Assembly (NCBI GenBank): GCA_964016885.1
Contig: OZ024741.1
Location: 325,562,001-325,626,000, forward strand
Reading direction: 5' to 3'
From: Eledone cirrhosa
Lineage: Eukaryota
Length of the DNA: 64,000 bases
Shown: piece by piece, positions 1 to 64,000 of the stretch
How the letters are laid out: each line of letters begins with the position of its first letter
How positions within the stretch are numbered: the first letter of the stretch is position 1
The notes under the pieces: model-generated
What the model was told of the DNA's origin: nothing
Databases searched by the model: none
The model's input: only the letters and a program-made list of their open reading frames with translations
Translations under genes and position numbers: made by a program

Positions 1-284
1 TGATTATTTAATTTATTAATTCTTCATAGAGCGACAAAGTGACCGGTTGCAACATATATCTATAACTTTATGTATATGTAAACCTTTATATTTAATAATC
101 TCCCGTTAGGTTAAGATACAATTTGGCGATATTTGGCTGCGCTTTCTAGCAACAAGCCTACCCGCCGTAAGCAACCAATCACATTATTTCTAACTTGACC
201 ACTGCCAGATTGCGGTTCTTAGCCAGTTTTGAATCTAATTTTGGCGCGATCACTTTGGAAAACTAAGTGTCTAATTTTGAGTTT

Positions 285-362
285 GTCTCCTGATGAATCC
301 GAACTCTGGGCAGTTCCTATTAATTGGATGTCTAAAAATACGGATGAAACCATGGTAGAGAT
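285..362 (+). ncRNA. Minimal type I hammerhead ribozyme
   Basis: GTCTC (stem I)-CTGATGA-ATCCG...CGGAT (stem II)-GAAA-CCATGG (palindromic stem III)-TA-GAGAT (stem I'). Confidence 0.85.
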
Positions 363-940
363 ATAATTACGGTATGTACACATTTCTTCTAAGTTTGAAT
401 TTACACCTAATTGTGTATGGTTGATGGTATATTTAGTCAGTTTCTACATGCTGTCGAAATGTTGGATAAATACTCTATTGGAGCCACCGCGAAGAGGCCA
501 CTTTCGGTTATTTGTCGGAGATTTCTTCATAAGAGCCTTTATTCTTATAGCTTGGTCTAATTGATTTTTTTATGGTTCATTATGCTGATTGGGAGAGGAA
601 ATGGTATATATTTTATCTAATAATTCTAAAGACATGATTTCTGATATATTGCTCTGATTATTTAATTTATTAATTCTTCATAGGGCCACAAAGTGACCGG
701 TTGCAACATATATACCTATAACTTTATGTATATGTAAACCTTTATATTTAATAATCTCCCGTTAGGTTGAGATATCATTTGGCGATATTTGGCTGCGCTT
801 TCTAGCAACAAGCCTACCCGCCGTAAGCAACCAATCACATTATTTCTAACTTGACCACTGCCAGATTACGGTTCTTAGCCATTTTTGAATCTAATTTTGG
901 CGCGATCACTTTGGAAAACTAAGTGTCTAATTTTGAGTTT

Positions 941-1018
941 GTCTCCTGATGAATCCGAACTCTGGGCAGTTCCTATTAATTGGATGTCTAAAAATACGGA
1001 TGAAACCATGGTAGAGAT
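941..1018 (+). ncRNA. Minimal type I hammerhead ribozyme (second repeat unit)
   Basis: Same sequence as 285-362. Confidence 0.85.
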
Positions 1019-1479
1019 ATAATTACGGTATGTACACATTTCTTCTAAGTTTAAATTTACACCTAGTTGTGTATGGTTGATGGTATATTTAGTCAGTTTC
1101 TACATGCTATCGAAATGTTGGATAAATACTCTATTGGGGCCACCGCGAAGAGGCCACTTTCCGTTATTTGTCGGAGATTTCTTCATAAGAGCCTTTATTC
1201 TTATAGCTTGGTCTAATTGATTTTTTATATGGATTAATTGTGCTGATTGGGAGAGGAAATGGTATATATTTTACCTAATAATTCTAAAGACATGATTTAT
1301 GATATATTGCTCTAATTATTTAATTTATTAATTCTTCATAGAGCCACAAAGTGACCGGTTGCAACATATATATCTATAACTTTATGTATATGTAAACCTT
1401 TATATATATATATATATATATATATAAATTTCGCTCTACATGGCTGAATACAAGAAATGTAATCTGAGTTTTTCGAATA

Positions 1480-4400
1480 TCTATATATATAAAACTGAGG
1501 ATGTCTGTCTGTGTGTGTGTGTGAGTTTGAATCCCTAAAACTAGAGAAGCACTCAACTGACTGTTTTCAAACTTTACACATGTAACACTTATGTTTCAGC
1601 GAGTGTTATGAGCAAAAGAATCTCAAATGTTCAATGCCCTAGGGATCGCATTAGGCGATTTAGCGATCTCTCCCTATAATTCTTAGTCTTTCTCTTTTTA
1701 GATAGGTACATACATATAACGTCACGCCCTTATAATATCCGTCTCTATGTCTGGCTGTCTGCATTACGCCACTTCCCACAATTCCATATGCGTCCAGGAC
1801 GCACCCTTATAATATCTGTCTGTATGTCTGGCTGTCTGCTTCCTCCGGTTATTCTGCCACTCTTGCTCAAGTCAAATCTCACACTCATTCCCCAAACAGT
1901 TGCTAAGTGCACACAACTTTTACCTCACGTTTTAAGCCACAGTGTTGCTTACTTACATAACACCAGACCCTTACTTCTTTGCCAGCCGTGGTTGTGGCAA
2001 TACTAACTTTATAATATCCGTCTCTATGTCTGGCTGTCTGCTACCTCCGGTTATTCTGCCACCCTTGCTCAAGACAAATCTCATACTCATTCCCCAAACA
2101 GTTGGTAAATGCACACAACTTATGCAATTTTATGCGAATTACTTAATGAAAGCCGGTAACTATGTTTTAGTCAGTCTCTTCTACATACCGTGAGCAAAGA
2201 AAATCCAAATTTTAGTATTCTGAGCAAAAAAAATCTCAAATTTTCAATGCCCCACGGACCGCATTAGGCGATTTAGCGATCTCTCTCTGTAATTCTTAGT
2301 CTTTCTCTTTTTAGATAGATACATACATATAACGTCGCGCCCTTATAATATCTGTCTGTATGTCTGGCTGTCTGCTGCCTCCGGTTATTCTGCCACCCTT
2401 GAATTTTCACAGTGTTGCAATTTTATGCGAATTACTTAAGAAATAAAGTATTGTATATTATTTTGGTGTGTAAATTTTATACTTTGTAAGAATTATAAAT
2501 AACTAGCAGAAAAACCAACAACCCTATGACACCTGTTGCTCTGCCACCCCTGCTGAAGGTCAAATCTACCACTCATTAAACAGACATTTGGTAAGCGCAC
2601 ACAGTTTCTCTCTCCAGTTTTCACCTGATGCACGTAGGCGCTAATGCCTACACTTTTTTTACAGTGTTGCCCACAATCGTATCATTGACCTTTACTTCTT
2701 TTTTGGCCTCCGTTGTCGCAACGTTAAGCTTACTGTCATCCCAATACCCCGAGGGTAGTTAAGCAAGTTGCCTTGCCTTTACGTCACATACCAGTAGACA
2801 AATCCATAGACACCTAATGCAATTCACTTACAAGTTAGCCCTTGCTCTAGGAGTGAGTCTCACTGCCCTTCCTCCTAATTTTAGGACATGTCTCGAACGA
2901 AGAGATACTCCATCGGACGAAAAACTGCGAAAGCTGCAATATCAAGGGCAAGGCGGGCAAACGAATCATCAGAGGATTCTACTATCCGACGGTCACAAGC
3001 TGCTGAACGTGTTGCCGTAAAAAGAGCACTCGAAACAGACGACCAACGAACCGCTCGCCGAACAACTATTGCCGTTTTGACTGCTACTGCAAGAGCTGCA
3101 GAGACTGAACACCAGCTTCGAAGCTGCCATACCGTTAACGCGGCGTCAACAGATGCTGCAAGAGTTGCAGAGACTGAACACCAGCGTCAAAACCGCCATA
3201 CCGCTAACGCCGCGTCAACGTCTGCTGCAAGAAATGCCATGTGGAACTCCATTTCACCTGGCACCAACCTTTAGATTATCAGAAGCCTACAAGACTTTTT
3301 GCACACATACAACAGGTATGTCATCAGCTTCAAGCACGCATTTGAAGCAGCTCCTGCATCAAATTTCAATGTCGTAATTGATGCCTCGAATAGACCTTCT
3401 GGCGAACATTCGGGCCGCTACAATTTACCTGCGTGCAACGAAATAGCTGTACTTCTTCACGGTCATCAGCACCACCCTCGAGACAGTGTTTTACGGCGGC
3501 GAGACAACATCCTCCAACGTATAAGCGAAACGCACAGGTCTTATGACGCTCTTCAATATCCACTGCTGTTTGTGAAAGGAGAGGACGGCTACCGATTTGG
3601 TATTCCTCAGGATAATCCCGAACATCCTGGGCGTTCAACCAATAAAACTGTTCCTGCATGTGTTTCTACTCTTACCGCTTCATGTTACCCCGCAATTCAT
3701 TCAACCACCTGCACCAATCAAGAGACCTCTTTCAGCAATTCGCCGTCGACATGTGTGCGACAATGGAATCGGAAAGGTTGTGCTTTATCCGGTCACACCA
3801 GAGGCAATTGCGGTCTGAGAGCTACATCCACTTCCGAGATGCCCTCACCAATGATGCATCGCCAGTCAGCATAGGAAAACTCTGCATCCTTCCATCAACT
3901 TTCACCGGAAGTCCGCGCTACATGCACGAGAAGACGCAATATGCCATGACTTACGTTCGGCATTACGGCAGCCCGACCTGTTCATCACTTTCACTTGCAA
4001 TCCTAAGTGGAAGGAGATTGCTGCAGAACTGTTCCAAGGGCAACAGGCCAAATAGAATAGAAGCATGACCTCCTGGCCAGAGTCTTTCGGCTGAAGCTTA
4101 TCAAGCTGATGGAGCTCATCAAGAGAGGACAAGTCTTCGGAGCAGTTATATGCGACATGTGCACCGTCGAGTGGCAGAAGAGGGGCCTACCACATGCCCA
4201 TATCCTCATCTGGCTGTCTGCAAGGATATCTCCAAACGACATTGACAAGGTCATCTCCTCTGAGCTTCCCGATCTGTCTGTGGACAAAGACTTCTACGAA
4301 ATAGTGAAGGCAAACATTGTCCATGGTCCATGTGGGCGTGGTTTCAATTTGAGCTCACCTTGCCTGAACAACAATGTCTGCAGCAAAAGGTTTCCCCGAA

Positions 4401-7400
4401 AGTTCCTTAAAGACGGATACCCATTGTACAGACGACAGCAACCCAGAGACGGTGGTTTCACAACGACAGTTGTACAGCACGAGGTCGACAACCGATGGAT
4501 AGTGCCCTACTGCCCACTTCTTTCGAAGACCTTCGGTGCCCACATCAACGTGGAATTCTGTAGGTCCGTCAAGTCCATCAAATACATCTGCAACTACGTG
4601 AATAAAGTTCAGACGCTGCTATGTTCGGTCTACAGCAGGACAACAGACGTGATGAGGTCTCGCAATACCAAGTTGGCCGTTACATCAGTAGCAACGAGGC
4701 TTTCTGGCGGAATTTTGGCTTCCCAATACACCAAAGGCACGCTGCTATTTTACAGTTCGCGGTTCACCTTCCGAATGGTCAAAGGGTTTACTTCACCGAC
4801 GCTAATGCTGCCCAAATGGTGGAGGACTCACGAAAAACAACCCTCACTGGAATTTTGAAACTGTGTCGGACCGACTCTTTTGCACAGACTCTGCTTTACC
4901 CCCAGGTGCCGTCCTACTACACATGAAATAAGCAGCAATGGGTGCGCATAAAGGCAGGTCAACCTGTTGAAGGACATCCCGGCATAAAGTTTGACAGTTG
5001 CCTTGGGAGGGTTTACACTGTGCACCCGAACCAGCACGAGGGCCTCTACCTTCGCCTTTTGCATCACGAGGTAAGAGGACCCCTATCTTTTCACGACCTC
5101 CGAACTTTTGACGGCTGCGTGTGCGGCACTTACAGGGAAGCCTGCTTCAAGTGCGGCCTGCTGGAAGACGGTGCGCAGTGGAAAGCGACTTTGTTCGAAG
5201 CCGTTGCATTTCAATCGCCTATGCGTTTACGAGCTCTATTTGCAGTAATGCTGCAAACTTGCGAACTAAGCAATGTCTTTGTGGCTGCAGTTCAAAGAAG
5301 ACTTATCCGAGGACTACAAACGCCGGGCGCAATTGCAATACCCTCAAATGGAACGAACCAGCGATGAGGTCTTCAATTGTGCTTTGATTGACATTGAGGA
5401 CAGAGTTGCATCACTCGGTGGAAATTATTTGCCGTCATATGGTCTGTCCCAAGCACTCCGTACCGGGTCAAACGTACTTCCTACAGCTCTTCTTCGGGAA
5501 ACATCCTACGGCGTCGATGACCTTGCCAAGTGCGCCCGTGAAACTGAACCAAAACTTCTTCCGGATCAACGTCGTGTTTACACAATTGTTTCTGACCATG
5601 TGCGCCAAAGAAAAGGCGGTATGTCCTTTCTGGATGCTCCTGGAGGGACGGGCAAAACATTTTTAACAAGGCTTCTCCTTGCAAAAGTCAGGATGCACAA
5701 TGACATTCCGGTTGCTGTGGCCTCTTCGGGGATTGCTGAAACTTTGCTACCCAATGGCAGGACTGCACACTCCATTTTTAAATTGCTCCTCAATTTAACA
5801 AAGTTAGAAACACCCACTTGCAGCATCAGCAGGAATTCCGACCAGGGCCAGGTCCTGAAACGGTGTCAACTCATTGTCTGGGATGAGTGCACCATGCCGC
5901 ACAGAGGAGCTCTTGACGCATTGAACACAACCCTCCAGGATATCAGAGGCTGCCAGGATCCGATGGGAGATGTTACGCTTCTGCTTTCGGGCGACTTCAG
6001 GCAGACCTTCCCTGTAATTCCCAAAGGTACACGAGCTGACGAGGTCCAAGCATGTCTGAAGTCATCTCCCCTATGGCGCCATGTCAGGAAACTGACACTT
6101 ACAACCAATATGAGGGCTCAATTGCACGGTGACCAAACGTCTGCTGACTTTGCACGGGACATTCTGAAGCTTGGCGACGGCAACATGCCTCTTGACGCTG
6201 AAGGCGAACTGGAAGTGTGGCCATTTGTGACTTCTGTTAATTCTGTTAATTCTGTGGCAGAGCTCAAAGATAAAGTGTTTCCGGATTTGCAACACCATTT
6301 CCAGGACCACACATGGTTGTGCGAAAGAGCAGTGCTTGCTCCAAAAAACGCCACTGTTAACAATTCCAACGACCTGCTACTGGATTCCCTTCCTGGTGCT
6401 CTTCGCAACTACAAGTCTGTTGACACGATGTCCGATCCAAATGAAGTGGTGAACTTTCCACCAGAATTCCTAAACTCCTTACAGCCTCCGGGACTACCGC
6501 TCCACATACTACACCTTAAAGTAGGGACTCCTGTTATGTTGCTGCGGAATTTGGAGCCACCGAGGCTGTGCAATGGAACACGCCTGGCTGTAAAGAAAAC
6601 GACGGACCATGTTATCGAGGCAACAATACTCTATGGGCGCGGAAAAGGCGACGATGTCCTCATTCCGAGAATTCCTCTTACTCCCTCGGGAGCCGAAATT
6701 CCGTTTACCTTCAGAAGACTGCAATTCCCGCTTCGGGTCAGTTTTCCCATGTCCATTAAAAAGTCCCAGGGTCAAACTCTTTCTGTGACCGGATCTCTAC
6801 TGGAGGAGCTCTGTTTCTCCCACGGACAATTGTACCTTGGGTGCACTAGAGTTGGGAGCAGGGAGAGGCTTTTTGCATTTGCACGCCGAGGGAAAACAAG
6901 GAACATTGTTTACAACGAGGTGTTATAAATGCAACAGCGACAAGGTAGGTTCATTATTGCCCTTTCTTAAACCAATCTGGTCGCAATTCGTACGGGTTAC
7001 TAACTGAAATGTCCTTTTTCTACGGTTTAAGATGAACCCTTCAGCTAAGAACCATCCCCTTGACAATTGGTGCGGAAATGTAAGGTCGTTAAGCAGATCG
7101 TTGTTCGTTGGGTGCTCTAGACTTGGCAGCTGGGAGAGTCTTCTTGCATTTGCACAAGAACGAGGTAGGTTCGTTATCAACATTTCTTTAGGCAATCTGG
7201 TTGCGATTCATACGGCCTATTACCTGAAATACATTTTCCCTCGGATTCAGGTGACTACCTTCAGAGATGGACCTTCCGCTTCGCACTCGACGCGTCAATG
7301 TATGGCTGTTAAACGGACCACGAACGCATTCTGATTCATTCTAAAGGCTACCAGTGGAACAACCGTAACACCCTCCTTCAAATGTCAGAGAACGCAGTCA

Positions 7401-8462
7401 AAGTCACAATTAAGGGCTACAAGTGAACGCTCACATGGCCCCTTTTAGGGCCACCACTTGAAATTGTTGATGGTTACCCCTCCTTACTGGGGTGTCAGTG
7501 AACGGCTTACAAGGCCCTTTTAAAGGGCTCTTGAAATAGCTGATGGCGACACTTTCGTTTACGGCTGCCAGTGAACGCGCACACGCTTCGGGGCCCATTT
7601 TATTGCCCCATTCCTCTTTAAATTTGTTAAATTATGCCCACAGTTTGGTAAACGTTTGTCCAGTTGCGTTTACTTACTAAGGTGCGCTGGACTCCTTCGA
7701 GAAGGCTCCACATGTTGTCCGATTGCACGTTATGCATTGCTCAAGCATTGCAGATTTCCCTCTGACATAAGTGGTGACATCTGTCCTGCTGACTCATGCC
7801 ACTTTATTAAAGTACAAAGCACCAAGCCGAAATTCTCCACGCGGAAGGAGAAGTATACCTAATACTAATTGCATCAGAGTATTCGGTTTATTTTCTTTAC
7901 ATATTGTCCAGGCATGCAGTTTTCCACGATTAGGTCTGTTTCAGGGAGTGTTATGCACATAAAAAAATTTACTTTTTGATCCCCTAGGAATTAGGTGAAA
8001 CACTACGTTTTTTCAGCTTTTTAGGGGTATTTTTGAGGCGTTACGTCAGACCGATTTCCTTGGAATTGTAATTATGTATTAGTCAGTCTCTTCTTCATAT
8101 CGTGAGCAAAGAAAATCCAATTTTTTTTATGGCTTAGGGCCAGCATTAGGTGAAAAACTTTATTTTTTCAGCTTATTAGGGCTTTTTTTAGGCGTTACGT
8201 CTAGCCGATTTTCTAGAAATTTCAAGGCATATTATGAACATAAAAAAAATTCATTTTCTTGGTGCTCTAAGACCTACATTAGGTGAAAACCTAAATTTTT
8301 CCTGCTTCGTCGGGGAAAATCTTAAAGATTATCCCGCCATCAGAGTATTCGGTTTATTTTCTTAACATACTGTCGAGGCATGCAGTTTTTCCACGATTAG
8401 GTTTGTTGGCGGCCCGCGTTCCAAAATACCTTATCCCGTGCAACGCTGGGTACCACTGCTAG
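1480..8462 (+). mobile_element. Full-length Helitron (6983 bp), coding region decayed
   Basis: 5' TCTATATATATAAAA; 3' hairpin CCCGTGCAACGCTGGG (8435-8450) followed by CTAG; inserted between A1479 and T8463 without TSD; Rep/helicase fragments inside. Confidence 0.93.
2888..6928 (+). pseudogene. Helitron RepHel (HUH Rep plus PIF1-family helicase), frameshifted into several ORFs
   Basis: VEWQKRGLPHAHILIWL (HUH motif), KYICNYVNK (catalytic Tyr motif), FLDAPGGTGKTFL (Walker A), IVWDECTM, LSGDFRQ, LQFPLRVSFPMSIKKSQGQTL; the 551-aa helicase ORF 5273-6928 is open. Confidence 0.92.
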
Positions 8463-8993
8463 TTAATAATAATATTCGATTCGTTTACAATCATGAAAAC
8501 AAGCCTCATTTTTAAAGCCATGTCAGTAGAATGAACCCCCATTCTTGCTCTTGTGTTGGCATGTAAATAGAACTGCAGACACTAATGTTTCTGGGTATTA
8601 CCCTTCATCAGTACAGTTCACTATTTACCTGCCAACTGTCAGAGCTAGAGAAATTATATGATATTTTCTAAAATATACAGTGACTGACTGACCTGATTTG
8701 CATATTATCAGACTGGCTAATCAGTCAGATCTGAATATTCTACTGTGGTTTTAAAAATGAGGCTTCTTTGCATAATTGCAAACGAATCGAACATTATTAT
8801 TAATATTCGAAAAACTCAGATTACATTTATTGTATTCAGCCATGTAGAGCGGAATTTTTTTATTTTTATTTGAATATGGCAAAGCCGGCCTTTTATCGCT
8901 CGTATACAGGAAACTGACTGGCCAGTCTGCTGATCAGTGGATCTGGTAATATGCAGATCTGACTGATTAGCCAGTCTGCTATCATGCAAAATT

Positions 8994-9395
<402 letters not shown>

Positions 9396-9396
9396 A

Positions 9397-10917
9397 TGGA
9401 AAATTTGAACAGGAACAAAACAGAGAGGCAGTACAACGAATGTTTATTAATTTCACGCTCTTGAGAGTGGGGTGGTGGTGGGGAACGACGTTTCGGGCAT
9501 AAGCCCTTCTTCAGGTGAAAAGTGTGTGGGAAGAGAGTTCAAAGGGTGTGTAGGGGAGTGGTGGAGAGACATATAGCGAAAAGGGGGTGGGAGGAAACGG
9601 TGCGAATGAAATTAAAAATAAAAGCATGATCAAAATAAAATAAAATTAAAATGGGGTAAAACAGGTGGTGGAAGGGTGTGGGGCGTGTAGGGGTGGTGGC
9701 GGGTGGAGTGGGGAGAGGGTCACTGGGTGTCCGAGCGGGGAGGGCTGAAGGTGGTGTGTGTGTGTAGGTGTACGTGTGTGTGTGTGTGTGTGTATGTGAA
9801 AGCAAGGGTTGGGGGAAGAACGGGGTTGCATATTCAGGAAGAGGTGTGTGTGGGGTGGGGTGTAGGTCGGAGTGTCTGTGCGTGTGTGGATAGAGGGATG
9901 GGGGGAGAGGAATCCGGAGGCTGAAGGTGTAAATATGTGGTGGAAAGCACGTGTGTGTGGGGTTTAAGTGTGTTGTGGGTGTAGGTGGCGTGTGGGAAAA
10001 CAATTTTTTGGGGTGTGTGTGTGGGTGAGTTATAAAGGTGATTCCCTAAGAAGATGTGGTTGAATGGTTGGTAAACTCCTAGGATGGTAGTTGATTCCGC
10101 GGTCAAGATCCACATACGAGTAATCCGTGAAGAGATGGTCGGAAGAGGGGAGATGTGGGGTGCGCGCGCAACAGGAAGTGGTCAAGGCAGTAAGAGTGCT
10201 GTGTGTCTGTGTGTGCTGAGAGGTGGTCAGAGGGCATAACAGTAGTAGGGTGGAATGGTAAAGGGGCGAGGATGGGTAGGTGTGAAAGTTGGAGTGAGGA
10301 GGGTGTGTGTGTGTATTAGTAGAGGTGTTAGTGGGATGAGTGAGTGTTGGAGAAAGGGTGTGGGTGGAGCGGGGAGAGAAGGGTGTAGGGGTCGATGGAG
10401 GGAGTGTGGTGTACTGGTGTGTGTGTAGTTTGATGAAGGGGGTGTTAGTGATGTTAGTTGCGGGGTGGTGGATGGATGTGTGGGGGTGAGGGTTAGTGGT
10501 GGTAGTAGGATGTGTGTTTAGTGTGAGCGCGTGTATATATGTGCCGGTGGGTGTGTGCGTGTGATAAGGAGGGGGGAGGAGAAGAAGGGAGGGATGTTAG
10601 TATGTTAGTTGGGGAAGGGTGGTCGGATGAGGGGTGGAGTGGAGGTGTTAGTATTGTTAGTTGTGTGGTGGGCGGTGAAAAGGAGGGGTGTGTTAGTGGT
10701 GTTAGTGGGGGATATGTGTGGGGGGAGGGGGGCAGTCGAAGGCTAAAGGAATAAGGGTGGGGAGTTCAGGCCGGGGGGGAGTGTGGGTCTGTAAGATGAA
10801 GATGGTTCTTTGTTCAGCTCTGAGGAGATTGGCGGGTGTTCCGTGGCATTGGAGTAGGCCACAGACTGTGAGATGGCGTGCGGAATGTCCAGGGGCACCA
10901 AAGTGGCGGGCGATGGA
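9397..10917 (-). mobile_element. 5'-truncated Penelope-like element (end of GIY-YIG domain, long CA-rich 3' region, HHR); left arm of a palindrome
   Basis: Peptide IARHFGAPGHSARHLTVCGLLQC...EQRTIFILQT and frameshifted PPGLN match PLE endonuclease C-termini; HHR then AATAAA near the 3' end. Confidence 0.8.
9481..9520 (-). ncRNA. Minimal hammerhead ribozyme (CUGAAGA core variant)
   Basis: Minus strand CTGAAGA-A-GGGC-TTAT-GCCC-GAAAC-GTC; stem I poorly paired. Confidence 0.65.
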
Positions 10918-10933
10918 TATATATATATATATA

Positions 10934-11808
10934 TCCATCGCCCGCCACTTTGGTGCCCCTGGACATTCCGCACGCCATCTCACAGTCTGTGGCCTACTCC
11001 AATGCCACGGAACACCCGCCAATCTCCTCAGAGCTGAACAAAGAACCATCTTCATCTTACAGACCCACACTCCCCCCCGGCCTGAACTCCCCACCCTTAT
11101 TCCTTTAGCCTTCGACTGCCCCCCTCCCCCCACATATATCCCCCACTAACACCACTAACACACCCCTCCTTTTCACCGCCCACCACACAACTAACAATAC
11201 TAACACCTCCACTCCACCCCTCATCCGACCACCCTTCCCCAACTAACATACTACACCCTTCTCTCCCCGCTCCACCCACACCCTTTCTCCAACACTCACT
11301 CATCCCACTAACACCTCTACTAATACACACACACACCCTCCTCACTCCAACTTTCACACCTACCCATCCTCGCCCCTTTACCATTCCACCCTACTACTGC
11401 TATGCCCTCTGACCACCTCCCAGCACACACAGACACACAGCACTCTTACTGCCTTGACCACTTCCTGTTGCGCGCGCACCCCACATCTCCCCTCTTCCGA
11501 CCATCTCTTCACGGATTACTCGTATGTGGATCTTGACCGCGGAATCAACTACCATCCTAGGAGTTTACCAACCATTCAACCACATCTTCTTAGGGAATCA
11601 CCTTTATAACTCACCCACACACACACCCCAAAAAATTGTTTTCCCACACGCCACCTACACCCACAACACACTTAAACCCCACACACACGTGCTTTCCACC
11701 ACATATTTACACCTTCAGCCTCCGGATTCCTCTCCCCCCACCCCTCTATCCACACACGCACAGACACTCCGACCTACACCCCACCCCACACACACCTCTT
11801 CCTGAATA

Positions 11809-11812
<4 letters not shown>
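10934..11812 (+). mobile_element. Inverted copy of the same PLE fragment (right arm), with a 212-bp internal deletion, ending in (TA)n
   Basis: Reverse complement of 9828-10917; mirror-image ORFs 10702..11133(-) and 10718..11149(+); segment 10389-10600 is missing. Confidence 0.9.
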
Positions 11813-11894
<82 letters not shown>

Positions 11895-11966
11895 CAAATA
11901 CGAGGAGTAGCTTTTCTTTTAGACGTGCTGTGGCAAACAAGTGAAATCATTATTAAAGACTGATTA

Positions 11967-12335
11967 AGGCGGTTGACTGGTGGAATCGGTAAAGCATCGG
12001 GCAAAATACACTGTGATATTTAGTTTTGGCTCTTTACGCTGTGATTTCAAATCCCACCGAGGTCACCTTTTCTTTTCTTCCTTCCAAGGCCGATGAAATA
12101 AAGTACCTGTTAAGTACTAACGAGAGAAATAATGGTTTCCGATATAGGCACAAAGACAACAATTTTGGATCATTTCGAATATCGATTAAGTTTACCCCAG
12201 TGCATTACTGGTACTTTATTCTATCGACTCCGTAAGGATGAAAGGCAAAAAGCTAACCTCGGTAGGATTTGAATTCAGAACGTAAAAGGCCGTAATTACA
12301 TGCCGCAAAACATGTTGTTCGATGCTGTAACAGTC
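11967..12335. mobile_element. Two diverged tRNA-derived SINE copies, tail to tail (+ 11967-~12115; - ~12130-12335)
   Basis: B-box-like TTCAAATCC and the family core GCCTTTCATCCTTACGG.GTCGATA..ATAAAGTACCAG. Confidence 0.7.
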
Positions 12336-12454
12336 CTCCATTAAAAGACGACTATATAATAGCCGGCTATTTATTTACCACGCTAAATATTCTAAATTAG
12401 TCCAGCAATAGCCGTCGAAACGGCTTGAGCTCTGCCGTTGGGGTTAAACATTTT

Positions 12455-12456
<2 letters not shown>

Positions 12457-12524
<68 letters not shown>

Positions 12525-12769
12525 ATATATATACAGGGGCCGGCCGTCGAGGAAATAACGCCAAGCGTTCGGCTGGCCCCCTCTATCATGAAAAGAAAAT
12601 CTTTTTTCAGGGAAATTAATAGATTTTTCCAAATTTAAAAGCTTCGTAGGAACTTTCTATGTTTATCTTAGGTTTTTACGCCTGAAGAGTTTAGGCTACC
12701 ATAATTGATATGTAATAACGGAATTTTAAATAAACCTGAATCTACTGAATATGGCCTCTGACTTTTTAT

Positions 12770-12821
<52 letters not shown>

Positions 12822-12861
12822 GTATACGTATATATAGATATATACATATGTATATGTATAT

Positions 12862-12899
<38 letters not shown>

Positions 12900-12911
12900 C
12901 TATATCTACAC

Positions 12912-12977
<66 letters not shown>

Positions 12978-13068
12978 GTATACGTATATATAGATATATA
13001 CATATGTATATGTATATATATGTGTATATATATATATATATGTATATATATATCTATATCTACACCCA

Positions 13069-13158
<90 letters not shown>

Positions 13159-13160
13159 TA

Positions 13161-13215
<55 letters not shown>

Positions 13216-13250
13216 CTACACCCATCCACATTAAATTTATAAATATATAT
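12457..13250. repeat. (TA)n-rich region with a ~155-160-bp higher-order unit in 12817-13225
   Basis: TATATCTACACCCA occurs three times and AAATGTATACGTATATATAGATATATAC twice between TA runs. Confidence 0.85.
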
Positions 13251-13633
13251 ACACACAAGCATATATGTATTGTCACAGGCGCACGTCAATAAAGCTAAGT
13301 GATATTTGTCTAGAAGGAACAGCATAAAATTTACGACTCATTCTTACATGGAACATACTTATAGTTTTTAGATTGGAATAAATATTGCCATAAAATTTCT
13401 CCACCAGAACGTAGAGGTCATTCTCTACGACCAGTTCTTGATAAACTATCGTTTAAGGCTATATAGTCCGTTCGAAGCCAATTAAATCTTTGTTTACTAA
13501 CATTACTGAACGGCAAGGTATCAGTTGGTCAATAAAGAGAGACTCAGAAGAGAGATAGAGGAAAAGAGTGAGGGAGAGAGAGGGAGTGACGGAGTGATTG
13601 TGAATGACAGAACGAGAGAAACAGGGAATGTGA

Positions 13634-13780
<147 letters not shown>

Positions 13781-13935
13781 AATATATAATATATATATAT
13801 ATATAATTATATAGATTGTATAATGTTTCTATATATATTCATATATATATATTTATATATATATATATTTCGTTTCTGAATTTGGCAACATGACCCTCCC
13901 AAAGTATAACAATATATATATATATATATATATAT

Positions 13936-15460
13936 GTAAAAGAAATCAAAGAACGTCTACATACTTATATTTTTATATGCTGACAGTGTTTCATCCATAC
14001 CATGGGGCAGGAATCATCAGAGCTTTATAAACAAAAATATAGTGCTGAGTATAAGCTCTACCAAGCTTAGTCACACGAACATTAGATATACAGTACAGGA
14101 TAATAATGGCGAGGTCGGAAATCGAAAGGATGGAGAGAATGCGTAATGGGGTTGTTATTCAACATTACAGCTACATATGAGGATATAGGCAGAATTTCTC
14201 ACAAGAGGCGGAGGCACATGAGGGCACACAGAAACAAATAGAGCATTTAACGATAGTTATAAAATATAATAATAATAATAAAGTAAAATTAAAATAAAAA
14301 TAAAAATAAAAATACAAAAATAATTATAAAAATAATTAAAAATATTTAAAGCACGCAAAGCCAGAGGAAGTTATCCATTGGTCACTATATAGAGCAGGTG
14401 ATTTAGTTTCCGATAACTTAGAGTTATAGAAATACTAAGAGACCCCTAAGGTACCTTCAGAAAATCCAAAGGGGATTTTATTCCTCCCCATAGTATACAT
14501 AATCAGGGTATACTAGTAGGTTACGGAATTACGTGGACCAGGTGTGCTAAACCTGAACATATACAGGCACCACATCAATACAAGCTAAACATAGACAATG
14601 CGGGGTTAATGCATGGTCAAGCTGAAGCAAATAATACACAACAAATATGGTTTAGTCCCTGTATAAGGCACATCTGGCGAGGAGTCACGACATATGTATT
14701 TCCACCGTAGAAGTTAATCCAATCGGTTTCATATGCCCCGATTGGCGAGGAGTTATAATATAAGTAGATCGTCCATAGATAGTAATCCAGTCTAGAATTT
14801 ACAACATATGTAGATCGTCCGTAAAATGTAATCCAGTCGCATTCATATGCTCATCAAAACATATCAGCACATATGGTAACATATGTTACAGGCTGATGTT
14901 ACACATAAAAAATCCTCCCATGTTTAAAATTCCAGACCGCGATGTGTTGTATGTCCAAGTTGCAGCTCCAAATTCCGTATAACCATATTCGTCACACCCA
15001 ACCCAGCAGCGACTGCGTCCAAATAATACCAGGTTAAATGCAGCAGCAATTCCCCTTTGACCAATCGCGCGGACGTGGATTAACAATCAATACAAAACAG
15101 AAAATAACACAAAGTGCTCAAATCTGTAAATCCACCAGGCAACACAGTATGTCCATAAGGTGAGGTCATACCCATATAGGCATACAATAATTATATAAGA
15201 CAACTCTCATACCGCGCAACACTTCCCCATTATAGAATTAGTAAAGTTACCTTGGGCTTATGGACATATCCTACGTTAACCGCGATTTAATAGTCTATGG
15301 TATGACCCATCTGACAATTCTGGAGGTCCAATTATAATAATATAGTTTCATTTGTACGAATCTTATTGATTCAGTGTGATAACTCTGTTGGTGACTGAAT
15401 TGTTATGGCAGTTCGAATTAAATAGTCTCATAGACGACATGATAGAGTAGTTCCCCCTTT
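13936..15460 (-). mobile_element. HHR-bearing PLE pseudo-LTR-like repeat, uninterrupted minus-strand copy (inner boundary uncertain)
   Basis: 13936-15219 is the reverse complement of 15785-16700 joined to 33875-34212; contains an HHR; ends in (TA)n. Confidence 0.75.
13979..14023 (-). ncRNA. Minimal hammerhead ribozyme
   Basis: Minus strand GCT-CTGATGA-TTCC...GGAT-GAAAC-ACT-GTC-AGC. Confidence 0.75.
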
Positions 15461-15497
15461 CTCTGCTATTGAAACGTCATTATTTGGTGACTGAAAA

Positions 15498-15680
15498 ATG
15501 TGGATTGGCAGTATCGGTAGAGGGTCGGACGCCATGCTTTGACGCATAGAGTTACAGCCCTTGCCATTCTGAGTTCAAAGCCACGGAGGTTAACTTTGCC
15601 TTTCATCTTTACGGGGTCGATAAAATAAAGTACCAGTAATGCACTGGTTAATTGCTGGCCTTGTGCCAAAAGCAGAATCA
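15498..15680 (+). mobile_element. tRNA-derived SINE with 19-bp target-site duplication
   Basis: A box TGGCAGTATCGG, B box GAGTTCAAAGCC; TSD ATTATTTGGTGACTGAAAA at 15479-15497 and 15681-15699. Confidence 0.9.
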
Positions 15681-15784
15681 ATTATTTGGTGACTGAAAAG
15701 AGTATGTGCCTTCTACGTCATGGATTGGTGTGTATATACCTATCGCAGTGTGTTTATTTTTTTCAGAGCAGAGTTCCTGGATTA

Positions 15785-16700
15785 TTGCGCGGTATGAGAG
15801 CTGTCTTATATAATTATTGTATGCCTATATGGGTATGACCTCACCTTATGGACATACTGTGGTGCCTGGTGGATTTACTGATTTGAGCACTTTGTGTTAT
15901 TTTCTGTTTTGTATTGATTGTTAATCCACGTCCGCGCGATTGGTCAAAGGGGAATTGCTGCTGCATTTAACCAGGTATTGTTTGGACGCGGTCGCGGCTG
16001 GATTGGACGAATATGGTTATATGGAATTTGAAGCTGCAACTTGGACATATAGCACATCGCGGTCTGGAATTTTAAACATGGGAGGATTTTTTATGTGTAA
16101 CATCAGCCTGTGCATGTTACTATATGTGCTGATATGTTTTGATGAGCATATGAATGCGACTGGATTACATTTTACGGACGATCTACATATGTTGTAAATT
16201 CTAGACTGGATTACTATCGGACGATCTACTTATATTATAACTCCTCGCCAATCGGGGCATATGAAACCGATTGGATTAACTTCTACGGTGGAAATACATA
16301 TGTCGTGACTCCTCGCCAGATGTGCCTTATACAGGGACTAAACCATATTTATTGTGTATTATTTGCTTCAGCTTGACCATGTATTAACCCCGCTTTGTCT
16401 GTGTTTGGCTTGTATTGATGTGGTGCCTGTATATGTGTAGGTTTAGCACACATGGTCCACGTAATTCCGTAACCTACTAGTATACCCTGATTATGTATAC
16501 TATGGAGAGGAATAAAATCCCCGTTGGACTTTCTGAAGGTACCTTAGAGGTCTCTTAGTATTTCTATAACTCTAAGTTATGGGAAACTAAATCACCTGCT
16601 CTATATAGTGACCAATAGATAACTTCCTCTGGCTTTGCGTGCTTTACATTTTTTTAATTATTTTTATAATTATTATTGTATTTTAATTTTAATTTTACTT
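15785..16700 (+). mobile_element. 5' part of the plus-strand copy of the HHR-bearing repeat; continues at 33875 after the retrotransposon array
   Basis: Reverse complement of ~14280-15219. Confidence 0.85.
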
Positions 16701-19700
16701 TATTATTATTATTATTATTGTTATTGTTATTCCTTGAATCTCAGTCATTGATGTTGGTTAACTGGAAAGTCCGTTGGATTGAATATCAAGCAACTACCTG
16801 CAGCCTCAGATATTCAGGACGTATCGGAGGGTTCTTGCTGTTCCAAGCAAGCATGCCTTTTGAAGCGTTCCAAAAATCGTGAAGGGGCCGATTTTCTTTA
16901 ACCATCCCTGGAAACTTTTGGAGATAGTCCCCAGTGCGCCTATGACAATCGGGATCACTTTGACTTCATGGCAGTTCCAAATCCTTTTCACCTCCCACTT
17001 TAGGTCCTGGTATCGGTTAATTTTCTCCCTCTCCTTCTCTTGCACTCTCGTGTCGAACGGGCAGGCCACATCCACAATCAGGCACGATCTTTTTTCTTTG
17101 TCCACAACCACCAGGTCAGGTCTATTGTGTTCCAGTTTTTTGTCCGTCTGTATCCTAAAATCCCACAGCACCTTCACCTGATTGTTCTCCATCACCGCCT
17201 CTGGCCTATGCTCATACCATTTCTCAGAATGTGGTAGATTGTTTACTTTGCACAGGTGCCAGTGGATCACCCTGCCCATCACATCGTGTCTCCAGCCCTT
17301 ATAGTGGGTCTGGGCTAGGTGTTTACACTCGGACACAATGTGAGCCACAGTCTCCTCTCTCTCTCCACAGATCCTGCACAGTGGGCTAGCCTCCTCCTTG
17401 TAGATATGGTGCTTCAACCACTTCGTTTTGAGGGCCTGCTCCTGCGCAGCCATTAGCATTCCTTCTGTAGCCTTTTTGAGGTCTCCTCTTCTCAACCAGT
17501 TCCATGTCTGTGGATCTCTAAATTCAGTTTTCTCAAAGAAGGTACTATGAAGGGATTTTCCCTTAAGGCTGCTCTTCCTCCTTGATGTTATTTCCTCCTT
17601 GGACATCCCCTGGCCTACTGTCCCCTCCTTCAGTACAGTTCTGAGCATTGGCTCCTTACTATAGGTCACGTATTTGTATAGGTTGTTTTTCTCCATCTGA
17701 ACACAGTCCTCTATGCTGATAAGACCTCTTCCACCCTCAGATCTCCTTAGGTAGAGTCTATCGACATCACTCCTCTTGTGGAACATGTTGTAGATAGTCA
17801 ATAGTTTCCTAGTCTTCCTATCCATTTCTTTTTGTTCAGCAACATTCTATCTCAGAATTCCCGCACTGTACCTAATAATAGACACAGCTCGGGAATTTAC
17901 TGCGCTTATGGCATTTCTGCTGTTCAGATGTGTCTTCAATACGCTCCTTACTCTCCGAATGTATTCAGTTCTTAACAATTCCTTCATTTTTTTGTTCTTT
18001 ATGCCATCAGCCTCCAGAACGCCCAAATACTTGTATCCTTCCTCAGAGTCAATTTCCTTTATCATCTCACCTGTTGGTATCTGGATCCCGTTACTTCTGC
18101 TCAACCTACCCCTCTTCATCACAATGACTCCACATTTACCAACACCAAACTGCATACATATATCACTGCTGAAAATACGGACAGTGTCAACAAGCACATC
18201 CAACTCCTTCTCACTTTTCCCGATGAGCTTGAGATCGTCCATGAAGAGGAGGTGATTGATGGTAAGCTCTCCCCTTCCCAACTTGTATCCTGCTCTCACT
18301 TTTCGCAGCATAATGGTCAAGGGCATCAGGGCAAGGACAAACAACAGAGGGCACAGGCTATCTCCCTGGAAGATACCTCTCTTGATCTTCACGCTTCCCA
18401 AGGATACTCCAGTTGATGTCAACTCTGTCTCCCAGGACCCCATACTCCTGCCTAGCAACTGTCTGATGTTATCTGCCACCCTGAAGATCTCCAGGCTTTT
18501 GGTGATCCAGGAATGAGGCACCATGTCAAATGCCTTTCTGTAGTCTATCCATCCCATGGCAAGATCAGTGTGTCTCCTCCTGCAATTCCCCATTACCATC
18601 TTATCAATAAGCAACTGGTCCTTTGTACCACGTGACTTCTTTCGGCATCCTTTCTGTTCGTCCGGTAACAAGTTGTTTGTGTGGAGGTGATGGTAGATTT
18701 CCTCAGCCACAATGCTCGTCAACAGTTTCCACATTACGGGCAGACATGTAATAGGTCTATAGTTGGTAACATCATTACCCTTGATTCGGTCTTTCATTAT
18801 CAGAACTGTGGTACCTTTTGTCAACCACTCTGGCACCTCACCCGACACCAAGCAGTCATTGAACATGGCCGTCAGCTTCGGGTGGAAGGATGTTAAATGT
18901 TTAATCCAATACCCCTGCACACCATCTGGGCCTGGTGATTTCCAGTTGGTTAGTTTTTTGGCTTGCCCCTTAAGAGTTTCAACTGTGATACTCAAATCAG
19001 TCTGTTGCTGTGCCTGCTCACCGATCTCCCTCTGTACTGTCTCAATCCACCCTGCCTGGGCATTGTGTCTAACATCCTGCTCCCATATTCCTCTCCAGAA
19101 TGTTTTAGTATATTCCGCCCCAGGGATCAAGTCGTTGCCTCTTTCTTTCCCCTCAAGCTGTCCAAACAGCATCTTCTGGTTGTTGTCGAACACGCGGTTC
19201 TGTTTATACTGACTGACTCTGTTCTCGTATCGCCTGATTTTTGCACTCTTTGCTACAATGCGTTGCTTCAATTCCTCTATGATAATATTTAGCTTTTTAC
19301 TCCTAGTTTTGTATTTTATTTCCAGTCTATTTTTAGTGCCTATGTTTTTTAGTGTCCCATTCAGTAGTGACTCAAGCTTTCCTATGTCATTTCTCATTTC
19401 CCCGATTTGCCCACTCAGTCGCTTCTTCCACCACGGCTCTGCTCTTTCTTGTCTGTTGTTTCCTCTCGCTTTTATACCAAGTAGTTTCCTCACCGTATGT
19501 GCTGTTGCTTTGAGGATATTGTTGCACTGGTGAAGGCTCCTCGCCTCAAGGTATGGGATGACTTTGTTTACCTTAGCTGTTGTTTCTTTTAACTTTTTCC
19601 TGTGTACAAATCTTAGGTTCATAGGTCTCCCACTATCATTGTTCAATTCATCTACCACTAAATTTAGGATGTCAACCGAATCTTGTCCTAGCCCGTCAGC

Positions 19701-21280
19701 ATTCATCTCCTCAGTGGCCGTATCTCTCTTCCAGGTATTATTTATCTCAGTATTCAGATCATTGTCTGCTTCGGGTGGTTCCTCCGTTCTCAGGACCTCC
19801 TCACCTTCATTTCCCACCGGCTCGCTTGTCTGGCATACTACACCCGCCATCTCCAAGCCATTCTCTCTGCTCAGTTCCTCCAGTTCCAGCTCGCTTATCC
19901 ACCCATTAGTTCTTATTACCCGAGCCTGCCCGGCCAACTTTTGTTCATCTAATTTAAATAAACCAATCTCGTTCCAGATGTTATGCATCCGTCTCCTGTA
20001 GCCCCTCTCCTTGGGGTTACTTTTCAGGTAGCATTGCATAACAGTTCTATTCAATTCTTTCGTCCAGTTGGTTCTGGCCCCTTTCCTTCTTCTTCTTCCT
20101 CCAACATCAGCAGTATTTGGTTGACAGTCAGGTTCCTGCTGCTGAGCCAGGGGGCACCTGTTGGGTGAGAGTCTGTCACATGACGTTCTAGTCTCCATTT
20201 CACCGTTATTCGAACTGTTTATGTTCGATATTTAAACACTCTTATCGAGGATTGGCGAATGTATAGTTACATAGCCATCTGTGGGTCCGCCATCCCACTT
20301 GGCCCTTGTGTGGCATTATCGCCACGCTGTATACGAACACACATAAACAAACAAACACACAGGCAGAAAGGGCCCCAAAAATGAATAAGCATAAGTTTCA
20401 TTGTAATGTAGTGTTCGAATGTCTGACTTAGTTTTTGTTTTTTAAGTTTTAGTTTCTCCCCCCTCTTCTCTGTCCGTCCGCCTGCTTCTCTCTTCATTCT
20501 TATTTTCTTTACGTTTTTGGGGTTTCTTTTTTTGTTTTTGTTTTTCTCTGTTTGTTTTTCTCGTTTTTGCTGTTGTTGCTGTGCTGCTTTGGTTTTGTTG
20601 TTTGTTTTTTCTTTTTTCTTTTGAGTCTATCTATATATTTTGATGCCTTCCTCTTATTAGTAGTAGGAATTCTATAATGTGGAAGTAGCAGCCAGCAGGG
20701 AGAAGTGGGAGACTGGCGGCGGTAGCGATACTGAGACAGTGGTGGTGGTGATGTCGATACCGAGGCAGTGGTGGCGGTGATGTGACCGTATTACTGTAGT
20801 GATGGTGCTGTAGCGGTGGCAGTAGTGAAGGAGTCAAGGGGTGGTGGCGGCGGTGATGGGATAGTGGTGGTAATGATGGCCGTAGTGAGCGGTGGCGGTG
20901 AAGGTGAAAATGTCGTTATCTGGCTGTTGTGTTTAGTGTACACAGATGATGGGGTGGGTGGTGTATCTAGTTTCTGGTGTTGGTGAGTTTAGCTGTCCTA
21001 TATAGTGTAGCCAGAGGAGAGGAGGGGGGGGGGTTCTTCTTCTTCCATTTATAGCCATTTTCTTTTTTGGATATACAGTGTACAATACAAAGTTGAATAT
21101 TTGAATATTTGAGCCTTATAACAATATATTTTGGGTCCGAATTTTTTGGGGCTCAAGCCGGGTGCTTTACGTAGCATTTGTACTAAGAGTTGTTATTTCA
21201 CAAATGATTTAAATATGTTAAAAATTCAAAACTTACGGGAGCGATTTCATGACCTCCGTCACCTCGTGCGTCTTCTTCCC
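16700..21280 (-). mobile_element. R4/Dong-type non-LTR retrotransposon, copy A (full length, ~4.6 kb, ~1.08-kb 5' UTR, (AAT)n tail)
   Basis: RT plus CCHC plus restriction-like endonuclease (RLE); both ends abut (TTA)n. Confidence 0.9.
16806..20198 (-). pseudogene. Copy A RT-RLE ORF broken by one nonsense change (TGG>TAG at 17847-17849)
   Basis: The 783-aa and 339-aa ORFs are in the same frame and collinear with the 1130-aa ORF of copies D and F. Confidence 0.92.
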
Positions 21281-21297
21281 TTATTATTATTATTATT

Positions 21298-21476
21298 TGG
21301 ATTGGCAGTATCGGTAGAGGGTCGGACGCCATGCTTTCCAGCATAGTTACGTCCCTTTACGATCTGAGTTCAAATCCCGCCGAGGTTGACTTTGCCTTTC
21401 ATCCTTACGGGGTCGATAAAATAAAGTACCAGTAATGCACTGGGTGATTGCTGGCCTTGTGCCTAAAGTAGAAACA

Positions 21477-21478
<2 letters not shown>
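21298..21478 (+). mobile_element. tRNA-derived SINE flanked by (TTA)n inside the array
   Basis: A and B boxes, family core, (ATT)n tail. Confidence 0.9.
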
Positions 21479-21515
<37 letters not shown>

Positions 21516-22684
21516 GTTATTGTTATTCCTTGAATCTCAGTTATTGATGTTGGTTAACTGGAAAGTCCGTTGGATTGAATATCAAGCCACTACCTGCAGC
21601 CTCAGATATTCAGGACGTATCGGAGGGTTCTTGCTGTTCCAAGCAAGCATGCCTTTTGAAGCGTTCCAAAAAGCGTGAAGGGGCCGATTTTCTTTAACCA
21701 TCCCTGGAAACCTTTGGAGATAGTCCCCAGTGCGCCTATGACAATCGGGATCACTTTGACTTCATGGCAGTTCCAAATCCTTTTCACCTCCCACTTTAGG
21801 TCCTGGTATCGGTTAATTTTCTCCCTCTCCTTCTCTTGCACTCTCGTGTCGAACGGGCAGGCCACATCCACAATCAGGCACGATCTTTTTTCTTTGTCCA
21901 CAACCACCAGGTCAGGTCTATTGTGTTCCAGTTTTTTGTCCGTCTGTATCCTAAAATCCCACAGCACCTTCACCTGATTGTTCTCCATCACCGCCTCTGG
22001 CCTATGCTCATACCATTTCTCAGAATGTGGTAGATTGTTTACTTTGCACAGGTGCCAGTGGATCACCCTGCCCATCACATCGTGTCTCCAGCCCTTATAG
22101 TGGGTCTGGGCTAGGTGTTTACACTCGGACACAATGTGAGCCACAGTCTCCTCTCTCTCTCCACAGATCCTGCACAGTGGGCTAGCCTCCTCCTTGTAGA
22201 TATGGTGCTTCAACCACTTCGTTTTGAGGGCCTGCTCCTGCGCAGCCATTAGCATTCCTTCTGTAGCCTTTTTGAGGTCTCCTCTTCTCAACCAGTTCCA
22301 TGTCTGTGGATCTCTAAATTCAGTTTTCTCAAAGAAGGTACTATGAAGGGATTTTCCCTTAAGGCTGCTCTTCCTCCTTGATGTTATTTCCTCCTTGGAC
22401 ATCCCCTGGCCTACTGTCCCCTCCTTCAGTACAGTTCTGAGCATTGGCTCCTTACTATAGGTCACGTATTTGTATAGGTTGTTTTTCTCCATCTGAACAC
22501 AGTCCTCTATGCTGATAAGACCTCTTCCACCCTCAGATCTCCTTAGGTAGAGTCTATCGACATCACTCCTCTTGTGGAACATGTTGTAGATAGTCAATAG
22601 CTTCCTAGTCTTCCTATCCATTTCTTTTTGTTCAGCAACATTCCATCTCAGAATTCCCGCACTGTACCTAATAATAGACACAGC

Positions 22685-22685
<1 letters not shown>
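21479..22685 (-). mobile_element. R4/Dong copy B, 5'-truncated (~1.2 kb)
   Basis: Matches the C-terminal third of the ORF; truncation junction GACACAGCT|ATTATT. Confidence 0.93.
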
Positions 22686-22727
<42 letters not shown>

Positions 22728-23896
22728 GTTATTGTTATTCCTTGAATCTCAGTCATTGATGTTGGTTAACTGGAAAGTCCGTTGGATTGAATATCAAGCC
22801 ACTACCTGCAGCCTCAGATATTCAGGACGTATCGGAGGGTTCTTGCCGTTCCAAGCAAGCATGCCTTTTGAAGCGTTCCAAAAAGCGTGAAGGGGCCGAT
22901 TTTCTTTAACCATCCCTGAAAACCTTTGGAGATAGTCCCCAGTGCGCCTATGACAATCGGGATCACTTTGACTTCATGGCAGTTCCAAATCCTTTTCACC
23001 TCCCACTTTAGGTCCTGGTATCGGTTAATTTTCTCCCTCTCCTTCTCTTGCACTCTCGTGTCGAACGGGCAGGCCACATCCACAATCAGGCACGATCTTT
23101 TTTCTTTGTCCACAACCACCAGGTCAGGTCTATTGTGTTCCAGTTTTTTGTCCGTCTGTATCCTAAAATCCCACAGCACCTTCACCTGACTGTTCTCCAT
23201 CACCGCCTCTGGCCTATGCTCATACCATTTCTCAGAATGTGGTAGATTGTTTACTTTGCACAGGTGCCAGTGGATCACCCTGCCCATCACATCGTGTCTC
23301 CAGCCCTTATAGTGGGTCTGGGCTAGGTGTTTACACTCGGACACAATGTGAGCCACAGTCTCCTCTCTCTCTCCACAGATCCTGCACAGTGGGCTAGCCT
23401 CCTCCTTGTAGATATGGTGCTTCAACCACTTCGTTTTGAGGGCCTGCTCCTGCGCAGCCATTAGCATTCCTTCTGTAGCCTTTTTGAGGTCTCCTCTTCT
23501 CAACCAGTTCCATGTCTGTGGATCTCTAAATTCAGTTTTCTCAAAGAAGGTACTATGAAGGGATTTTCCCTTAAGGCTGCTCTTCCTCCTTGATGTTATT
23601 TCCTCCTTGGACATCCCCTGGCCTACTGTCCCCTCCTTCAGTACAGTTCTGAGCATTGGCTCCTTACTATAGGTCACGTATTTGTATAGGTTGTTTTTCT
23701 CCATCTGAACACAGTCCTCTATGCTGATAAGACCTCTTCCACCCTCAGATCTCCTTAGGTAGAGTCTATCGACATCACTCCTCTTGTGGAACATGTTGTA
23801 GATAGTCAATAGCTTCCTAGTCTTCCTATCCATTTCTTTTTGTTCAGCAACATTCCATCTCAGAATTCCCGCACTGTACCTAATAATAGACACAGC

Positions 23897-23897
<1 letters not shown>
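22686..23897 (-). mobile_element. R4/Dong copy C, 5'-truncated (1212 bp), mosaic of copies D and B
   Basis: Same breakpoint as B; SNP pattern switches from D-type to B-type. Confidence 0.92.
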
Positions 23898-23939
<42 letters not shown>

Positions 23940-26900
23940 GTTATTGTTATTCCTTGAATCTCAGTCATTGATGTTGGTTAACTGGAAAGTCCGTTGGATT
24001 GAATATCAAGCCACTACCTGCAGCCTCAGATATTCAGGACGTATCGGAGGGTTCTTGCCGTTCCAAGCAAGCATGCCTTTTGAAGCGTTCCAAAAAGCGT
24101 GAAGGGGCCGATTTTCTTTAACCATCCCTGAAAACCTTTGGAGATAGTCCCCAGTGCGCCTATGACAATCGGGATCACTTTGACTTCATGGCAGTTCCAA
24201 ATCCTTTTCACCTCCCACTTTAGGTCCTGGTATCGGTTAATTTTCTCCCTCTCCTTCTCTTGCACTCTCGTGTCGAACGGGCAGGCCACATCCACAATCA
24301 GGCACGATCTTTTTTCTTTGTCCACAACCACCAGGTCAGGTCTATTGTGTTCCAGTTTTTTGTCCGTCTGTATCCTAAAATCCCACAGCACCTTCACCTG
24401 ACTGTTCTCCATCACCGCCTCTGGCCTATGCTCATACCATTTCTCAGAATGTGGTAGATTGTTTACTTTGCACAGGTGCCAGTGGATCACCCTGCCCATC
24501 ACATCGTGTCTCCAGCCCTTATAGTGGGTCTGGGCTAGGTGTTTACACTCGGACACAATGTGAGCCACAGTCTCCTCTCTCTCTCCACAGATCCTGCACA
24601 GTGGGCTAGCCTCCTCCTTGTAGATATGGTGCTTCAACCACTTCGTTTTGAGGGCCTGCTCCTGCGCAGCCATTAGCATTCCTTCTGTAGCCTTTTTGAG
24701 GTCTCCTCTTCTCAACCAGTTCCATGTCTGTGGATCTCTAAATTCAGTTTTCTCAAAGAAGGTACTATGAAGGGATTTTCCCTTAAGGCTGCTCTTCCTC
24801 CTTGATGTTATTTCCTCCTTGGGTATCCCCTGGCCTACTGTCCCCTCCTTCAGTACAGCTCTGAGCATTGGCTCCTTACTATAGGTCACGTATTTGTATA
24901 GGTTGTTTTTCTCCATCTGAACACAGTCCTCTATGCTGATAAGACCTCTTCCACCCTCAGATCTCCTTAGGTAGAGTCTATCGACATCACTCCTCTTGTG
25001 GAACATGTTGTAGATAGTCAATAGCTTCCTAGTCTTCCTATCCATTTCTTTTTGTTCAGCAACATTCCATCTCAGAATTCCCGCACTGTACCTAATAATA
25101 GACACAGCTCGGGAATTTACTGCGCTTATGGCATTTCTGCTGTTCAGATGTGACTTCAATACGCTCCTTACTCTCCGAATGTATTCAGTTCTTAACAATT
25201 CCTTCATTTTTTTGTTCTTTATGCCATCAGCCTCCAGAACGCCCAAATACTTGTATCCTTCCTCAGAGTCAATTTCCTTTATCATCTCACCTGTTGGTAT
25301 CTGGATCCCGTTACTTCTGCTCAACCTACCCCTCCTCATCACAATGACTCCACATTTACCAATACCAAACTGCATACATATATCACTGCTGAAAATACGG
25401 ACAGTGTCAACAAGCACATCCAACTCCTTCTCACTTTTCCCGAAGAGCTTAAGATCGTCCATGAAGAGGAGGTGATTGATGGTAAGCTCTCCCCTTCCCA
25501 ACTTGTATCCTGCTCTCACTTTTCGCAGCATAATGGTCAAGGGCATCAGGGCAAGGACAAACAACAGAGGGGACAGGCTATCTCCCTGGAAGATACCTCT
25601 CTTGATCTTCACGCTTCCCAAGGATACTCCAGTTGATGTCAACTCTGTCTCCCAGGACCCCATACTCCTGCCCAGCAACTGTCTGATGTTATCTGCCACC
25701 CCGAAGATCTCCAGGCTTTTGGTGATCCAGGAATGAGGCACCATGTCAAATGCCTTTCTGTAGTCTATCCATCCCATGGCAAGATCAGTGTGTCTCCTCC
25801 TGCAATTCCCCATTACCATCTTATCAATAAGCAACTGGTCCTTTGTACCACGTGACTTCTTTCGGCATCCTTTCTGTTCGTCCGGCAACAAGTTGTTTGT
25901 GTGGAGGTGATGGTAGATTTCCTCAGACACAATGCTCGTCAACAGTTTCCACATTACGGGCAGACATGTGATAGGTCTATAGTTGGTAACATCATTACCC
26001 TTGATTCGGTCTTTCATTATCAGAACTGTGGTACCTTTTGTCAACCACTCTGGCACCTCACCCGACACCAAGCAGTCATTGAACATGGCCGTCAGCTTCG
26101 GGTGGAGGGATGTTAAATGTTTAATCCAATACCCCTGCACACCATCTGGGCCTGGTGATTTCCAGTTGGTTAGTTTTTTGGCTTGCCCCTTAAGAGTTTC
26201 AACTGTGATACTCAAATCAGTCTGTTGCTGTGCCTGCTCACCGATCTCCCTCTGTACTGTCTCAATCCACCCTGCCTGGGCATTGTGTCTAACATCCTGC
26301 TCCCATATTCCTCTCCAGAATGTTTTAGCTTGTTCCGCCCCAGGGATCAAGTCGTTGCCTCTTTCTTTCCCCTCAAGCTGTCCAAACAGCATCTTCTGGT
26401 TGTTGTCGAACATGCGGTTCTGTTTATACTGACTGACTCTGTTCTCGTATCGCCTAATTTTGGCACTCCTTGCTACAATGCGTTGCTTCAATTCCTCTAT
26501 GATAATATTTAGCTTTTTACTCCTAGTTTTGTATTTTATTTCCAGTCTATTTTTAGTGCCTATGTTTTTTAGTGTCCCATTCAGTAGTGACTCAAGCTTT
26601 CCTATGTCATTTCTCATTTCCCCGATTTGCCCACTCAGTCGCTTCTTCCACCACGGCTCTGCTCTTTCTTGTCTGTTGTTTCCTCTCGCTTTTATACCAA
26701 GTAGTTTCCTCACCGTATTTGCTGTTGCTTTGAGGATATTGTTGCACTGGTGAAGTCTCCTCGCCTCAAGGTATGGGATGACTTTGTTTACCTTAGCTGT
26801 TGTTTCTTTTAACTTTTTCCTGTCTACAAATCTTAGGTTCATAGGTCTCCCACTATCATTGTTCAACTCATCTACCACTAAATTTAGGATGTCAACCGAA

Positions 26901-28502
26901 TCTTGTCCTAGCCCGTCAGCATTCATCTCCTCAGTGGCCGTATCTCTGTTCCAGGTATTATTTATCTCAGTATTCAGATCATTGTCTGCTTCGGGTGGTT
27001 CCTCCGTTCTCAGGACCTCCTCACCTTCATTTCCCGCCGGCTCGCTTGTCTGGCATACTACACCCGCCATCTCCAAGCCATTCTCTCTGCTCAGTTCCTC
27101 CAGTTCCAGCTCGCTTATCCACCCATTAGTTCTTATTACCCGAGCCTGCCCGGCCAATTTTTGTTCATCTAATTTAAATAAACCAATCTCGTTCCAGATG
27201 TTATGCATCCGTCTCCTGTAGCCCCTCTCCTTGGGGTTACTTTTCAGGTAGCATTGCATAACAGTTCTATTCAATTCTTTCGTCCAGTTGGTTCTGGCCC
27301 CTTTCCTTCTTCTTCTTCCTCCAACATCAGCAGTATTTGGTTGACAGTCAGGTTCCTGCTGCTGAGCCAGGGGGCACCTGTTGGGTGAGAGTCTGTCACA
27401 TGACGTTCTAGTCTCCATTTCACCGTTATTCGAACTGTTTATGTTCGATATTTAAACACTCTTATCGAGGATTGGCGAATGTATGTTTACATAGCCATCT
27501 GTGGATCCGCCATCCCACTTGGCCCTTGTGTGGCATTATCACCACGCTGTATACGGACACACATAAACAAACAAACACACGGGCAGAAAGGGCCCCAAAA
27601 ATGAATAAGCATAAGTTTCATTGTAATGTAGTATTCGAATGTCTGACTTAGTTTTTGTTTTTTAAGTTTTACTTTTTCCCCCCTCTTCTCTGTCCGTCCG
27701 CCTGCTTCTCTCTTCATTCTTATTTTCTTTACGTTTTTGGGGTTTCTTTTTTTGTTTTTGTTTTTCTCTGTTTGTTTTTCTCGTTTTTGCTGTTGTTGCT
27801 GTGCTGCTTTGGTTTTGTTGTTTGTTTTTTCTTTTTTCTTTTGAGTCTATCTATATATTTTGATGCCTTCCTCTTATTAGTAGTAGGAATTCTATAATGT
27901 GGAAGTAGCAGCCAGCAGGGAGAAGTGGGAGACTGGCGGCGGTAGCGATACTGAGACAGTGGTGGTGGTGATGTCGATACCGAGGCAGTGGTGGCGGTGA
28001 TGTGACCGTATTACTGTAGTGATGGTGCTGTAGCGGTGGCAGTAGTGAAGGAGTCAAGGGGTGGTGGCGGCGGTGATGGGATAGTGGTGGTAATGATGGC
28101 CGTAGTGAGCGGTGGCGGTGAAGGTGAAAATGTCGTTATCTGGCTGTTGTGTTTAGTGTACACAGATGATGGGGTGGGTGGTGTATCTAGTTTCTGGTGT
28201 TGGTGAGTTTAGCTGTCCTATATAGTGTAGCCAGAGGAGAGGAGGGGGGGGGGGGTTCTTCTTCTTCCATTTATAGCCATTTTCTTTTTTGGATATACAG
28301 TGTACAATACAAAGTTGAATATTTGAATATTTGAGCCTTATAACAATATATTTTGGGTCCGAATTTTTTGGGGCTCAAGCCGGGTGCTTTACGTAGCATT
28401 TGTACTAAGAGTTGTTATTTCACAAATGATTTAAATATGTTAAAAATTCAAAACTTACGGGAGCGATTTCATGACCTCCGTCACCTCGTGCGTCTTCTTC
28501 CC
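23898..28502 (-). mobile_element. R4/Dong copy D, full length with intact ORF
   Basis: Collinear with copy A at an offset of ~7220 bp. Confidence 0.92.
24026..27418 (-). CDS. Non-LTR retrotransposon protein, 1130 aa (Myb-like N-terminus, reverse transcriptase, CCHC knuckle, RLE endonuclease), R4 clade
   Basis: WTKELN...CY, KSPGPDG, NYRPITCL, IDYRKAFD, GIFQGDSLSP, LFMDDLKL, CRIC...HIVSEC, NRPDLVV...IVDVACP. Confidence 0.93.
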   Translation of the reverse strand: METRTSCDRLSPNRCPLAQQQEPDCQPNTADVGGRRRRKGARTNWTKELNRTVMQCYLKSNPKERGYRRRMHNIWNEIGLFKLDEQKLAGQARVIRTNGWISELELEELSRENGLEMAGVVCQTSEPAGNEGEEVLRTEEPPEADNDLNTEINNTWNRDTATEEMNADGLGQDSVDILNLVVDELNNDSGRPMNLRFVDRKKLKETTAKVNKVIPYLEARRLHQCNNILKATANTVRKLLGIKARGNNRQERAEPWWKKRLSGQIGEMRNDIGKLESLLNGTLKNIGTKNRLEIKYKTRSKKLNIIIEELKQRIVARSAKIRRYENRVSQYKQNRMFDNNQKMLFGQLEGKERGNDLIPGAEQAKTFWRGIWEQDVRHNAQAGWIETVQREIGEQAQQQTDLSITVETLKGQAKKLTNWKSPGPDGVQGYWIKHLTSLHPKLTAMFNDCLVSGEVPEWLTKGTTVLIMKDRIKGNDVTNYRPITCLPVMWKLLTSIVSEEIYHHLHTNNLLPDEQKGCRKKSRGTKDQLLIDKMVMGNCRRRHTDLAMGWIDYRKAFDMVPHSWITKSLEIFGVADNIRQLLGRSMGSWETELTSTGVSLGSVKIKRGIFQGDSLSPLLFVLALMPLTIMLRKVRAGYKLGRGELTINHLLFMDDLKLFGKSEKELDVLVDTVRIFSSDICMQFGIGKCGVIVMRRGRLSRSNGIQIPTGEMIKEIDSEEGYKYLGVLEADGIKNKKMKELLRTEYIRRVRSVLKSHLNSRNAISAVNSRAVSIIRYSAGILRWNVAEQKEMDRKTRKLLTIYNMFHKRSDVDRLYLRRSEGGRGLISIEDCVQMEKNNLYKYVTYSKEPMLRAVLKEGTVGQGIPKEEITSRRKSSLKGKSLHSTFFEKTEFRDPQTWNWLRRGDLKKATEGMLMAAQEQALKTKWLKHHIYKEEASPLCRICGEREETVAHIVSECKHLAQTHYKGWRHDVMGRVIHWHLCKVNNLPHSEKWYEHRPEAVMENSQVKVLWDFRIQTDKKLEHNRPDLVVVDKEKRSCLIVDVACPFDTRVQEKEREKINRYQDLKWEVKRIWNCHEVKVIPIVIGALGTISKGFQGWLKKIGPFTLFGTLQKACLLGTARTLRYVLNI

Positions 28503-28519
28503 TTATTATTATTATTATT

Positions 28520-28698
28520 TGGATTGGCAGTATCGGTAGAGGGTCGGACGCCATGCTTTCCAGCATAGTTACGTCCCTTTACGATCTGAGTTCAAATCCC
28601 GCCGAGGTTGACTTTGCCTTTCATCCTTACGGGGTCGATAAAATAAAGTACCAGTAATGCACTGGGTGATTGCTGGCCTTGTGCCTAAAGTAGAAACA

Positions 28699-28700
<2 letters not shown>
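28520..28700 (+). mobile_element. tRNA-derived SINE, duplicate of 21298-21478
   Basis: Same sequence and same context. Confidence 0.9.
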
Positions 28701-28737
<37 letters not shown>

Positions 28738-29906
28738 GTTATTGTTATTCCTTGAATCTCAGTTATTGATGTTGGTTAACTGGAAAGTCCGTTGGATTGA
28801 ATATCAAGCCACTACCTGCAGCCTCAGATATTCAGGACGTATCGGAGGGTTCTTGCTGTTCCAAGCAAGCATGCCTTTTGAAGCGTTCCAAAAAGCGTGA
28901 AGGGGCCGATTTTCTTTAACCATCCCTGGAAACCTTTGGAGATAGTCCCCAGTGCGCCTATGACAATCGGGATCACTTTGACTTCATGGCAGTTCCAAAT
29001 CCTTTTCACCTCCCACTTTAGGTCCTGGTATCGGTTCATTTTCTCCCTCTCCTTCTCTTGCACTCTCGTGTCGAACGGGCAGGCCACATCCACAATCAGG
29101 CACGATCTTTTTTCTTTGTCCACAACCACCAGGTCAGGTCTATTGTGTTCCAGTTTTTTGTCCGTCTGTATCCTAAAATCCCACAGCACCTTCACCTGAT
29201 TGTTCTCCATCACCGCCTCTGGCCTATGCTCATACCATTTCTCAGAATGTGGTAGATTGTTTACTTTGCACAGGTGCCAGTGGATCACCCTGCCCATCAC
29301 ATCGTGTCTCCAGCCCTTATAGTGGGTCTGGGCTAGGTGTTTACACTCGGACACAATGTGAGCCACAGTCTCCTCTCTCTCTCCACAGATCCTGCACAGT
29401 GGGCTAGCCTCCTCCTTGTAGATATGGTGCTTCAACCACTTCGTTTTGAGGGCCTGCTCCTGCGCAGCCATTAGCATTCCTTCTGTAGCCTTTTTGAGGT
29501 CTCCTCTTCTCAACCAGTTCCATGTCTGTGGATCTCTAAATTCAGTTTTCTCAAAGAAGGTACTATGAAGGGATTTTCCCTTAAGGCTGCTCTTCCTCCT
29601 TGATGTTATTTCCTCCTTGGACATCCCCTGGCCTACTGTCCCCTCCTTCAGTACAGTTCTGAGCATTGGCTCCTTACTATAGGTCACGTATTTGTATAGG
29701 TTGTTTTTCTCCATCTGAACACAGTCCTCTATGCTGATAAGACCTCTTCCACCCTCAGATCTCCTTAGGTAGAGTCTATCGACATCACTCCTCTTGTGGA
29801 ACATGTTGTAGATAGTCAATAGCTTCCTAGTCTTCCTATCCATTTCTTTTTGTTCAGCAACATTCCATCTCAGAATTCCCGCACTGTACCTAATAATAGA
29901 CACAGC

Positions 29907-29907
<1 letters not shown>
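28701..29907 (-). mobile_element. R4/Dong copy E, 5'-truncated, duplicate of B
   Basis: Same breakpoint; shares the B-specific 3' UTR variant CTCAGTTATTG; one amino-acid difference (KINR vs KMNR). Confidence 0.92.
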
Positions 29908-29949
<42 letters not shown>

Positions 29950-32900
29950 GTTATTGTTATTCCTTGAATCTCAGTCATTGATGTTGGTTAACTGGAAAGT
30001 CCGTTGGATTGAATATCAAGCCACTACCTGCAGCCTCAGATATTCAGGACGTATCGGAGGGTTCTTGCCGTTCCAAGCAAGCATGCCTTTTGAAGCGTTC
30101 CAAAAAGCGTGAAGGGGCCGATTTTCTTTAACCATCCCTGAAAACCTTTGGAGATAGTCCCCAGTGCGCCTATGACAATCGGGATCACTTTGACTTCATG
30201 GCAGTTCCAAATCCTTTTCACCTCCCACTTTAGGTCCTGGTATCGGTTAATTTTCTCCCTCTCCTTCTCTTGCACTCTCGTGTCGAACGGGCAGGCCACA
30301 TCCACAATCAGGCACGATCTTTTTTCTTTGTCCACAACCACCAGGTCAGGTCTATTGTGTTCCAGTTTTTTGTCCGTCTGTATCCTAAAATCCCACAGCA
30401 CCTTCACCTGACTGTTCTCCATCACCGCCTCTGGCCTATGCTCATACCATTTCTCAGAATGTGGTAGATTGTTTACTTTGCACAGGTGCCAGTGGATCAC
30501 CCTGCCCATCACATCGTGTCTCCAGCCCTTATAGTGGGTCTGGGCTAGGTGTTTACACTCGGACACAATGTGAGCCACAGTCTCCTCTCTCTCTCCACAG
30601 ATCCTGCACAGTGGGCTAGCCTCCTCCTTGTAGATATGGTGCTTCAACCACTTCGTTTTGAGGGCCTGCTCCTGCGCAGCCATTAGCATTCCTTCTGTAG
30701 CCTTTTTGAGGTCTCCTCTTCTCAACCAGTTCCATGTCTGTGGATCTCTAAATTCAGTTTTCTCAAAGAAGGTACTATGAAGGGATTTTCCCTTAAGGCT
30801 GCTCTTCCTCCTTGATGTTATTTCCTCCTTGGGTATCCCCTGGCCTACTGTCCCCTCCTTCAGTACAGCTCTGAGCATTGGCTCCTTACTATAGGTCACG
30901 TATTTGTATAGGTTGTTTTTCTCCATCTGAACACAGTCCTCTATGCTGATAAGACCTCTTCCACCCTCAGATCTCCTTAGGTAGAGTCTATCGACATCAC
31001 TCCTCTTGTGGAACATGTTGTAGATAGTCAATAGCTTCCTAGTCTTCCTATCCATTTCTTTTTGTTCAGCAACATTCCATCTCAGAATTCCCGCACTGTA
31101 CCTAATAATAGACACAGCTCGGGAATTTACTGCGCTTATGGCATTTCTGCTGTTCAGATGTGACTTCAATACGCTCCTTACTCTCCGAATGTATTCAGTT
31201 CTTAACAATTCCTTCATTTTTTTGTTCTTTATGCCATCAGCCTCCAGAACGCCCAAATACTTGTATCCTTCCTCAGAGTCAATTTCCTTTATCATCTCAC
31301 CTGTTGGTATCTGGATCCCGTTACTTCTGCTCAACCTACCCCTCCTCATCACAATGACTCCACATTTACCAATACCAAACTGCATACATATATCACTGCT
31401 GAAAATACGGACAGTGTCAACAAGCACATCCAACTCCTTCTCACTTTTCCCGAAGAGCTTAAGATCGTCCATGAAGAGGAGGTGATTGATGGTAAGCTCT
31501 CCCCTTCCCAACTTGTATCCTGCTCTCACTTTTCGCAGCATAATGGTCAAGGGCATCAGGGCAAGGACAAACAACAGAGGGGACAGGCTATCTCCCTGGA
31601 AGATACCTCTCTTGATCTTCACGCTTCCCAAGGATACTCCAGTTGATGTCAACTCTGTCTCCCAGGACCCCATACTCCTGCCCAGCAACTGTCTGATGTT
31701 ATCTGCCACCCCGAAGATCTCCAGGCTTTTGGTGATCCAGGAATGAGGCACCATGTCAAATGCCTTTCTGTAGTCTATCCATCCCATGGCAAGATCAGTG
31801 TGTCTCCTCCTGCAATTCCCCATTACCATCTTATCAATAAGCAACTGGTCCTTTGTACCACGTGACTTCTTTCGGTATCCTTTCTGTTCGTCCGGCAACA
31901 AGTTGTTTGTGTGGAGGTGATGGTAGATTTCCTCAGACACAATGCTCGTCAACAGTTTCCACATTACGGGCAGACATGTGATAGGTCTATAGTTGGTAAC
32001 ATCATTACCCTTGATTCGGTCTTTCATTATCAGAACTGTGGTACCTTTTGTCAACCACTCTGGCACCTCACCCGACACCAAGCAGTCATTGAACATGGCC
32101 GTCAGCTTCGGGTGGAGGGATGTTAAATGTTTAATCCAATACCCCTGCACACCATCTGGGCCTGGTGATTTCCAGTTGGTTAGTTTTTTGGCTTGCCCCT
32201 TAAGAGTTTCAACTGTGATACTCAAATCAGTCTGTTGCTGTGCCTGCTCACCGATCTCCCTCTGTACTGTCTCAATCCACCCTGCCTGGGCATTGTGTCT
32301 AACATCCTGCTCCCATATTCCTCTCCAGAATGTTTTAGCTTGTTCCGCCCCAGGGATCAAGTCGTTGCCTCTTTCTTTCCCCTCAAGCTGTCCAAACAGC
32401 ATCTTCTGGTTGTTGTCGAACATGCGGTTCTGTTTATACTGACTGACTCTGTTCTCGTATCGCCTAATTTTGGCACTCCTTGCTACAATGCGTTGCTTCA
32501 ATTCCTCTATGATAATATTTAGCTTTTTACTCCTAGTTTTGTATTTTATTTCCAGTCTATTTTTAGTGCCTATGTTTTTTAGTGTCCCATTCAGTAGTGA
32601 CTCAAGCTTTCCTATGTCATTTCTCATTTCCCCGATTTGCCCACTCAGTCGCTTCTTCCACCACGGCTCTGCTCTTTCTTGTCTGTTGTTTCCTCTCGCT
32701 TTTATACCAAGTAGTTTCCTCACCGTATTTGCTGTTGCTTTGAGGATATTGTTGCACTGGTGAAGTCTCCTCGCCTCAAGGTATGGGATGACTTTGTTTA
32801 CCTTAGCTGTTGTTTCTTTTAACTTTTTCCTGTCTACAAATCTTAGGTTCATAGGTCTCCCACTATCATTGTTCAACTCATCTACCACTAAATTTAGGAT

Positions 32901-33779
32901 GTCAACCGAATCTTGTCCTAGCCCGTCAGCATTCATCTCCTCAGTGGCCGTATCTCTGTTCCAGGTATTATTTATCTCAGTATTCAGATCATTGTCTGCT
33001 TCGGGTGGTTCCTCCGTTCTCAGGACCTCCTCACCTTCATTTCCCGCCGGCTCGCTTGTCTGGCATACTACACCCGCCATCTCCAAGCCATTCTCTCTGC
33101 TCAGTTCCTCCAGTTCCAGCTCGCTTATCCACCCATTAGTTCTTATTACCCGAGCCTGCCCGGCCAATTTTTGTTCATCTAATTTAAATAAACCAATCTC
33201 GTTCCAGATGTTATGCATCCGTCTCCTGTAGCCCCTCTCCTTGGGGTTACTTTTCAGGTAGCATTGCATAACAGTTCTATTCAATTCTTTCGTCCAGTTG
33301 GTTCTGGCCCCTTTCCTTCTTCTTCTTCCTCCAACATCAGCAGTATTTGGTTGACAGTCAGGTTCCTGCTGCTGAGCCAGGGGGCACCTGTTGGGTGAGA
33401 GTCTGTCACATGACGTTCTAGTCTCCATTTCACCGTTATTCGAACTGTTTATGTTCGATATTTAAACACTCTTATCGAGGATTGGCGAATGTATGTTTAC
33501 ATAGCCATCTGTGGATCCGCCATCCCACTTGGCCCTTGTGTGGCATTATCACCACGCTGTATACGGACACACATAAACAAACAAACACACGGGCAGAAAG
33601 GGCCCCAAAAATGAATAAGCATAAGTTTCATTGTAATGTAGTATTCGAATGTCTGACTTAGTTTTTGTTTTTTAAGTTTTACTTTTTCCCCCCTCTTCTC
33701 TGTCCGTCCGCCTGCTTCTCTCTTCATTCTTATTTTCTTTACGTTTTTGGGGTTTCTTTTTTTTTTTTTTTTGTTTTTC
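29908..33779 (-). mobile_element. R4/Dong copy F, intact ORF, truncated within the 5' UTR
   Basis: 5' UTR stops in a T-run at ~33779, followed by ~95 bp of (TTA)n. Confidence 0.92.
30036..33428 (-). CDS. Non-LTR retrotransposon protein, 1130 aa, R4 clade
   Basis: Matches 24026-27418 except QKGC>QKGY. Confidence 0.93.
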   Translation of the reverse strand: METRTSCDRLSPNRCPLAQQQEPDCQPNTADVGGRRRRKGARTNWTKELNRTVMQCYLKSNPKERGYRRRMHNIWNEIGLFKLDEQKLAGQARVIRTNGWISELELEELSRENGLEMAGVVCQTSEPAGNEGEEVLRTEEPPEADNDLNTEINNTWNRDTATEEMNADGLGQDSVDILNLVVDELNNDSGRPMNLRFVDRKKLKETTAKVNKVIPYLEARRLHQCNNILKATANTVRKLLGIKARGNNRQERAEPWWKKRLSGQIGEMRNDIGKLESLLNGTLKNIGTKNRLEIKYKTRSKKLNIIIEELKQRIVARSAKIRRYENRVSQYKQNRMFDNNQKMLFGQLEGKERGNDLIPGAEQAKTFWRGIWEQDVRHNAQAGWIETVQREIGEQAQQQTDLSITVETLKGQAKKLTNWKSPGPDGVQGYWIKHLTSLHPKLTAMFNDCLVSGEVPEWLTKGTTVLIMKDRIKGNDVTNYRPITCLPVMWKLLTSIVSEEIYHHLHTNNLLPDEQKGYRKKSRGTKDQLLIDKMVMGNCRRRHTDLAMGWIDYRKAFDMVPHSWITKSLEIFGVADNIRQLLGRSMGSWETELTSTGVSLGSVKIKRGIFQGDSLSPLLFVLALMPLTIMLRKVRAGYKLGRGELTINHLLFMDDLKLFGKSEKELDVLVDTVRIFSSDICMQFGIGKCGVIVMRRGRLSRSNGIQIPTGEMIKEIDSEEGYKYLGVLEADGIKNKKMKELLRTEYIRRVRSVLKSHLNSRNAISAVNSRAVSIIRYSAGILRWNVAEQKEMDRKTRKLLTIYNMFHKRSDVDRLYLRRSEGGRGLISIEDCVQMEKNNLYKYVTYSKEPMLRAVLKEGTVGQGIPKEEITSRRKSSLKGKSLHSTFFEKTEFRDPQTWNWLRRGDLKKATEGMLMAAQEQALKTKWLKHHIYKEEASPLCRICGEREETVAHIVSECKHLAQTHYKGWRHDVMGRVIHWHLCKVNNLPHSEKWYEHRPEAVMENSQVKVLWDFRIQTDKKLEHNRPDLVVVDKEKRSCLIVDVACPFDTRVQEKEREKINRYQDLKWEVKRIWNCHEVKVIPIVIGALGTISKGFQGWLKKIGPFTLFGTLQKACLLGTARTLRYVLNI

Positions 33780-33874
<95 letters not shown>

Positions 33875-33877
<3 letters not shown>

Positions 33878-34308
33878 TTTATAACTATCGTTAAATGCTC
33901 TATTTGTTTTTGTGTGCCCTAATGTGCCTCTGCCTCTTGTGAGAAAATCTGCCTATATCCTCATATGTAGCTGTAATGTTGATTAACAACCCCATTACGC
34001 ATTCTCTCCATCCTTTCCATTTCCGATCTCCCCATTATTATCCTGTACTGTATATCTAATATTCGTGTGACAAAGCTTGGTAGAGATTATACTCAGTATT
34101 ATATTTTTGTTTATAAAGCTCTGATGATTCCTGCCCCATGGTATGGATGAAACACTGTCAGCAAATAAAAATTGTATGAGTATGTAGGCGTTCTTTGATG
34201 TCTTTTACATATAACGGCTCTGTTCTTGTACATTGAGCTAATACAATACTGTCACAAATACGACACGGTGCAGGTGCGTTTATGCACATACGCTCCGTTG
34301 TCTAAGTA
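33875..34308 (+). mobile_element. 3' part of the interrupted HHR-bearing repeat
   Basis: 33875-34212 is the reverse complement of ~13936-14268; ends in (TA)n. Confidence 0.85.
34118..34162 (+). ncRNA. Minimal hammerhead ribozyme
   Basis: GCT-CTGATGA-TTCC...GGAT-GAAAC-ACT-GTC-AGC followed by AATAAA. Confidence 0.78.
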
Positions 34309-34321
34309 TATATATATATAT

Positions 34322-34444
34322 AGTATAAAAGAGAAAACACAGGTAAGCATTAAGAGTAGGATTTTATCCAGGTATTTACGACGGTCGTAAATACCTGGAT
34401 AAAATCCTTCTCTTAATGCTTACCTGTGTTTTCTCTTTTATACT
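34322..34444. repeat. Near-perfect palindrome, 61-bp arms, 1-nt loop
   Basis: Centre TTTACGAC-G-GTCGTAAA at 34383; one mismatch between arms. Confidence 0.95.
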
Positions 34445-34635
34445 TTATACTCCAAGATTGAACGGAATTCTTACAAACTTGTGGAGTTACCCCTAACCGT
34501 ACGTTGAAACCATCCATGAAACTGGCTTTCTTAACCAAAAACTGTATCAAAATAAGCAATTTTTTGCTTCTCTAACTATATATAGAAACATTGTTTACTA
34601 ACATTATACAATGCTCGAGAATCCTTGCTCAATAA

Positions 34636-36060
<1,425 letters not shown>

Positions 36061-36214
36061 AACATGAGAGGGGAGTGTGGTGGACAGGAGAGTGAAGCTG
36101 TGAGCTATGTTAAGTTTAATGACTTTCTAAAGAGATTGTCAGCTGTCTCAATTGAAATATCCATCTTCTACATCTGTTGAAATTTGCCTAAATCTACTTA
36201 AATTCTATTATTTC

Positions 36215-37290
36215 ACTGTCGTCATAGTCACCGCCGTCGGATTGGTCATAGTCACCGCCGTCGTGTTGGTCACAGTCACCGCCGCCGAGTTGGTCATACT
36301 CACCGCCGTCGGGTTGGTCATACTCACCGCCGTCGGATTGGTCATAGTCACCGCCATCGTGTTGGTCACAGTCACCGCCGTCGGGTTGGTCATACTCACC
36401 GCCGTCGGATTGGTCATAGTCACTGCCGTCGTGTTGGTCACAGTCACCGCCGTCGGGTTGGTCATACTCACCGCCGTCGGGTTGGTCATAGTCACCGCCG
36501 TCGGGTTGGTCATAGTCACCGCCGTCGGGTTGGTAATAGTCACCGCCGTCGTGTTGGTCACAGTCATCACCGTCGGGTTGGTCATACTCACCGCCGTCGG
36601 ATTGGTCATAGTCATCGCCGTCGTGTTGGTCACAGTCACCGCCGTCGGGTTGGTCATAGTCACCGCCGTCGGGTTGGTCATACTCACCGCCGTCGGATTG
36701 GTCATAGTCATCGCCGTCGTGTTGGTCACAGTCACCGCCGTCTGGTTGGTCATACTCACCGCCGTCGGGTTGGTCATAGTTACCGCCGTCGTGTTGGTCA
36801 TAGTCACCGCCGTCGGGTTGGTCATAGTCACCGCCGTCGTGTTGGTCACAGTCACCACCGTTGATTTGATCACAGTCGCCACCGTCGTGTCGGTCACAGT
36901 TGCCGCCGTCGTGTCGGTCACAGTTGCCGCCGTCGTATTGGTCATAGTTATCGCCGTAGGGTTGGTCATAGTCACCGCCGTCGTGTTGGTTACAGTCACC
37001 ACCATCAGGTTGGTCATATTCATAGTAACCGCCGTCGGGTTGTTCATAGTCATAGTAACCGCCGTAGGGTTGGTCATAGTCGCCACCGTCGTGTTGCTTA
37101 CAGTCACCACCGTCAGGTTGGTCATAGTCATAGTAACCACCGTCGGGCTAGTCATAGTCATAGTAACCGCCGTCGGGCTAGTCATAGTCATAGTAACCAC
37201 CGTCGGGCTAGTCATAGTCATAGTAACCGCCGTCGGGATGGTCATAGTCAACACCGTAGGGATGGTTATAGTAACCGCCGCTGTCGTTGT
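36215..37290. repeat. 24-bp minisatellite (GTCACCGCCGTCGGGTTGGTCATA) grading into 30-bp units
   Basis: 8-aa periodicity in the overlapping ORFs on both strands. Confidence 0.95.
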
Positions 37291-37297
37291 CATTATT

Positions 37298-37516
37298 GGT
37301 GGATTGGCAGTATCGGTACAGTGTCGGACAACATGATTTGCGGCATATTGTTGTGGCCCTTTACGTTCTGAGTTCAATCCCGCCGAGGTTAGCTTTGTCT
37401 TTTATGCTTACGGGTTCGATAAAACAAAGCACCAGTAATGCCCTGAGTAGATTTAATCGACTTTCTCCTTCCTCCAAAATTTGTTGGCCTTGCGTCTAAA
37501 TCAGAAACCATTATTT
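37298..37516 (+). mobile_element. tRNA-derived SINE
   Basis: A box TGGCAGTATCGG, B box GAGTTCAATCC, family core. Confidence 0.85.
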
Positions 37517-38809
37517 TTGTCCCTGTTTAACCCAAAGTAAGTCCAGAACGAATTGACCTAGTCAAAAACTTATTAGATACTGACTATCCTCCCTATACGC
37601 GTATCAAGGACTACATTGTTCTATGAGTCCTTTCATACAAAAGATAGTACGGTCACGTGACAAGATCTGATGGATTAGTCAAGACTATCCTCCAGGGAAT
37701 AATTCGGGGTAAAAGAAGGACGTTCGAAGGAAAACAAAATGTGCAGATAACAACAGTTTGGAAGGATTTAGTTATATAACTAAATTTCTCATTATTAAGC
37801 AATTGTTTGGAGCATAACTTAACATTCGAATAGAAGTTGTATTCACCTTTTCTCTTTCATTTAGTCTGTATGACATTCAGTGCAGTAATATATTAACAAC
37901 ACCTACCAAAAGACCACGATATATAACAATAACAATAACAACAATCATCAACTTGAGCCAATAAACTGACCTTAGTTATATAACTAAATCCCTCAAAATC
38001 ATTGATTATTTTCTAAATTATTTGAACATTATAGGGGGTGTGCTTTATTAGAAATATAGGTTATGCGTAAATCTTATCTTAAGGAAATAGTAAATCAAAT
38101 TTAGATAAATTTTCCTCTGGCTTATATAATGTTCTAACTTTAAAGATGCAGCGTTATGGTTACCTCAGCCAATTAAAGGTTACGTTTGAAATTTTACTTC
38201 TTAACTTACAAAGGTGGAGCCATATAACTGCCTAATACAATTAACACCCCATCTATCTCACTACTTCGACGTTTATTGTTTCAGAATCAACATTCTATTT
38301 TAAATCTTTCAACTTCAGACTCTTAACCTTCTTCTATGCACATGAAAAGAAAACTACCAAAGATATTAACCACGTATTGATAGGATACACTAAAAATGTC
38401 AATGAGATATCGTTTTATTTATTCGGCTTAATAGAGTGGCAAAGCAAGTATACAACGAACTTGGTTGAACATATTTATTTTTTCTATTCTTGTTTTGAGA
38501 CAGATCTCATGTCACCACCACAAATAAAATCAACTCTATCCAATCCCCGACCTCACTAATAGGAATAAGAATCAGCCACACATTAACTGAGGAGACAAAC
38601 ATGTGATAAATCCAGCGTCAGATGATAATAAATGTCCGTTGATATTAACCATATATTTACCAGCTTTGTAAATGTTAGCGAGGTAAACATTTCTTATATG
38701 ATCATAGTCAAGTAAATTCACGATAGATTTTCTTGGCAGACATATTGACTAAACTGAAAATATAAAAATAATATACTTATATTAGATTATATAGCATATG
38801 TGTCACAGT

Positions 38810-39036
38810 GAAGGCGCGTGGCCTAGTGGGTAGGGATTGGAGTCACGATAAAAAAGGTCGTGCGTTGGATTCCAAGATCGAGCGGAGCGCTGTGTACTTG
38901 AGCAAGTTGTGTCATTTCCTAGGGGTTAAATTATTTAATTCACAATTATAATGTCCTGAGAGCAATTTCATGATCGGGTGGTGCATTTTTGTTCTTGAGA
39001 AAAACCCTTTACTTCTCGATGCTCCAGTCCCTCAGC
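38810..39036 (+). mobile_element. Decayed tRNA-derived SINE of a second family
   Basis: GGCGCGTGGCCTAGTGGGTAGG (A box) and GTTGGATTCC (degenerate B box). Confidence 0.5.
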
Positions 39037-39332
39037 CAGGAAAAAATGAATCCCAGCAGTAGTTAAGCTTCAAATCAGCGAGAAAGAAAGAGTGAGAGAG
39101 AGAGAGGGAGGGGGGGGGGAGAAAGAGAAAGAAAGAGAGAGGGAAAGAGAAATAGAGACAGAAAGAAAGAGTGAGAAAGAGAGAGAGACTAAGAGAGATA
39201 GAGAGAAATAGAAGGAAAGAGAAAGAAAGAGAGAGAGATGAAAAGGGAGCATGGCAGAACGAGTGGAGAAAGTTATTTACAGGAGACAAGCGACACTCCC
39301 AGGGAGAAACCCCTCGGTCTCATTCTACATCC

Positions 39333-39527
39333 AATAATAAGTGTTTCTATTTTTGGCACAAGGCCAGCAATTATCCCCTTGCATTACTGGTACTTCATTT
39401 AATCGACCCCGTAAGGATGAAAGGCAAAGTTAACCTCGGCAGGATTTGAACTCAGACCGCAAAGGGACATAACTCGCTGCTGCAAAGCATGGCGTTCAAC
39501 TCTCTACTGATACTGCCAATTCACCAA
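39333..39527 (-). mobile_element. tRNA-derived SINE
   Basis: Reverse complement of the family consensus seen elsewhere in the window. Confidence 0.85.
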
Positions 39528-39839
39528 GGTGATCAACAGATTAACTAGTTAAGAAATATTCTCTAAATGATAAAGAGGGAAATTATGGCCGTTCAAAATC
39601 GTAAATGTATATCCACTCAGATATGGAGAAGGATGGACTCAGCCAGGTTTAAATTCCAAAAGCATGTTGTATGTCATGATGACGTCCCTAAGACTAAATT
39701 AAGAGTTAAGGCCCCATGTGTCTTACATATTGCTAGTGTCAGCAGTATCTTTTTATAAACATACATAAATTTTGGTACCAGAAACACAAATATTCCAATT
39801 CAAGAACCAATTTCGTCAAGAATGTGTGGTATTGTATTT

Positions 39840-39898
<59 letters not shown>

Positions 39899-40535
39899 CT
39901 TGAAATAAAAGTTTACCATTTTTAAGGGAAAACATTTAAATGTTTTCACAAATAAATATTGCTAATTATATCTAATTATGTCTTCAGATATATTTACGTT
40001 CATGAAAATTTAATCACAGCCCTATTAGCTTTTCCATTCACGCCAGTTTTTTTCTTTTTAAATAATTTATAATTTCTCAAGTTGTTATATTATTGTTGGT
40101 TGTTGCTGTTATAGTTATCGTTGTCGTCGTCGTTGTTGTATATGTTGATGTCGTTATTGTTGTCTTCGTATTCGCCGTCGTCGTAATTGTTGTTGGGTAT
40201 GTTACTGTTGTCGTTGTCGTTGTCGTGGTTTTCACCGTCGTCGTTTTTGTTGTTTTTGTTGTCATTACTGTTGGTGTTATTAGTATTCAGTATATCTTGT
40301 GTTTTATTTATACACAAGCTTCTACTTCTTAATTATTTTCTTTTTAGTTAAGTCATATTTAGAGTTCTATAGCAAGAAAGACAAATAAATTCCATCTGCA
40401 ATATAAATATAATATATACACATAAAAATTCCAAAATAATGTATGTATGTATGTATGTATGTATGTATGTATGTATGTATGTATGTATGTATGTATGTAT
40501 GTATGTATGTATGTATGTATGTATGTATGTATGTA

Positions 40536-41135
40536 TCACCAGTTGGTGCTACTGGTAACATGTATCCCAGTACAACCTCTCATGGTCGGGTCGTTGGCGA
40601 CTAAACTGGCAACCCCACCAAGGTTTCTTGGTGAGGAGGATGACTTTGGACATCCTGCAGGACTAAAAACAAAACCTGTCAAAGGGCAAAGGAGCTCTTA
40701 AAAGTCAATGACCATCCCAAATCACCGGGGGAGATGACCCCTTAGCCTTTGTCAAGGCAGAATTCTAGGAGAAGGAAAACTCTGATATAACACCTGCAAC
40801 CATGATGGTATCTAATGATGTTGACTTGTTCTTCTTTTTGGTAAATATCATCTTGGTTAAGAGAGTGGGACTGGCTTTGTGCAGTGCCTTTGCTCACTAT
40901 AAAAGCTTCACGGCACAGGCATTGCTTTATATCTGGAGATCTCTCTGCACTTGTCGTCACATGGTACCATGGGCCCAGCACTATGTGTCAATAATTGTCA
41001 CAGGTGTAGTGTTTGTACCAGAGTTTTCAAGTCGCTGGCTGGACTAAAAAGTCACACACGTTCAGCGCATCGGTAGGGGTTCTCCTACATGGATATAAAG
41101 TAGTGGCCGTACTCGAAAATGAGTTGGCAGCCACC
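40536..41135 (+). mobile_element. 600-bp non-autonomous RTE-derived retroelement between (ATGT)n tracts
   Basis: C-terminal zinc-finger remnant [25 protein letters not shown] at 40999-41076; (ATGT)n tail; four more copies at 58.6-60.6 kb. Confidence 0.7.
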
Positions 41136-41212
41136 ATGTATGTATGTATGTATGTATGTATGTATGTATGTATGTATGTATGTATGTATGTATGTATGTA
41201 TGAATGTATGAA

Positions 41213-41278
<66 letters not shown>

Positions 41279-41371
41279 TTAGTTAAGCAAAACAAGACCA
41301 CAGATTTCACAAGGAAGACATTATTAAAAGATTGTCAACATATTTTAGTTTGGTGTAAGGAGTGTAGAGAA

Positions 41372-41541
41372 TAATAATAATTGTTTCTACTTAAGGCACA
41401 AGGCCAGCAATTAGCCAGTGCATTACTGGTACTTTATTTTATCGACCCCGTAAGGATGAACGGCAAAGTCAACCTCGGCGCGATTTGAACTCAGATCGTA
41501 AAGGGACGTAACTATGCAGGAAAGCATGGCGTCCGACCCTT
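41372..41541 (-). mobile_element. tRNA-derived SINE, head cut off at the adjacent PLE
   Basis: Family core and B box present; A box region missing. Confidence 0.85.
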
Positions 41542-41542
41542 A

Positions 41543-42822
41543 ATTTCGACATAACTATGGGATCATCTGACTCAGCTCAGGTAACGGACCTTGTGGGCCT
41601 ATTTATAATTAATTCGCTACATAGAAAAATACCAGGTGTAACCGGAGGATTATATCGTGATGACATGCTTTTACTTATTGAAAATAATAGCTGTGAACTA
41701 AATAGAAAAAGAAAACAAATTATACAATTTTTTAATTACTTTAATCTAAAAATAGAAATAGAGAATAACCATAGAATAGTCAATTTGTCGGATGTAACAC
41801 TAAATCTCAACACATGTCTTCACTATCCATTTCACAAACTAAATGAGAACTTGAATTATGTCAATTTTAACTCTAATCACCCCCAGATCTGTTAAAAATA
41901 CTATAGTGAACTCTGTTCAAGAACGAATTTCAAGAATTTCATCTAATAAAAATATTTTTGATGAAAAAGCGCAGTATTACAATGAAGCGTTAGCTAGAGC
42001 AGGATATAGAGACAAAATTAAATACATCGATAATAATAAGCAAACTAACCAAAATAATAACAATTTTAATTACGGTAACAACTTTAACAACTATAATAGA
42101 AAACATTACAATAATTCCAAAAGCCGAAAAAGAAATAGAACTAGAAATATATTATGGTTTGCCCCTCTTTCTCACTAAATATTAAAACCCATATTGCTAA
42201 ACTATTCTTTAATGCTCTTGACAAACGCTTCCCTAGAACACATAAATATCACTCAATTTTTAATAGACACACTATAAAATTAATTTACTCGTCCACCAAA
42301 AATTTAGCACAAAATATTAACAGAATTAATAATAGGAATTTAAAACCTAACCAAAATACCAATAATAACCCAAACAATATTCAATTAAATAACTGTAACT
42401 GTAGAAATAAATCTAACTGTCCGTTAAATAACAACTGCTTAGCTAAAAATGTAGTGTACAATTGTAATGTTAAAACTAATTTAAATTCTTTCAACTATGT
42501 TGGTTCCACCTCGACAGAATTTAAACTTTGCTTCAATAATCATAAGAATTCTTTCACAGATCCAAACAAAAAGTCCTCAACTTCGCTATCTAGCCTACTC
42601 TGGTACCTTAAACGAGATAATGTTAAATATTCGATGATTTGGAATATTGTCTCAAAAGGTATTCCTTTTAATTCCTCATCAGAGAGTTGTGATCTTTGTA
42701 TAGAAGAAATATTCTTTATATTAAAGTCCAAAAATTCCCTTAATTTAAGGAGCAATTTATTCAGTTGCTGCAGACATAGATTGAACTCAACGTTTAAATA
42801 TAAATATAAATTTAAAATGTAG
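41543..42822 (+). pseudogene. PLE reverse transcriptase (C-terminal half) plus GIY-YIG endonuclease, two frameshifts
   Basis: NFDITMGS, LVGL, GLYRDD, SNHP, FPRTHKYHSIFNR, CNCRNKSNCPL, VVY...YVGST, CDLC..E, SCCRHR. Confidence 0.88.
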
Positions 42823-44257
42823 TATAATTAATTAAGAAATTTAGTTAATATATGAAATCTGACGATAAATCATTAGATTCCTTCACCTTTTTCTTTTTAA
42901 ACTTTCTTCCTAAATATAAACAAGGATATAATTAAACTACTCTAAAATGTATATGCTCCCAATGTAATAAATAAAATTTACATAAGATAAATTTATATAC
43001 TAAATATAAGAGCATCCGTAGAATCACTGGGTCTTCTAAATCTTTTAAATTATTTTTAGTTTTTATTTGTTTTTTTACTCTGATAGCTTCTAATAACTTT
43101 CATATGTCTACCCTTGCAATTTCTTGTTTGAGATATAGGTAGGATAGATTTCTATAGTAAATATATAAAACATATTATTTTAACTTGAGATACTCTATAG
43201 TGTGTTAAAGATATTTAATGCTTTGATATTTCTGTATTAATATATTGATATTTGATTATCTCTATACAAAGGCCATTTGTGTGCATTAACATGCATATAA
43301 AAGGTTTATAGAGTGTATTTATGTGTTCGTATATATGTCTGTATATATGCATAACGATGCTGGAAAACTCACGCAGATATTTATTTATACATATGTATGT
43401 GTATGTATGGTTGTGTGTGTATATGTTGATGTGTGTTGCAGATATGCATAATATTAAATACATGAACGGTAATCATATATATGAGGACATGAATATTAAT
43501 CGTATTTTTATGTATATATACTGTGAAATTTTTATAACACAAGAAATGTATAGAAGTGATCAAGTGAAATCATTTGTATGTCTATATTATTGACTGGAGT
43601 AGACATAATTTTCTCTTTTTTCAGGACGTACATATGCGTGTATATATATATACATATGTGTATCCGTATTTTTATAAATAGGGTATTTTTTGAAGGTTTT
43701 AGCTCAGATTTTGGTATATTGTCCTCAAGGCTTTAAACTAAACATATGGTCATTATTGAACAATGTTATTTTCTAATATTATATATCTATGTCTCATTCA
43801 TGAATATTGATATTTACATTTTTATTATTCATTTCATATGAATTGTTAATTACATTAATATGACATGACGTAAAGTTGTCACTATATCCTCCTCTCTCTA
43901 TATAGTACTTCCTCTCTCTTGAGTTTCTCTATCTGTATGATGAATTATTATCTCTCTGTTGCTTTCTTTTGTCTTTCTTATTTCTTTCTTTTTTCTTTCT
44001 TTTTCATTTCCTCCTATCTATTTATATATATCTTTCTTTTCTGCATGCATTCCTTTTCTCTCTCTCCTTTTTCTCTCTCCTTCTCTCTCTCCGTTTTTTT
44101 CTTTTTTTCTTTCTCTCCGTCTTTTTTCTAACTGTGCTTAACACTATAACTAATAAAATAATTATAAACATCTCACTATCCAGACAGCTTCCAAAAATAA
44201 TGGTCGCATCTAATAGGGTACGTCAAAATTATTTATAAAACTGTTTATATATTGTAT

Positions 44258-44313
44258 TTTGTCTGATGAAGGCATACCATATTTTAATTTGTTATCCCTG
44301 AAATATGTATAAT
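44258..44313 (+). ncRNA. Minimal hammerhead ribozyme
   Basis: CTGATGA-AGG...CCT-GAAA-TAT-GTA, then AATAAA; stem I weak. Confidence 0.62.
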
Positions 44314-44447
44314 GAAATAAATATGGTTTTATAAATATAGTTTCCATTTATTTAATATCGTATATCTACTCCAAAAACTTGTCGAGTGCTTTATATCAGT
44401 TATAAAATATTTACTTGTTGTATCCCAACAATTTTAAATAGAACTTT

Positions 44448-44538
<91 letters not shown>

Positions 44539-44540
<2 letters not shown>

Positions 44541-44763
44541 CAACGAAAGAACTTTGATAAACTATATATATGTGTTTGTGTCTATATTGTATCTGTATTA
44601 TTTTTGACCGTTGGTCAGTCAATAGCAACATTGAGGACCGAATAAGTTAGATTACCGATATAAAAGACACAGAAGCGAAAAGCGAAAACCAACCAAACAG
44701 TGAGTGTGTTCTGTTATTAATTCTGGCAATATTACACAAATATGACCCTCCCCAAGTATAACA
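44539..44763 (+). mobile_element. 225-bp TG...CA element inside (TA)n, solo-LTR-like
   Basis: TATTG...CAATA termini, internal ATATAAAAG; 3' end ATGACCCTCCC(A)AAGTATAACAA shared with 13817-13911. Confidence 0.45.
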
Positions 44764-44852
44764 ATATATATATATATATAGGAACCAGTAAGACCCCGAC
44801 AGCTGAGCTCAAGCCGTTTCGACGGCTAATTCAGTCCAGAATTAGCCGTCGA

Positions 44853-46469
44853 AATTTAAGGAGTAATTTATTCAGTTGCTGCAGACATAGATTGAACTCA
44901 ACGTTTAAATATAAATATAAATTTAAAATGTAGTATAATTAATTAAGAAATTTAGTTAATATATGAAACCTGACGATAAATCATTAGATTCCTTCACCCT
45001 TTTCTTTTTAAACTTTCTTCCTAAATATAAACAAGGATATAATTAAATTACTCTAAAATGTATATGCTCCCAATGTATTAAATAAAATTTACGTAAGATA
45101 AGTTTCTATACTAAATATAAGGGCATCCGTAGAATCACTGGGTCTTCTAAATCTTTTAAATTATTTTTATTTTTTATTTGTTTTTGACTCTGATAGCTTC
45201 TAATAACTTTCATATGTCTACCCTTGCAATATCTTGTTTGAGATATAGGTAGGATAGATTTCTATAATAAATATATAAAACATATTATTTAACTTGAGAT
45301 ACTCTATAGTGTGTTAAAGATATTTAATGCTTTGATATTTCTGTATTAATATATTGATATTTGATTATCTCTATACAAAGGCCATTTGTGTGCATTAACA
45401 TGCATATAAAAGGTTTATAGAGTGTATTTATGTGTTCGTATATATGTCTGTATATATGCATAACGATGCTGGAAAACTCACGCAGATATTTATTTATACA
45501 TATGTATATGTATGTATGGTTGTGTGTGTATATGTTGATGTGTGTTGCAGATATGCATAATATTAAATACATGAACGGTAATCATATATATGAGGACATG
45601 AATATTAATCGTATTTTTACGTATATATACTGTGAAATTTTTATAACACAAGAAATGTATAGAAGTGATCAAGTGAAATCATTTGTATGTCTATATTATT
45701 GACTGGAGTAGACATAATTTTCTCTTTTTTCAGGACGTACATATGCGTGTATATATATATACATATGTGTATCCGTATTTTTATAAATAGGGTATTTTTT
45801 GAAGGTTTTAACTCAGATTTTGGTATATTGACCTCAAGGTTTTAAACTAAACATATGGTCATTATTGAACAATGTTATTTTCTCATATTATATATCTATG
45901 TCTCATTCATGAATATTGATATTTACATTTTTATTATTCATTTCATATGAATTGTTAATTACATTAATATGACATGACGTAAAGTTGTCACTATATCCTC
46001 CTCTCTCTATATAGTACTTCCTCTCTCTTGAGTTTCTCTATCTGTATGATGAATTATTATCTCTCTGTTGCTTTCTTTTGTCTTTCTTATTTCTTTTTTT
46101 TTCTTTCTTTTTCATTTCCTCCTATCTATTTATATATATCTTTCTTTTCTGCATACATTCCTTTTCTCTCTCTCCTTCTTTTTTTCTCTCCTTCTCTCTC
46201 TCAGTTTTTTCTTTTTTTCTTTCTCTCCGTCTTTTTTCTAACTGTGCTTAACACTATAACTAATAAAATAATTATAAACATCTCACTATCCAGACAGCTT
46301 CCAAAAATAATGGTCGCATCTAATAGGGTACGTCAAAATTATTTATAAAACTGTTTATATATTGTATTTTGTCTGATGAAGGCATACCATATTTTAATTT
46401 GGTATCCTTGAAATATGTATAATGAAATAAATATGGTTTTATAAATATAGTTTCCATTTATTTTATATC

Positions 46470-46472
<3 letters not shown>
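44853..46472 (+). mobile_element. Second, shorter tandem copy of the Naiad-type PLE 3' region
   Basis: Matches 42742-44365 at ~2110-bp offset with scattered SNPs; ends in (TA)n. Confidence 0.92.
46368..46423 (+). ncRNA. Minimal hammerhead ribozyme (second copy)
   Basis: CTGATGA-AGGCATACCA...TGGTATCCTT-GAAA-TAT-GTA. Confidence 0.62.
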
Positions 46473-46518
<46 letters not shown>

Positions 46519-47020
46519 ACATATATTACATTAACGCTTGATATAGTGGCTGGTACTTTAATGATACTGACTTAATTAAAACATTGAATAAGTGGGAAAA
46601 CTATCGAAGTTATATCGGTCCTATTCGATGACTTCGTTTCCAAAAAAAACATATACAGCATTGCAAGTATATCTGTCATTGCCAGTGACTATATGTGTGT
46701 ATATCAGGTCCTTTGTATATTTTGTATGAAATTAACCATTTATAATTCAATTTGAAAGGAATCTTCAGTGAAAGGATATCAACACAATCTTAATCTCACG
46801 GCAAATAGTCTCAACAAATACATTGAATAATATTTAACAAATGAAATATTAAATAATCATGATCATCCTCTCTTTTTCTTTTATTTATGTTGTCCCCTGT
46901 ATTACATTATTTAGTGTGAACTGTTTGTTATTTCATTCGCTCATGTGTCGTTACCCTCGTAATTCTGTGGAAATTAGTATATTTTTCGTTGAGTTTTTAT
47001 GTATTTATATTGTCCCACTC

Positions 47021-49288
47021 AATATGCAGATCACCAGCACCATATTTCAAAGAAAAACCTGTTCACTTGGATATCACCAGACAGTATAACTTAGAATCAA
47101 ATAGACTTTATAATAGCAAGAAAATCTTCAGCAAGATTAAGCATATTAGACAGCACTGCACTTAACACTCCTGATATAATATCTGACCATCGAATGGTGC
47201 GCACAAGATTTCGTGTCAACTTTGTTTGACCACAAAGATCTAAAATACCATCTAAAGTTAACTTAGACAAACTCTCATGAAACGAAACAGCAAGTCGATT
47301 CAAACTCGAGTTGCAAAAAACCACTTTTCAGCTTTGCAATCTGATGAAGACCAGACAAGATTTATGATGCTATCTGCAGAGGCATAAAAGAGGTATCTGA
47401 AGAGATTTTACCCAAGGAAAGCCTTTCTATCCCACAATGGATGTCACAACAAACAAACAAAGCAATATCTGAAAAACAGAATCAGAAGAGAATATGGCCA
47501 TATATCAGCGCAATATAGAATAGCAAAGGCTGAATCCCCCCCAAAAGAACTCGTTAAATCAGACAAACTTAAGCAAATGTACAACATTGAGGAGCTGAAT
47601 AACCTACTACTCCACAGGTTATATCATGCTGTTCTGAAGAAGCTAAAGACTAAACCAAGAAATCTTAGCTGAGGCATTAAAGATTCAAACGATACTATCG
47701 TTACTTCCAAATATGATATCCTTGAACGCTGGGTCAAAATCTATGAAGAACTGTACTTCAGCAGCTCAGAACCAACAACCATTCATGATTCAACATCAGA
47801 TGCCATTCCATCTATCCTAGCTAGCGAGATATCTAATGCCATAACAAATTTGAAGTGAGGAAAAAGCCTTAGACTGGACAACAAATACTCAGAATTCATC
47901 AAAGCTGAAGGTGAACCAGTTATCAAAGCACTTCAACATGTTTTTAACTGTATTATCACTATAGGAAAAAGCCCAGATATGTTCAAGAAAGTGTTGATAG
48001 TTAAAATGGTAGCAGACTCGATTGTGGGAATTATTGTCCTATCGGCCTATTGAGTCATATTTAGAAGCTTTTCATGAGTATCATTGCAGCACGAGTGAAG
48101 TCAGACCTTTACGCCTCATTTCCTGAAACGCAAGCTGCATATCAGCCTGGAAGAGGCACCATTGAACAGATCTTATCTATTGAAGAAATCATTGAGAAAT
48201 CAATAGAATTCAACAACCCTGTGCACATCACCTTCCTTGACTTCACAAAAGCTTTTGACAACGTGAAACTACCCAGCTCGTGGCAACTCTTAAACAAGAC
48301 CTCAATTAACAAGAAATACATCAACCTACTGAAAGATACACCAACTCAGCACCCAGCAGTATATATCAAAACAGATTTGGGAACTACACACTGTATAGAC
48401 ATCTTGAAGGTAGTTAAGCAGGGGAGTTTTCTATTAGCACTTCTTTTCTGTATAGTTATAGCTGCATTTATTTACCAAACTGAAGAAGAATGCTCCTCTG
48501 GCTATCAAATAGGAGGTAAAATCCTATCAAATCTTAGCTATGCAGACGATCTGGCCATCATGAATTACTCTAGAACTGATCTGCAAAACTTTCTGAATGT
48601 ACTGGCCAAATATTTGCTAGAGGCTGGCTTACACATCAACATATCCAAAACAAAATGTATGACAGCTGATAAAAACTCACAATCTACAACCAGCAAATAG
48701 CCCAAGTTACGGAGTTTGTGTATATCGTCCCAAACTATCATCAAACAACAATGGAATAGTCGTTGTGCAATATCGCATCGCTCTAGGTTGGGCAGCTTTC
48801 AACAGGAACAAGGAAGTACTAACGTCAAAATGAGTTTCCTATCATTTGAAGGCTAAGATCTTCGATACTTATATACTACCAGTTGTGTTATATGGTCTTC
48901 ATTGTGTTAATTGGACGACAAGGTCACCTCAGAAGTTCTCTACATACCAGTACCACATGATGAGACTTATGACTGGCAAGCGACTCAGTGACCGTATCTG
49001 TATCATTGGGCTACTCAACATTACCAGGCTTAGACCAATTACAGCAGTTGTCAGGTCAAGAGTGCTTAAACTGTATGGTAATATCAAAAGACCAGCTCGT
49101 GATGTAAGTTATGCCTAGAAGGAAAGTTGGCTGGTAAGAAAAGCAGAGGTCGGCAGCCAAAACGATGGCTTAATAATGTCAACTTATGGACTGGACTTGA
49201 CCTTTGCTCTTTAATCTCTGCTGTTGGTGATCGAACATTGTGGAGAAAAATATCTCATGTTTGCAACTGGCGGAGTTAGCGTCTAGAG
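47021..49288 (+). mobile_element. Degenerate 5'-truncated LINE (APE end plus RT; RTE-like) with 14-bp TSD
   Basis: SDHRMV, QAAYQPGRGTIEQI, FLDFTKAFD, SYADDL, SRGRQPKRW; TSD ATATTGTCCCACTC at 47007-47020 and 49289-49302; many stops and frameshifts. Confidence 0.85.
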
Positions 49289-49904
49289 ATATTGTCCCAC
49301 TCGAATCTTTTCAGCGGCTGTTGACTCAATCCGTTGTACATGACAGAATTATAAAATACTGTACTACCCTTGTGCACGAAATCGTATTTTCAAGAGATGG
49401 CAGTTGAGGAAAATAAACTCTTTTGTTCGCTAGTCCTTTCTATTTGTTTTCCCATGTGGTCCGAGTTGTATATGGAAGCTATTTCCAGCATATTGAACAT
49501 GTTTACAATTTTCTTTGTGTGGTACAGGTATGGCTGAAGAGTTATCTTTTTTTGAAAATCACGAGGTTATAGTTTAGATCCTGCGAAAATGTCTTTTACA
49601 TAGATTCATAGACGAAAATTGCATGGAAGTCCGTCGGTTTGATTTACCTGCAGTTTGATATATTGTGTCACACCGGCCCTTCTTGAAAATTCCGTTAAGA
49701 GTACACGTGTCTATGAAATACTCACATACGTATATGTTAATTCAATCAGGAGGTTGTTTAGTTGATCAAACCACAGTGTACTCATCATCGAAATTGAAGG
49801 AAAACCCATCACATTTTGTAAAACAAATCTTGTTCTCCACTATCAAATGTAACGTGTTCGTTAAATAAGAAGTTGAGTTTTATCATTACTATCTAAATTA
49901 GAGT

Positions 49905-50640
49905 GGTGTGATAGATTGGCAGAATAGCAGAGCGCCGGGAAAATATTTGTGGTATTTAGTTACGACTTTCTACATTCTGAATTCAAATCCTGCCGAAGTC
50001 AAATTTATCTTTTATCCTCCTTGAGTCAATAAAATAAAGTTCAACTCACGTACTGGGGTCGATATAGTCGAGGTACTACTTCCCTCAAATTGCTTACCTT
50101 ATGTCAATGTTGGAAATAATTATTAATATCTAAATCGAGTCGTTAGAGGGTTCGAAAAAATACCTTGCGCATTTTTCCGGCTCTGAACGTTCTGAGTTCA
50201 AATCCTGCCAAGATCTACTTTGTATTTCTTCCTTTCGGAGTCGATAATATAAAATACTAGTAAAGAACTCGCTGTGCATTTTTCATTAAAAATTCTGACA
50301 TTTTGCCTAAATTGAAAACCATTAGTGAATTGGCAGTATCGGTAGAGGGTCGGACGCCATGCTTTGACGCATGGAGTTACGGCCGTTGCCATTCTGAGTT
50401 CAAATCCCGCCGAGGTTAACTTTACCTTTCATCCTTACGGGGTCGATAAAATAAAGTACCAGTAATGTACTGGTGTAATTGCTGGCCTTGTGCCAATAGT
50501 AGAAACAATTATTATTATAATCTAAATTGAAAATCGTAGATTGGAAAAGCGGTTAGAATGTTGGACAAAATATTTTCTACGGCATTTGTTTCGGTTATCT
50601 CACTGAGATCCACTTTGCCTTTCATCCTTACAAATTCAAT
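49905..50640 (+). mobile_element. Cluster of about four same-orientation SINE copies (best preserved 50325-50515)
   Basis: Repeated (G/A)TTCAAATCC boxes and GCCTTTCATCC cores. Confidence 0.78.
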
Positions 50641-52044
50641 AACAGACCTGTCAACCTCTAAAACCCCAATGGGGTACTCCCCATAAAAAAAGTACCCCCA
50701 AAGGGGAGAAATGACGCATACTCACTCCATAAAAAAGGTTTCTAGCATGGTGCCAAAAATAAGAACCAATATCTAAATGACTTGCCCAAAAGTAGCGATC
50801 GTTTGGAATTATTGTTTTCAATTTTTCTTAGAAATACTTGAACAAAGTTTTGAACATGTCAGTAGTTTTTGAAACACCAGAACAATTAATCAGTCCATGA
50901 AATAAAATGAACAAAAGAGTAACGACATCCTAATGGGGTTTAGGTGGTTATGTTTCGACAAAGCGGTCTAGTGGTAATGGCGGTGATGGTAGCGGTGATG
51001 GTAGGAGTGATGGTAATGGGGATTCTAGTGGTGGGAAATGTTAATTTATTAAAGCCGAAATATTTGTTAATTTTTTTATATTCTGCTTTAGCCTGCAGCA
51101 CATTAGTGCTTCAGACGGGAACGAAGATATAAAAAAAAAATGAAAATGGAAATATAATAACGATTGTTAGAATTTTGTATCATGCATCCGTGGGCCGAAT
51201 CAGAAAAACGACCAAGGTCATTTGTTGGGATTGTTACATAATAAATACTACAAAAATAAGAGAAAAAGGAACCGCCAATGAAATTCCAGTCAATAATATT
51301 AGGAGGGTGAAAAATTAACTCAGCTAGACTTGAAATAACCAAAGCGAATGTCCATTAACTTGCTTAAAACTCCGGCTATTATTATTAAAATTACATCACC
51401 ATTATTAAAAAAATATATTTAAAAAATCAAAATCACTAAAAATTGTTATTCTTTTTAGTTTCAGTTTCTGCATTTTAGATTGTGTGTGTGGGGATGGGGT
51501 TGGGGTTGGGGGTTGGGGTGATTGTTATAAAAAAAAAAAAAAACCCAACCCACCATCAAAAATAAAGAACATAAATGTTTGATGCAAAGGTATTTTTTAT
51601 CTTTTTATTTATTTATCTATTTATTTATTCATTTATTTTAATTTATATTTCAAGGGAATCATTCTTGCAATTTTTATCAAGTTTCAATCCAATATTTTAA
51701 AACTCATCGTTTGATTATTATTTAGAAGAGTGCGTTTCCTAAAGACATCCGCTATTAAAGAGAATAAAATAAAATTAAAATACTCTATACAGTTGATTTA
51801 CAGCATCGTCTCAGTTTGATAGCCATAAAGTATCAAGGAATTTATTTTCCTATTGCTTTTTGGCTCATTGTTTTTTACTTTTGATTTTTTTTTCACATTA
51901 GGTACTATGCCTCAGCATGGCCACAATTCAATGGCTGAAACTTGTAAAACAACGAAGAAGAAAAGTTTAAACAAAATTGGTTGATTTACGAAGCATTGCG
52001 ATGTTTGAAAGTTGGAAAGACAGTCACCATAATGCAAATAACTA

Positions 52045-52231
52045 TAATTGTTTCTACATTTGGCACAAGGCCAGCAATTACCCAGTGCATTACTGGTACT
52101 TTATTTTATCGACCCCGTAAGGATGAAAGACAAAGTTAACCTAGGTGGTATTTAAACTCAGACCGTAAAGGGACGTAACTCTATGATGCAAAGCATGGCG
52201 TCCGACCCTCTACTGATACTGCCAATTCACT
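52045..52231 (-). mobile_element. tRNA-derived SINE
   Basis: Reverse complement of the family consensus. Confidence 0.85.
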
Positions 52232-52316
52232 GTCCTATAACTATAATAATAGTCGATAACTATAAATAATAGTTGACTAAATCGACTAAAGTTCCTCTGG
52301 AGACGGAAAAGAGATA

Positions 52317-52493
52317 CCTGCCGAGACCTGTGGTGTACTTGGTCTTCGAACTACAGCTTTTCCCTGCAAAACTGAGAGGAGTACATCCAGTCTGAGGAAA
52401 GAGCCGCGTAGTGTGGAGTGGTTGATGCAGCGGGTGTCATTGGATGTTTTCCGTGGCAATGCTTTTGCCATGTGGCCTGCAAGACTCAGCTGA
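52317..52493 (+). pseudogene. C-terminal fragment of a CRE-type RLE retrotransposon protein
   Basis: Manual translation PAETCGVLG...EPRSVEWLMQRVSLDVFRGNAFAM resembles the ET.G..G / QR.S....RGNA signature. Confidence 0.55.
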
Positions 52494-52999
52494 GACATAC
52501 CACCCAGATTGGGGTGCAGAGTGTGTCACTTTCTCCTCCCTTATCCTTTCAGTATTTAATTTTTTTCTTTTTCATTGCAAACATTATATAATTTGATATA
52601 TTTGGTGATGGTCATTTTGATAATTGTACCAACAAAAAAAAAACGCACTGTTCGATTTTCAGTTCAGCGTTATTATTAGCTAATAGTTAATTCGTCAAAG
52701 CTCTATCGTCACACATACTATGTCCTCTTCAAGGACATTTGTTCTTCTCTTTGTCTCCTCTTCTTTTTGGTCAATCTGTTTACTTCATGGAACGTGTATG
52801 AAAGTAGATTGCTAAAAATATAATGATAAATTATTTCATCCAATTCTTCGTTAATCCACTGTCTCCTTAAATTTTCTTCATTCACTCATTCTTTACTTTT
52901 CCTTTTTATTTCTTCTCTCTTCCTAACATTTATATTTCATTCTTCACTTTCATTCTTCTCATGTCACGTAAATTAGGCGTAATTATGATCCTATACATA

Positions 53000-53221
53000 G
53001 TGGTTTCTGATTTAGGCACAATGCCAACAAATTGTTTTTTTGGCGGGAGGAGAGAGTTGATTAAATTGACCCCAGTGCGTTACTAGTACTATAATTCATT
53101 GACTGCAAGGATGAAAGGCAAAGCTAACTTCGGCGGGATTTGAACGCAGAACGTAAAGGGAGGGAACTATATGTCGCAAAGCATGTTGTCCGAATCTCTA
53201 CCGATGCTGCCAATCCACTGC
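53000..53221 (-). mobile_element. tRNA-derived SINE, longer variant
   Basis: Family core, A and B boxes on the minus strand. Confidence 0.8.
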
Positions 53222-53440
53222 CCTTCATATAATTCACGGTCCTATACATAATAAATTCACTTTTGTTCCTGATCTGATATCAGCGTGCGATTTCTAACAT
53301 AGCCTAGAGTTTAACCAAGCCTTGTGAGTGAGTGCCATTTGGTTGATGAAAACTGCGTCGAAGCCCAACGAATCGGCTGTATCTGTCTTTGGACGACAAA
53401 ATTAATCCATTGTTCGGTTTGTGATCTAAGATCATCGACA

Positions 53441-53535
53441 ATAACAACGAATGGTCCCGTCCAGCCGGCAATGTAGTGGTGGGCACGGTGGGAATGTAAA
53501 TCAACAGAGGTTGTGGAGTTTTACACAGATTACAT

Positions 53536-53586
<51 letters not shown>

Positions 53587-54040
53587 TACCATCATCATCA
53601 CAATCATCACCATCATCATCATCATCATCATCATCATTACCATCATCATCACATTCATCATAATCATCATAATCATCATCACCATCATCATCAACAACGA
53701 ATGTTCTCGTTCAGCTGGCAATGTAGTGGTGGTCACGGCTGGAATGTAAGCCAACAAATGTTCTGGAGCTTCAATGTAGTAGTGGTCATGGCTGGAATAT
53801 AAGCCAACAGATGTTGTGCAGCTTCAATGTAGTGGTGGTCATGGTGGGAATGTAAGTCAACAGATGTGATGGTCATGGTGTGAATGTAAGCCAACAAATG
53901 TAGTGGTGGTCATGGTGGGAATGTAAATCAACAGAAGATGTAGAGCTTCAATGTAGTGGTGGTCATGGTGGAAATGTAAGTCAACAGATGTAGTGGTGGT
54001 CATGGTGGGAATGTAAGTCAACAGATGTTGCAGAGCTTCC
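53441..54040. repeat. ~35-55-bp minisatellite (ATGTAGTGGTGGTCATGGTGGGAATGTAAGTCAACAG) interrupted by (CAT)n at ~53537-53693
   Basis: Direct reading. Confidence 0.88.
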
Positions 54041-54309
54041 CACTGATTACACGTCTCATGAAAAATCAATGCTGAATATGTTTCAGGCATCTCCATTATA
54101 TCTAAGAACTTAAAGAAGCCATCTTAGTTAAACGGAGAGAAAGATGGAGAATTCGTTTCTTTATATGTATATATATATTTGTATGTGTGTATGTGTTTGT
54201 GTGAGTGTGAATCTATGCGTGTGAGTGTATGTGTATGTATATTTGTATGTGTGTGCGCTTGTGTGACTGTGTGTGAATGTATGTGTGTATTTGAGTGTAT
54301 GTGTGTATG

Positions 54310-57300
54310 TATGTATGTTTCTCTCTCTTAATTTCGAGTACATTTTTGACCGGCCATCTACCTGGTGTGTGTATGTATGTATGTTTTCTCTTTCTCTTAA
54401 TTTCGAGTATATTTTTTTGACCGGCCACCTTCCTGGTGGCAAGGTTGTAAAAGAAAAGAAATTGTCATCCCTTGAATCGCAAGAATGTATGCAAATTTTG
54501 AAGGTGCCAGCTATCGCAGCCATCTGCAGACTATGAATTAGGGAGCTGCGCTTTTTGTCCGCAAATCCAAGTCCAGTCATACTTTGGTCCAAGCGGGTTG
54601 GTATATAACCCGTAGCACCAATAATGATGGGTATGAAGCTAAAGGTGTATCTTGGATACTGGATTTGTAAACTCCTCATCAATGGTCCGTAGATGTCCTC
54701 CTTCTCCTGTATTTTTCTGACAACGTTTACATCAAGTGGGCAGCTGATCTCCACAACAGAACACGTTTTCAATGTGTGGTCCCAAACTACAATATCAGGC
54801 CGGTTGTGCTTTAATTTGGTGGCAGTTTTTATTTTCAGGTTCCACCAGTATTCCTTAGTGCCATCTGTCTCAATATATTCTTCCTCGTTTGTTGTTAATT
54901 TTGTTTTCCGAAGTGAGTTCCAAATGGTTCTAGCTATCCCATCGTGTCTCATGGGGAGGTAGTAGCGAGATGACATTCTTTCGCAGCTGGCAACAATGTG
55001 GCTTACATCCTCGATCTTTGTTTTACATAGCCTACATTTATTGTCAGCTGCTGGCCCTCCTCTTTTGTGCAGCAGATATTTGGTAGGGAGTTCTTGTTCC
55101 TGTATTGCATAGAGATATCCCTCAAGGTGTGATGTCATAAACTTGTCGGAACTCCATGCCAGGCTTTTTGAGTGGTTTATCCCCTCTATGGTCTGTGTTT
55201 TACGCCTCAAGTATCCATGCACAACTTTTTCTGTAAATTGGTCAATTTTCTTATCTTGTTTGAACATTGAATAGGATCTTCCGATTTCTCTGGGTGAGAG
55301 ATTTATATCAGGCTTTATTCCATATCTCTCCTCCAGATCAGTCGCTATTCTAATGATATTTCTTTTTTCATGCTCATAAACCTGGGCAAGATGGTTGCCA
55401 ACCTTTTTCCTCTGTTGAAGGTGTTGCTTCAGTGTTACTATCCGGGTCTCATATGTTGTTAATATTGATTTTAGACCCCGGCCACCTTCCTTGCGTGAGA
55501 AGTATAGCCTATCCACATCACCATTGATCTTAAAGTTGCCAGTAACACTGAGAAGTTTTCGAGTTCTAACATCCATCTCACTTAGTTCTTGCAATGACTA
55601 GTTCAGTAGGCCAAATGTTGGCGTTAGAATTGGCACAGCATAAGTATTGTGGGCAATGTATTTGTTGTATCCTGACAGTTCTGATGACCATATTTTCTTT
55701 ACTCTTCTGAGGTATTCAGTTCTGGTTCTCTCCTTATTTATGGGTCCATCATATCTGACATTCTCATCCTGTCCAAGATATCTGTAGTTGTCACCTGACT
55801 GCAGAGGTTGTATTGTCAGGCCGTTCATCTCTAGATTTCTAGAGGAGGGCACAGCTCTTCCACGTTTTACTGCCAAATATGCACACTTGGACTCACCAAA
55901 TTTCATTTTGATGTCGGTTGAAAATTGTGTAATGAGGTCCAATTATTTCTTGATGTCATTGATATTTGGCCCATACAACTTCAGGTCATCAACAAAGAAA
56001 AGATGGGAGATACTTCTGGGCCCACTTCTTTGTCCACCTTGTTTCCTGAGTAGGTAAGATAGTGGATTCAGTGAGAGAACGAAGAGTAGCACTGACAAGC
56101 TATCACCCTGAAAGATGCCCTTCTGGTAATGTATCTTATCAGTCTTAACCTGCTCCTTCTCACATCTAAGGATCAAATTGGTGTACCAGTTCTTGGTCAG
56201 GCGTTCAACAGCAGCTACCAATGGATGTGGGACTTTAGCTAACTGTAAAGCCTTAATAATCCACCCATCAAATGCTTTTTGATAGTCCAGCCACACGACA
56301 GTCATGTTTCTGCGATTCTTTGTTGTTTTTTCCTGAATCATTTTGTTAGTTAGTAGGTGATCTATGCAACCCCACACCTCCCTCTTTCCACCAGCTTGCT
56401 CAGGTGTTATGATGTTGTTGGTAGCACAGTGATCCTGTAAAAACAGGTTAAGGCACCCAGTATATAATTTATACATGATGTTTTGGCAGGCAATTGAGCG
56501 GTAATTTTTAGCAAGGGTGGTTTGGCTATTTTGGGGAATGAGGAGAGTAGTGGCAGTTGATAACCATCTGGGCAGTTCTTGTGTGCCCTTAATGGTTTCT
56601 GTAAACAGCCGTATGAGATCTTGCCGATAGAAAGTGAAATTCTTCAACCAGTATCCTGTAATGAGGTCTGGGCCTGGTGATTTCCTATTCGACATTTTCT
56701 GTAGAGCTGTTTCCAGTATTGACCCATCTATGTCATATTGTTTTGTCTGGACATGTTGGCAGTAGTCCTGTTCCAGTTCTTTTAGCCAATTAGCTTGTCT
56801 GTTGAATCCGTCATCCGTTTCCCATACAGGTCTCCAGTAGCTCCCAACCTGTTCTTTTGAAGGGGTGTCGTTTACAGGGATTGAGCTTTTGCCACCGAAG
56901 CTGCGATAAACTGATTTATGATCTCTGGCAAACAATCTATTTAGCAGTTGTCGTTTATGTGCTATTGACTTATATTTTAGTCTTTCTGTTGTAGCTGTGA
57001 GTTGTTGTTTCAACTGGTGTAATTTGGAGTTCAAAGTTTTAAATTTTGTATCTCCAAATCGTCTCTCTAACTTTTTCATTAGGTCTTCCTGGTGTCGTGT
57101 GAAGTTGCTCTCTATGTTGCATTTCATAACGACTGCGATGTGTGAGATACTTCGTCTCAGGGACAAAAATTTGGTTTTTAAATTTCGCATCCACGCTGGT
57201 TCAGGCTTTCTGTTTGTATCTTGATTGCGTGGTTTTAGATGTGTGTTATATGATAGCAATGTGACAGCTGAAACATACAACAAAACATTAAGCGTTTCAA

Positions 57301-58547
57301 ATGTCGTTTCTACACCTTTAGATCGTATAGCCTTCAGATAATTGCCAGCTATTTCGTTCACCGCTTCCAATTCCAATTTAATGGGTTCTTTACTGACTCT
57401 AGTGTTGTATGGTCTGTCACTCACATTAAGGCTGTGTATCTCTTGAAACATATCGTTCCATATCACTTGTAGGGTGCCCACAAGTTTTTGGTGCTCTGTT
57501 TGTTCAGTAGAGTCATGAATTTCAACCTCGTTGTTGATGTGGTGACAATTACTACTAGAGTCAGCTGACCTTTCTCGCTGTTCTTCAGTGGAAGTGGGAT
57601 GGATTTCAGCAAAATTGTTGGTGAGCTGTTCACTGTTAGATTTAGCTGGCCATTCTCTTTGTCTGTCAGTGGAGGTGGGGTGGTTGTCTACAAGAGCTGT
57701 ACTTGTAGTATCACTCAATTCCGTTAGATGTATCAATTTACATCTAATGATACGTTTTGCCTGTTCATTTAAATGCTTTGGAGAAAAGTCTAATTCTGGG
57801 TGTTTGGAGTTCCATAAAGTTTTTAGCCTTTGCATAAAACCGAACTTTTGGGGTTCAGATTGTTTGTATACTTCATATAATACTTTGTTAAGCTCGTAGC
57901 TCCACTGTGTACAACGGTTGTAGTTGCGATTTGGTCGAAGGAGACTTGTACTTTTTGCCATGATGAGTTCGTCTATTCACTAATATTTCGTATTTATTTT
58001 TCAAAATAGTCGATGATCTTCTTTAAAAGTTACGACAAAGTTCTGTCAGAATCAAATTTAAAGTTATTCACAGCTTGGGTAATATTTCTTTTCAGTTAGT
58101 TTTTAATTCTACAACTGTGTTTTAAACGTTGTTCTTGAATCGTTTGAATCGAGAACAAAAAGAACCGTTACTTAGTATATTTCTTTATGAATGTAATATA
58201 ATATAACAACGCGGTATTTATATGTTAAAGTTTATGTATCATTCATATAAATAGGTGTTCTACAACCTATTCACAACATATTCACAGTTTAAACACTTAT
58301 ATTTTTGTTTCTGAATCGAAAACGTTACTTGTATATTTCTTTATACATGTAATATAACAACGTTGCATTTATATGTTAAAGTGTATGTATCGTTCATATA
58401 TCATAAGTGTATGTATCGTTCATATAAATAGGTGTTTTACAACACACTTACAGTTCAAACACTTATGTAGAATTATTGTATGTAATCTTACCGCGTAATG
58501 TAGCTCAACTTTTTCCAATATATGGTATGTTGCCTTCATGTAAGCCG
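54310..58547 (-). mobile_element. Second, divergent R4-type non-LTR retrotransposon, near full length, with ATGT repeats at both ends
   Basis: RT-RLE reading frame; 3' end runs into ACATACATACATAC; 5' end abuts (ATGT)n at 58548. Confidence 0.82.
54480..57961 (-). pseudogene. RT-RLE ORF with two in-frame stops (55943-55945 and 55598-55600)
   Basis: Three ORFs in one frame; WSYELN, KSPGPD, WLDYQKAFD, GIFQGDSLS, FFVDDLKL, CRLC...HIVASC, HNRPDIVV...VEISCP. Confidence 0.9.
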
Positions 58548-58616
58548 TATGTATGTATGTATGTATGTATGTATGTATGTATGTATGTATGTATGTATGT
58601 ATGTATGTATGTATGT

Positions 58617-60567
58617 AGGGCAAAGGAGCTCTTAAGAGTCAATGGCCATCCAAAATCACCGGGAGAGATGACCCCTTAGCCTTTGTCAAGGCAGAATTCT
58701 AGGAGAAGGAAAACTCTGATATAACACCTGCAACCCTGATGGTATCCAATGATGTTGACTTGTTCTTCTTTTTGGTAAATATCATCTTGGTTAAGAGAGT
58801 GGGACTGGCTTTGTGCAGTGCCTTTGCTCACTATAAAAGCTTCACAGCACAGGCATTGCTTTATATCTGGAGATCTCTCTGCACTTGTCATCACATGGTA
58901 CCATGGGCCCTGCACTATGTGTCAATAATGGTCACAAGTGTAGTCTTTGTACCAGAGTTTTCAAGTCGCTGGCTGGACTAAAAAGTCACATTCGTTCAGC
59001 GCATCGGTAGGGGTTCTCCTACATGGATATAAAGTAGTGGCCGTACTCGAAAACGAGTTGGCAGCCACCATGTATGTATGTATGTGTCAGGTCACCAGTT
59101 GGTGCTACTGGTAACATGTATCCCAGTACAACCTTTCTCATGGTCGGGTCGTTGGCGACTAAACTGGCAACCCCACCAAGGTTTCTTGGTGAGGAGGGTG
59201 GCTTTGGACATCCTGTAGTGTTTGTACCAGAGTTTTCAAGTCGCTGGCTGGACTAAAAAGTCACACTCGTTCAGCGCATCGGTAGGGGTGCTCCTACATG
59301 GATATAAAGTAGTGGCCGTACTCGAAAACGAGTTGGCAGCCACCATACATGCATGTATGCATTCATGCATGTGTGTATGTATGTATGTATGTATGTATGT
59401 ATGTATGTATGTATGTATGTATGTATGTATGTATGTATGTTCTTATGGTTTTATAATTTCACAATTTTTTACCAATAGAGAATCCGTTTCTACCATAGAC
59501 ACAAGACTCTCTTATTGAAATTTACACAATATCAACTAGTTGGTGCTACTGGTAACATGTATCCCAGTACAACCTGTCTCATGGTCAGGTCGTTGGCGAC
59601 TAAACTGACAAACCCACCAAGGTTTCTTGGTGAGGAGGGTGACTTTGGACATCCCGCAGGACTAAAATCAAAACCTGTCAAAGGGCAAAGGAGCTCTTAA
59701 GAGTCAATGGCCATCGAAAATAACCGGGAGAGATGACCCCTTAGCCTTTGTCAAGGCAGAATTCTAGGAGAAGGAAAACTCTGATATAACACCTGCAACC
59801 CTGATGGTATCCAATGATGTTGACTTGTCTTTCTTTTTGGTAAATATCATCTTAGTTAAGAGATTGGGACTGGGTTTGTGCAGTGCTCACTATAAAAGCT
59901 TCACGGCACAGGCATTGCTTTATATCTGGAGATCTCTCTGCACTTGTCGTCACATGGTACCATGGGCCCAGCACTATGTGTCAATAATAGTCACAAATGT
60001 AGTGTTTGTACCAGAGTTTTCAAGTCGCTGGCTGGACTAAAAAGTCACACTCGTTAAGCGCATCGGTAGGGGTTCTCCTACATGGATATAAAGTAGTGGC
60101 CGTACTAAAAAACGAGTTGGCAGCCACCATGTATGTATGTATGTATGCAAAATCTTCCGCGAGAGATGACCCCTTAGCCTTTGTCAAGGCAGAATTCTAG
60201 GAGAAGGAAAACTCTGATATAACACCTGCAACCCTGATGGTATCCAATGATGTTGACTTGTTATTCTTTTTGGTAAATATCATCTTGGTTAAGAGAGTGG
60301 GACTGGCTTTGTGCAGTGCCTTTGCTCACTATAAAAGCTTCACGGCACAGGCATTGCTTTATATCTGGAGATCTCTCTGCACTTGTCGTCACATGGTACC
60401 ATGGGCCCAGCACTATGTGTCAATAATTGTCACAAGTGTAGTGTTTGTACCAGAGTTTTCAAGTCGCTGGCTGGACTAAAAAGTCACACTCGTTAAGCGC
60501 ATCGGTAGGGGTTCTCCTACATGGATATAAAGTAGTGGCCGTACTCGAAAACGAGTTGGCAACCACC
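58617..60567 (+). mobile_element. Cluster of four RTE-derived elements (58617-59069 5'-truncated; 59092-59344 internally deleted; ~59533-60128 full; ~60160-60567 5'-truncated), each ending in an ATGT-type tail
   Basis: Collinear with 40536-41135; all end GAGTTGGCA(G/A)CCACC followed by the tail. Confidence 0.88.
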
Positions 60568-61000
60568 ATGTATGTATGCATTCATGCATGTATGTATGTA
60601 TGTATGTATGTATGTATGTATGTTCTTCTGGTTTTATAATTTCACAAATTTTTGCCAATAGAGAGAGAGAGAGTCGGTTTCTAACATAGACACAAAACTC
60701 TCTCATTGAAATTTACACATCAACTAGGTAGTTATGTCTGAATGTCTGCATGCATGTATGGGCAGGTATGGATGTTATTGTATGTGTGAATGTGTATGTT
60801 TTGAGTTGTATGTGTGCATATGCATACTGTATGTGTGCATGTATGTATGTATGTTCTTCTGGTTTTATAATTTCACACATTTTTTCCCAATAAGCGTAGC
60901 AGAACCCAGCCATTTTTCAAGATTTCTCTCAGAAGAGGCACACAGAGGAAGTGCCGAATATAAATACGATTATGATGCTAGAAAACATATACATCCATAT

Positions 61001-61205
61001 ATAATAATAATAATAATTGTTTCTACTATTGGCACAAGGCCAGTAATTATCCCAGTGCATTACTGGTACTTTATTTTATAGACCACGTAAGGATGAAAGG
61101 CAAAGTTAACCTCGGCGGGATTTGAACTCAGAATGGCAAGGGTAGTAACTCTACGCGTTAAAGCATGACGTCCGACCCTCTACCGATACTGCCAATTCAC
61201 CGCCC
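61001..61205 (-). mobile_element. Full-length tRNA-derived SINE
   Basis: Head GGCGGTGAATTGGCAGTATCGG, B box, core, (ATT)n tail. Confidence 0.9.
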
Positions 61206-61349
61206 TATATATATAATAATAATAATAGTCATAAGAATAATTATGTTAATAATGGTAGGCTAGGTACATAGCTAAGTTTCATACGCACAGATAAAGAGAG
61301 AGAGAGAGAGGGATGTATCCAGAAAACATACATACATACTTACTTCTAG

Positions 61350-61406
61350 CTGTCTGATGAGGTCATAAATCTTGCATAACGGTTGTCACCGAAATATATA
61401 TAACAG
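61350..61406 (+). ncRNA. Minimal hammerhead ribozyme with a (TA)-repeat stem III
   Basis: CTGT-CTGATGA-GGT...ACC-GAAA-TATATA-TA-ACAG. Confidence 0.68.
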
Positions 61407-61411
61407 TGATA

Positions 61412-61498
<87 letters not shown>

Positions 61499-61536
61499 CT
61501 TGCATAACGGTTGTCACCGAAATATATATAACAGTG

Positions 61537-62573
<1,037 letters not shown>

Positions 62574-62575
62574 CA

Positions 62576-62632
62576 CTGTTATATATATTTCGGTGACAAC
62601 CGTTATGCAAGATTTATGACCTCATCAGACAG
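62576..62632 (-). ncRNA. Inverted copy of the (TA)-stem hammerhead
   Basis: Reverse complement of 61350-61406. Confidence 0.68.
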
Positions 62633-62703
62633 CTAGAAGTAAGTATATATATATATTATGAAAATAAAACAAAGAAGCCTTCAATACATCAAAAGTTTTT
62701 ATT

Positions 62704-62742
62704 AGCCAACAATGTTTCGTCCTATTAAGGACTCATCAGGGC
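62704..62742 (-). ncRNA. Minimal hammerhead ribozyme in a minus-strand PLE-like 3' region (~62657-63380)
   Basis: GCC-CTGATGA-GTCC-TTAATA-GGAC-GAAAC-ATT-GTT-GGC followed by AATAAA. Confidence 0.85.
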
Positions 62743-63380
62743 AATTAAAACTACAAGAAGCACTATCGGCCAATACAAGCCGAAAACTCAGAAGAATATG
62801 GAGTGTACATACAATAAAGTATTGGAAGATTATGGGTAAAAATATATAATAAAAATCACTAAGGAGGTGGATAACATTTTGAACCATATTACAAATATAG
62901 TCCAAAGCAAAAAACTAGAGCTAAACAAAGGTGGTTATATAGAGCGGGAATTGTAGTACTATATGTATATAATACAATATAATATAATATAATATAATAT
63001 ACTTGTAACAATATTAAAATTAAAATTAAAATTAAAAGGCACAATATACATATGCATATATATACACACACGTACGCACATATACATATACATCAATACA
63101 CATTTCCATCATTAACAGCACAAATTAAACCTGATTAAGAGTTTAAATATAAATAAGCATAATAGGAATAAAAATAAAAATAATACGTATATATAATATA
63201 CAGTATAACATGAAGTAATGAAATGATTAAAAGTAAAACATATAATATATAATAAACTATATAATTATATAATATATAATATAATATAATAGATAATCTC
63301 CGGTTAATTTACACAAACAATATAGATGTCACAATAACACTATAATAATAATATAATAATATATAATATATAATATATAT

Positions 63381-64000
63381 AAGTTAACCCACCGGACTCG
63401 TAATAGGGAATCTAATACCTCTAGGAATCAAGTCGAACCCTCTGAGCGCACACTCATTGGTGATGCTTTTGCTAGATCTAATTCTAATAATGTTGTTTCT
63501 ACTGATCCTATTATTGGCCCTAATCCTTTTGATAGGATTCCAGACAGCAGCAGATATACTAAAGGTAGAAACAGAAAGAGACTTAATGGAATTTCGGCTG
63601 ATTCTAATAATGTGGTTTTAACTAATCCTTGTAGTAACCCTAGTCTTAATAATGGAATATTGGATAATGGTAGAGTCGGAAAGGATAAAAATAGAAGGAG
63701 ACTAAATACTTATTTTAACCCGCCATATAATCAGGAAGTATTAACTAATATCCCTAGGTCTTTCTTTTCTATCTTAGAGAAAAATTTCCCCCCTTCTCAT
63801 AAATACCATAGTATTTTTAATAAAAATGTAATTAAACTTTCATTCTCTACCACCCCTAATATTAGTTCTCATTTAGCTAGCACTAACAATAGGAAAATTA
63901 GGGATAGATACTCCTCTCTACATACTACTAGTCAGAACAGATCTGCAAATGCCTTACCACCAGGGCAGACCTTATCTAATAGTAATCCTACGTGTAATGC
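63381..64000 (+). mobile_element. Naiad-type PLE ORF fragment (RT-endonuclease linker), open to the window end
   Basis: Manual translation ...YFNPPYNQEVLTNIPRSFFSILEKNFPPSHKYHSIFNKNVIKLSFSTTPN...PTCN, homologous to 42154-42420. Confidence 0.8.

Follow-up and report, generated by a model that had tools for sequence, protein, structure and literature searches.

According to the available text of Craig et al. (2021, PMC8557442), (TA)n is the target of almost all Hydra families of Penelope-like retroelements (PLEs) and of Naiads, with a bias of Neptune elements cited; an inverted arm and a tail at one end are described for PLEs, and their tandem or inverted structures and microsatellite bias are named as still unexplained. 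For Poseidon of Anolis (PAc), the accessible part of Frangieh et al. (2024, PMC11167929) reports in vitro that both strands are cut, models a dimer and finds that two internal starts of reverse transcription bound the tail. Primer pairing has precedents in two further systems. In Terminons (Athena), which are without endonuclease and use the telomeric overhang as primer, the DNA primer anneals to a brief sequence complementary to the target and situated downstream of the hammerhead, a structure said to exist in telomere-associated PLEs only (review PMC6431247, as far as available). In L1 twin or snap-velcro priming, an inversion arises when another cDNA is started on the RNA from a second nick, and ~4 matched bases suffice for priming (PMC2837659, PMC3649969, accessible parts). 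Finally, non-LTR retrozymes, in the available text of PMC7229834 and bioRxiv 10.64898/2026.07.22.740005, consist of non-coding tandem monomers with a type I hammerhead each.

The window analysed here, the whole stretch of 64,000 nucleotides from Eledone cirrhosa, is nearly all repeats, and we followed its elements through 3.0 Gb of genome. An earlier note on this DNA had proposed an undescribed system in which ribozyme-bearing elements home to TA microsatellites and are primed internally. Homing to (TA)n and internal priming are both supported, yet the first is published for Hydra, Neptune and Naiad PLEs (PMC8557442, available text) and the second in vitro for another PLE, without target homology (PMC11167929, accessible part). 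With inverted arms, the tail and two-site priming also in print, the system as a whole is not new: elements and targeting are known, and the new part is probably an undescribed cis signal that makes the insertion mechanism testable. Compared with Hydra-clade PLEs in the same text of PMC8557442, the tail, given there for PLEs as 30–40 bp, measures 85–100 nt here, and a target overlap and a duplicated hairpin, neither mentioned there, are both found. The likeness to PAc lies in two internal start sites bounding a tail and in an AT-rich target (ribozyme cleavage is dispensable in PAc); PAc start sites lie inside the ORF at an AC-rich stem loop without target homology (PMC11167929, accessible part), whereas the putative start sites here precede the start codon, on AU patches that each have a separate hairpin downstream. 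In L1, as far as PMC2837659 is available, the first site is the poly(A) tail and the second is random and occasional, while here both sites are fixed and signalled. Family A, the retrozyme of this window, keeps both hairpins and obeys the two-site rule described below; retrozyme targets and end structures are absent from the available parts of the two sources cited for them.

The features are as follows; some part coordinates were counted from the printed sequence and may err by a base or two.

1–1400, plus strand: right arm of family A, made of 2.1 non-coding 654-bp monomers in tandem, with its end at the outer site
284–363, plus strand: type I hammerhead of family A, with a second copy at 940–1019
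743–772, plus strand: outer site of family A, uncut, with a 5-nt alternating patch (743–747) and a bulged hairpin (755–772)
1302–1344, plus strand: inner site of family A, uncut, with a 6-nt alternating patch (1302–1307) and a bulged hairpin (1309–1344)
1401–1426: (TA)13 at the outer end of family A
9396–10916, minus strand: 3' part of family B, with its usual end (9396) on a long TA tract and a hammerhead core at 9491–9514
10935–11811, plus strand: inverted duplicate of family B, internally deleted, whose atypical end (11811) is the B junction of the earlier note
13936–15219, minus strand: left arm of family C, with its inner-site end on (AT)12 (13912–13935) and a hammerhead core at 13989–14020
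15785–16724, plus strand: right arm of family C, first piece, from self-alignment
33795–34306, plus strand: right arm of family C, 3' piece, ending near the outer site on (TA)8, with a hammerhead core at 34121–34152, the inner patch at 34209–34213 and its hairpin at 34217–34238
41542–44450, plus strand: family D copy 1 (Hydra clade), with its outer end on (AT)44, a broken RT-endonuclease remnant to 42822, a hammerhead core at 44263–44303, the inner patch at 44361–44365 and its hairpin at 44368–44387
44853–46470, plus strand: family D copy 2, with its inner-site end on (TA)22 and a hammerhead core at 46373–46413
61573–62459: two-armed insertion of family H (Hydra clade), left arm ending at the inner site and right arm at the outer site, inner hairpin at 62361–62387
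61325–61411, plus strand: 87-nt hammerhead element of family E ending on (AT)n, with an inverted copy at 62571–62657

The left arm of family A, which is inverted and has its end at the inner site, falls immediately outside the window on the upstream side. The right arm of family C appears to be split by a 17-kb LINE array; we infer that both C arms are a single insertion, and the "longer copy" at 34202 used for comparison in the earlier note appears to be the other arm of that same insertion.

Four families had been taken as unrelated; judged by their sequence features, all are PLEs or, for family A, a likely PLE derivative. Family D belongs to the Hydra clade and C probably does too, B is of Neptune type, and A is by its structure a non-coding tandem retrozyme. 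That they bear ribozymes stands for A, C and D, which show the full type I hammerhead topology; in B we found the core and stem II without that topology. Rfam at gathering score gave no match in the window and nothing relevant on eight metagenome loci, and plain minimum-free-energy folds do not recover these minimal hammerheads. Full copies of D carry a single ORF of ~750 aa with an RT followed by a C-terminal GIY-YIG-like domain (750 aa with YRDD and IIY..YVG at locus L133). A Pfam scan of this ORF gave 0 matches; the protein has 338 homologs, many with PF26215, the only named close one being from an octopod. The motifs RWR and SDKT in D, and RWK and ADKT in H, can be compared with RWK and DKT of the Hydra clade. 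The window copy of D has a CxCX5C linker, CRH and one Cys between the GIY and YIG equivalents; with a C-terminal CDLC, family D has the CxxC and CxH of the Hydra clade without CCHH, and both the hammerhead and the (TA)n insertion of that clade are present. For C, an RT fragment 50% identical to D lies upstream in one locus (L150), and no full-length copy with a Hydra-type ORF was found among the loci retrieved. Family B translations (L145) show the Neptune-type features DKG, a CX4CxxC linker and a C-terminal CCHH endonuclease, the DKG region being similar to Neptune1_Ap in a published alignment. Family A repeats with a period of 654 bp, its longest open frame is 74 aa, and each monomer holds one hammerhead (stems 6/5/3); a search for its direct parent returned weak similarity to family H only.

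Genome-wide we also noted the Hydra family M (L358–L397). It is very young and probably active, and intact frames of 821 aa occur in it by the dozen. Its ribozyme core looks incomplete; the family is a good candidate for biochemistry. A further family, K (L213–L220), is a ~510-bp tandem non-coding element that ends on (TA)n at a 9-nt alternating patch, the adjoining T run being shorter in cut than in uncut copies.

Where do the elements end? The four junctions claimed earlier (tract starts 1401 for A, 11812 for B, 13935 on the minus strand for C and 46471 for D) are all in the window, and the longer copies run on as stated; three of them recur, and that at 11812 is a one-off. The genome queries were the sequences upstream of the ends, so that ends were not selected for; for each query the best 40 of 1752–3047 candidates were scored and 30 loci kept. 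In family A (30 loci, 2 duplicates dropped), 25/28 arms end at monomer position 649 (16) or 90–94 (9), 24 of the 25 directly on (TA)n. Read by eye and including one near-duplicate locus pair, all ends fall on two sites in C (30/30; 17 inner, 13 outer) and in D (30/30; 18 inner, 12 outer). Each of A, C and D thus has two fixed ends, 85–100 nt apart. Family M behaves alike, with 75/79 ends at two sites (44 inner, 31 outer). In B, 28/30 loci end at one site ~95 nt past the ribozyme core (window 9396), whereas the B junction of the earlier note occurs in 1/30, the window copy only, with 1 nt of overlap. As a one-off in a palindrome with an internal deletion, we rejected 11812 as a priming site.

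Uncut sequence from full copies shows how far each further end overlaps the tract. At six true ends the overlap is 6, 5, 5, 6, 8 and 5 nt against a null mean of ~1 (Fisher p 9e-6, for families chosen in the earlier note and with the B value from one uncut copy). Blind clustering of 977 TA-abutting flanks gave six further clusters with an overlap of just 2–4 nt (p 0.005; p 0.006 with two doubtful clusters added; five 8–14 nt clusters resembling internal tracts left out). The perfect overlap is just 2 nt at both H ends and at the M outer end, so that alternating T/A patches at ends span 2–8 nt, and most such patches are unused: among those of at least 5 nt, 5/7 in A and 3/5 in D. The AU patch is real and short, and because of these unused patches and 2-nt matches it does not choose the site alone. 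Pairing of a nicked TA end with the AU patch, as the earlier note had suggested, is plausible.

What else marks the ends? In the Hydra-type families a predicted hairpin, a 4-bp stem with a 2-nt bulge, lies just downstream, once per end. This motif, first noticed by eye downstream of uncut ends, has its core 7–13 nt downstream of 8/8 ends in A, C, D, H and I (null 3.9%) and was found at none of the listed unused patches of A and D. For the C outer end, the uncut sequence beyond it was not found in 30 loci. In family M, examined after the motif had been written down, the stem stands a few nt past both ends. The hairpin is absent at nine other end types (B, K, F and six unnamed clusters). On its own the motif is not rare, with 14 occurrences in 64 kb versus 10.8 after shuffling.

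A scan of metagenome contigs extended this pattern. It gave 77 loci. The start codon could be read in 50, and 42 of these carry the motif no more than 100 nt from that codon (shuffle mean 2.8). Once redundancy was removed, 36 loci remained, of which 34 show one hairpin and 23 show two, 43–83 nt apart (shuffle mean 0.135), and the three bases after the hairpin are identical in 49/57 modules. Element ends inside these contigs lie 0–8 nt before a hairpin in 8/14 cases, counting one degenerate module judged by eye, and 6 of these 8 are on (TA)n. Above the 2-nt bulge a fifth pair position is present in 56/56 modules and is Watson-Crick in 55/56 (37 C-G, 18 U-A; 30.3 after shuffling of partners; no more than 16 with any other bulge size), a covariation that is carried largely by the contrast of inner and outer modules, in counts that ignore relatedness among loci. 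The next two pairs also exceed shuffles. When 35 modules were aligned without guidance, pairing reached 92% of cells, versus 22–54% after sliding; RNAalifold predicted no consensus structure for the module. The predicted hairpin is the likely signal for the start of copying at each of the two broken strands of DNA.

The duplicated hairpin is probably an undescribed cis signal. In full-text literature searches and in the available portions of PMC8557442 with its supplement, PMC4209133, PMC7229834 and PMC3846280, we found no description of a duplicated module, of target overlap at the ends of endonuclease-bearing PLEs or of a strict one-site-per-arm rule; subscription papers, Repbase/Dfam notes, Arkhipova 2006 and the supplements of PMC11167929 and bioRxiv 10.64898/2026.07.22.740005 may hold such descriptions. 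The supplement text of PMC8557442 has 0 occurrences of hairpin or stem-loop, and one published Hydra consensus, as given in supplement text, shows the module near its 3' end.

The two ends are used in a strict manner when an insertion has two arms. Among 53 such insertions, 48 have one arm at each site, the remaining 5 have one off-site end each, and the same site is used twice in 0/53. Inner plus outer pairs account for 12/12 in D, 10/11 in A and 1/1 in C, where arms were required to end on TA, and for 25/29 in M. In the window the rule is seen in A and H, and in C by inference from self-alignment. Arms of one D insertion diverge by 1.2% versus 6.1% between insertions, and A arms are modestly closer within than between (2.5% vs 4.0%); the partner arm is the nearest sequence for 8/22 arms in A and 16/24 in D. 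Fold-back junctions show an overlap of at least 2 nt in 32/70 and inserted bases in 27/70.

What is the mechanism of insertion? The reading we favour, and hold to be moderately probable, is that Hydra-type PLEs insert by programmed twin priming guided by the predicted duplicated RNA hairpin, their ends being fixed on (TA)n. The GIY-YIG nuclease would nick both strands of a (TA)n tract. The region from the hammerhead to the start codon holds two bulged hairpins at a distance of 55–100 nt from each other; the RT, probably a dimer, would bind both, each hairpin docking one RT. By a short match of a few bases, each DNA 3' end would then anneal to the AU-rich patch on the 5' side of one hairpin and prime a cDNA, and the two cDNAs on one RNA would join at their truncated far ends to form head-to-head arms, only one of which would carry the tail. 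Non-coding family A may have moved in trans, because it carries both hairpins. Head-to-head arms with their 3' ends outward are the product expected from two target-primed cDNAs, and the antisense self-priming proposed for such palindromes (PMC3846280, available text) is not needed to obtain them. For the narrower proposal that the duplicated module (AU patch and hairpin) docks the two halves of a dimeric telomerase-like RT, letting both strands prime on one RNA, we see the case as evenly poised. If that docking takes place, the tail, the head-to-head arms and the microsatellite bias would share one cause, with one TA tract split in two. Family B, with one fixed end on an 8-nt patch, is without this hairpin.

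Alternatively, the hairpin could set the start sites by protein binding alone, the AU patches acting through their lack of structure alone, without a need for primer pairing. Non-homologous internal initiation is reported for the anole Poseidon (PMC11167929, accessible part), the ends of H and M work with a 2-nt match, and in both D and H the distance from the outer end to the start codon downstream is exactly 49 nt, although their overlaps are 6 and 2 nt, respectively. We nevertheless consider this unlikely: alternating T/A steps, rather than mere AT richness, peak 5–8 nt before the hairpin in the 36 distant metagenome loci (TA/AT steps 0.46–0.74 versus 0.17), and junctions move by a few nt between neighbouring alternating registers. 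Less probable still is an origin at the DNA level: the element would pass through a tandem or circular DNA form, the TA-seeking nuclease would cleave that form at the TA patches within it, and microhomology would link the fragments to the target. TA patches at both ends are predicted by this route too, and Craig et al. attribute the tail to endonuclease resolution of an intermediate (PMC8557442, available text); it leaves unexplained a bulged stem with a covarying pair and the preference for 2-nt patches over unused 7-nt ones, and in vitro tail ends are RT start sites (PMC11167929, accessible part).

Does insertion by twin priming also lengthen the tract? The suggestion that these elements may help extend (TA)n found no support, since no empty site was recovered and junction (CA)n rises with copy age. 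A local flank search for empty sites returned one pair only, of unrelated repeats; for one family A insertion the public contigs carry the insertion, a single insertion-skipping joint at that site had 21 letters on one side, within a repeat, and was discarded, and a candidate flank from an unplaced contig proved to be another repeat family. An RT that stutters on the AU patch like telomerase, lengthening or creating (TA)n, is very doubtful. PLE RTs are sister to telomerase (PMC8557442, available text), the C inner end is directly followed by (CA)n in 31 genomic matches versus 101 with (TA)n, and among the opposite flanks that had a repeat, none had (CA)n. Against stutter, junction (CA)n in family M occurs at 2/31 ends beside intact ORFs and at 5/19 beside more diverged copies, and flanking tracts, with medians of 18–40 nt, match a length-weighted median of 35 nt, a circular control from the same loci. 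The age dependence of junction (CA)n points to later slippage; we therefore rejected RT stutter as its source and, judged by (CA)n, see no telomerase-like repeat addition. Most two-armed insertions have TA on both sides, which suggests that a single tract becomes two, and a few TA units would be gained by duplication if the cut leaves 3' overhangs. A post-insertion origin of the ends, in which slippage or deletion joins TA patches within the element to tracts close by, would fit the one-off junction at 11812 in its internally deleted palindrome and the age-dependent (CA)n, yet as a general cause it is refuted by the family M ends and the arm-pair counts and is scarcely credible, as it cannot yield two fixed ends in 97–99% identical young copies or 0/53 same-site pairs.

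A cis signal of 20–40 nt with a covarying pair, present once per end, opens the unexplained features of PLEs to direct mutagenesis. It also defines which part a non-coding retrozyme has to retain for mobilisation and gives annotators of TA-rich genomes a guide to PLE boundaries. Were such an RT employed for RNA-templated insertion, it would serve as the cargo signal.

The window holds several further features. The two family E elements flank the H insertion with their tails facing each other and end ~9 nt past the cleavage site; part of a third copy is at 61496–61539. A 43-bp two-armed insertion of family F (13869–13911) sits between two TA tracts with a 15-nt outer and a 28-nt inner arm; this family has two ends, without the Hydra-type hairpin. 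At 44781–46470, D copy 2 has an inverted piece of family I attached to its 5' end with nothing in between; each of the two stops at an inner site, and the insertion is either chimeric or successive. Two more full type I hammerheads lie on the minus strand (8588–8611 and 62715–62739) in further PLE-like repeats (8463–8990 and 62695–62755), and a 133-bp near-perfect palindrome (34317–34449) directly follows the TA tract at the C outer end.

The LINE array (16679–33780, minus strand) is tandem and RT-bearing. Two of its ORFs, of 1141 aa, are intact, and it includes several 3' fragments of 1.2 kb, each of which stops at (ATT/TAT)n; it resembles a microsatellite-targeting LINE with a restriction-like endonuclease. 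A second, broken LINE of that type spans 54161–57976, and a broken Helitron (Helitron_like_N and PIF1 matches) spans 3275–6928 on the plus strand. A 24-bp minisatellite of ~37 units with long open frames on both strands occupies 36221–37280. Lastly, a dispersed SINE-like repeat of ~190 bp is present in at least 10 copies, among them 15498–15686, 21281–21496, 37292–37514, 39333–39536, 41365–41540, 50312–50524, 52029–52251 and 61001–61225.

Follow-up and report, generated by a model that had tools for sequence, protein, structure and literature searches.

Local duplication as the probable route of growth of a Dong/R4-type retrotransposon array inside a Penelope-like element pair of Eledone cirrhosa

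Tandem retrotransposon arrays have been described for Drosophila R1 and hobo, where site preference leads to double insertion and unequal exchange then enlarges the array (PMC5932611). Elements of the Dong/R4 group are described as having a single reading frame with reverse transcriptase (RT) and restriction-like endonuclease and no N-terminal zinc finger, and their (TAA)n target is reported from insects, molluscs and cnidarians (PMC7998251). In Octopus vulgaris, Dong-R4 is reported as the largest of the recently active LINE groups (PMC13282606), and Bombyx Dong is reported to self-cleave at its 5' end via an HDV-like ribozyme (PMC3774820). Penelope-like elements, as described, encode RT followed by GIY-YIG, carry an inverted, 5'-truncated head-to-head partner and (TA)n flanks, and have pseudo-LTRs with minimal hammerheads in which helix II is long and helix III tiny (PMC8557442; PMC4209133).

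We analyzed a 64,000-nucleotide stretch of the Eledone cirrhosa assembly (the window, positions 325,562,001 to 325,626,000 of contig OZ024741.1), in which an array of 17,176 bp (16700-33875) interrupts an older Penelope-type element. The array holds six LINE copies of the R2 group (Dong/R4-type) and two SINE copies. We are fairly confident that four insertions, three of a TAA-targeting Dong/R4-type LINE and one of a SINE, built its core and that two local duplications then enlarged it, likely through recombination between neighbor copies. It resembles the Drosophila R1 and hobo tandem dimers in that insertion is repeated at one target, neighbors recombine and the array grows, but differs in that the target is a microsatellite within another retroelement, the duplicated unit is a composite of UTR, SINE, LINE and LINE, and there are only two duplications, both with mappable switch points. 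Array growth by this route is known biology and the importance of the locus is modest; it is a clean worked example of a microsatellite-targeting retrotransposon that nests in a retroelement and whose nest enlarges by duplication, and one in which the empty site has a near-reference and both switch points can be mapped.

The interrupted Penelope-like pair

The inverted repeat that the array interrupts consists of two truncated Penelope-like elements joined head to head, with inverted homology between 13931-14344 and 34213-33795 (91.7% over 420 nt) and between 14266-15219 and 16724-15785 (94.5% over 954 nt). Arm 1 (13936-15219, minus strand) is the pseudo-LTR region of a 5'-truncated element whose 3' end faces outward into (TA)n, and its sequence also borders RT and GIY-YIG remnants at another locus, L091. 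Arm 2, on the plus strand, is joined head-to-head to arm 1 and begins with further 5' sequence of the same element (15220-15784), within which lies a SINE with a target duplication (about 15500-15686). A stem around unrelated DNA was rejected, since 15220-15784 is more element sequence plus this SINE, and a DNA-transposon or foldback reading was dropped for the Penelope reading. Arm 2 continues as a left half before the array (15785-16699) and a right half after it (33874-34212), followed by an extension of about 95 nt found in arm 2 only (34213-34307, plus strand) and then (TA)n. This extension is likely the one-sided Penelope tail, which is given as 30-40 nt in the described elements.

Longer copies elsewhere in the genome (L091, L093 and L095) align to a 635-aa homolog across RT and GIY-YIG (tblastn E 7e-65 and 9e-24), with weak Pfam matches (GIY-YIG E 0.028 and 0.009; RVT_1 E 0.004). 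L091 has 1,258-nt inverted arms, 97% alike, that enclose the coding remnant, and further head-to-head pairs were found at L071/L074, L076/L082 and L092. The family has the RT followed by GIY-YIG (as remnants, and in its longer copies), the head-to-head 5'-truncated inverted copy and the (TA)n flanks of Penelope-like elements; unlike the described elements, the window copies are non-coding, without Penelope RT or GIY-YIG coding sequence.

The two halves flanking the array are collinear with the inverted partner, as an earlier note on this DNA had proposed, with 31/915 substitutions on the left (3.4%) and 17/331 on the right (5.1%). The site that it quoted is found at 14257-14290 on the minus strand, and the junctions of its halves with the array lie at 16699/16700 and 33873/33874. 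The partner, which the note took as the pre-insertion site, serves as a collinear near-reference but is a sister copy diverged by about 4%, not an empty allele. Its target run is (TAA)5 on the plus strand (14267-14281), that is, five TTA units; the proposed (TTA)4 is found only if four units are counted in the ATT register. The claim that four triplets were enough for the first insertion is unsupported: the partner has five, the recipient arm may have had a different number at the time, and the SINE may have preceded the LINE. Four units are the family norm (18/27 other sites). A family-wide hotspot was rejected: the LINE is present at 0/27 other sites examined, and exact-flank sites with six or more units number only three genome-wide, to be read as at least three since exact-pattern searching of flanked TAA sites gives lower bounds.

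Both arms carry a predicted minimal type I hammerhead-like motif (13979-14023, minus strand, and 34118-34162, plus strand), in agreement with the ribozyme-bearing repeat of the earlier note, and from sequence this is a candidate hammerhead whose self-cleavage is putative. The core motif is intact in 25/30 distinct copies, both window copies included. As in Penelope-like pseudo-LTRs, helix II of the motif is long and its helix III tiny, but unlike the described minimal hammerheads its first helix II pair is U-U in most copies. The helices are paired in 96.5% of cells with 0 compensatory changes and no excess over shuffles, in a covariation test of low power because the copies are 93% alike, and the folding z is about 0. 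No Rfam hammerhead match was found; the window had no Rfam match at the gathering score, only chance matches by E-value.

The LINE and its TAA target

The LINE has a single frame of 1,141 aa with a non-LTR-type RT (RVT_1, E=1.9e-23) and 1,179 homologs at E<=1e-50. Its best PDB matches are R2 proteins, both by sequence (E=1.7e-30) and by fold. Toward its C-terminus the protein (P0001) carries a CCHC finger and motifs of a restriction-like (PD..D/E.K) endonuclease, which are kept across 59 homologs, and the alignment to the R2 endonuclease segment is weak (i-E 0.053). No N-terminal zinc finger was seen in the protein. A four-helix domain is conserved at about residues 55-128. A Myb/SANT test by fold comparison, run on a low-confidence model of it built from the single sequence (pLDDT 57), matched it only to generic helical structures (best Z 6.6). 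On its frame, motifs and TAA target the LINE is provisionally classed as Dong/R4-type, and it shares with that group the one frame with RT and restriction-like endonuclease and the (TAA)n target, and perhaps also the lack of an N-terminal zinc finger. A possible difference from Bombyx Dong is that no HDV-like 5' ribozyme was matched in copy A or three older relatives by Rfam or by a simple, home-made and unvalidated descriptor.

The earlier note was correct about the element kind, and a flank survey bore out the TAA preference that it had put forward. By a lenient criterion, (AAT)4 or longer lies within 60 nt upstream of 24/28 other full-length 5' ends, against 0.15% of background positions; a strict TAA-run criterion gives 20/28, and 15/19 visible truncated 5' ends also lie in TAA runs (background for these tests, 0.09-0.15% of positions). 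Twelve of the 28 other full-length copies lie directly behind another copy's tail, and in eight adjacent pairs the downstream copy is closer to A and its upstream neighbor more diverged. TAA targeting and tail re-use hold genome-wide for the family, and self-feeding insertion is therefore real for it. The self-feeding site of the earlier note stands at this level and fails for the present array, which holds duplicates and in which the tail of copy A was not re-used.

Copies and duplicates within the array

All LINE copies are on the minus strand and both SINEs are on the plus strand. Copy A (16700-21280) is full length, with a tail of six TTA (16700-16731), a body of 4,549 nt (16732-21280) and a reading frame (16806-20231) with a stop at codon 795. 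It is followed by (TTA)5 and SINE s1 (21281-21476, the SINE itself at 21297-21476) and by the 5'-truncated copy B (21477-22685; a 1,158-nt body plus tail). Copy C (22686-23897) is a chimera with a D-type 3' part and a B-type 5' part and junction; its bases change from D-type to B-type between columns 451 and 872 (23190 and 23611), and its tail is that of D. Copy D (23898-28502) is a second chimera, with an F-type body and an A-type 5' end and 5'UTR, which switches within roughly the final 90 nt of A/F homology, near 27676-27767; its reading frame is intact (24026-27451). Next are (TTA)5 and SINE s2, identical to s1 (28503-28698), copy E, a duplicate of B (28699-29907), and copy F (29908-33780), whose 5'UTR is missing its initial 733 nt and which has an intact frame (30036-33461; 1,141 aa stop to stop) with RT, CCHC finger and restriction-like endonuclease motif. 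On the 5' side of F lies (ATT)31 (33781-33873, plus strand). A 733-nt block next to A was considered as a separate element and rejected: it is LINE 5'UTR, continuing into the body at 27/28 other loci. The remaining locus (L043) has an internal deletion.

Near-identical local duplicates make up 7,222 of the 17,176 bp (42%), contrary to the view of the array as a series of separate insertions, and account for three of the six LINE copies and one of the two SINE copies. B and E differ by 1 substitution in 1,158, D and F by 2 in 3,816 (A differs from D and F by 46-48), and the two blocks of 5'UTR, SINE and tail by 0 in 1,028. The duplicates share bases (columns 15 and 3925) missing from 24-27 other genomic copies. 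In the 3.0-Gb assembly the B-type truncation junction occurs three times, all in this array (B, C and E), and the 5' end/SINE junction twice, both here, while no two of 17 other truncation points are alike. A ready-made composite transduced from elsewhere was rejected because its junctions occur only in this array. Eight copies thus do not equal eight insertions; three LINE insertions and one SINE insertion were likely followed by duplications of 6,010 and 1,212 bp, made by recombination, not fresh insertion. The collinear halves, the copy structure, the private bases and junctions in common and the two chimeras are what the sequence shows directly. Copy counts in such arrays overstate transposition.

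Copy A is the oldest LINE copy by private substitutions (20/3,816, versus 7/3,789 in F, p=0.019, and 1/1,158 in B, p=0.041), where the counts of A and F are really 19 and 6 because one position is common to A, D and F, and where such ages depend on a small number of sites, with the comparison copies down to 3 in mid-element. No private bases were found in the SINE. Its opposite orientation, together with short target duplications at other SINE copies, makes it likely that it used machinery other than the LINE's.

Proposed history and alternatives

The events likely ran in the following order. A Penelope-like element would have entered (TA)n as two 5'-truncated head-to-head copies, and copy A and the SINE, in either order, would then have entered a TAA run of 4-5 units. 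F and B would have followed, entering the run 5' of A, with this run lengthening to 31 units. Copies F and A would then have recombined close to the 5' end of F, duplicating 5'UTR-SINE-B-F (6,010 bp), and an exchange between D and B would have created C (1,212 bp).

In an alternative that we consider unlikely, yet to be taken seriously, the true locus is a 9,954-bp core (A, SINE, B and F) and both duplications are assembly errors that joined alleles or repeated a read path. The duplicated blocks differ by 3 substitutions in 6,008 plus homopolymer lengths, as two alleles joined by an assembler might; the array is close in length to a typical accurate long read; and the region is heterozygous in the read sample, with two haplotypes at 15276-15435. 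Sequencing runs X4-X7, compared with 15240-16900 in search of an empty allele, left 16640-16695 uncovered and yielded no long piece, repeat-derived contigs dominating. An allele join gives only one extra unit, however; a further, independent error would be needed for chimera C, which has a switch point of its own, while the real non-homopolymer substitutions at 29037 and 31876 require alleles or change after duplication. That every copy is a separate insertion into the tail left by the previous one is scarcely credible. The family's re-use of tails, its pairs of mixed age and other arrays in the genome made up of distinct copies would all suit it, but B, C and E have the same truncation point, the SINE junction occurs twice, C and D are chimeric and private bases are held in common, which refutes it for C, D and E; moreover, A is the oldest copy and its own tail carries no insertion, later copies sitting on its 5' side. 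It is also improbable that the core pair F and B was laid down in one event, the RT jumping from one RNA to another's tail, with the rest added by duplication. R2-group enzymes are capable of template jumping, a single 14-unit tail joins B and F, and both are similarly young (private bases 0.09% in B and 0.18% in F); the 9/1,158 sites at which they differ, mostly known family variants, fit either route, and mixed-age pairs document sequential insertion in this genome.

Within the preferred reading, insertion followed by neighbor-copy recombination, the larger exchange falls in the last ~91 nt of 3,816 nt of homology, a position expected with 2.4% probability if exchange were uniform and not predicted by plain unequal crossing-over. 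The template switch of this 6-kb duplication lies within about 90 nt of (ATT)31, out of the 3,816 nt possible. We raise as a doubtful suggestion that the element drives its own array growth twice, by lengthening the target run at its 5' junction (about 5 to 31 units) and through a break there that is repaired from a neighbor copy, duplicating the array; the break would possibly be made by the element's own endonuclease. If true, the array would be a retrotransposon satellite caught at its start, and the element's nuclease would be linked to satellite birth and microsatellite growth, which is testable on the many arrays of this genome. A longer array, of 23.5 kb, lies at another place in the genome.

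The array LINE and its target

The 17,176-bp array (16700-33875) carries six copies, A to F, of a single LINE, whose complete form is 4,549 nt. Copy F retains an uninterrupted 1,141-aa frame with a reverse transcriptase (RT), a CCHC finger and a restriction-like endonuclease motif, and its best matches among solved structures are R2 proteins, both by sequence and by fold; a Myb-like domain was not demonstrated by fold comparison of the predicted model. The 733-nt block adjoining A is the 5'UTR of the LINE, continuous with the body at 27 of 28 other loci. Such an architecture and a (TAA)n target are reported for Dong/R4 elements (PMC7998251), and the array LINE is provisionally assigned to this type on these features, consistent with the earlier note. 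In octopus, Dong-R4 elements are described as abundant and as having been active recently (PMC13282606, PMC8967140). The animal assembly that contains the window has a repeat landscape suggestive of an octopus. An HDV-like ribozyme at the 5' end is known for Bombyx Dong (PMC3774820); a search of the 5' end of the array LINE with a simple descriptor gave no match to one.

Family-level preference for TAA was borne out by the flank survey. From 40 scored matches 30 loci were examined, two of which belong to the array itself; among the 28 other full-length 5' ends, an AAT run of three or more units ended at most 6 nt from the element in 20 and a run of four or more lay within 60 nt in 24, against backgrounds of 0.09% and 0.15% over 127,200 flanking positions; the remaining four had an AAT run and then a long AAG run. 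The loci are partly non-independent, L035 and L042 lying in one array and L033 and L040 having similar flanks. The 5' boundary was visible in 19 of 37 other 3'-anchored copies, 15 of them with (AAT)3 or longer and the others with an internal deletion (two), a (TA)n site (one) or an interrupted run (one). At L035, L039, L042, L045, L050 and L019 the AAT run is separated from the element by an (AAG)n tract, a recurring switch of repeat unit at the LINE 5' junction. Elsewhere in the window, 54161-57976 (minus strand) holds a second, distantly related LINE of this type, with 29% identity over 663 aa; it is broken, simple repeats interrupt it, and the stretches read show no TAA flanks.

The Penelope-like host repeat and its insertion site

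The repeat that hosts the array is a Penelope-like element. A first look at the genome gave 1,891 candidates for its arm, and longer copies run on into RT remnants and then a GIY-YIG-type region; Pfam by itself gives weak matches for these remnants, and both regions align to a 635-aa homolog in the protein collection. At one such locus, L091, inverted arms of 1,258 nt (97%) enclose an RT/GIY-YIG-type remnant. The 565 nt between the arms in the window consist of additional Penelope-like sequence and one SINE, so that the arms join head to head at 15219/15220. Truncated inverted partners, flanking microsatellites and a tail on one side are on record for this group (PMC8557442). The earlier note called the inverted repeat ribozyme-bearing, and a hammerhead-like core does lie near the 3' end of each arm. 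Of 30 distinct copies 25 have it intact, and it resembles the minimal Penelope hammerheads, with a long helix II and a tiny helix III (PMC4209133; 10.64898/2026.07.22.740005). An Rfam search of the window gave no hammerhead match, the motif folded no better than shuffles, and covariation was nil in an alignment that, at 93% identity, has little variation to show any; the motif is a putative minimal hammerhead.

Self-BLAST of the window pairs 13931-14344 with 34213-33795 (91.7%) and 14266-15219 with 16724-15785 (94.5%), both inverted. When the uninterrupted arm (13936-15219, minus strand) is split at its TAA run, its left part differs from 15785-16699 by 31 substitutions in 915 bases and its right part from 33874-34212 by 17 in 331, with no element sequence missing at the join, confirming the proposed inverted homology and collinear halves. 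The partner carries five TTA units, not the four given in the earlier note. Four is the commonest number at 27 other distinct family sites (18 sites; three units at five, two at two, six at one and eight at one), drawn from 30 loci in 41 matches after removal of both own loci and of four rows that were duplicates, with no motif match at L086; none of the 27 contains the LINE. Over the whole assembly (3.0 Gb, 1,796 contigs), six or more units occur in at least three places including the array's own site, the exact pattern giving a lower bound. The partner is therefore a sister copy with a divergence of about 4%, and it serves well, if inexactly, as a proxy for the empty site.

Immediately past the right end of the element lies a near-perfect hairpin of 133 nt (34317-34449). 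Further hammerhead-like motifs occur at 290, 946, 44263, 46373 and 61354 (plus strand) and 8611, 62628 and 62739 (minus strand), and an inverted pair at 61325-62657 has one in each of its arms. A remnant of a Penelope-like endonuclease is encoded at 42145-42822. The window therefore likely contains several further families of Penelope elements.

Structure and growth of the array

The plus-strand order of the array is A, SINE, B, C, D, SINE, E, F, (ATT)31. One truncation point is common to B, C and E, whereas 17 truncation points elsewhere all differ. Across the assembly the B-type junction is present three times and the 5' end/SINE junction twice, all within the array. B and E differ by one base, D and F by 2 of 3,816 (A differs from D/F by 46-48), and the two UTR-SINE-tail blocks only in a G-run; the duplicate pairs have common bases absent in 24-27 other copies. 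Two copies are chimeric, C having D-type bases to column 451, B-type from column 872 and the tail of D, and D the body of F with the 5' end of A. In the simplest history, a core of 9,954 bp (A, SINE, B, F and the tract) would have gained two duplicated segments, one of 6,010 bp and one of 1,212 bp, for a total of 17,176 bp. The main rival to real local duplication is an assembly error that duplicated the sequence falsely.

Under local duplication, the Penelope-like pair would have inserted first, and A and the SINE would have entered a short TAA run in either order. The run on the 5' side of A would then have lengthened, perhaps aided by the SINE tail and target duplication, before F and B inserted, and two exchanges between neighbouring copies would have supplied 42% of the array. 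A is likely the oldest LINE copy, since it has the most private substitutions (19-20 of 3,816, compared with 6-7 of 3,789 in F and 1 of 1,158 in B) and a stop at codon 795; the SINE, with 0 of 179 private bases, gives no order relative to A. One oddity is the larger switch point, which lies within the last ~91 of 3,816 homologous bases, beside (ATT)31 (2.4% if uniform); this single case would be consistent with a break in that tract having been repaired.

The earlier note was correct on anatomy, element types and family-level targeting and wrong on the growth of this array: the duplicate junctions, the chimeras and A's own six-unit tail, which no later insertion re-used, contradict a series of fresh insertions, each in the previous tail. 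For Drosophila R1 and hobo, repeated insertion at a favoured site and then unequal exchange are described (PMC5932611), and the array is a new instance of known behaviour. The literature searched, covered in part, yielded no report of Dong arrays amplified by duplication, and we make no claim that such arrays are unpublished.

Tail re-use elsewhere and other features

Self-feeding, as head-to-tail neighbours and arrays of distinct copies attest, is a real and general habit of the LINE family, although it is not how this array reached 17 kb. A head-to-tail neighbour adjoins 12 of 28 full-length and 13 of 37 3'-anchored loci. If identity to A is taken as an approximate measure of age, the younger copy lies in the older copy's tail in eight adjacent pairs and upstream in seven; the second count is the less secure, since identities in the 5'UTR cannot be compared with those at the 3' end. 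Arrays of distinct copies occur in four regions, picked since neighbours were visible there, and the present array is not the only one of its family, nor is it the longest. The array on C7 (G000:C7:26368000-26391500, L113-L115) has five distinct copies head-to-tail over 23.5 kb, differing mutually by ~0.6-2.6%; two are parted by long AAG runs, and one has a 5'UTR segment triplicated.

The array SINE is oriented opposite to the LINE copies, and other SINE copies lie at ATT-containing sites with short target duplications, often tail-to-tail with the LINE; these features suggest that the SINE is likely mobilised by an enzyme other than the LINE's, on the other strand. Tail-to-tail joins on one common microsatellite link a LINE with an inverted LINE at L016 and a LINE with an inverted SINE among L014, L020 and L118, and L072, another copy of the host Penelope-like element, has the same SINE four times in tandem at one ATT site (about 2190-2945).

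The window also contains a Helitron remnant with frames for Rep-like and PIF1 helicase (4061-6928, plus strand), a near-perfect palindrome (9827-11812; 99.7% at 10598-11253) with a (TA)n run at its centre, a minisatellite of 24-nt units with several frames open (36221-37280), and further local duplications at 42742-46478 and 58617-60892 (1.6 kb at 98%, and several 440-nt units by (ATGT)n runs).

Follow-up and report, generated by a model that had tools for sequence, protein, structure and literature searches.

Within the window, a 64,000-nucleotide stretch of contig OZ024741.1 from Eledone cirrhosa, positions 16702-33875 hold copies of an R2-like non-LTR retrotransposon, arrayed head to tail on the minus strand. 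The six copies, designated A to F, start at 16700, 21496, 22708, 23920, 28718 and 29930, with spacings of 4796, 1212, 1212, 4798 and 1212 bp. Self-BLAST matched 16679-23897 to 23897-31119 (99.18% over 7223 bp, offset 7218) and 22689-27769 to 28699-33780 (99.80% over 5082 bp, offset 6010), bearing out the original prediction that the repeat offsets, read there as 7220 and 6010, lie about one 1212-bp unit apart. The proposed start of the array at 16700 did not stand, the tail being found at 16702 and the element body at 16720. The AT-rich stretch 16679-16701 was assigned to the flank, as an empty paralogue of the target site has it too. At the other end, the homology of F with A and D does stop at the proposed position, 33779, with a divergent T-run already from 33764.

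The DNA around the array is an older inverted duplication. Its left arm (13931-15219) carries the uninterrupted ("empty") target on the reverse complement, with (AAT)4 at 14268-14279. The right arm comprises a proximal part (15785-16701), whose last bases before the array are ...TTTTACTTT, and a distal part (33876-34213), which continues the sequence found directly after (ATT)4 in the empty paralogue. The arms gave inverted matches of 14259-15219 with 16730-15785 (94.5%) and of 13931-14344 with 34213-33795 (91.7%). The empty paralogue reads ACTTT(ATT)4ATATTTTATAAC, and the filled site ACTTT(ATT)6[array](TAT)32ATTATATTTTATAAC. The (ATT)6 at 16702-16719 (minus strand) is either what is left of the target microsatellite on this side or copy A's tail, and the (TAT)32 at 33780-33875, adjoining the truncated 5′ end of F, is the remnant on the right. 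The entire array sits inside one ATT microsatellite, and we could assign it a single target site because an uninterrupted paralogue of that target exists.

All six copies lie on the minus strand. Copy A (16720-21282) is full-length and of the type that we call a; its frame is split into 794 + 346 codons by an in-frame stop at 17847-17849, and it carries 22 variants present in 0-1 of 20 a-type copies. It is followed, on the plus strand, by (ATT)5 and a SINE-like short repeat (21283-21476, the repeat itself at 21298-21476), inserted in the microsatellite in the A/B interval. Copy B (21477-22685) consists of an (ATT)13 tail and the 3′-terminal ~1.17 kb of an a-like element, 5′-truncated at ...AGCTGTG on the sense strand. 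Copy C (22686-23897) is a hybrid unit ending in B's truncation junction. Copy D (23898-28504) is a hybrid full-length element, with an f-type body, an a-type distal 5′ UTR and an open frame at 24026-27451 (1141 codons stop to stop, first Met at 27418). A second (ATT)5 plus SINE-like repeat (28505-28698, plus strand), identical to 21283-21476, separates D from copy E (28699-29907), a duplicate of B with one differing site (29037). Copy F (29908-33779) is f-type and 5′-truncated, without the distal 733 bp of the 5′ UTR; its open 1141-codon frame lies at 30036-33461, and it carries one private substitution (31876) and the T-run variant at its end. For the short repeat we kept the label "SINE-like" because of its length (~180 bp), its abundance (at least 11 copies within the window) and the 19-bp target-site duplication seen on one copy; ARAGORN, run for tRNA relatedness, returned no result, and Rfam gave nothing at E ≤ 0.1 in 13500-35000.

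The predicted protein places the element in the R2 group of non-LTR retrotransposons, with a predicted restriction-like endonuclease and (TAA)n/(ATT)n as its target. Pfam RVT_1 was matched at residues 476-727 (E 5.3e-23), a reverse transcriptase of the non-LTR type, and the best PDB relatives were R2 proteins (9nl3_A, E 6.4e-30, versus 1e-14 for L1 ORF2p). Residues 1018-1091, including RPDLVVVD...DV...K, aligned to 1044-1118 of 9nl3_A (i-E 0.054), corresponding to a C-terminal PD-(D/E)xK region; a weak zf-RVT match at residues 890-962 was under the Pfam cut-off. The ORF gave no Pfam match to an AP-endonuclease family, and no N-terminal zinc finger was evident in it upon inspection by eye. A search for an HDV-like ribozyme returned no ribozyme family at E ≤ 0.1 in 13500-35000; such a self-cleaving ribozyme at the 5′ end is known for R2 proper and is not required of the wider group. 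Dong, an R4-clade element of Bombyx mori said to have been described by Xiong and Eickbush in 1993, reportedly inserts in (TAA)n. Our element resembles it in architecture (one ORF that encodes a reverse transcriptase and, towards the C-terminus, a restriction-like endonuclease, here predicted) and in inserting into TAA/ATT repeats with a tail of the same repeat; it differs in having no N-terminal zinc finger that is evident by eye.

The rest of the genome agreed with this target. At other loci the 5′ end adjoined (ATT)n in 10/10 cases, one with CTT units, and 8/8 truncated copies ended in such a repeat, one of them in (CTT)n. Among genome matches outside the window that begin at query base 1, 37 of 38 stop at query 983-1004, equivalent to window 21282-21303, which marks the full length of the element. 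Arrays are normal for the family, a same-family neighbour lying within 150 bp of 13 of the 20 full-length copies sampled.

The truncated copies B, C and E had been predicted to share one truncation point, and they do so to the same last base (...cacagct, then (ATT)n). A 39-mer spanning this junction had three matches in the 3-Gb genome, all within the window, and the junction words of three truncations at other loci matched once each. B and E also share a T at 28764/21542 that was absent from other copies (0/20).

The mosaic structure of D was confirmed as predicted. D agrees with F through the ORF and proximal 5′ UTR, at 46/46 sites where A and F differ, from 16792 to A:20456 (= D:27676; proposed limit ~27680). 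From D:27754 to 29910, by contrast, its distal UTR, SINE and truncated copy have the same arrangement as in A, and D/E equals A/B except for a GG homopolymer indel (28244-5) and the substitution at 29037. In other words, the D body differs from F at one site, the D distal 5′ UTR differs from that of A by the GG indel alone, and the SINE and E beside D differ from their counterparts beside A by one substitution in 1.4 kb. Under an even spread of the 47 A-D differences over 5989 bp, at most one would fall in the right-hand 2232 bp with a probability of 9e-9. The switch falls in 27677-27753; within the region homologous among all three copies D shows none, so that the switch is read from the sequence beyond the end of F and from the T-run of F.

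A and F represent two subfamilies, newly recognized here, that differ in their distal 5′ UTRs. A 52-mer diagnostic for f-type bodies occurs 521 times in the genome, and of 11 copies with this marker extending into the 5′ region, 10 carry a distal UTR of another kind, set apart by many substitutions and indels. At every position separating the f-type distal UTRs, D has the a-type state. Because the two subfamilies differ in this way, D would be a hybrid between subfamilies, with both parents still next to it. The claim that D is complete while both parents are defective is structurally correct: A has one in-frame stop, F is without the distal UTR, and D combines the open frame with a full 5′ end.

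The D/F alleles are a caution against relying on an initial set of "other copies". Our first 20 comparison copies had been picked by similarity to the distal UTR of A, and all were a-type. Against these, 13 D/F alleles seemed private, a reading that we rejected on the 52-mer count, 8 of the 13 being markers of that subfamily. The "D-type" alleles of the original prediction consequently hold as allele blocks and, for the most part, not as private mutations. A 42-mer with two D/F alleles (26456 and 26469) did match only D and F genome-wide, and a 40-mer from the A/D distal UTR had three matches, the third being a copy 97.9% identical to A and D. Since the diagnostic words for the B/C/E, D/F and A/D sets count 3, 2 and 3 genome-wide, versus 521 for the subfamily marker, these duplicates appear to be identical by descent and not independent insertions. 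We also considered whether A is itself a hybrid, given its 22 private body changes and none in the distal UTR; we discarded the idea, as 3 of 19 other a-type copies show 10-15 in the body versus 0 in the UTR.

It is hardly credible that D is instead a retrotransposed member of an earlier hybrid lineage (f-type body, a-type UTR) or a product of template switching by the reverse transcriptase. RNA-level mechanisms of this kind are among those listed for mosaic L1 families in the passage on their origin (PMC3600994), and a copy at another locus, L050, does join an f-type body to an a-type distal UTR without long neighbours, meaning that such hybrids can exist as dispersed copies. L050, however, switches in another interval, with a-type alleles already at D:27556. 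Moreover, next to D come the (ATT)5, SINE and truncated copy that also stand next to A, and retrotransposition cannot bring these along; D shares with F alleles absent elsewhere in the genome, and with A a UTR variant present in only one other, distant copy.

The second mosaic, C, was predicted to be D-type up to 23190 and B-type from 23611, and this was confirmed at the seven sites where B/E differ from D/F: the D/F allele is found at 22754, 22847, 22919 and 23190, and the B/E allele at 23611, 23612 and 23647, which puts the switch in 23191-23610. For a 4 | 3 split, block order alone has P = 2/35, or 2/15 when 23611/23612 are taken as one change; it is weak by itself, and the case for C depends on the junction and the rare alleles. 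The A allele at 24131/22919 had seemed exclusive to C, D and F. This was rejected, as four other copies have it, although none of them has any other D/F-exclusive allele.

Taken as a record in sequence, the six units most probably derive from three retrotranspositions (A, B and F), the insertion of a SINE and, later, two unequal DNA-level exchanges between homologous units. A, B and F would have retrotransposed into one ATT microsatellite, where the SINE inserted too. F would then have paired with A out of register, so that the distal UTR, SINE and B were copied behind the F body, yielding D and E; finally, pairing of D with B would have added the 1212-bp hybrid unit C. A single unequal exchange leaves a hybrid middle unit, with its left part from the right-hand parent and its right part from the left-hand one. 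With C removed, 6010 bp separates A from D and D from F alike, and D is F-left/A-right. From B to C and from C to D the distance is 1212 bp, and C is D-left/B-right, the only composition open to it because it is placed between B and D. The combination of spacing and allele blocks fits the predicted ancestral A-SINE-B-F locus, enlarged by A/F and B/D recombination, and supports F × A, then D × B, as the only compatible two-step history. The earlier count of three insertions and two unequal crossovers keeps its two exchanges on the same grounds, while the insertions become four with the SINE counted.

An alternative is that the array is real and that its mosaics arose through duplication and gene conversion, or through three steps (B × F, F × A and loss of a unit). 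Gene conversion is common between adjacent repeats, and a conversion tract from F into a duplicate of A would halt at the end of homology, which is the position of the D switch. These schemes are nevertheless quite unlikely, each requiring at least three events and conversion requiring a long tract (at least 3.7 kb), whereas two exchanges account directly for the even A-D-F spacing and for C lying between B and D.

Over-expansion by the assembly, from a true A-SINE-B-F locus whose near-identical units were traversed extra times through false read or haplotype overlaps, is very unlikely. False overlaps among units 99.4-100% identical would mimic the hybrids of unequal exchange exactly, and the duplicates are told apart by just three changes, one homopolymer indel and two substitutions, which could be allelic or sequencing errors. 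The public short contigs at the array measure 70-770 bp, with word depths of tens of thousands as for a multicopy family, and offer no informative span of a unit boundary. Over-expansion would need, however, two independent false loops at a true locus of just ~10 kb with unique flanks, a length that long reads normally span; the window contains 0 N bases, and the genome-wide 39-mer count indicated no second haplotig with the B/C/E junction. Assemblers, besides, usually collapse such repeats instead of expanding them.

Returning to the two exchanges, both appear recent compared with the insertions, because the duplicates from the first show 2 substitutions in ~5990 bp and C matches its parents at all 1212 bp. 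The first switch lies within the final 77-93 bp of the ~3850 bp of A/F homology (2.0-2.4%), beside (TAT)32. Because of this position, break-primed copying seems somewhat more likely than a classical crossover, even though the two cannot be told apart from sequence: a break within or close to (TAT)32 may have led to out-of-register strand invasion and copying (SDSA/BIR-like). A single positional coincidence (~2%) hints at this mechanism.

Since parents and products are all present, with enough distinguishing markers, the events can be ordered, and the locus documents, on a small scale and fully resolved, the growth of a retrotransposon array once its elements have inserted. It also offers a concrete case in which DNA-level recombination would have put together a structurally complete LINE out of two copies, one full-length with a stop and the other 5′-truncated and from another subfamily. 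The "rescue" by D, structurally true, is not vital to the family, because intact full-length copies are common (open frame in 9/20 sampled). The effect of D on the family is probably small for the same reason and because a genome-wide search with the D/F 42-mer found no daughters of D or F, of which shorter ones would escape this word. As such, the locus is a neat and unexceptional example of a process already known.

A bolder reading, which we regard as unlikely, is that the arrays formed by microsatellite-targeting LINEs within their own target act as recombination nurseries, where DNA-level exchange between neighbouring dead copies swaps 5′ UTRs across subfamilies and yields structurally complete hybrids able to found new lineages. 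If so, D would be a hybrid caught with both parents adjoining, L050 would be the dispersed descendant of an earlier hybrid, and a DNA-level route would exist to mosaic LINE families, one discounted for L1 in the passage concerned (PMC3600994). L050 was examined as a second such locus and rejected, its 10-kb flanks having just two short truncated copies and no parents alongside.

For the mosaic LINE-1 elements of mouse and rat, a DNA-level route was proposed and then discounted in that same passage (PMC3600994). As there, a younger coding body is here fused to a different 5′ UTR in a hybrid element; dispersed products are all that the passage describes (PMC3600994), whereas at our locus parents and product stand side by side, and the exchange would have occurred at the DNA level because the flanking SINE and truncated copy came along. 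Utopia, in U2 genes, likewise forms head-to-tail tandems through target specificity; the relevant passage gives tandem insertion only, without exchange among members after insertion (PMC4640811). A further related system is R2 in the rDNA arrays of Bacillus rossius, whose 5′-truncated or degenerate copies are multiplied by unequal recombination (PMC4370867). Both systems involve a site-specific retrotransposon with a restriction-like endonuclease (here predicted), and in both a truncation variant becomes multicopy via duplication of the surrounding DNA and not through new retrotransposition, as described for R2 (PMC4370867). Unlike in rDNA, where host repeat units provide the homology, the repeated target here is a microsatellite and the homology comes from the elements themselves; the exchange would here also have brought together pieces from two subfamilies in a single structurally complete copy.

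As assembled, positions 16702–33875 of the window contain six head-to-tail units (A to F, left to right) of one minus-strand repeat, in which copies of a 300-nt register start at 16700, 21496, 22708, 23920, 28718 and 29930. Self-BLAST returned two long offsets, one of 7218–7222 bp (16679–23897 versus 23897–31119, 99.18%) and one of 6010 bp (22689–27769 versus 28699–33780, 99.80%). False overlaps in the assembly would mimic exchange.

The array sits in an older inverted duplication, whose arms (left, 13931–15219; right, 15785–16701 plus 33876–34213) are about 92–95% alike and separated by a 565-bp spacer. In reverse complement, the left arm is continuous, reading ...TTTTACTTT(ATT)4ATATTTTATAACTATCG...; split by the 17-kb array, the right arm reads ...TTTTACTTT(ATT)6[A ... 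F](TAT)32ATTATATTTTATAACTATCG.... Because the left arm is uninterrupted at (ATT)4 and the right arm is filled, the entire 17.2 kb lies within one short ATT microsatellite, the target retained in the left arm serving as an internal empty-site control. The same comparison moves the predicted array start of 16700: the AT-rich stretch 16679–16701 falls outside, and the array proper runs from 16702 or 16720.

Both D and F have a 1141-codon open frame, measured stop to stop, on the minus strand (24026–27451 and 30036–33461, respectively), and the equivalent frame in A is split into 794 + 346 codons by one in-frame stop at 17847–17849. The encoded protein contains a reverse transcriptase domain (RVT_1, E 5.3e-23) and has R2 proteins as its best solved relatives (9nl3_A, E 6.4e-30), with a second aligned stretch over the C-terminal restriction-like endonuclease. 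No AP endonuclease was detected in the domain search of this protein, no ribozyme in an Rfam search across the array region, and no tRNA by ARAGORN. By its target, the element may be Dong/R4-like.

On its own strand, each unit ends 3′ in ...AATAACAATAAC(AAT)n. The family is abundant in the 3.0-Gb genome, with 3271 first-look candidates (40 scored, nearly all at 98–99%). Outside the window, 37 of the 38 matches that begin at query base 1 end at base 983–1004 of the query, which places the family's 5′ end at window 21282, followed by (ATT)n; a microsatellite directly adjoins this end in 10/10 other loci inspected, and the 5′ end in 8/8 truncated copies as well. With the family's 5′ end at this point, the outer part of the 5′ UTR (the distal UTR) in both A and D belongs to the element, and F, which is without 733 bp of it, is thus 5′-truncated, against (TAT)32. 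Head-to-tail neighbours are the rule for the family, and a same-family copy lies within 150 bp of 13 of 20 full-length copies. Truncation junctions (loci L036–L052; window 22685, 23897 and 29907) usually read ...ATT or ...TT before (ATT)n, ends that suggest microhomology with the target. At two unrelated loci, L038 and L047, the truncation points are 2 nt apart, and in one copy, L052, the target is (CTT)n.

The single truncation point attributed to the short copies B, C and E in the original prediction was borne out, the end base being the same in all three. All three genomic occurrences of a 39-mer spanning this junction fall in the window, and the truncation junctions from three other loci occur once each. 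Both proposed mosaics were also recovered. Seven sites distinguish B/E from D/F. At the first four (22754, 22847, 22919 and 23190) C carries the D/F allele, and at the last three (23611, 23612 and 23647) the B/E allele. D equals F at 46/46 A-versus-F sites up to D:27676 and equals A from 27754 on (distal UTR, (ATT)5, SINE-like repeat and truncated copy), where D/E departs from A/B by a GG homopolymer indel and by a single substitution, in E. Were the 47 A–D differences distributed uniformly across 5989 bp, one or none would fall in the right-hand 2232 bp with a probability of 9e-9.

When compared with 20 full-length copies picked by similarity to A's distal UTR, the 46 sites comprised 22 A-private (0–1/20), 13 apparently D/F-private (0/20) and 11 polymorphic ones. 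A 52-mer with three of the apparently D/F-private alleles occurs 521 times in the genome, and 20 copies carrying it revealed 8 of the 13 to be markers of an f-type subfamily. Four D/F alleles (D:25702, 26456, 26469 and 26756) were unseen in all 40 copies, and the last of the 13, at 24131 (shared by C at 22919), is rare. In genome-wide word counts, a 42-mer with 26456 + 26469 was confined to D and F, the 24131 word to C, D and F plus four unrelated copies, none with the other D/F alleles, and a word with A's 18224/18231 had one occurrence. A's 22 private substitutions (window 16792–20456; 11/22 transversions) are all in the body, that is, the remainder of the element including the ORF, with none in the distal UTR.

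The distal UTR is clearly different in 10 of the 11 f-marker copies reaching the 5′ region, by a dozen or more substitutions and several indels from the a-type. The f-type 5′ region also has an extra tandem copy of a ~340 bp segment (D-coordinates 4100–4441; L037, L039, L041–L043, L046, L049 and L053–L055), an arrangement that recalls the monomer repeats of mouse L1 leaders. Wherever the f-type distal UTR differs, D is in the a-type state, and it shares with A a 1-bp deletion plus adjacent substitution (27873/27876), the word for which is found genome-wide in just one further copy, 97.9% identical to both. D thus combines an f-type body, identical by descent to that of F, with an a-type distal UTR, identical by descent to that of A.

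Spacing and allele blocks match a history in which an A-SINE-B-F locus would have expanded by an F × A exchange, yielding D and E (event 1), and then by a D × B exchange, yielding C (event 2). A hybrid formed by one unequal exchange sits halfway between its parents and takes its left part from the right-hand one. With C left out, the spacing of A, D and F is 6010 bp, so that D is F-left/A-right; C, flanked by B and D at a spacing of 1212 bp, can only be D-left/B-right. E would be a copy of B carried along in event 1, and the reverse order of exchanges would require a third event. This is the history originally predicted, two exchanges and three insertions, except that the SINE makes a fourth insertion. 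Low divergence marks the array duplicates as young: one substitution in 3757 bp, besides F's T-run, separates D from F; D-right/E is set apart from A-right/B by one substitution and one indel over 2232 bp; and C matches its parents at all 1212 bp.

The event 1 switch lies between A:20457 and 20533 (or 20549), in the last 2.0–2.4% of the A/F homology, directly adjoining (TAT)32. A randomly placed crossover would fall in this interval about once in 45, whereas a break in or beside the microsatellite, with an end that invades A out of register and copies onward, would necessarily put the switch at the homology end. This one coincidence tips the balance slightly towards break-primed copying as the mechanism of event 1. 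The event 2 switch is mid-unit and neutral between crossover and break-primed copying.

D is, as predicted, a structurally complete rebuilt element, but not a rescue that the family needs: the frame is open in 9/20 sampled full-length copies, and genome-wide diagnostic-word counts found no daughters of D, so the rescue is neat rather than necessary. The locus is a new, unusually legible case of processes already described: an increase in the copies of truncated R2 variants in rDNA through unequal recombination (PMC4370867), mosaic L1 families, for which DNA-level recombination was listed and then discounted as source (PMC3600994), and tandem insertion of target-specific elements (PMC4640811). 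L050 (G000:C1:114507596-114512547), a full-length copy on another chromosome, likewise combines f-type markers in the body with a distal UTR of the a-type. It switches between D-coordinates 27036 and 27556, an interval unlike D's, and has two short truncated copies beside it and no long neighbours; it may have arisen as an older recombinant and then moved, or be an evolutionary intermediate.

The SINE-like repeat (~180 bp) occurs at 11 or more places in the window (15498–15680, 21298–21476, 28520–28698 and eight others), and neither ARAGORN nor Rfam called a tRNA relationship for it. The copy in the spacer (15498–15680) has a 19-bp target-site duplication (15479–15497 and 15681–15699), and at another locus, L008, a related copy directly follows the (ATT)n that borders the 5′ end of an element. 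Between 46 and 77% of the array's sampled words were present in contigs of runs under five organism labels, so the family is near-identical across those labels; the run contigs placed on the array are short and dominated by this multicopy family. A near-perfect palindrome of 133 bp at 34317–34449 (96% self-complementary) is probably a short repeat that forms a hairpin; it coincides with a sub-threshold Rfam match to MIR7994 (60.5 bits versus a gathering score of 100). Finally, a minisatellite at 36101–37250 has a 24-bp period, ~37 copies (GTCATAGTCACCGCCGTCGGGTTG) and super-periods of 30 and 108 bp.
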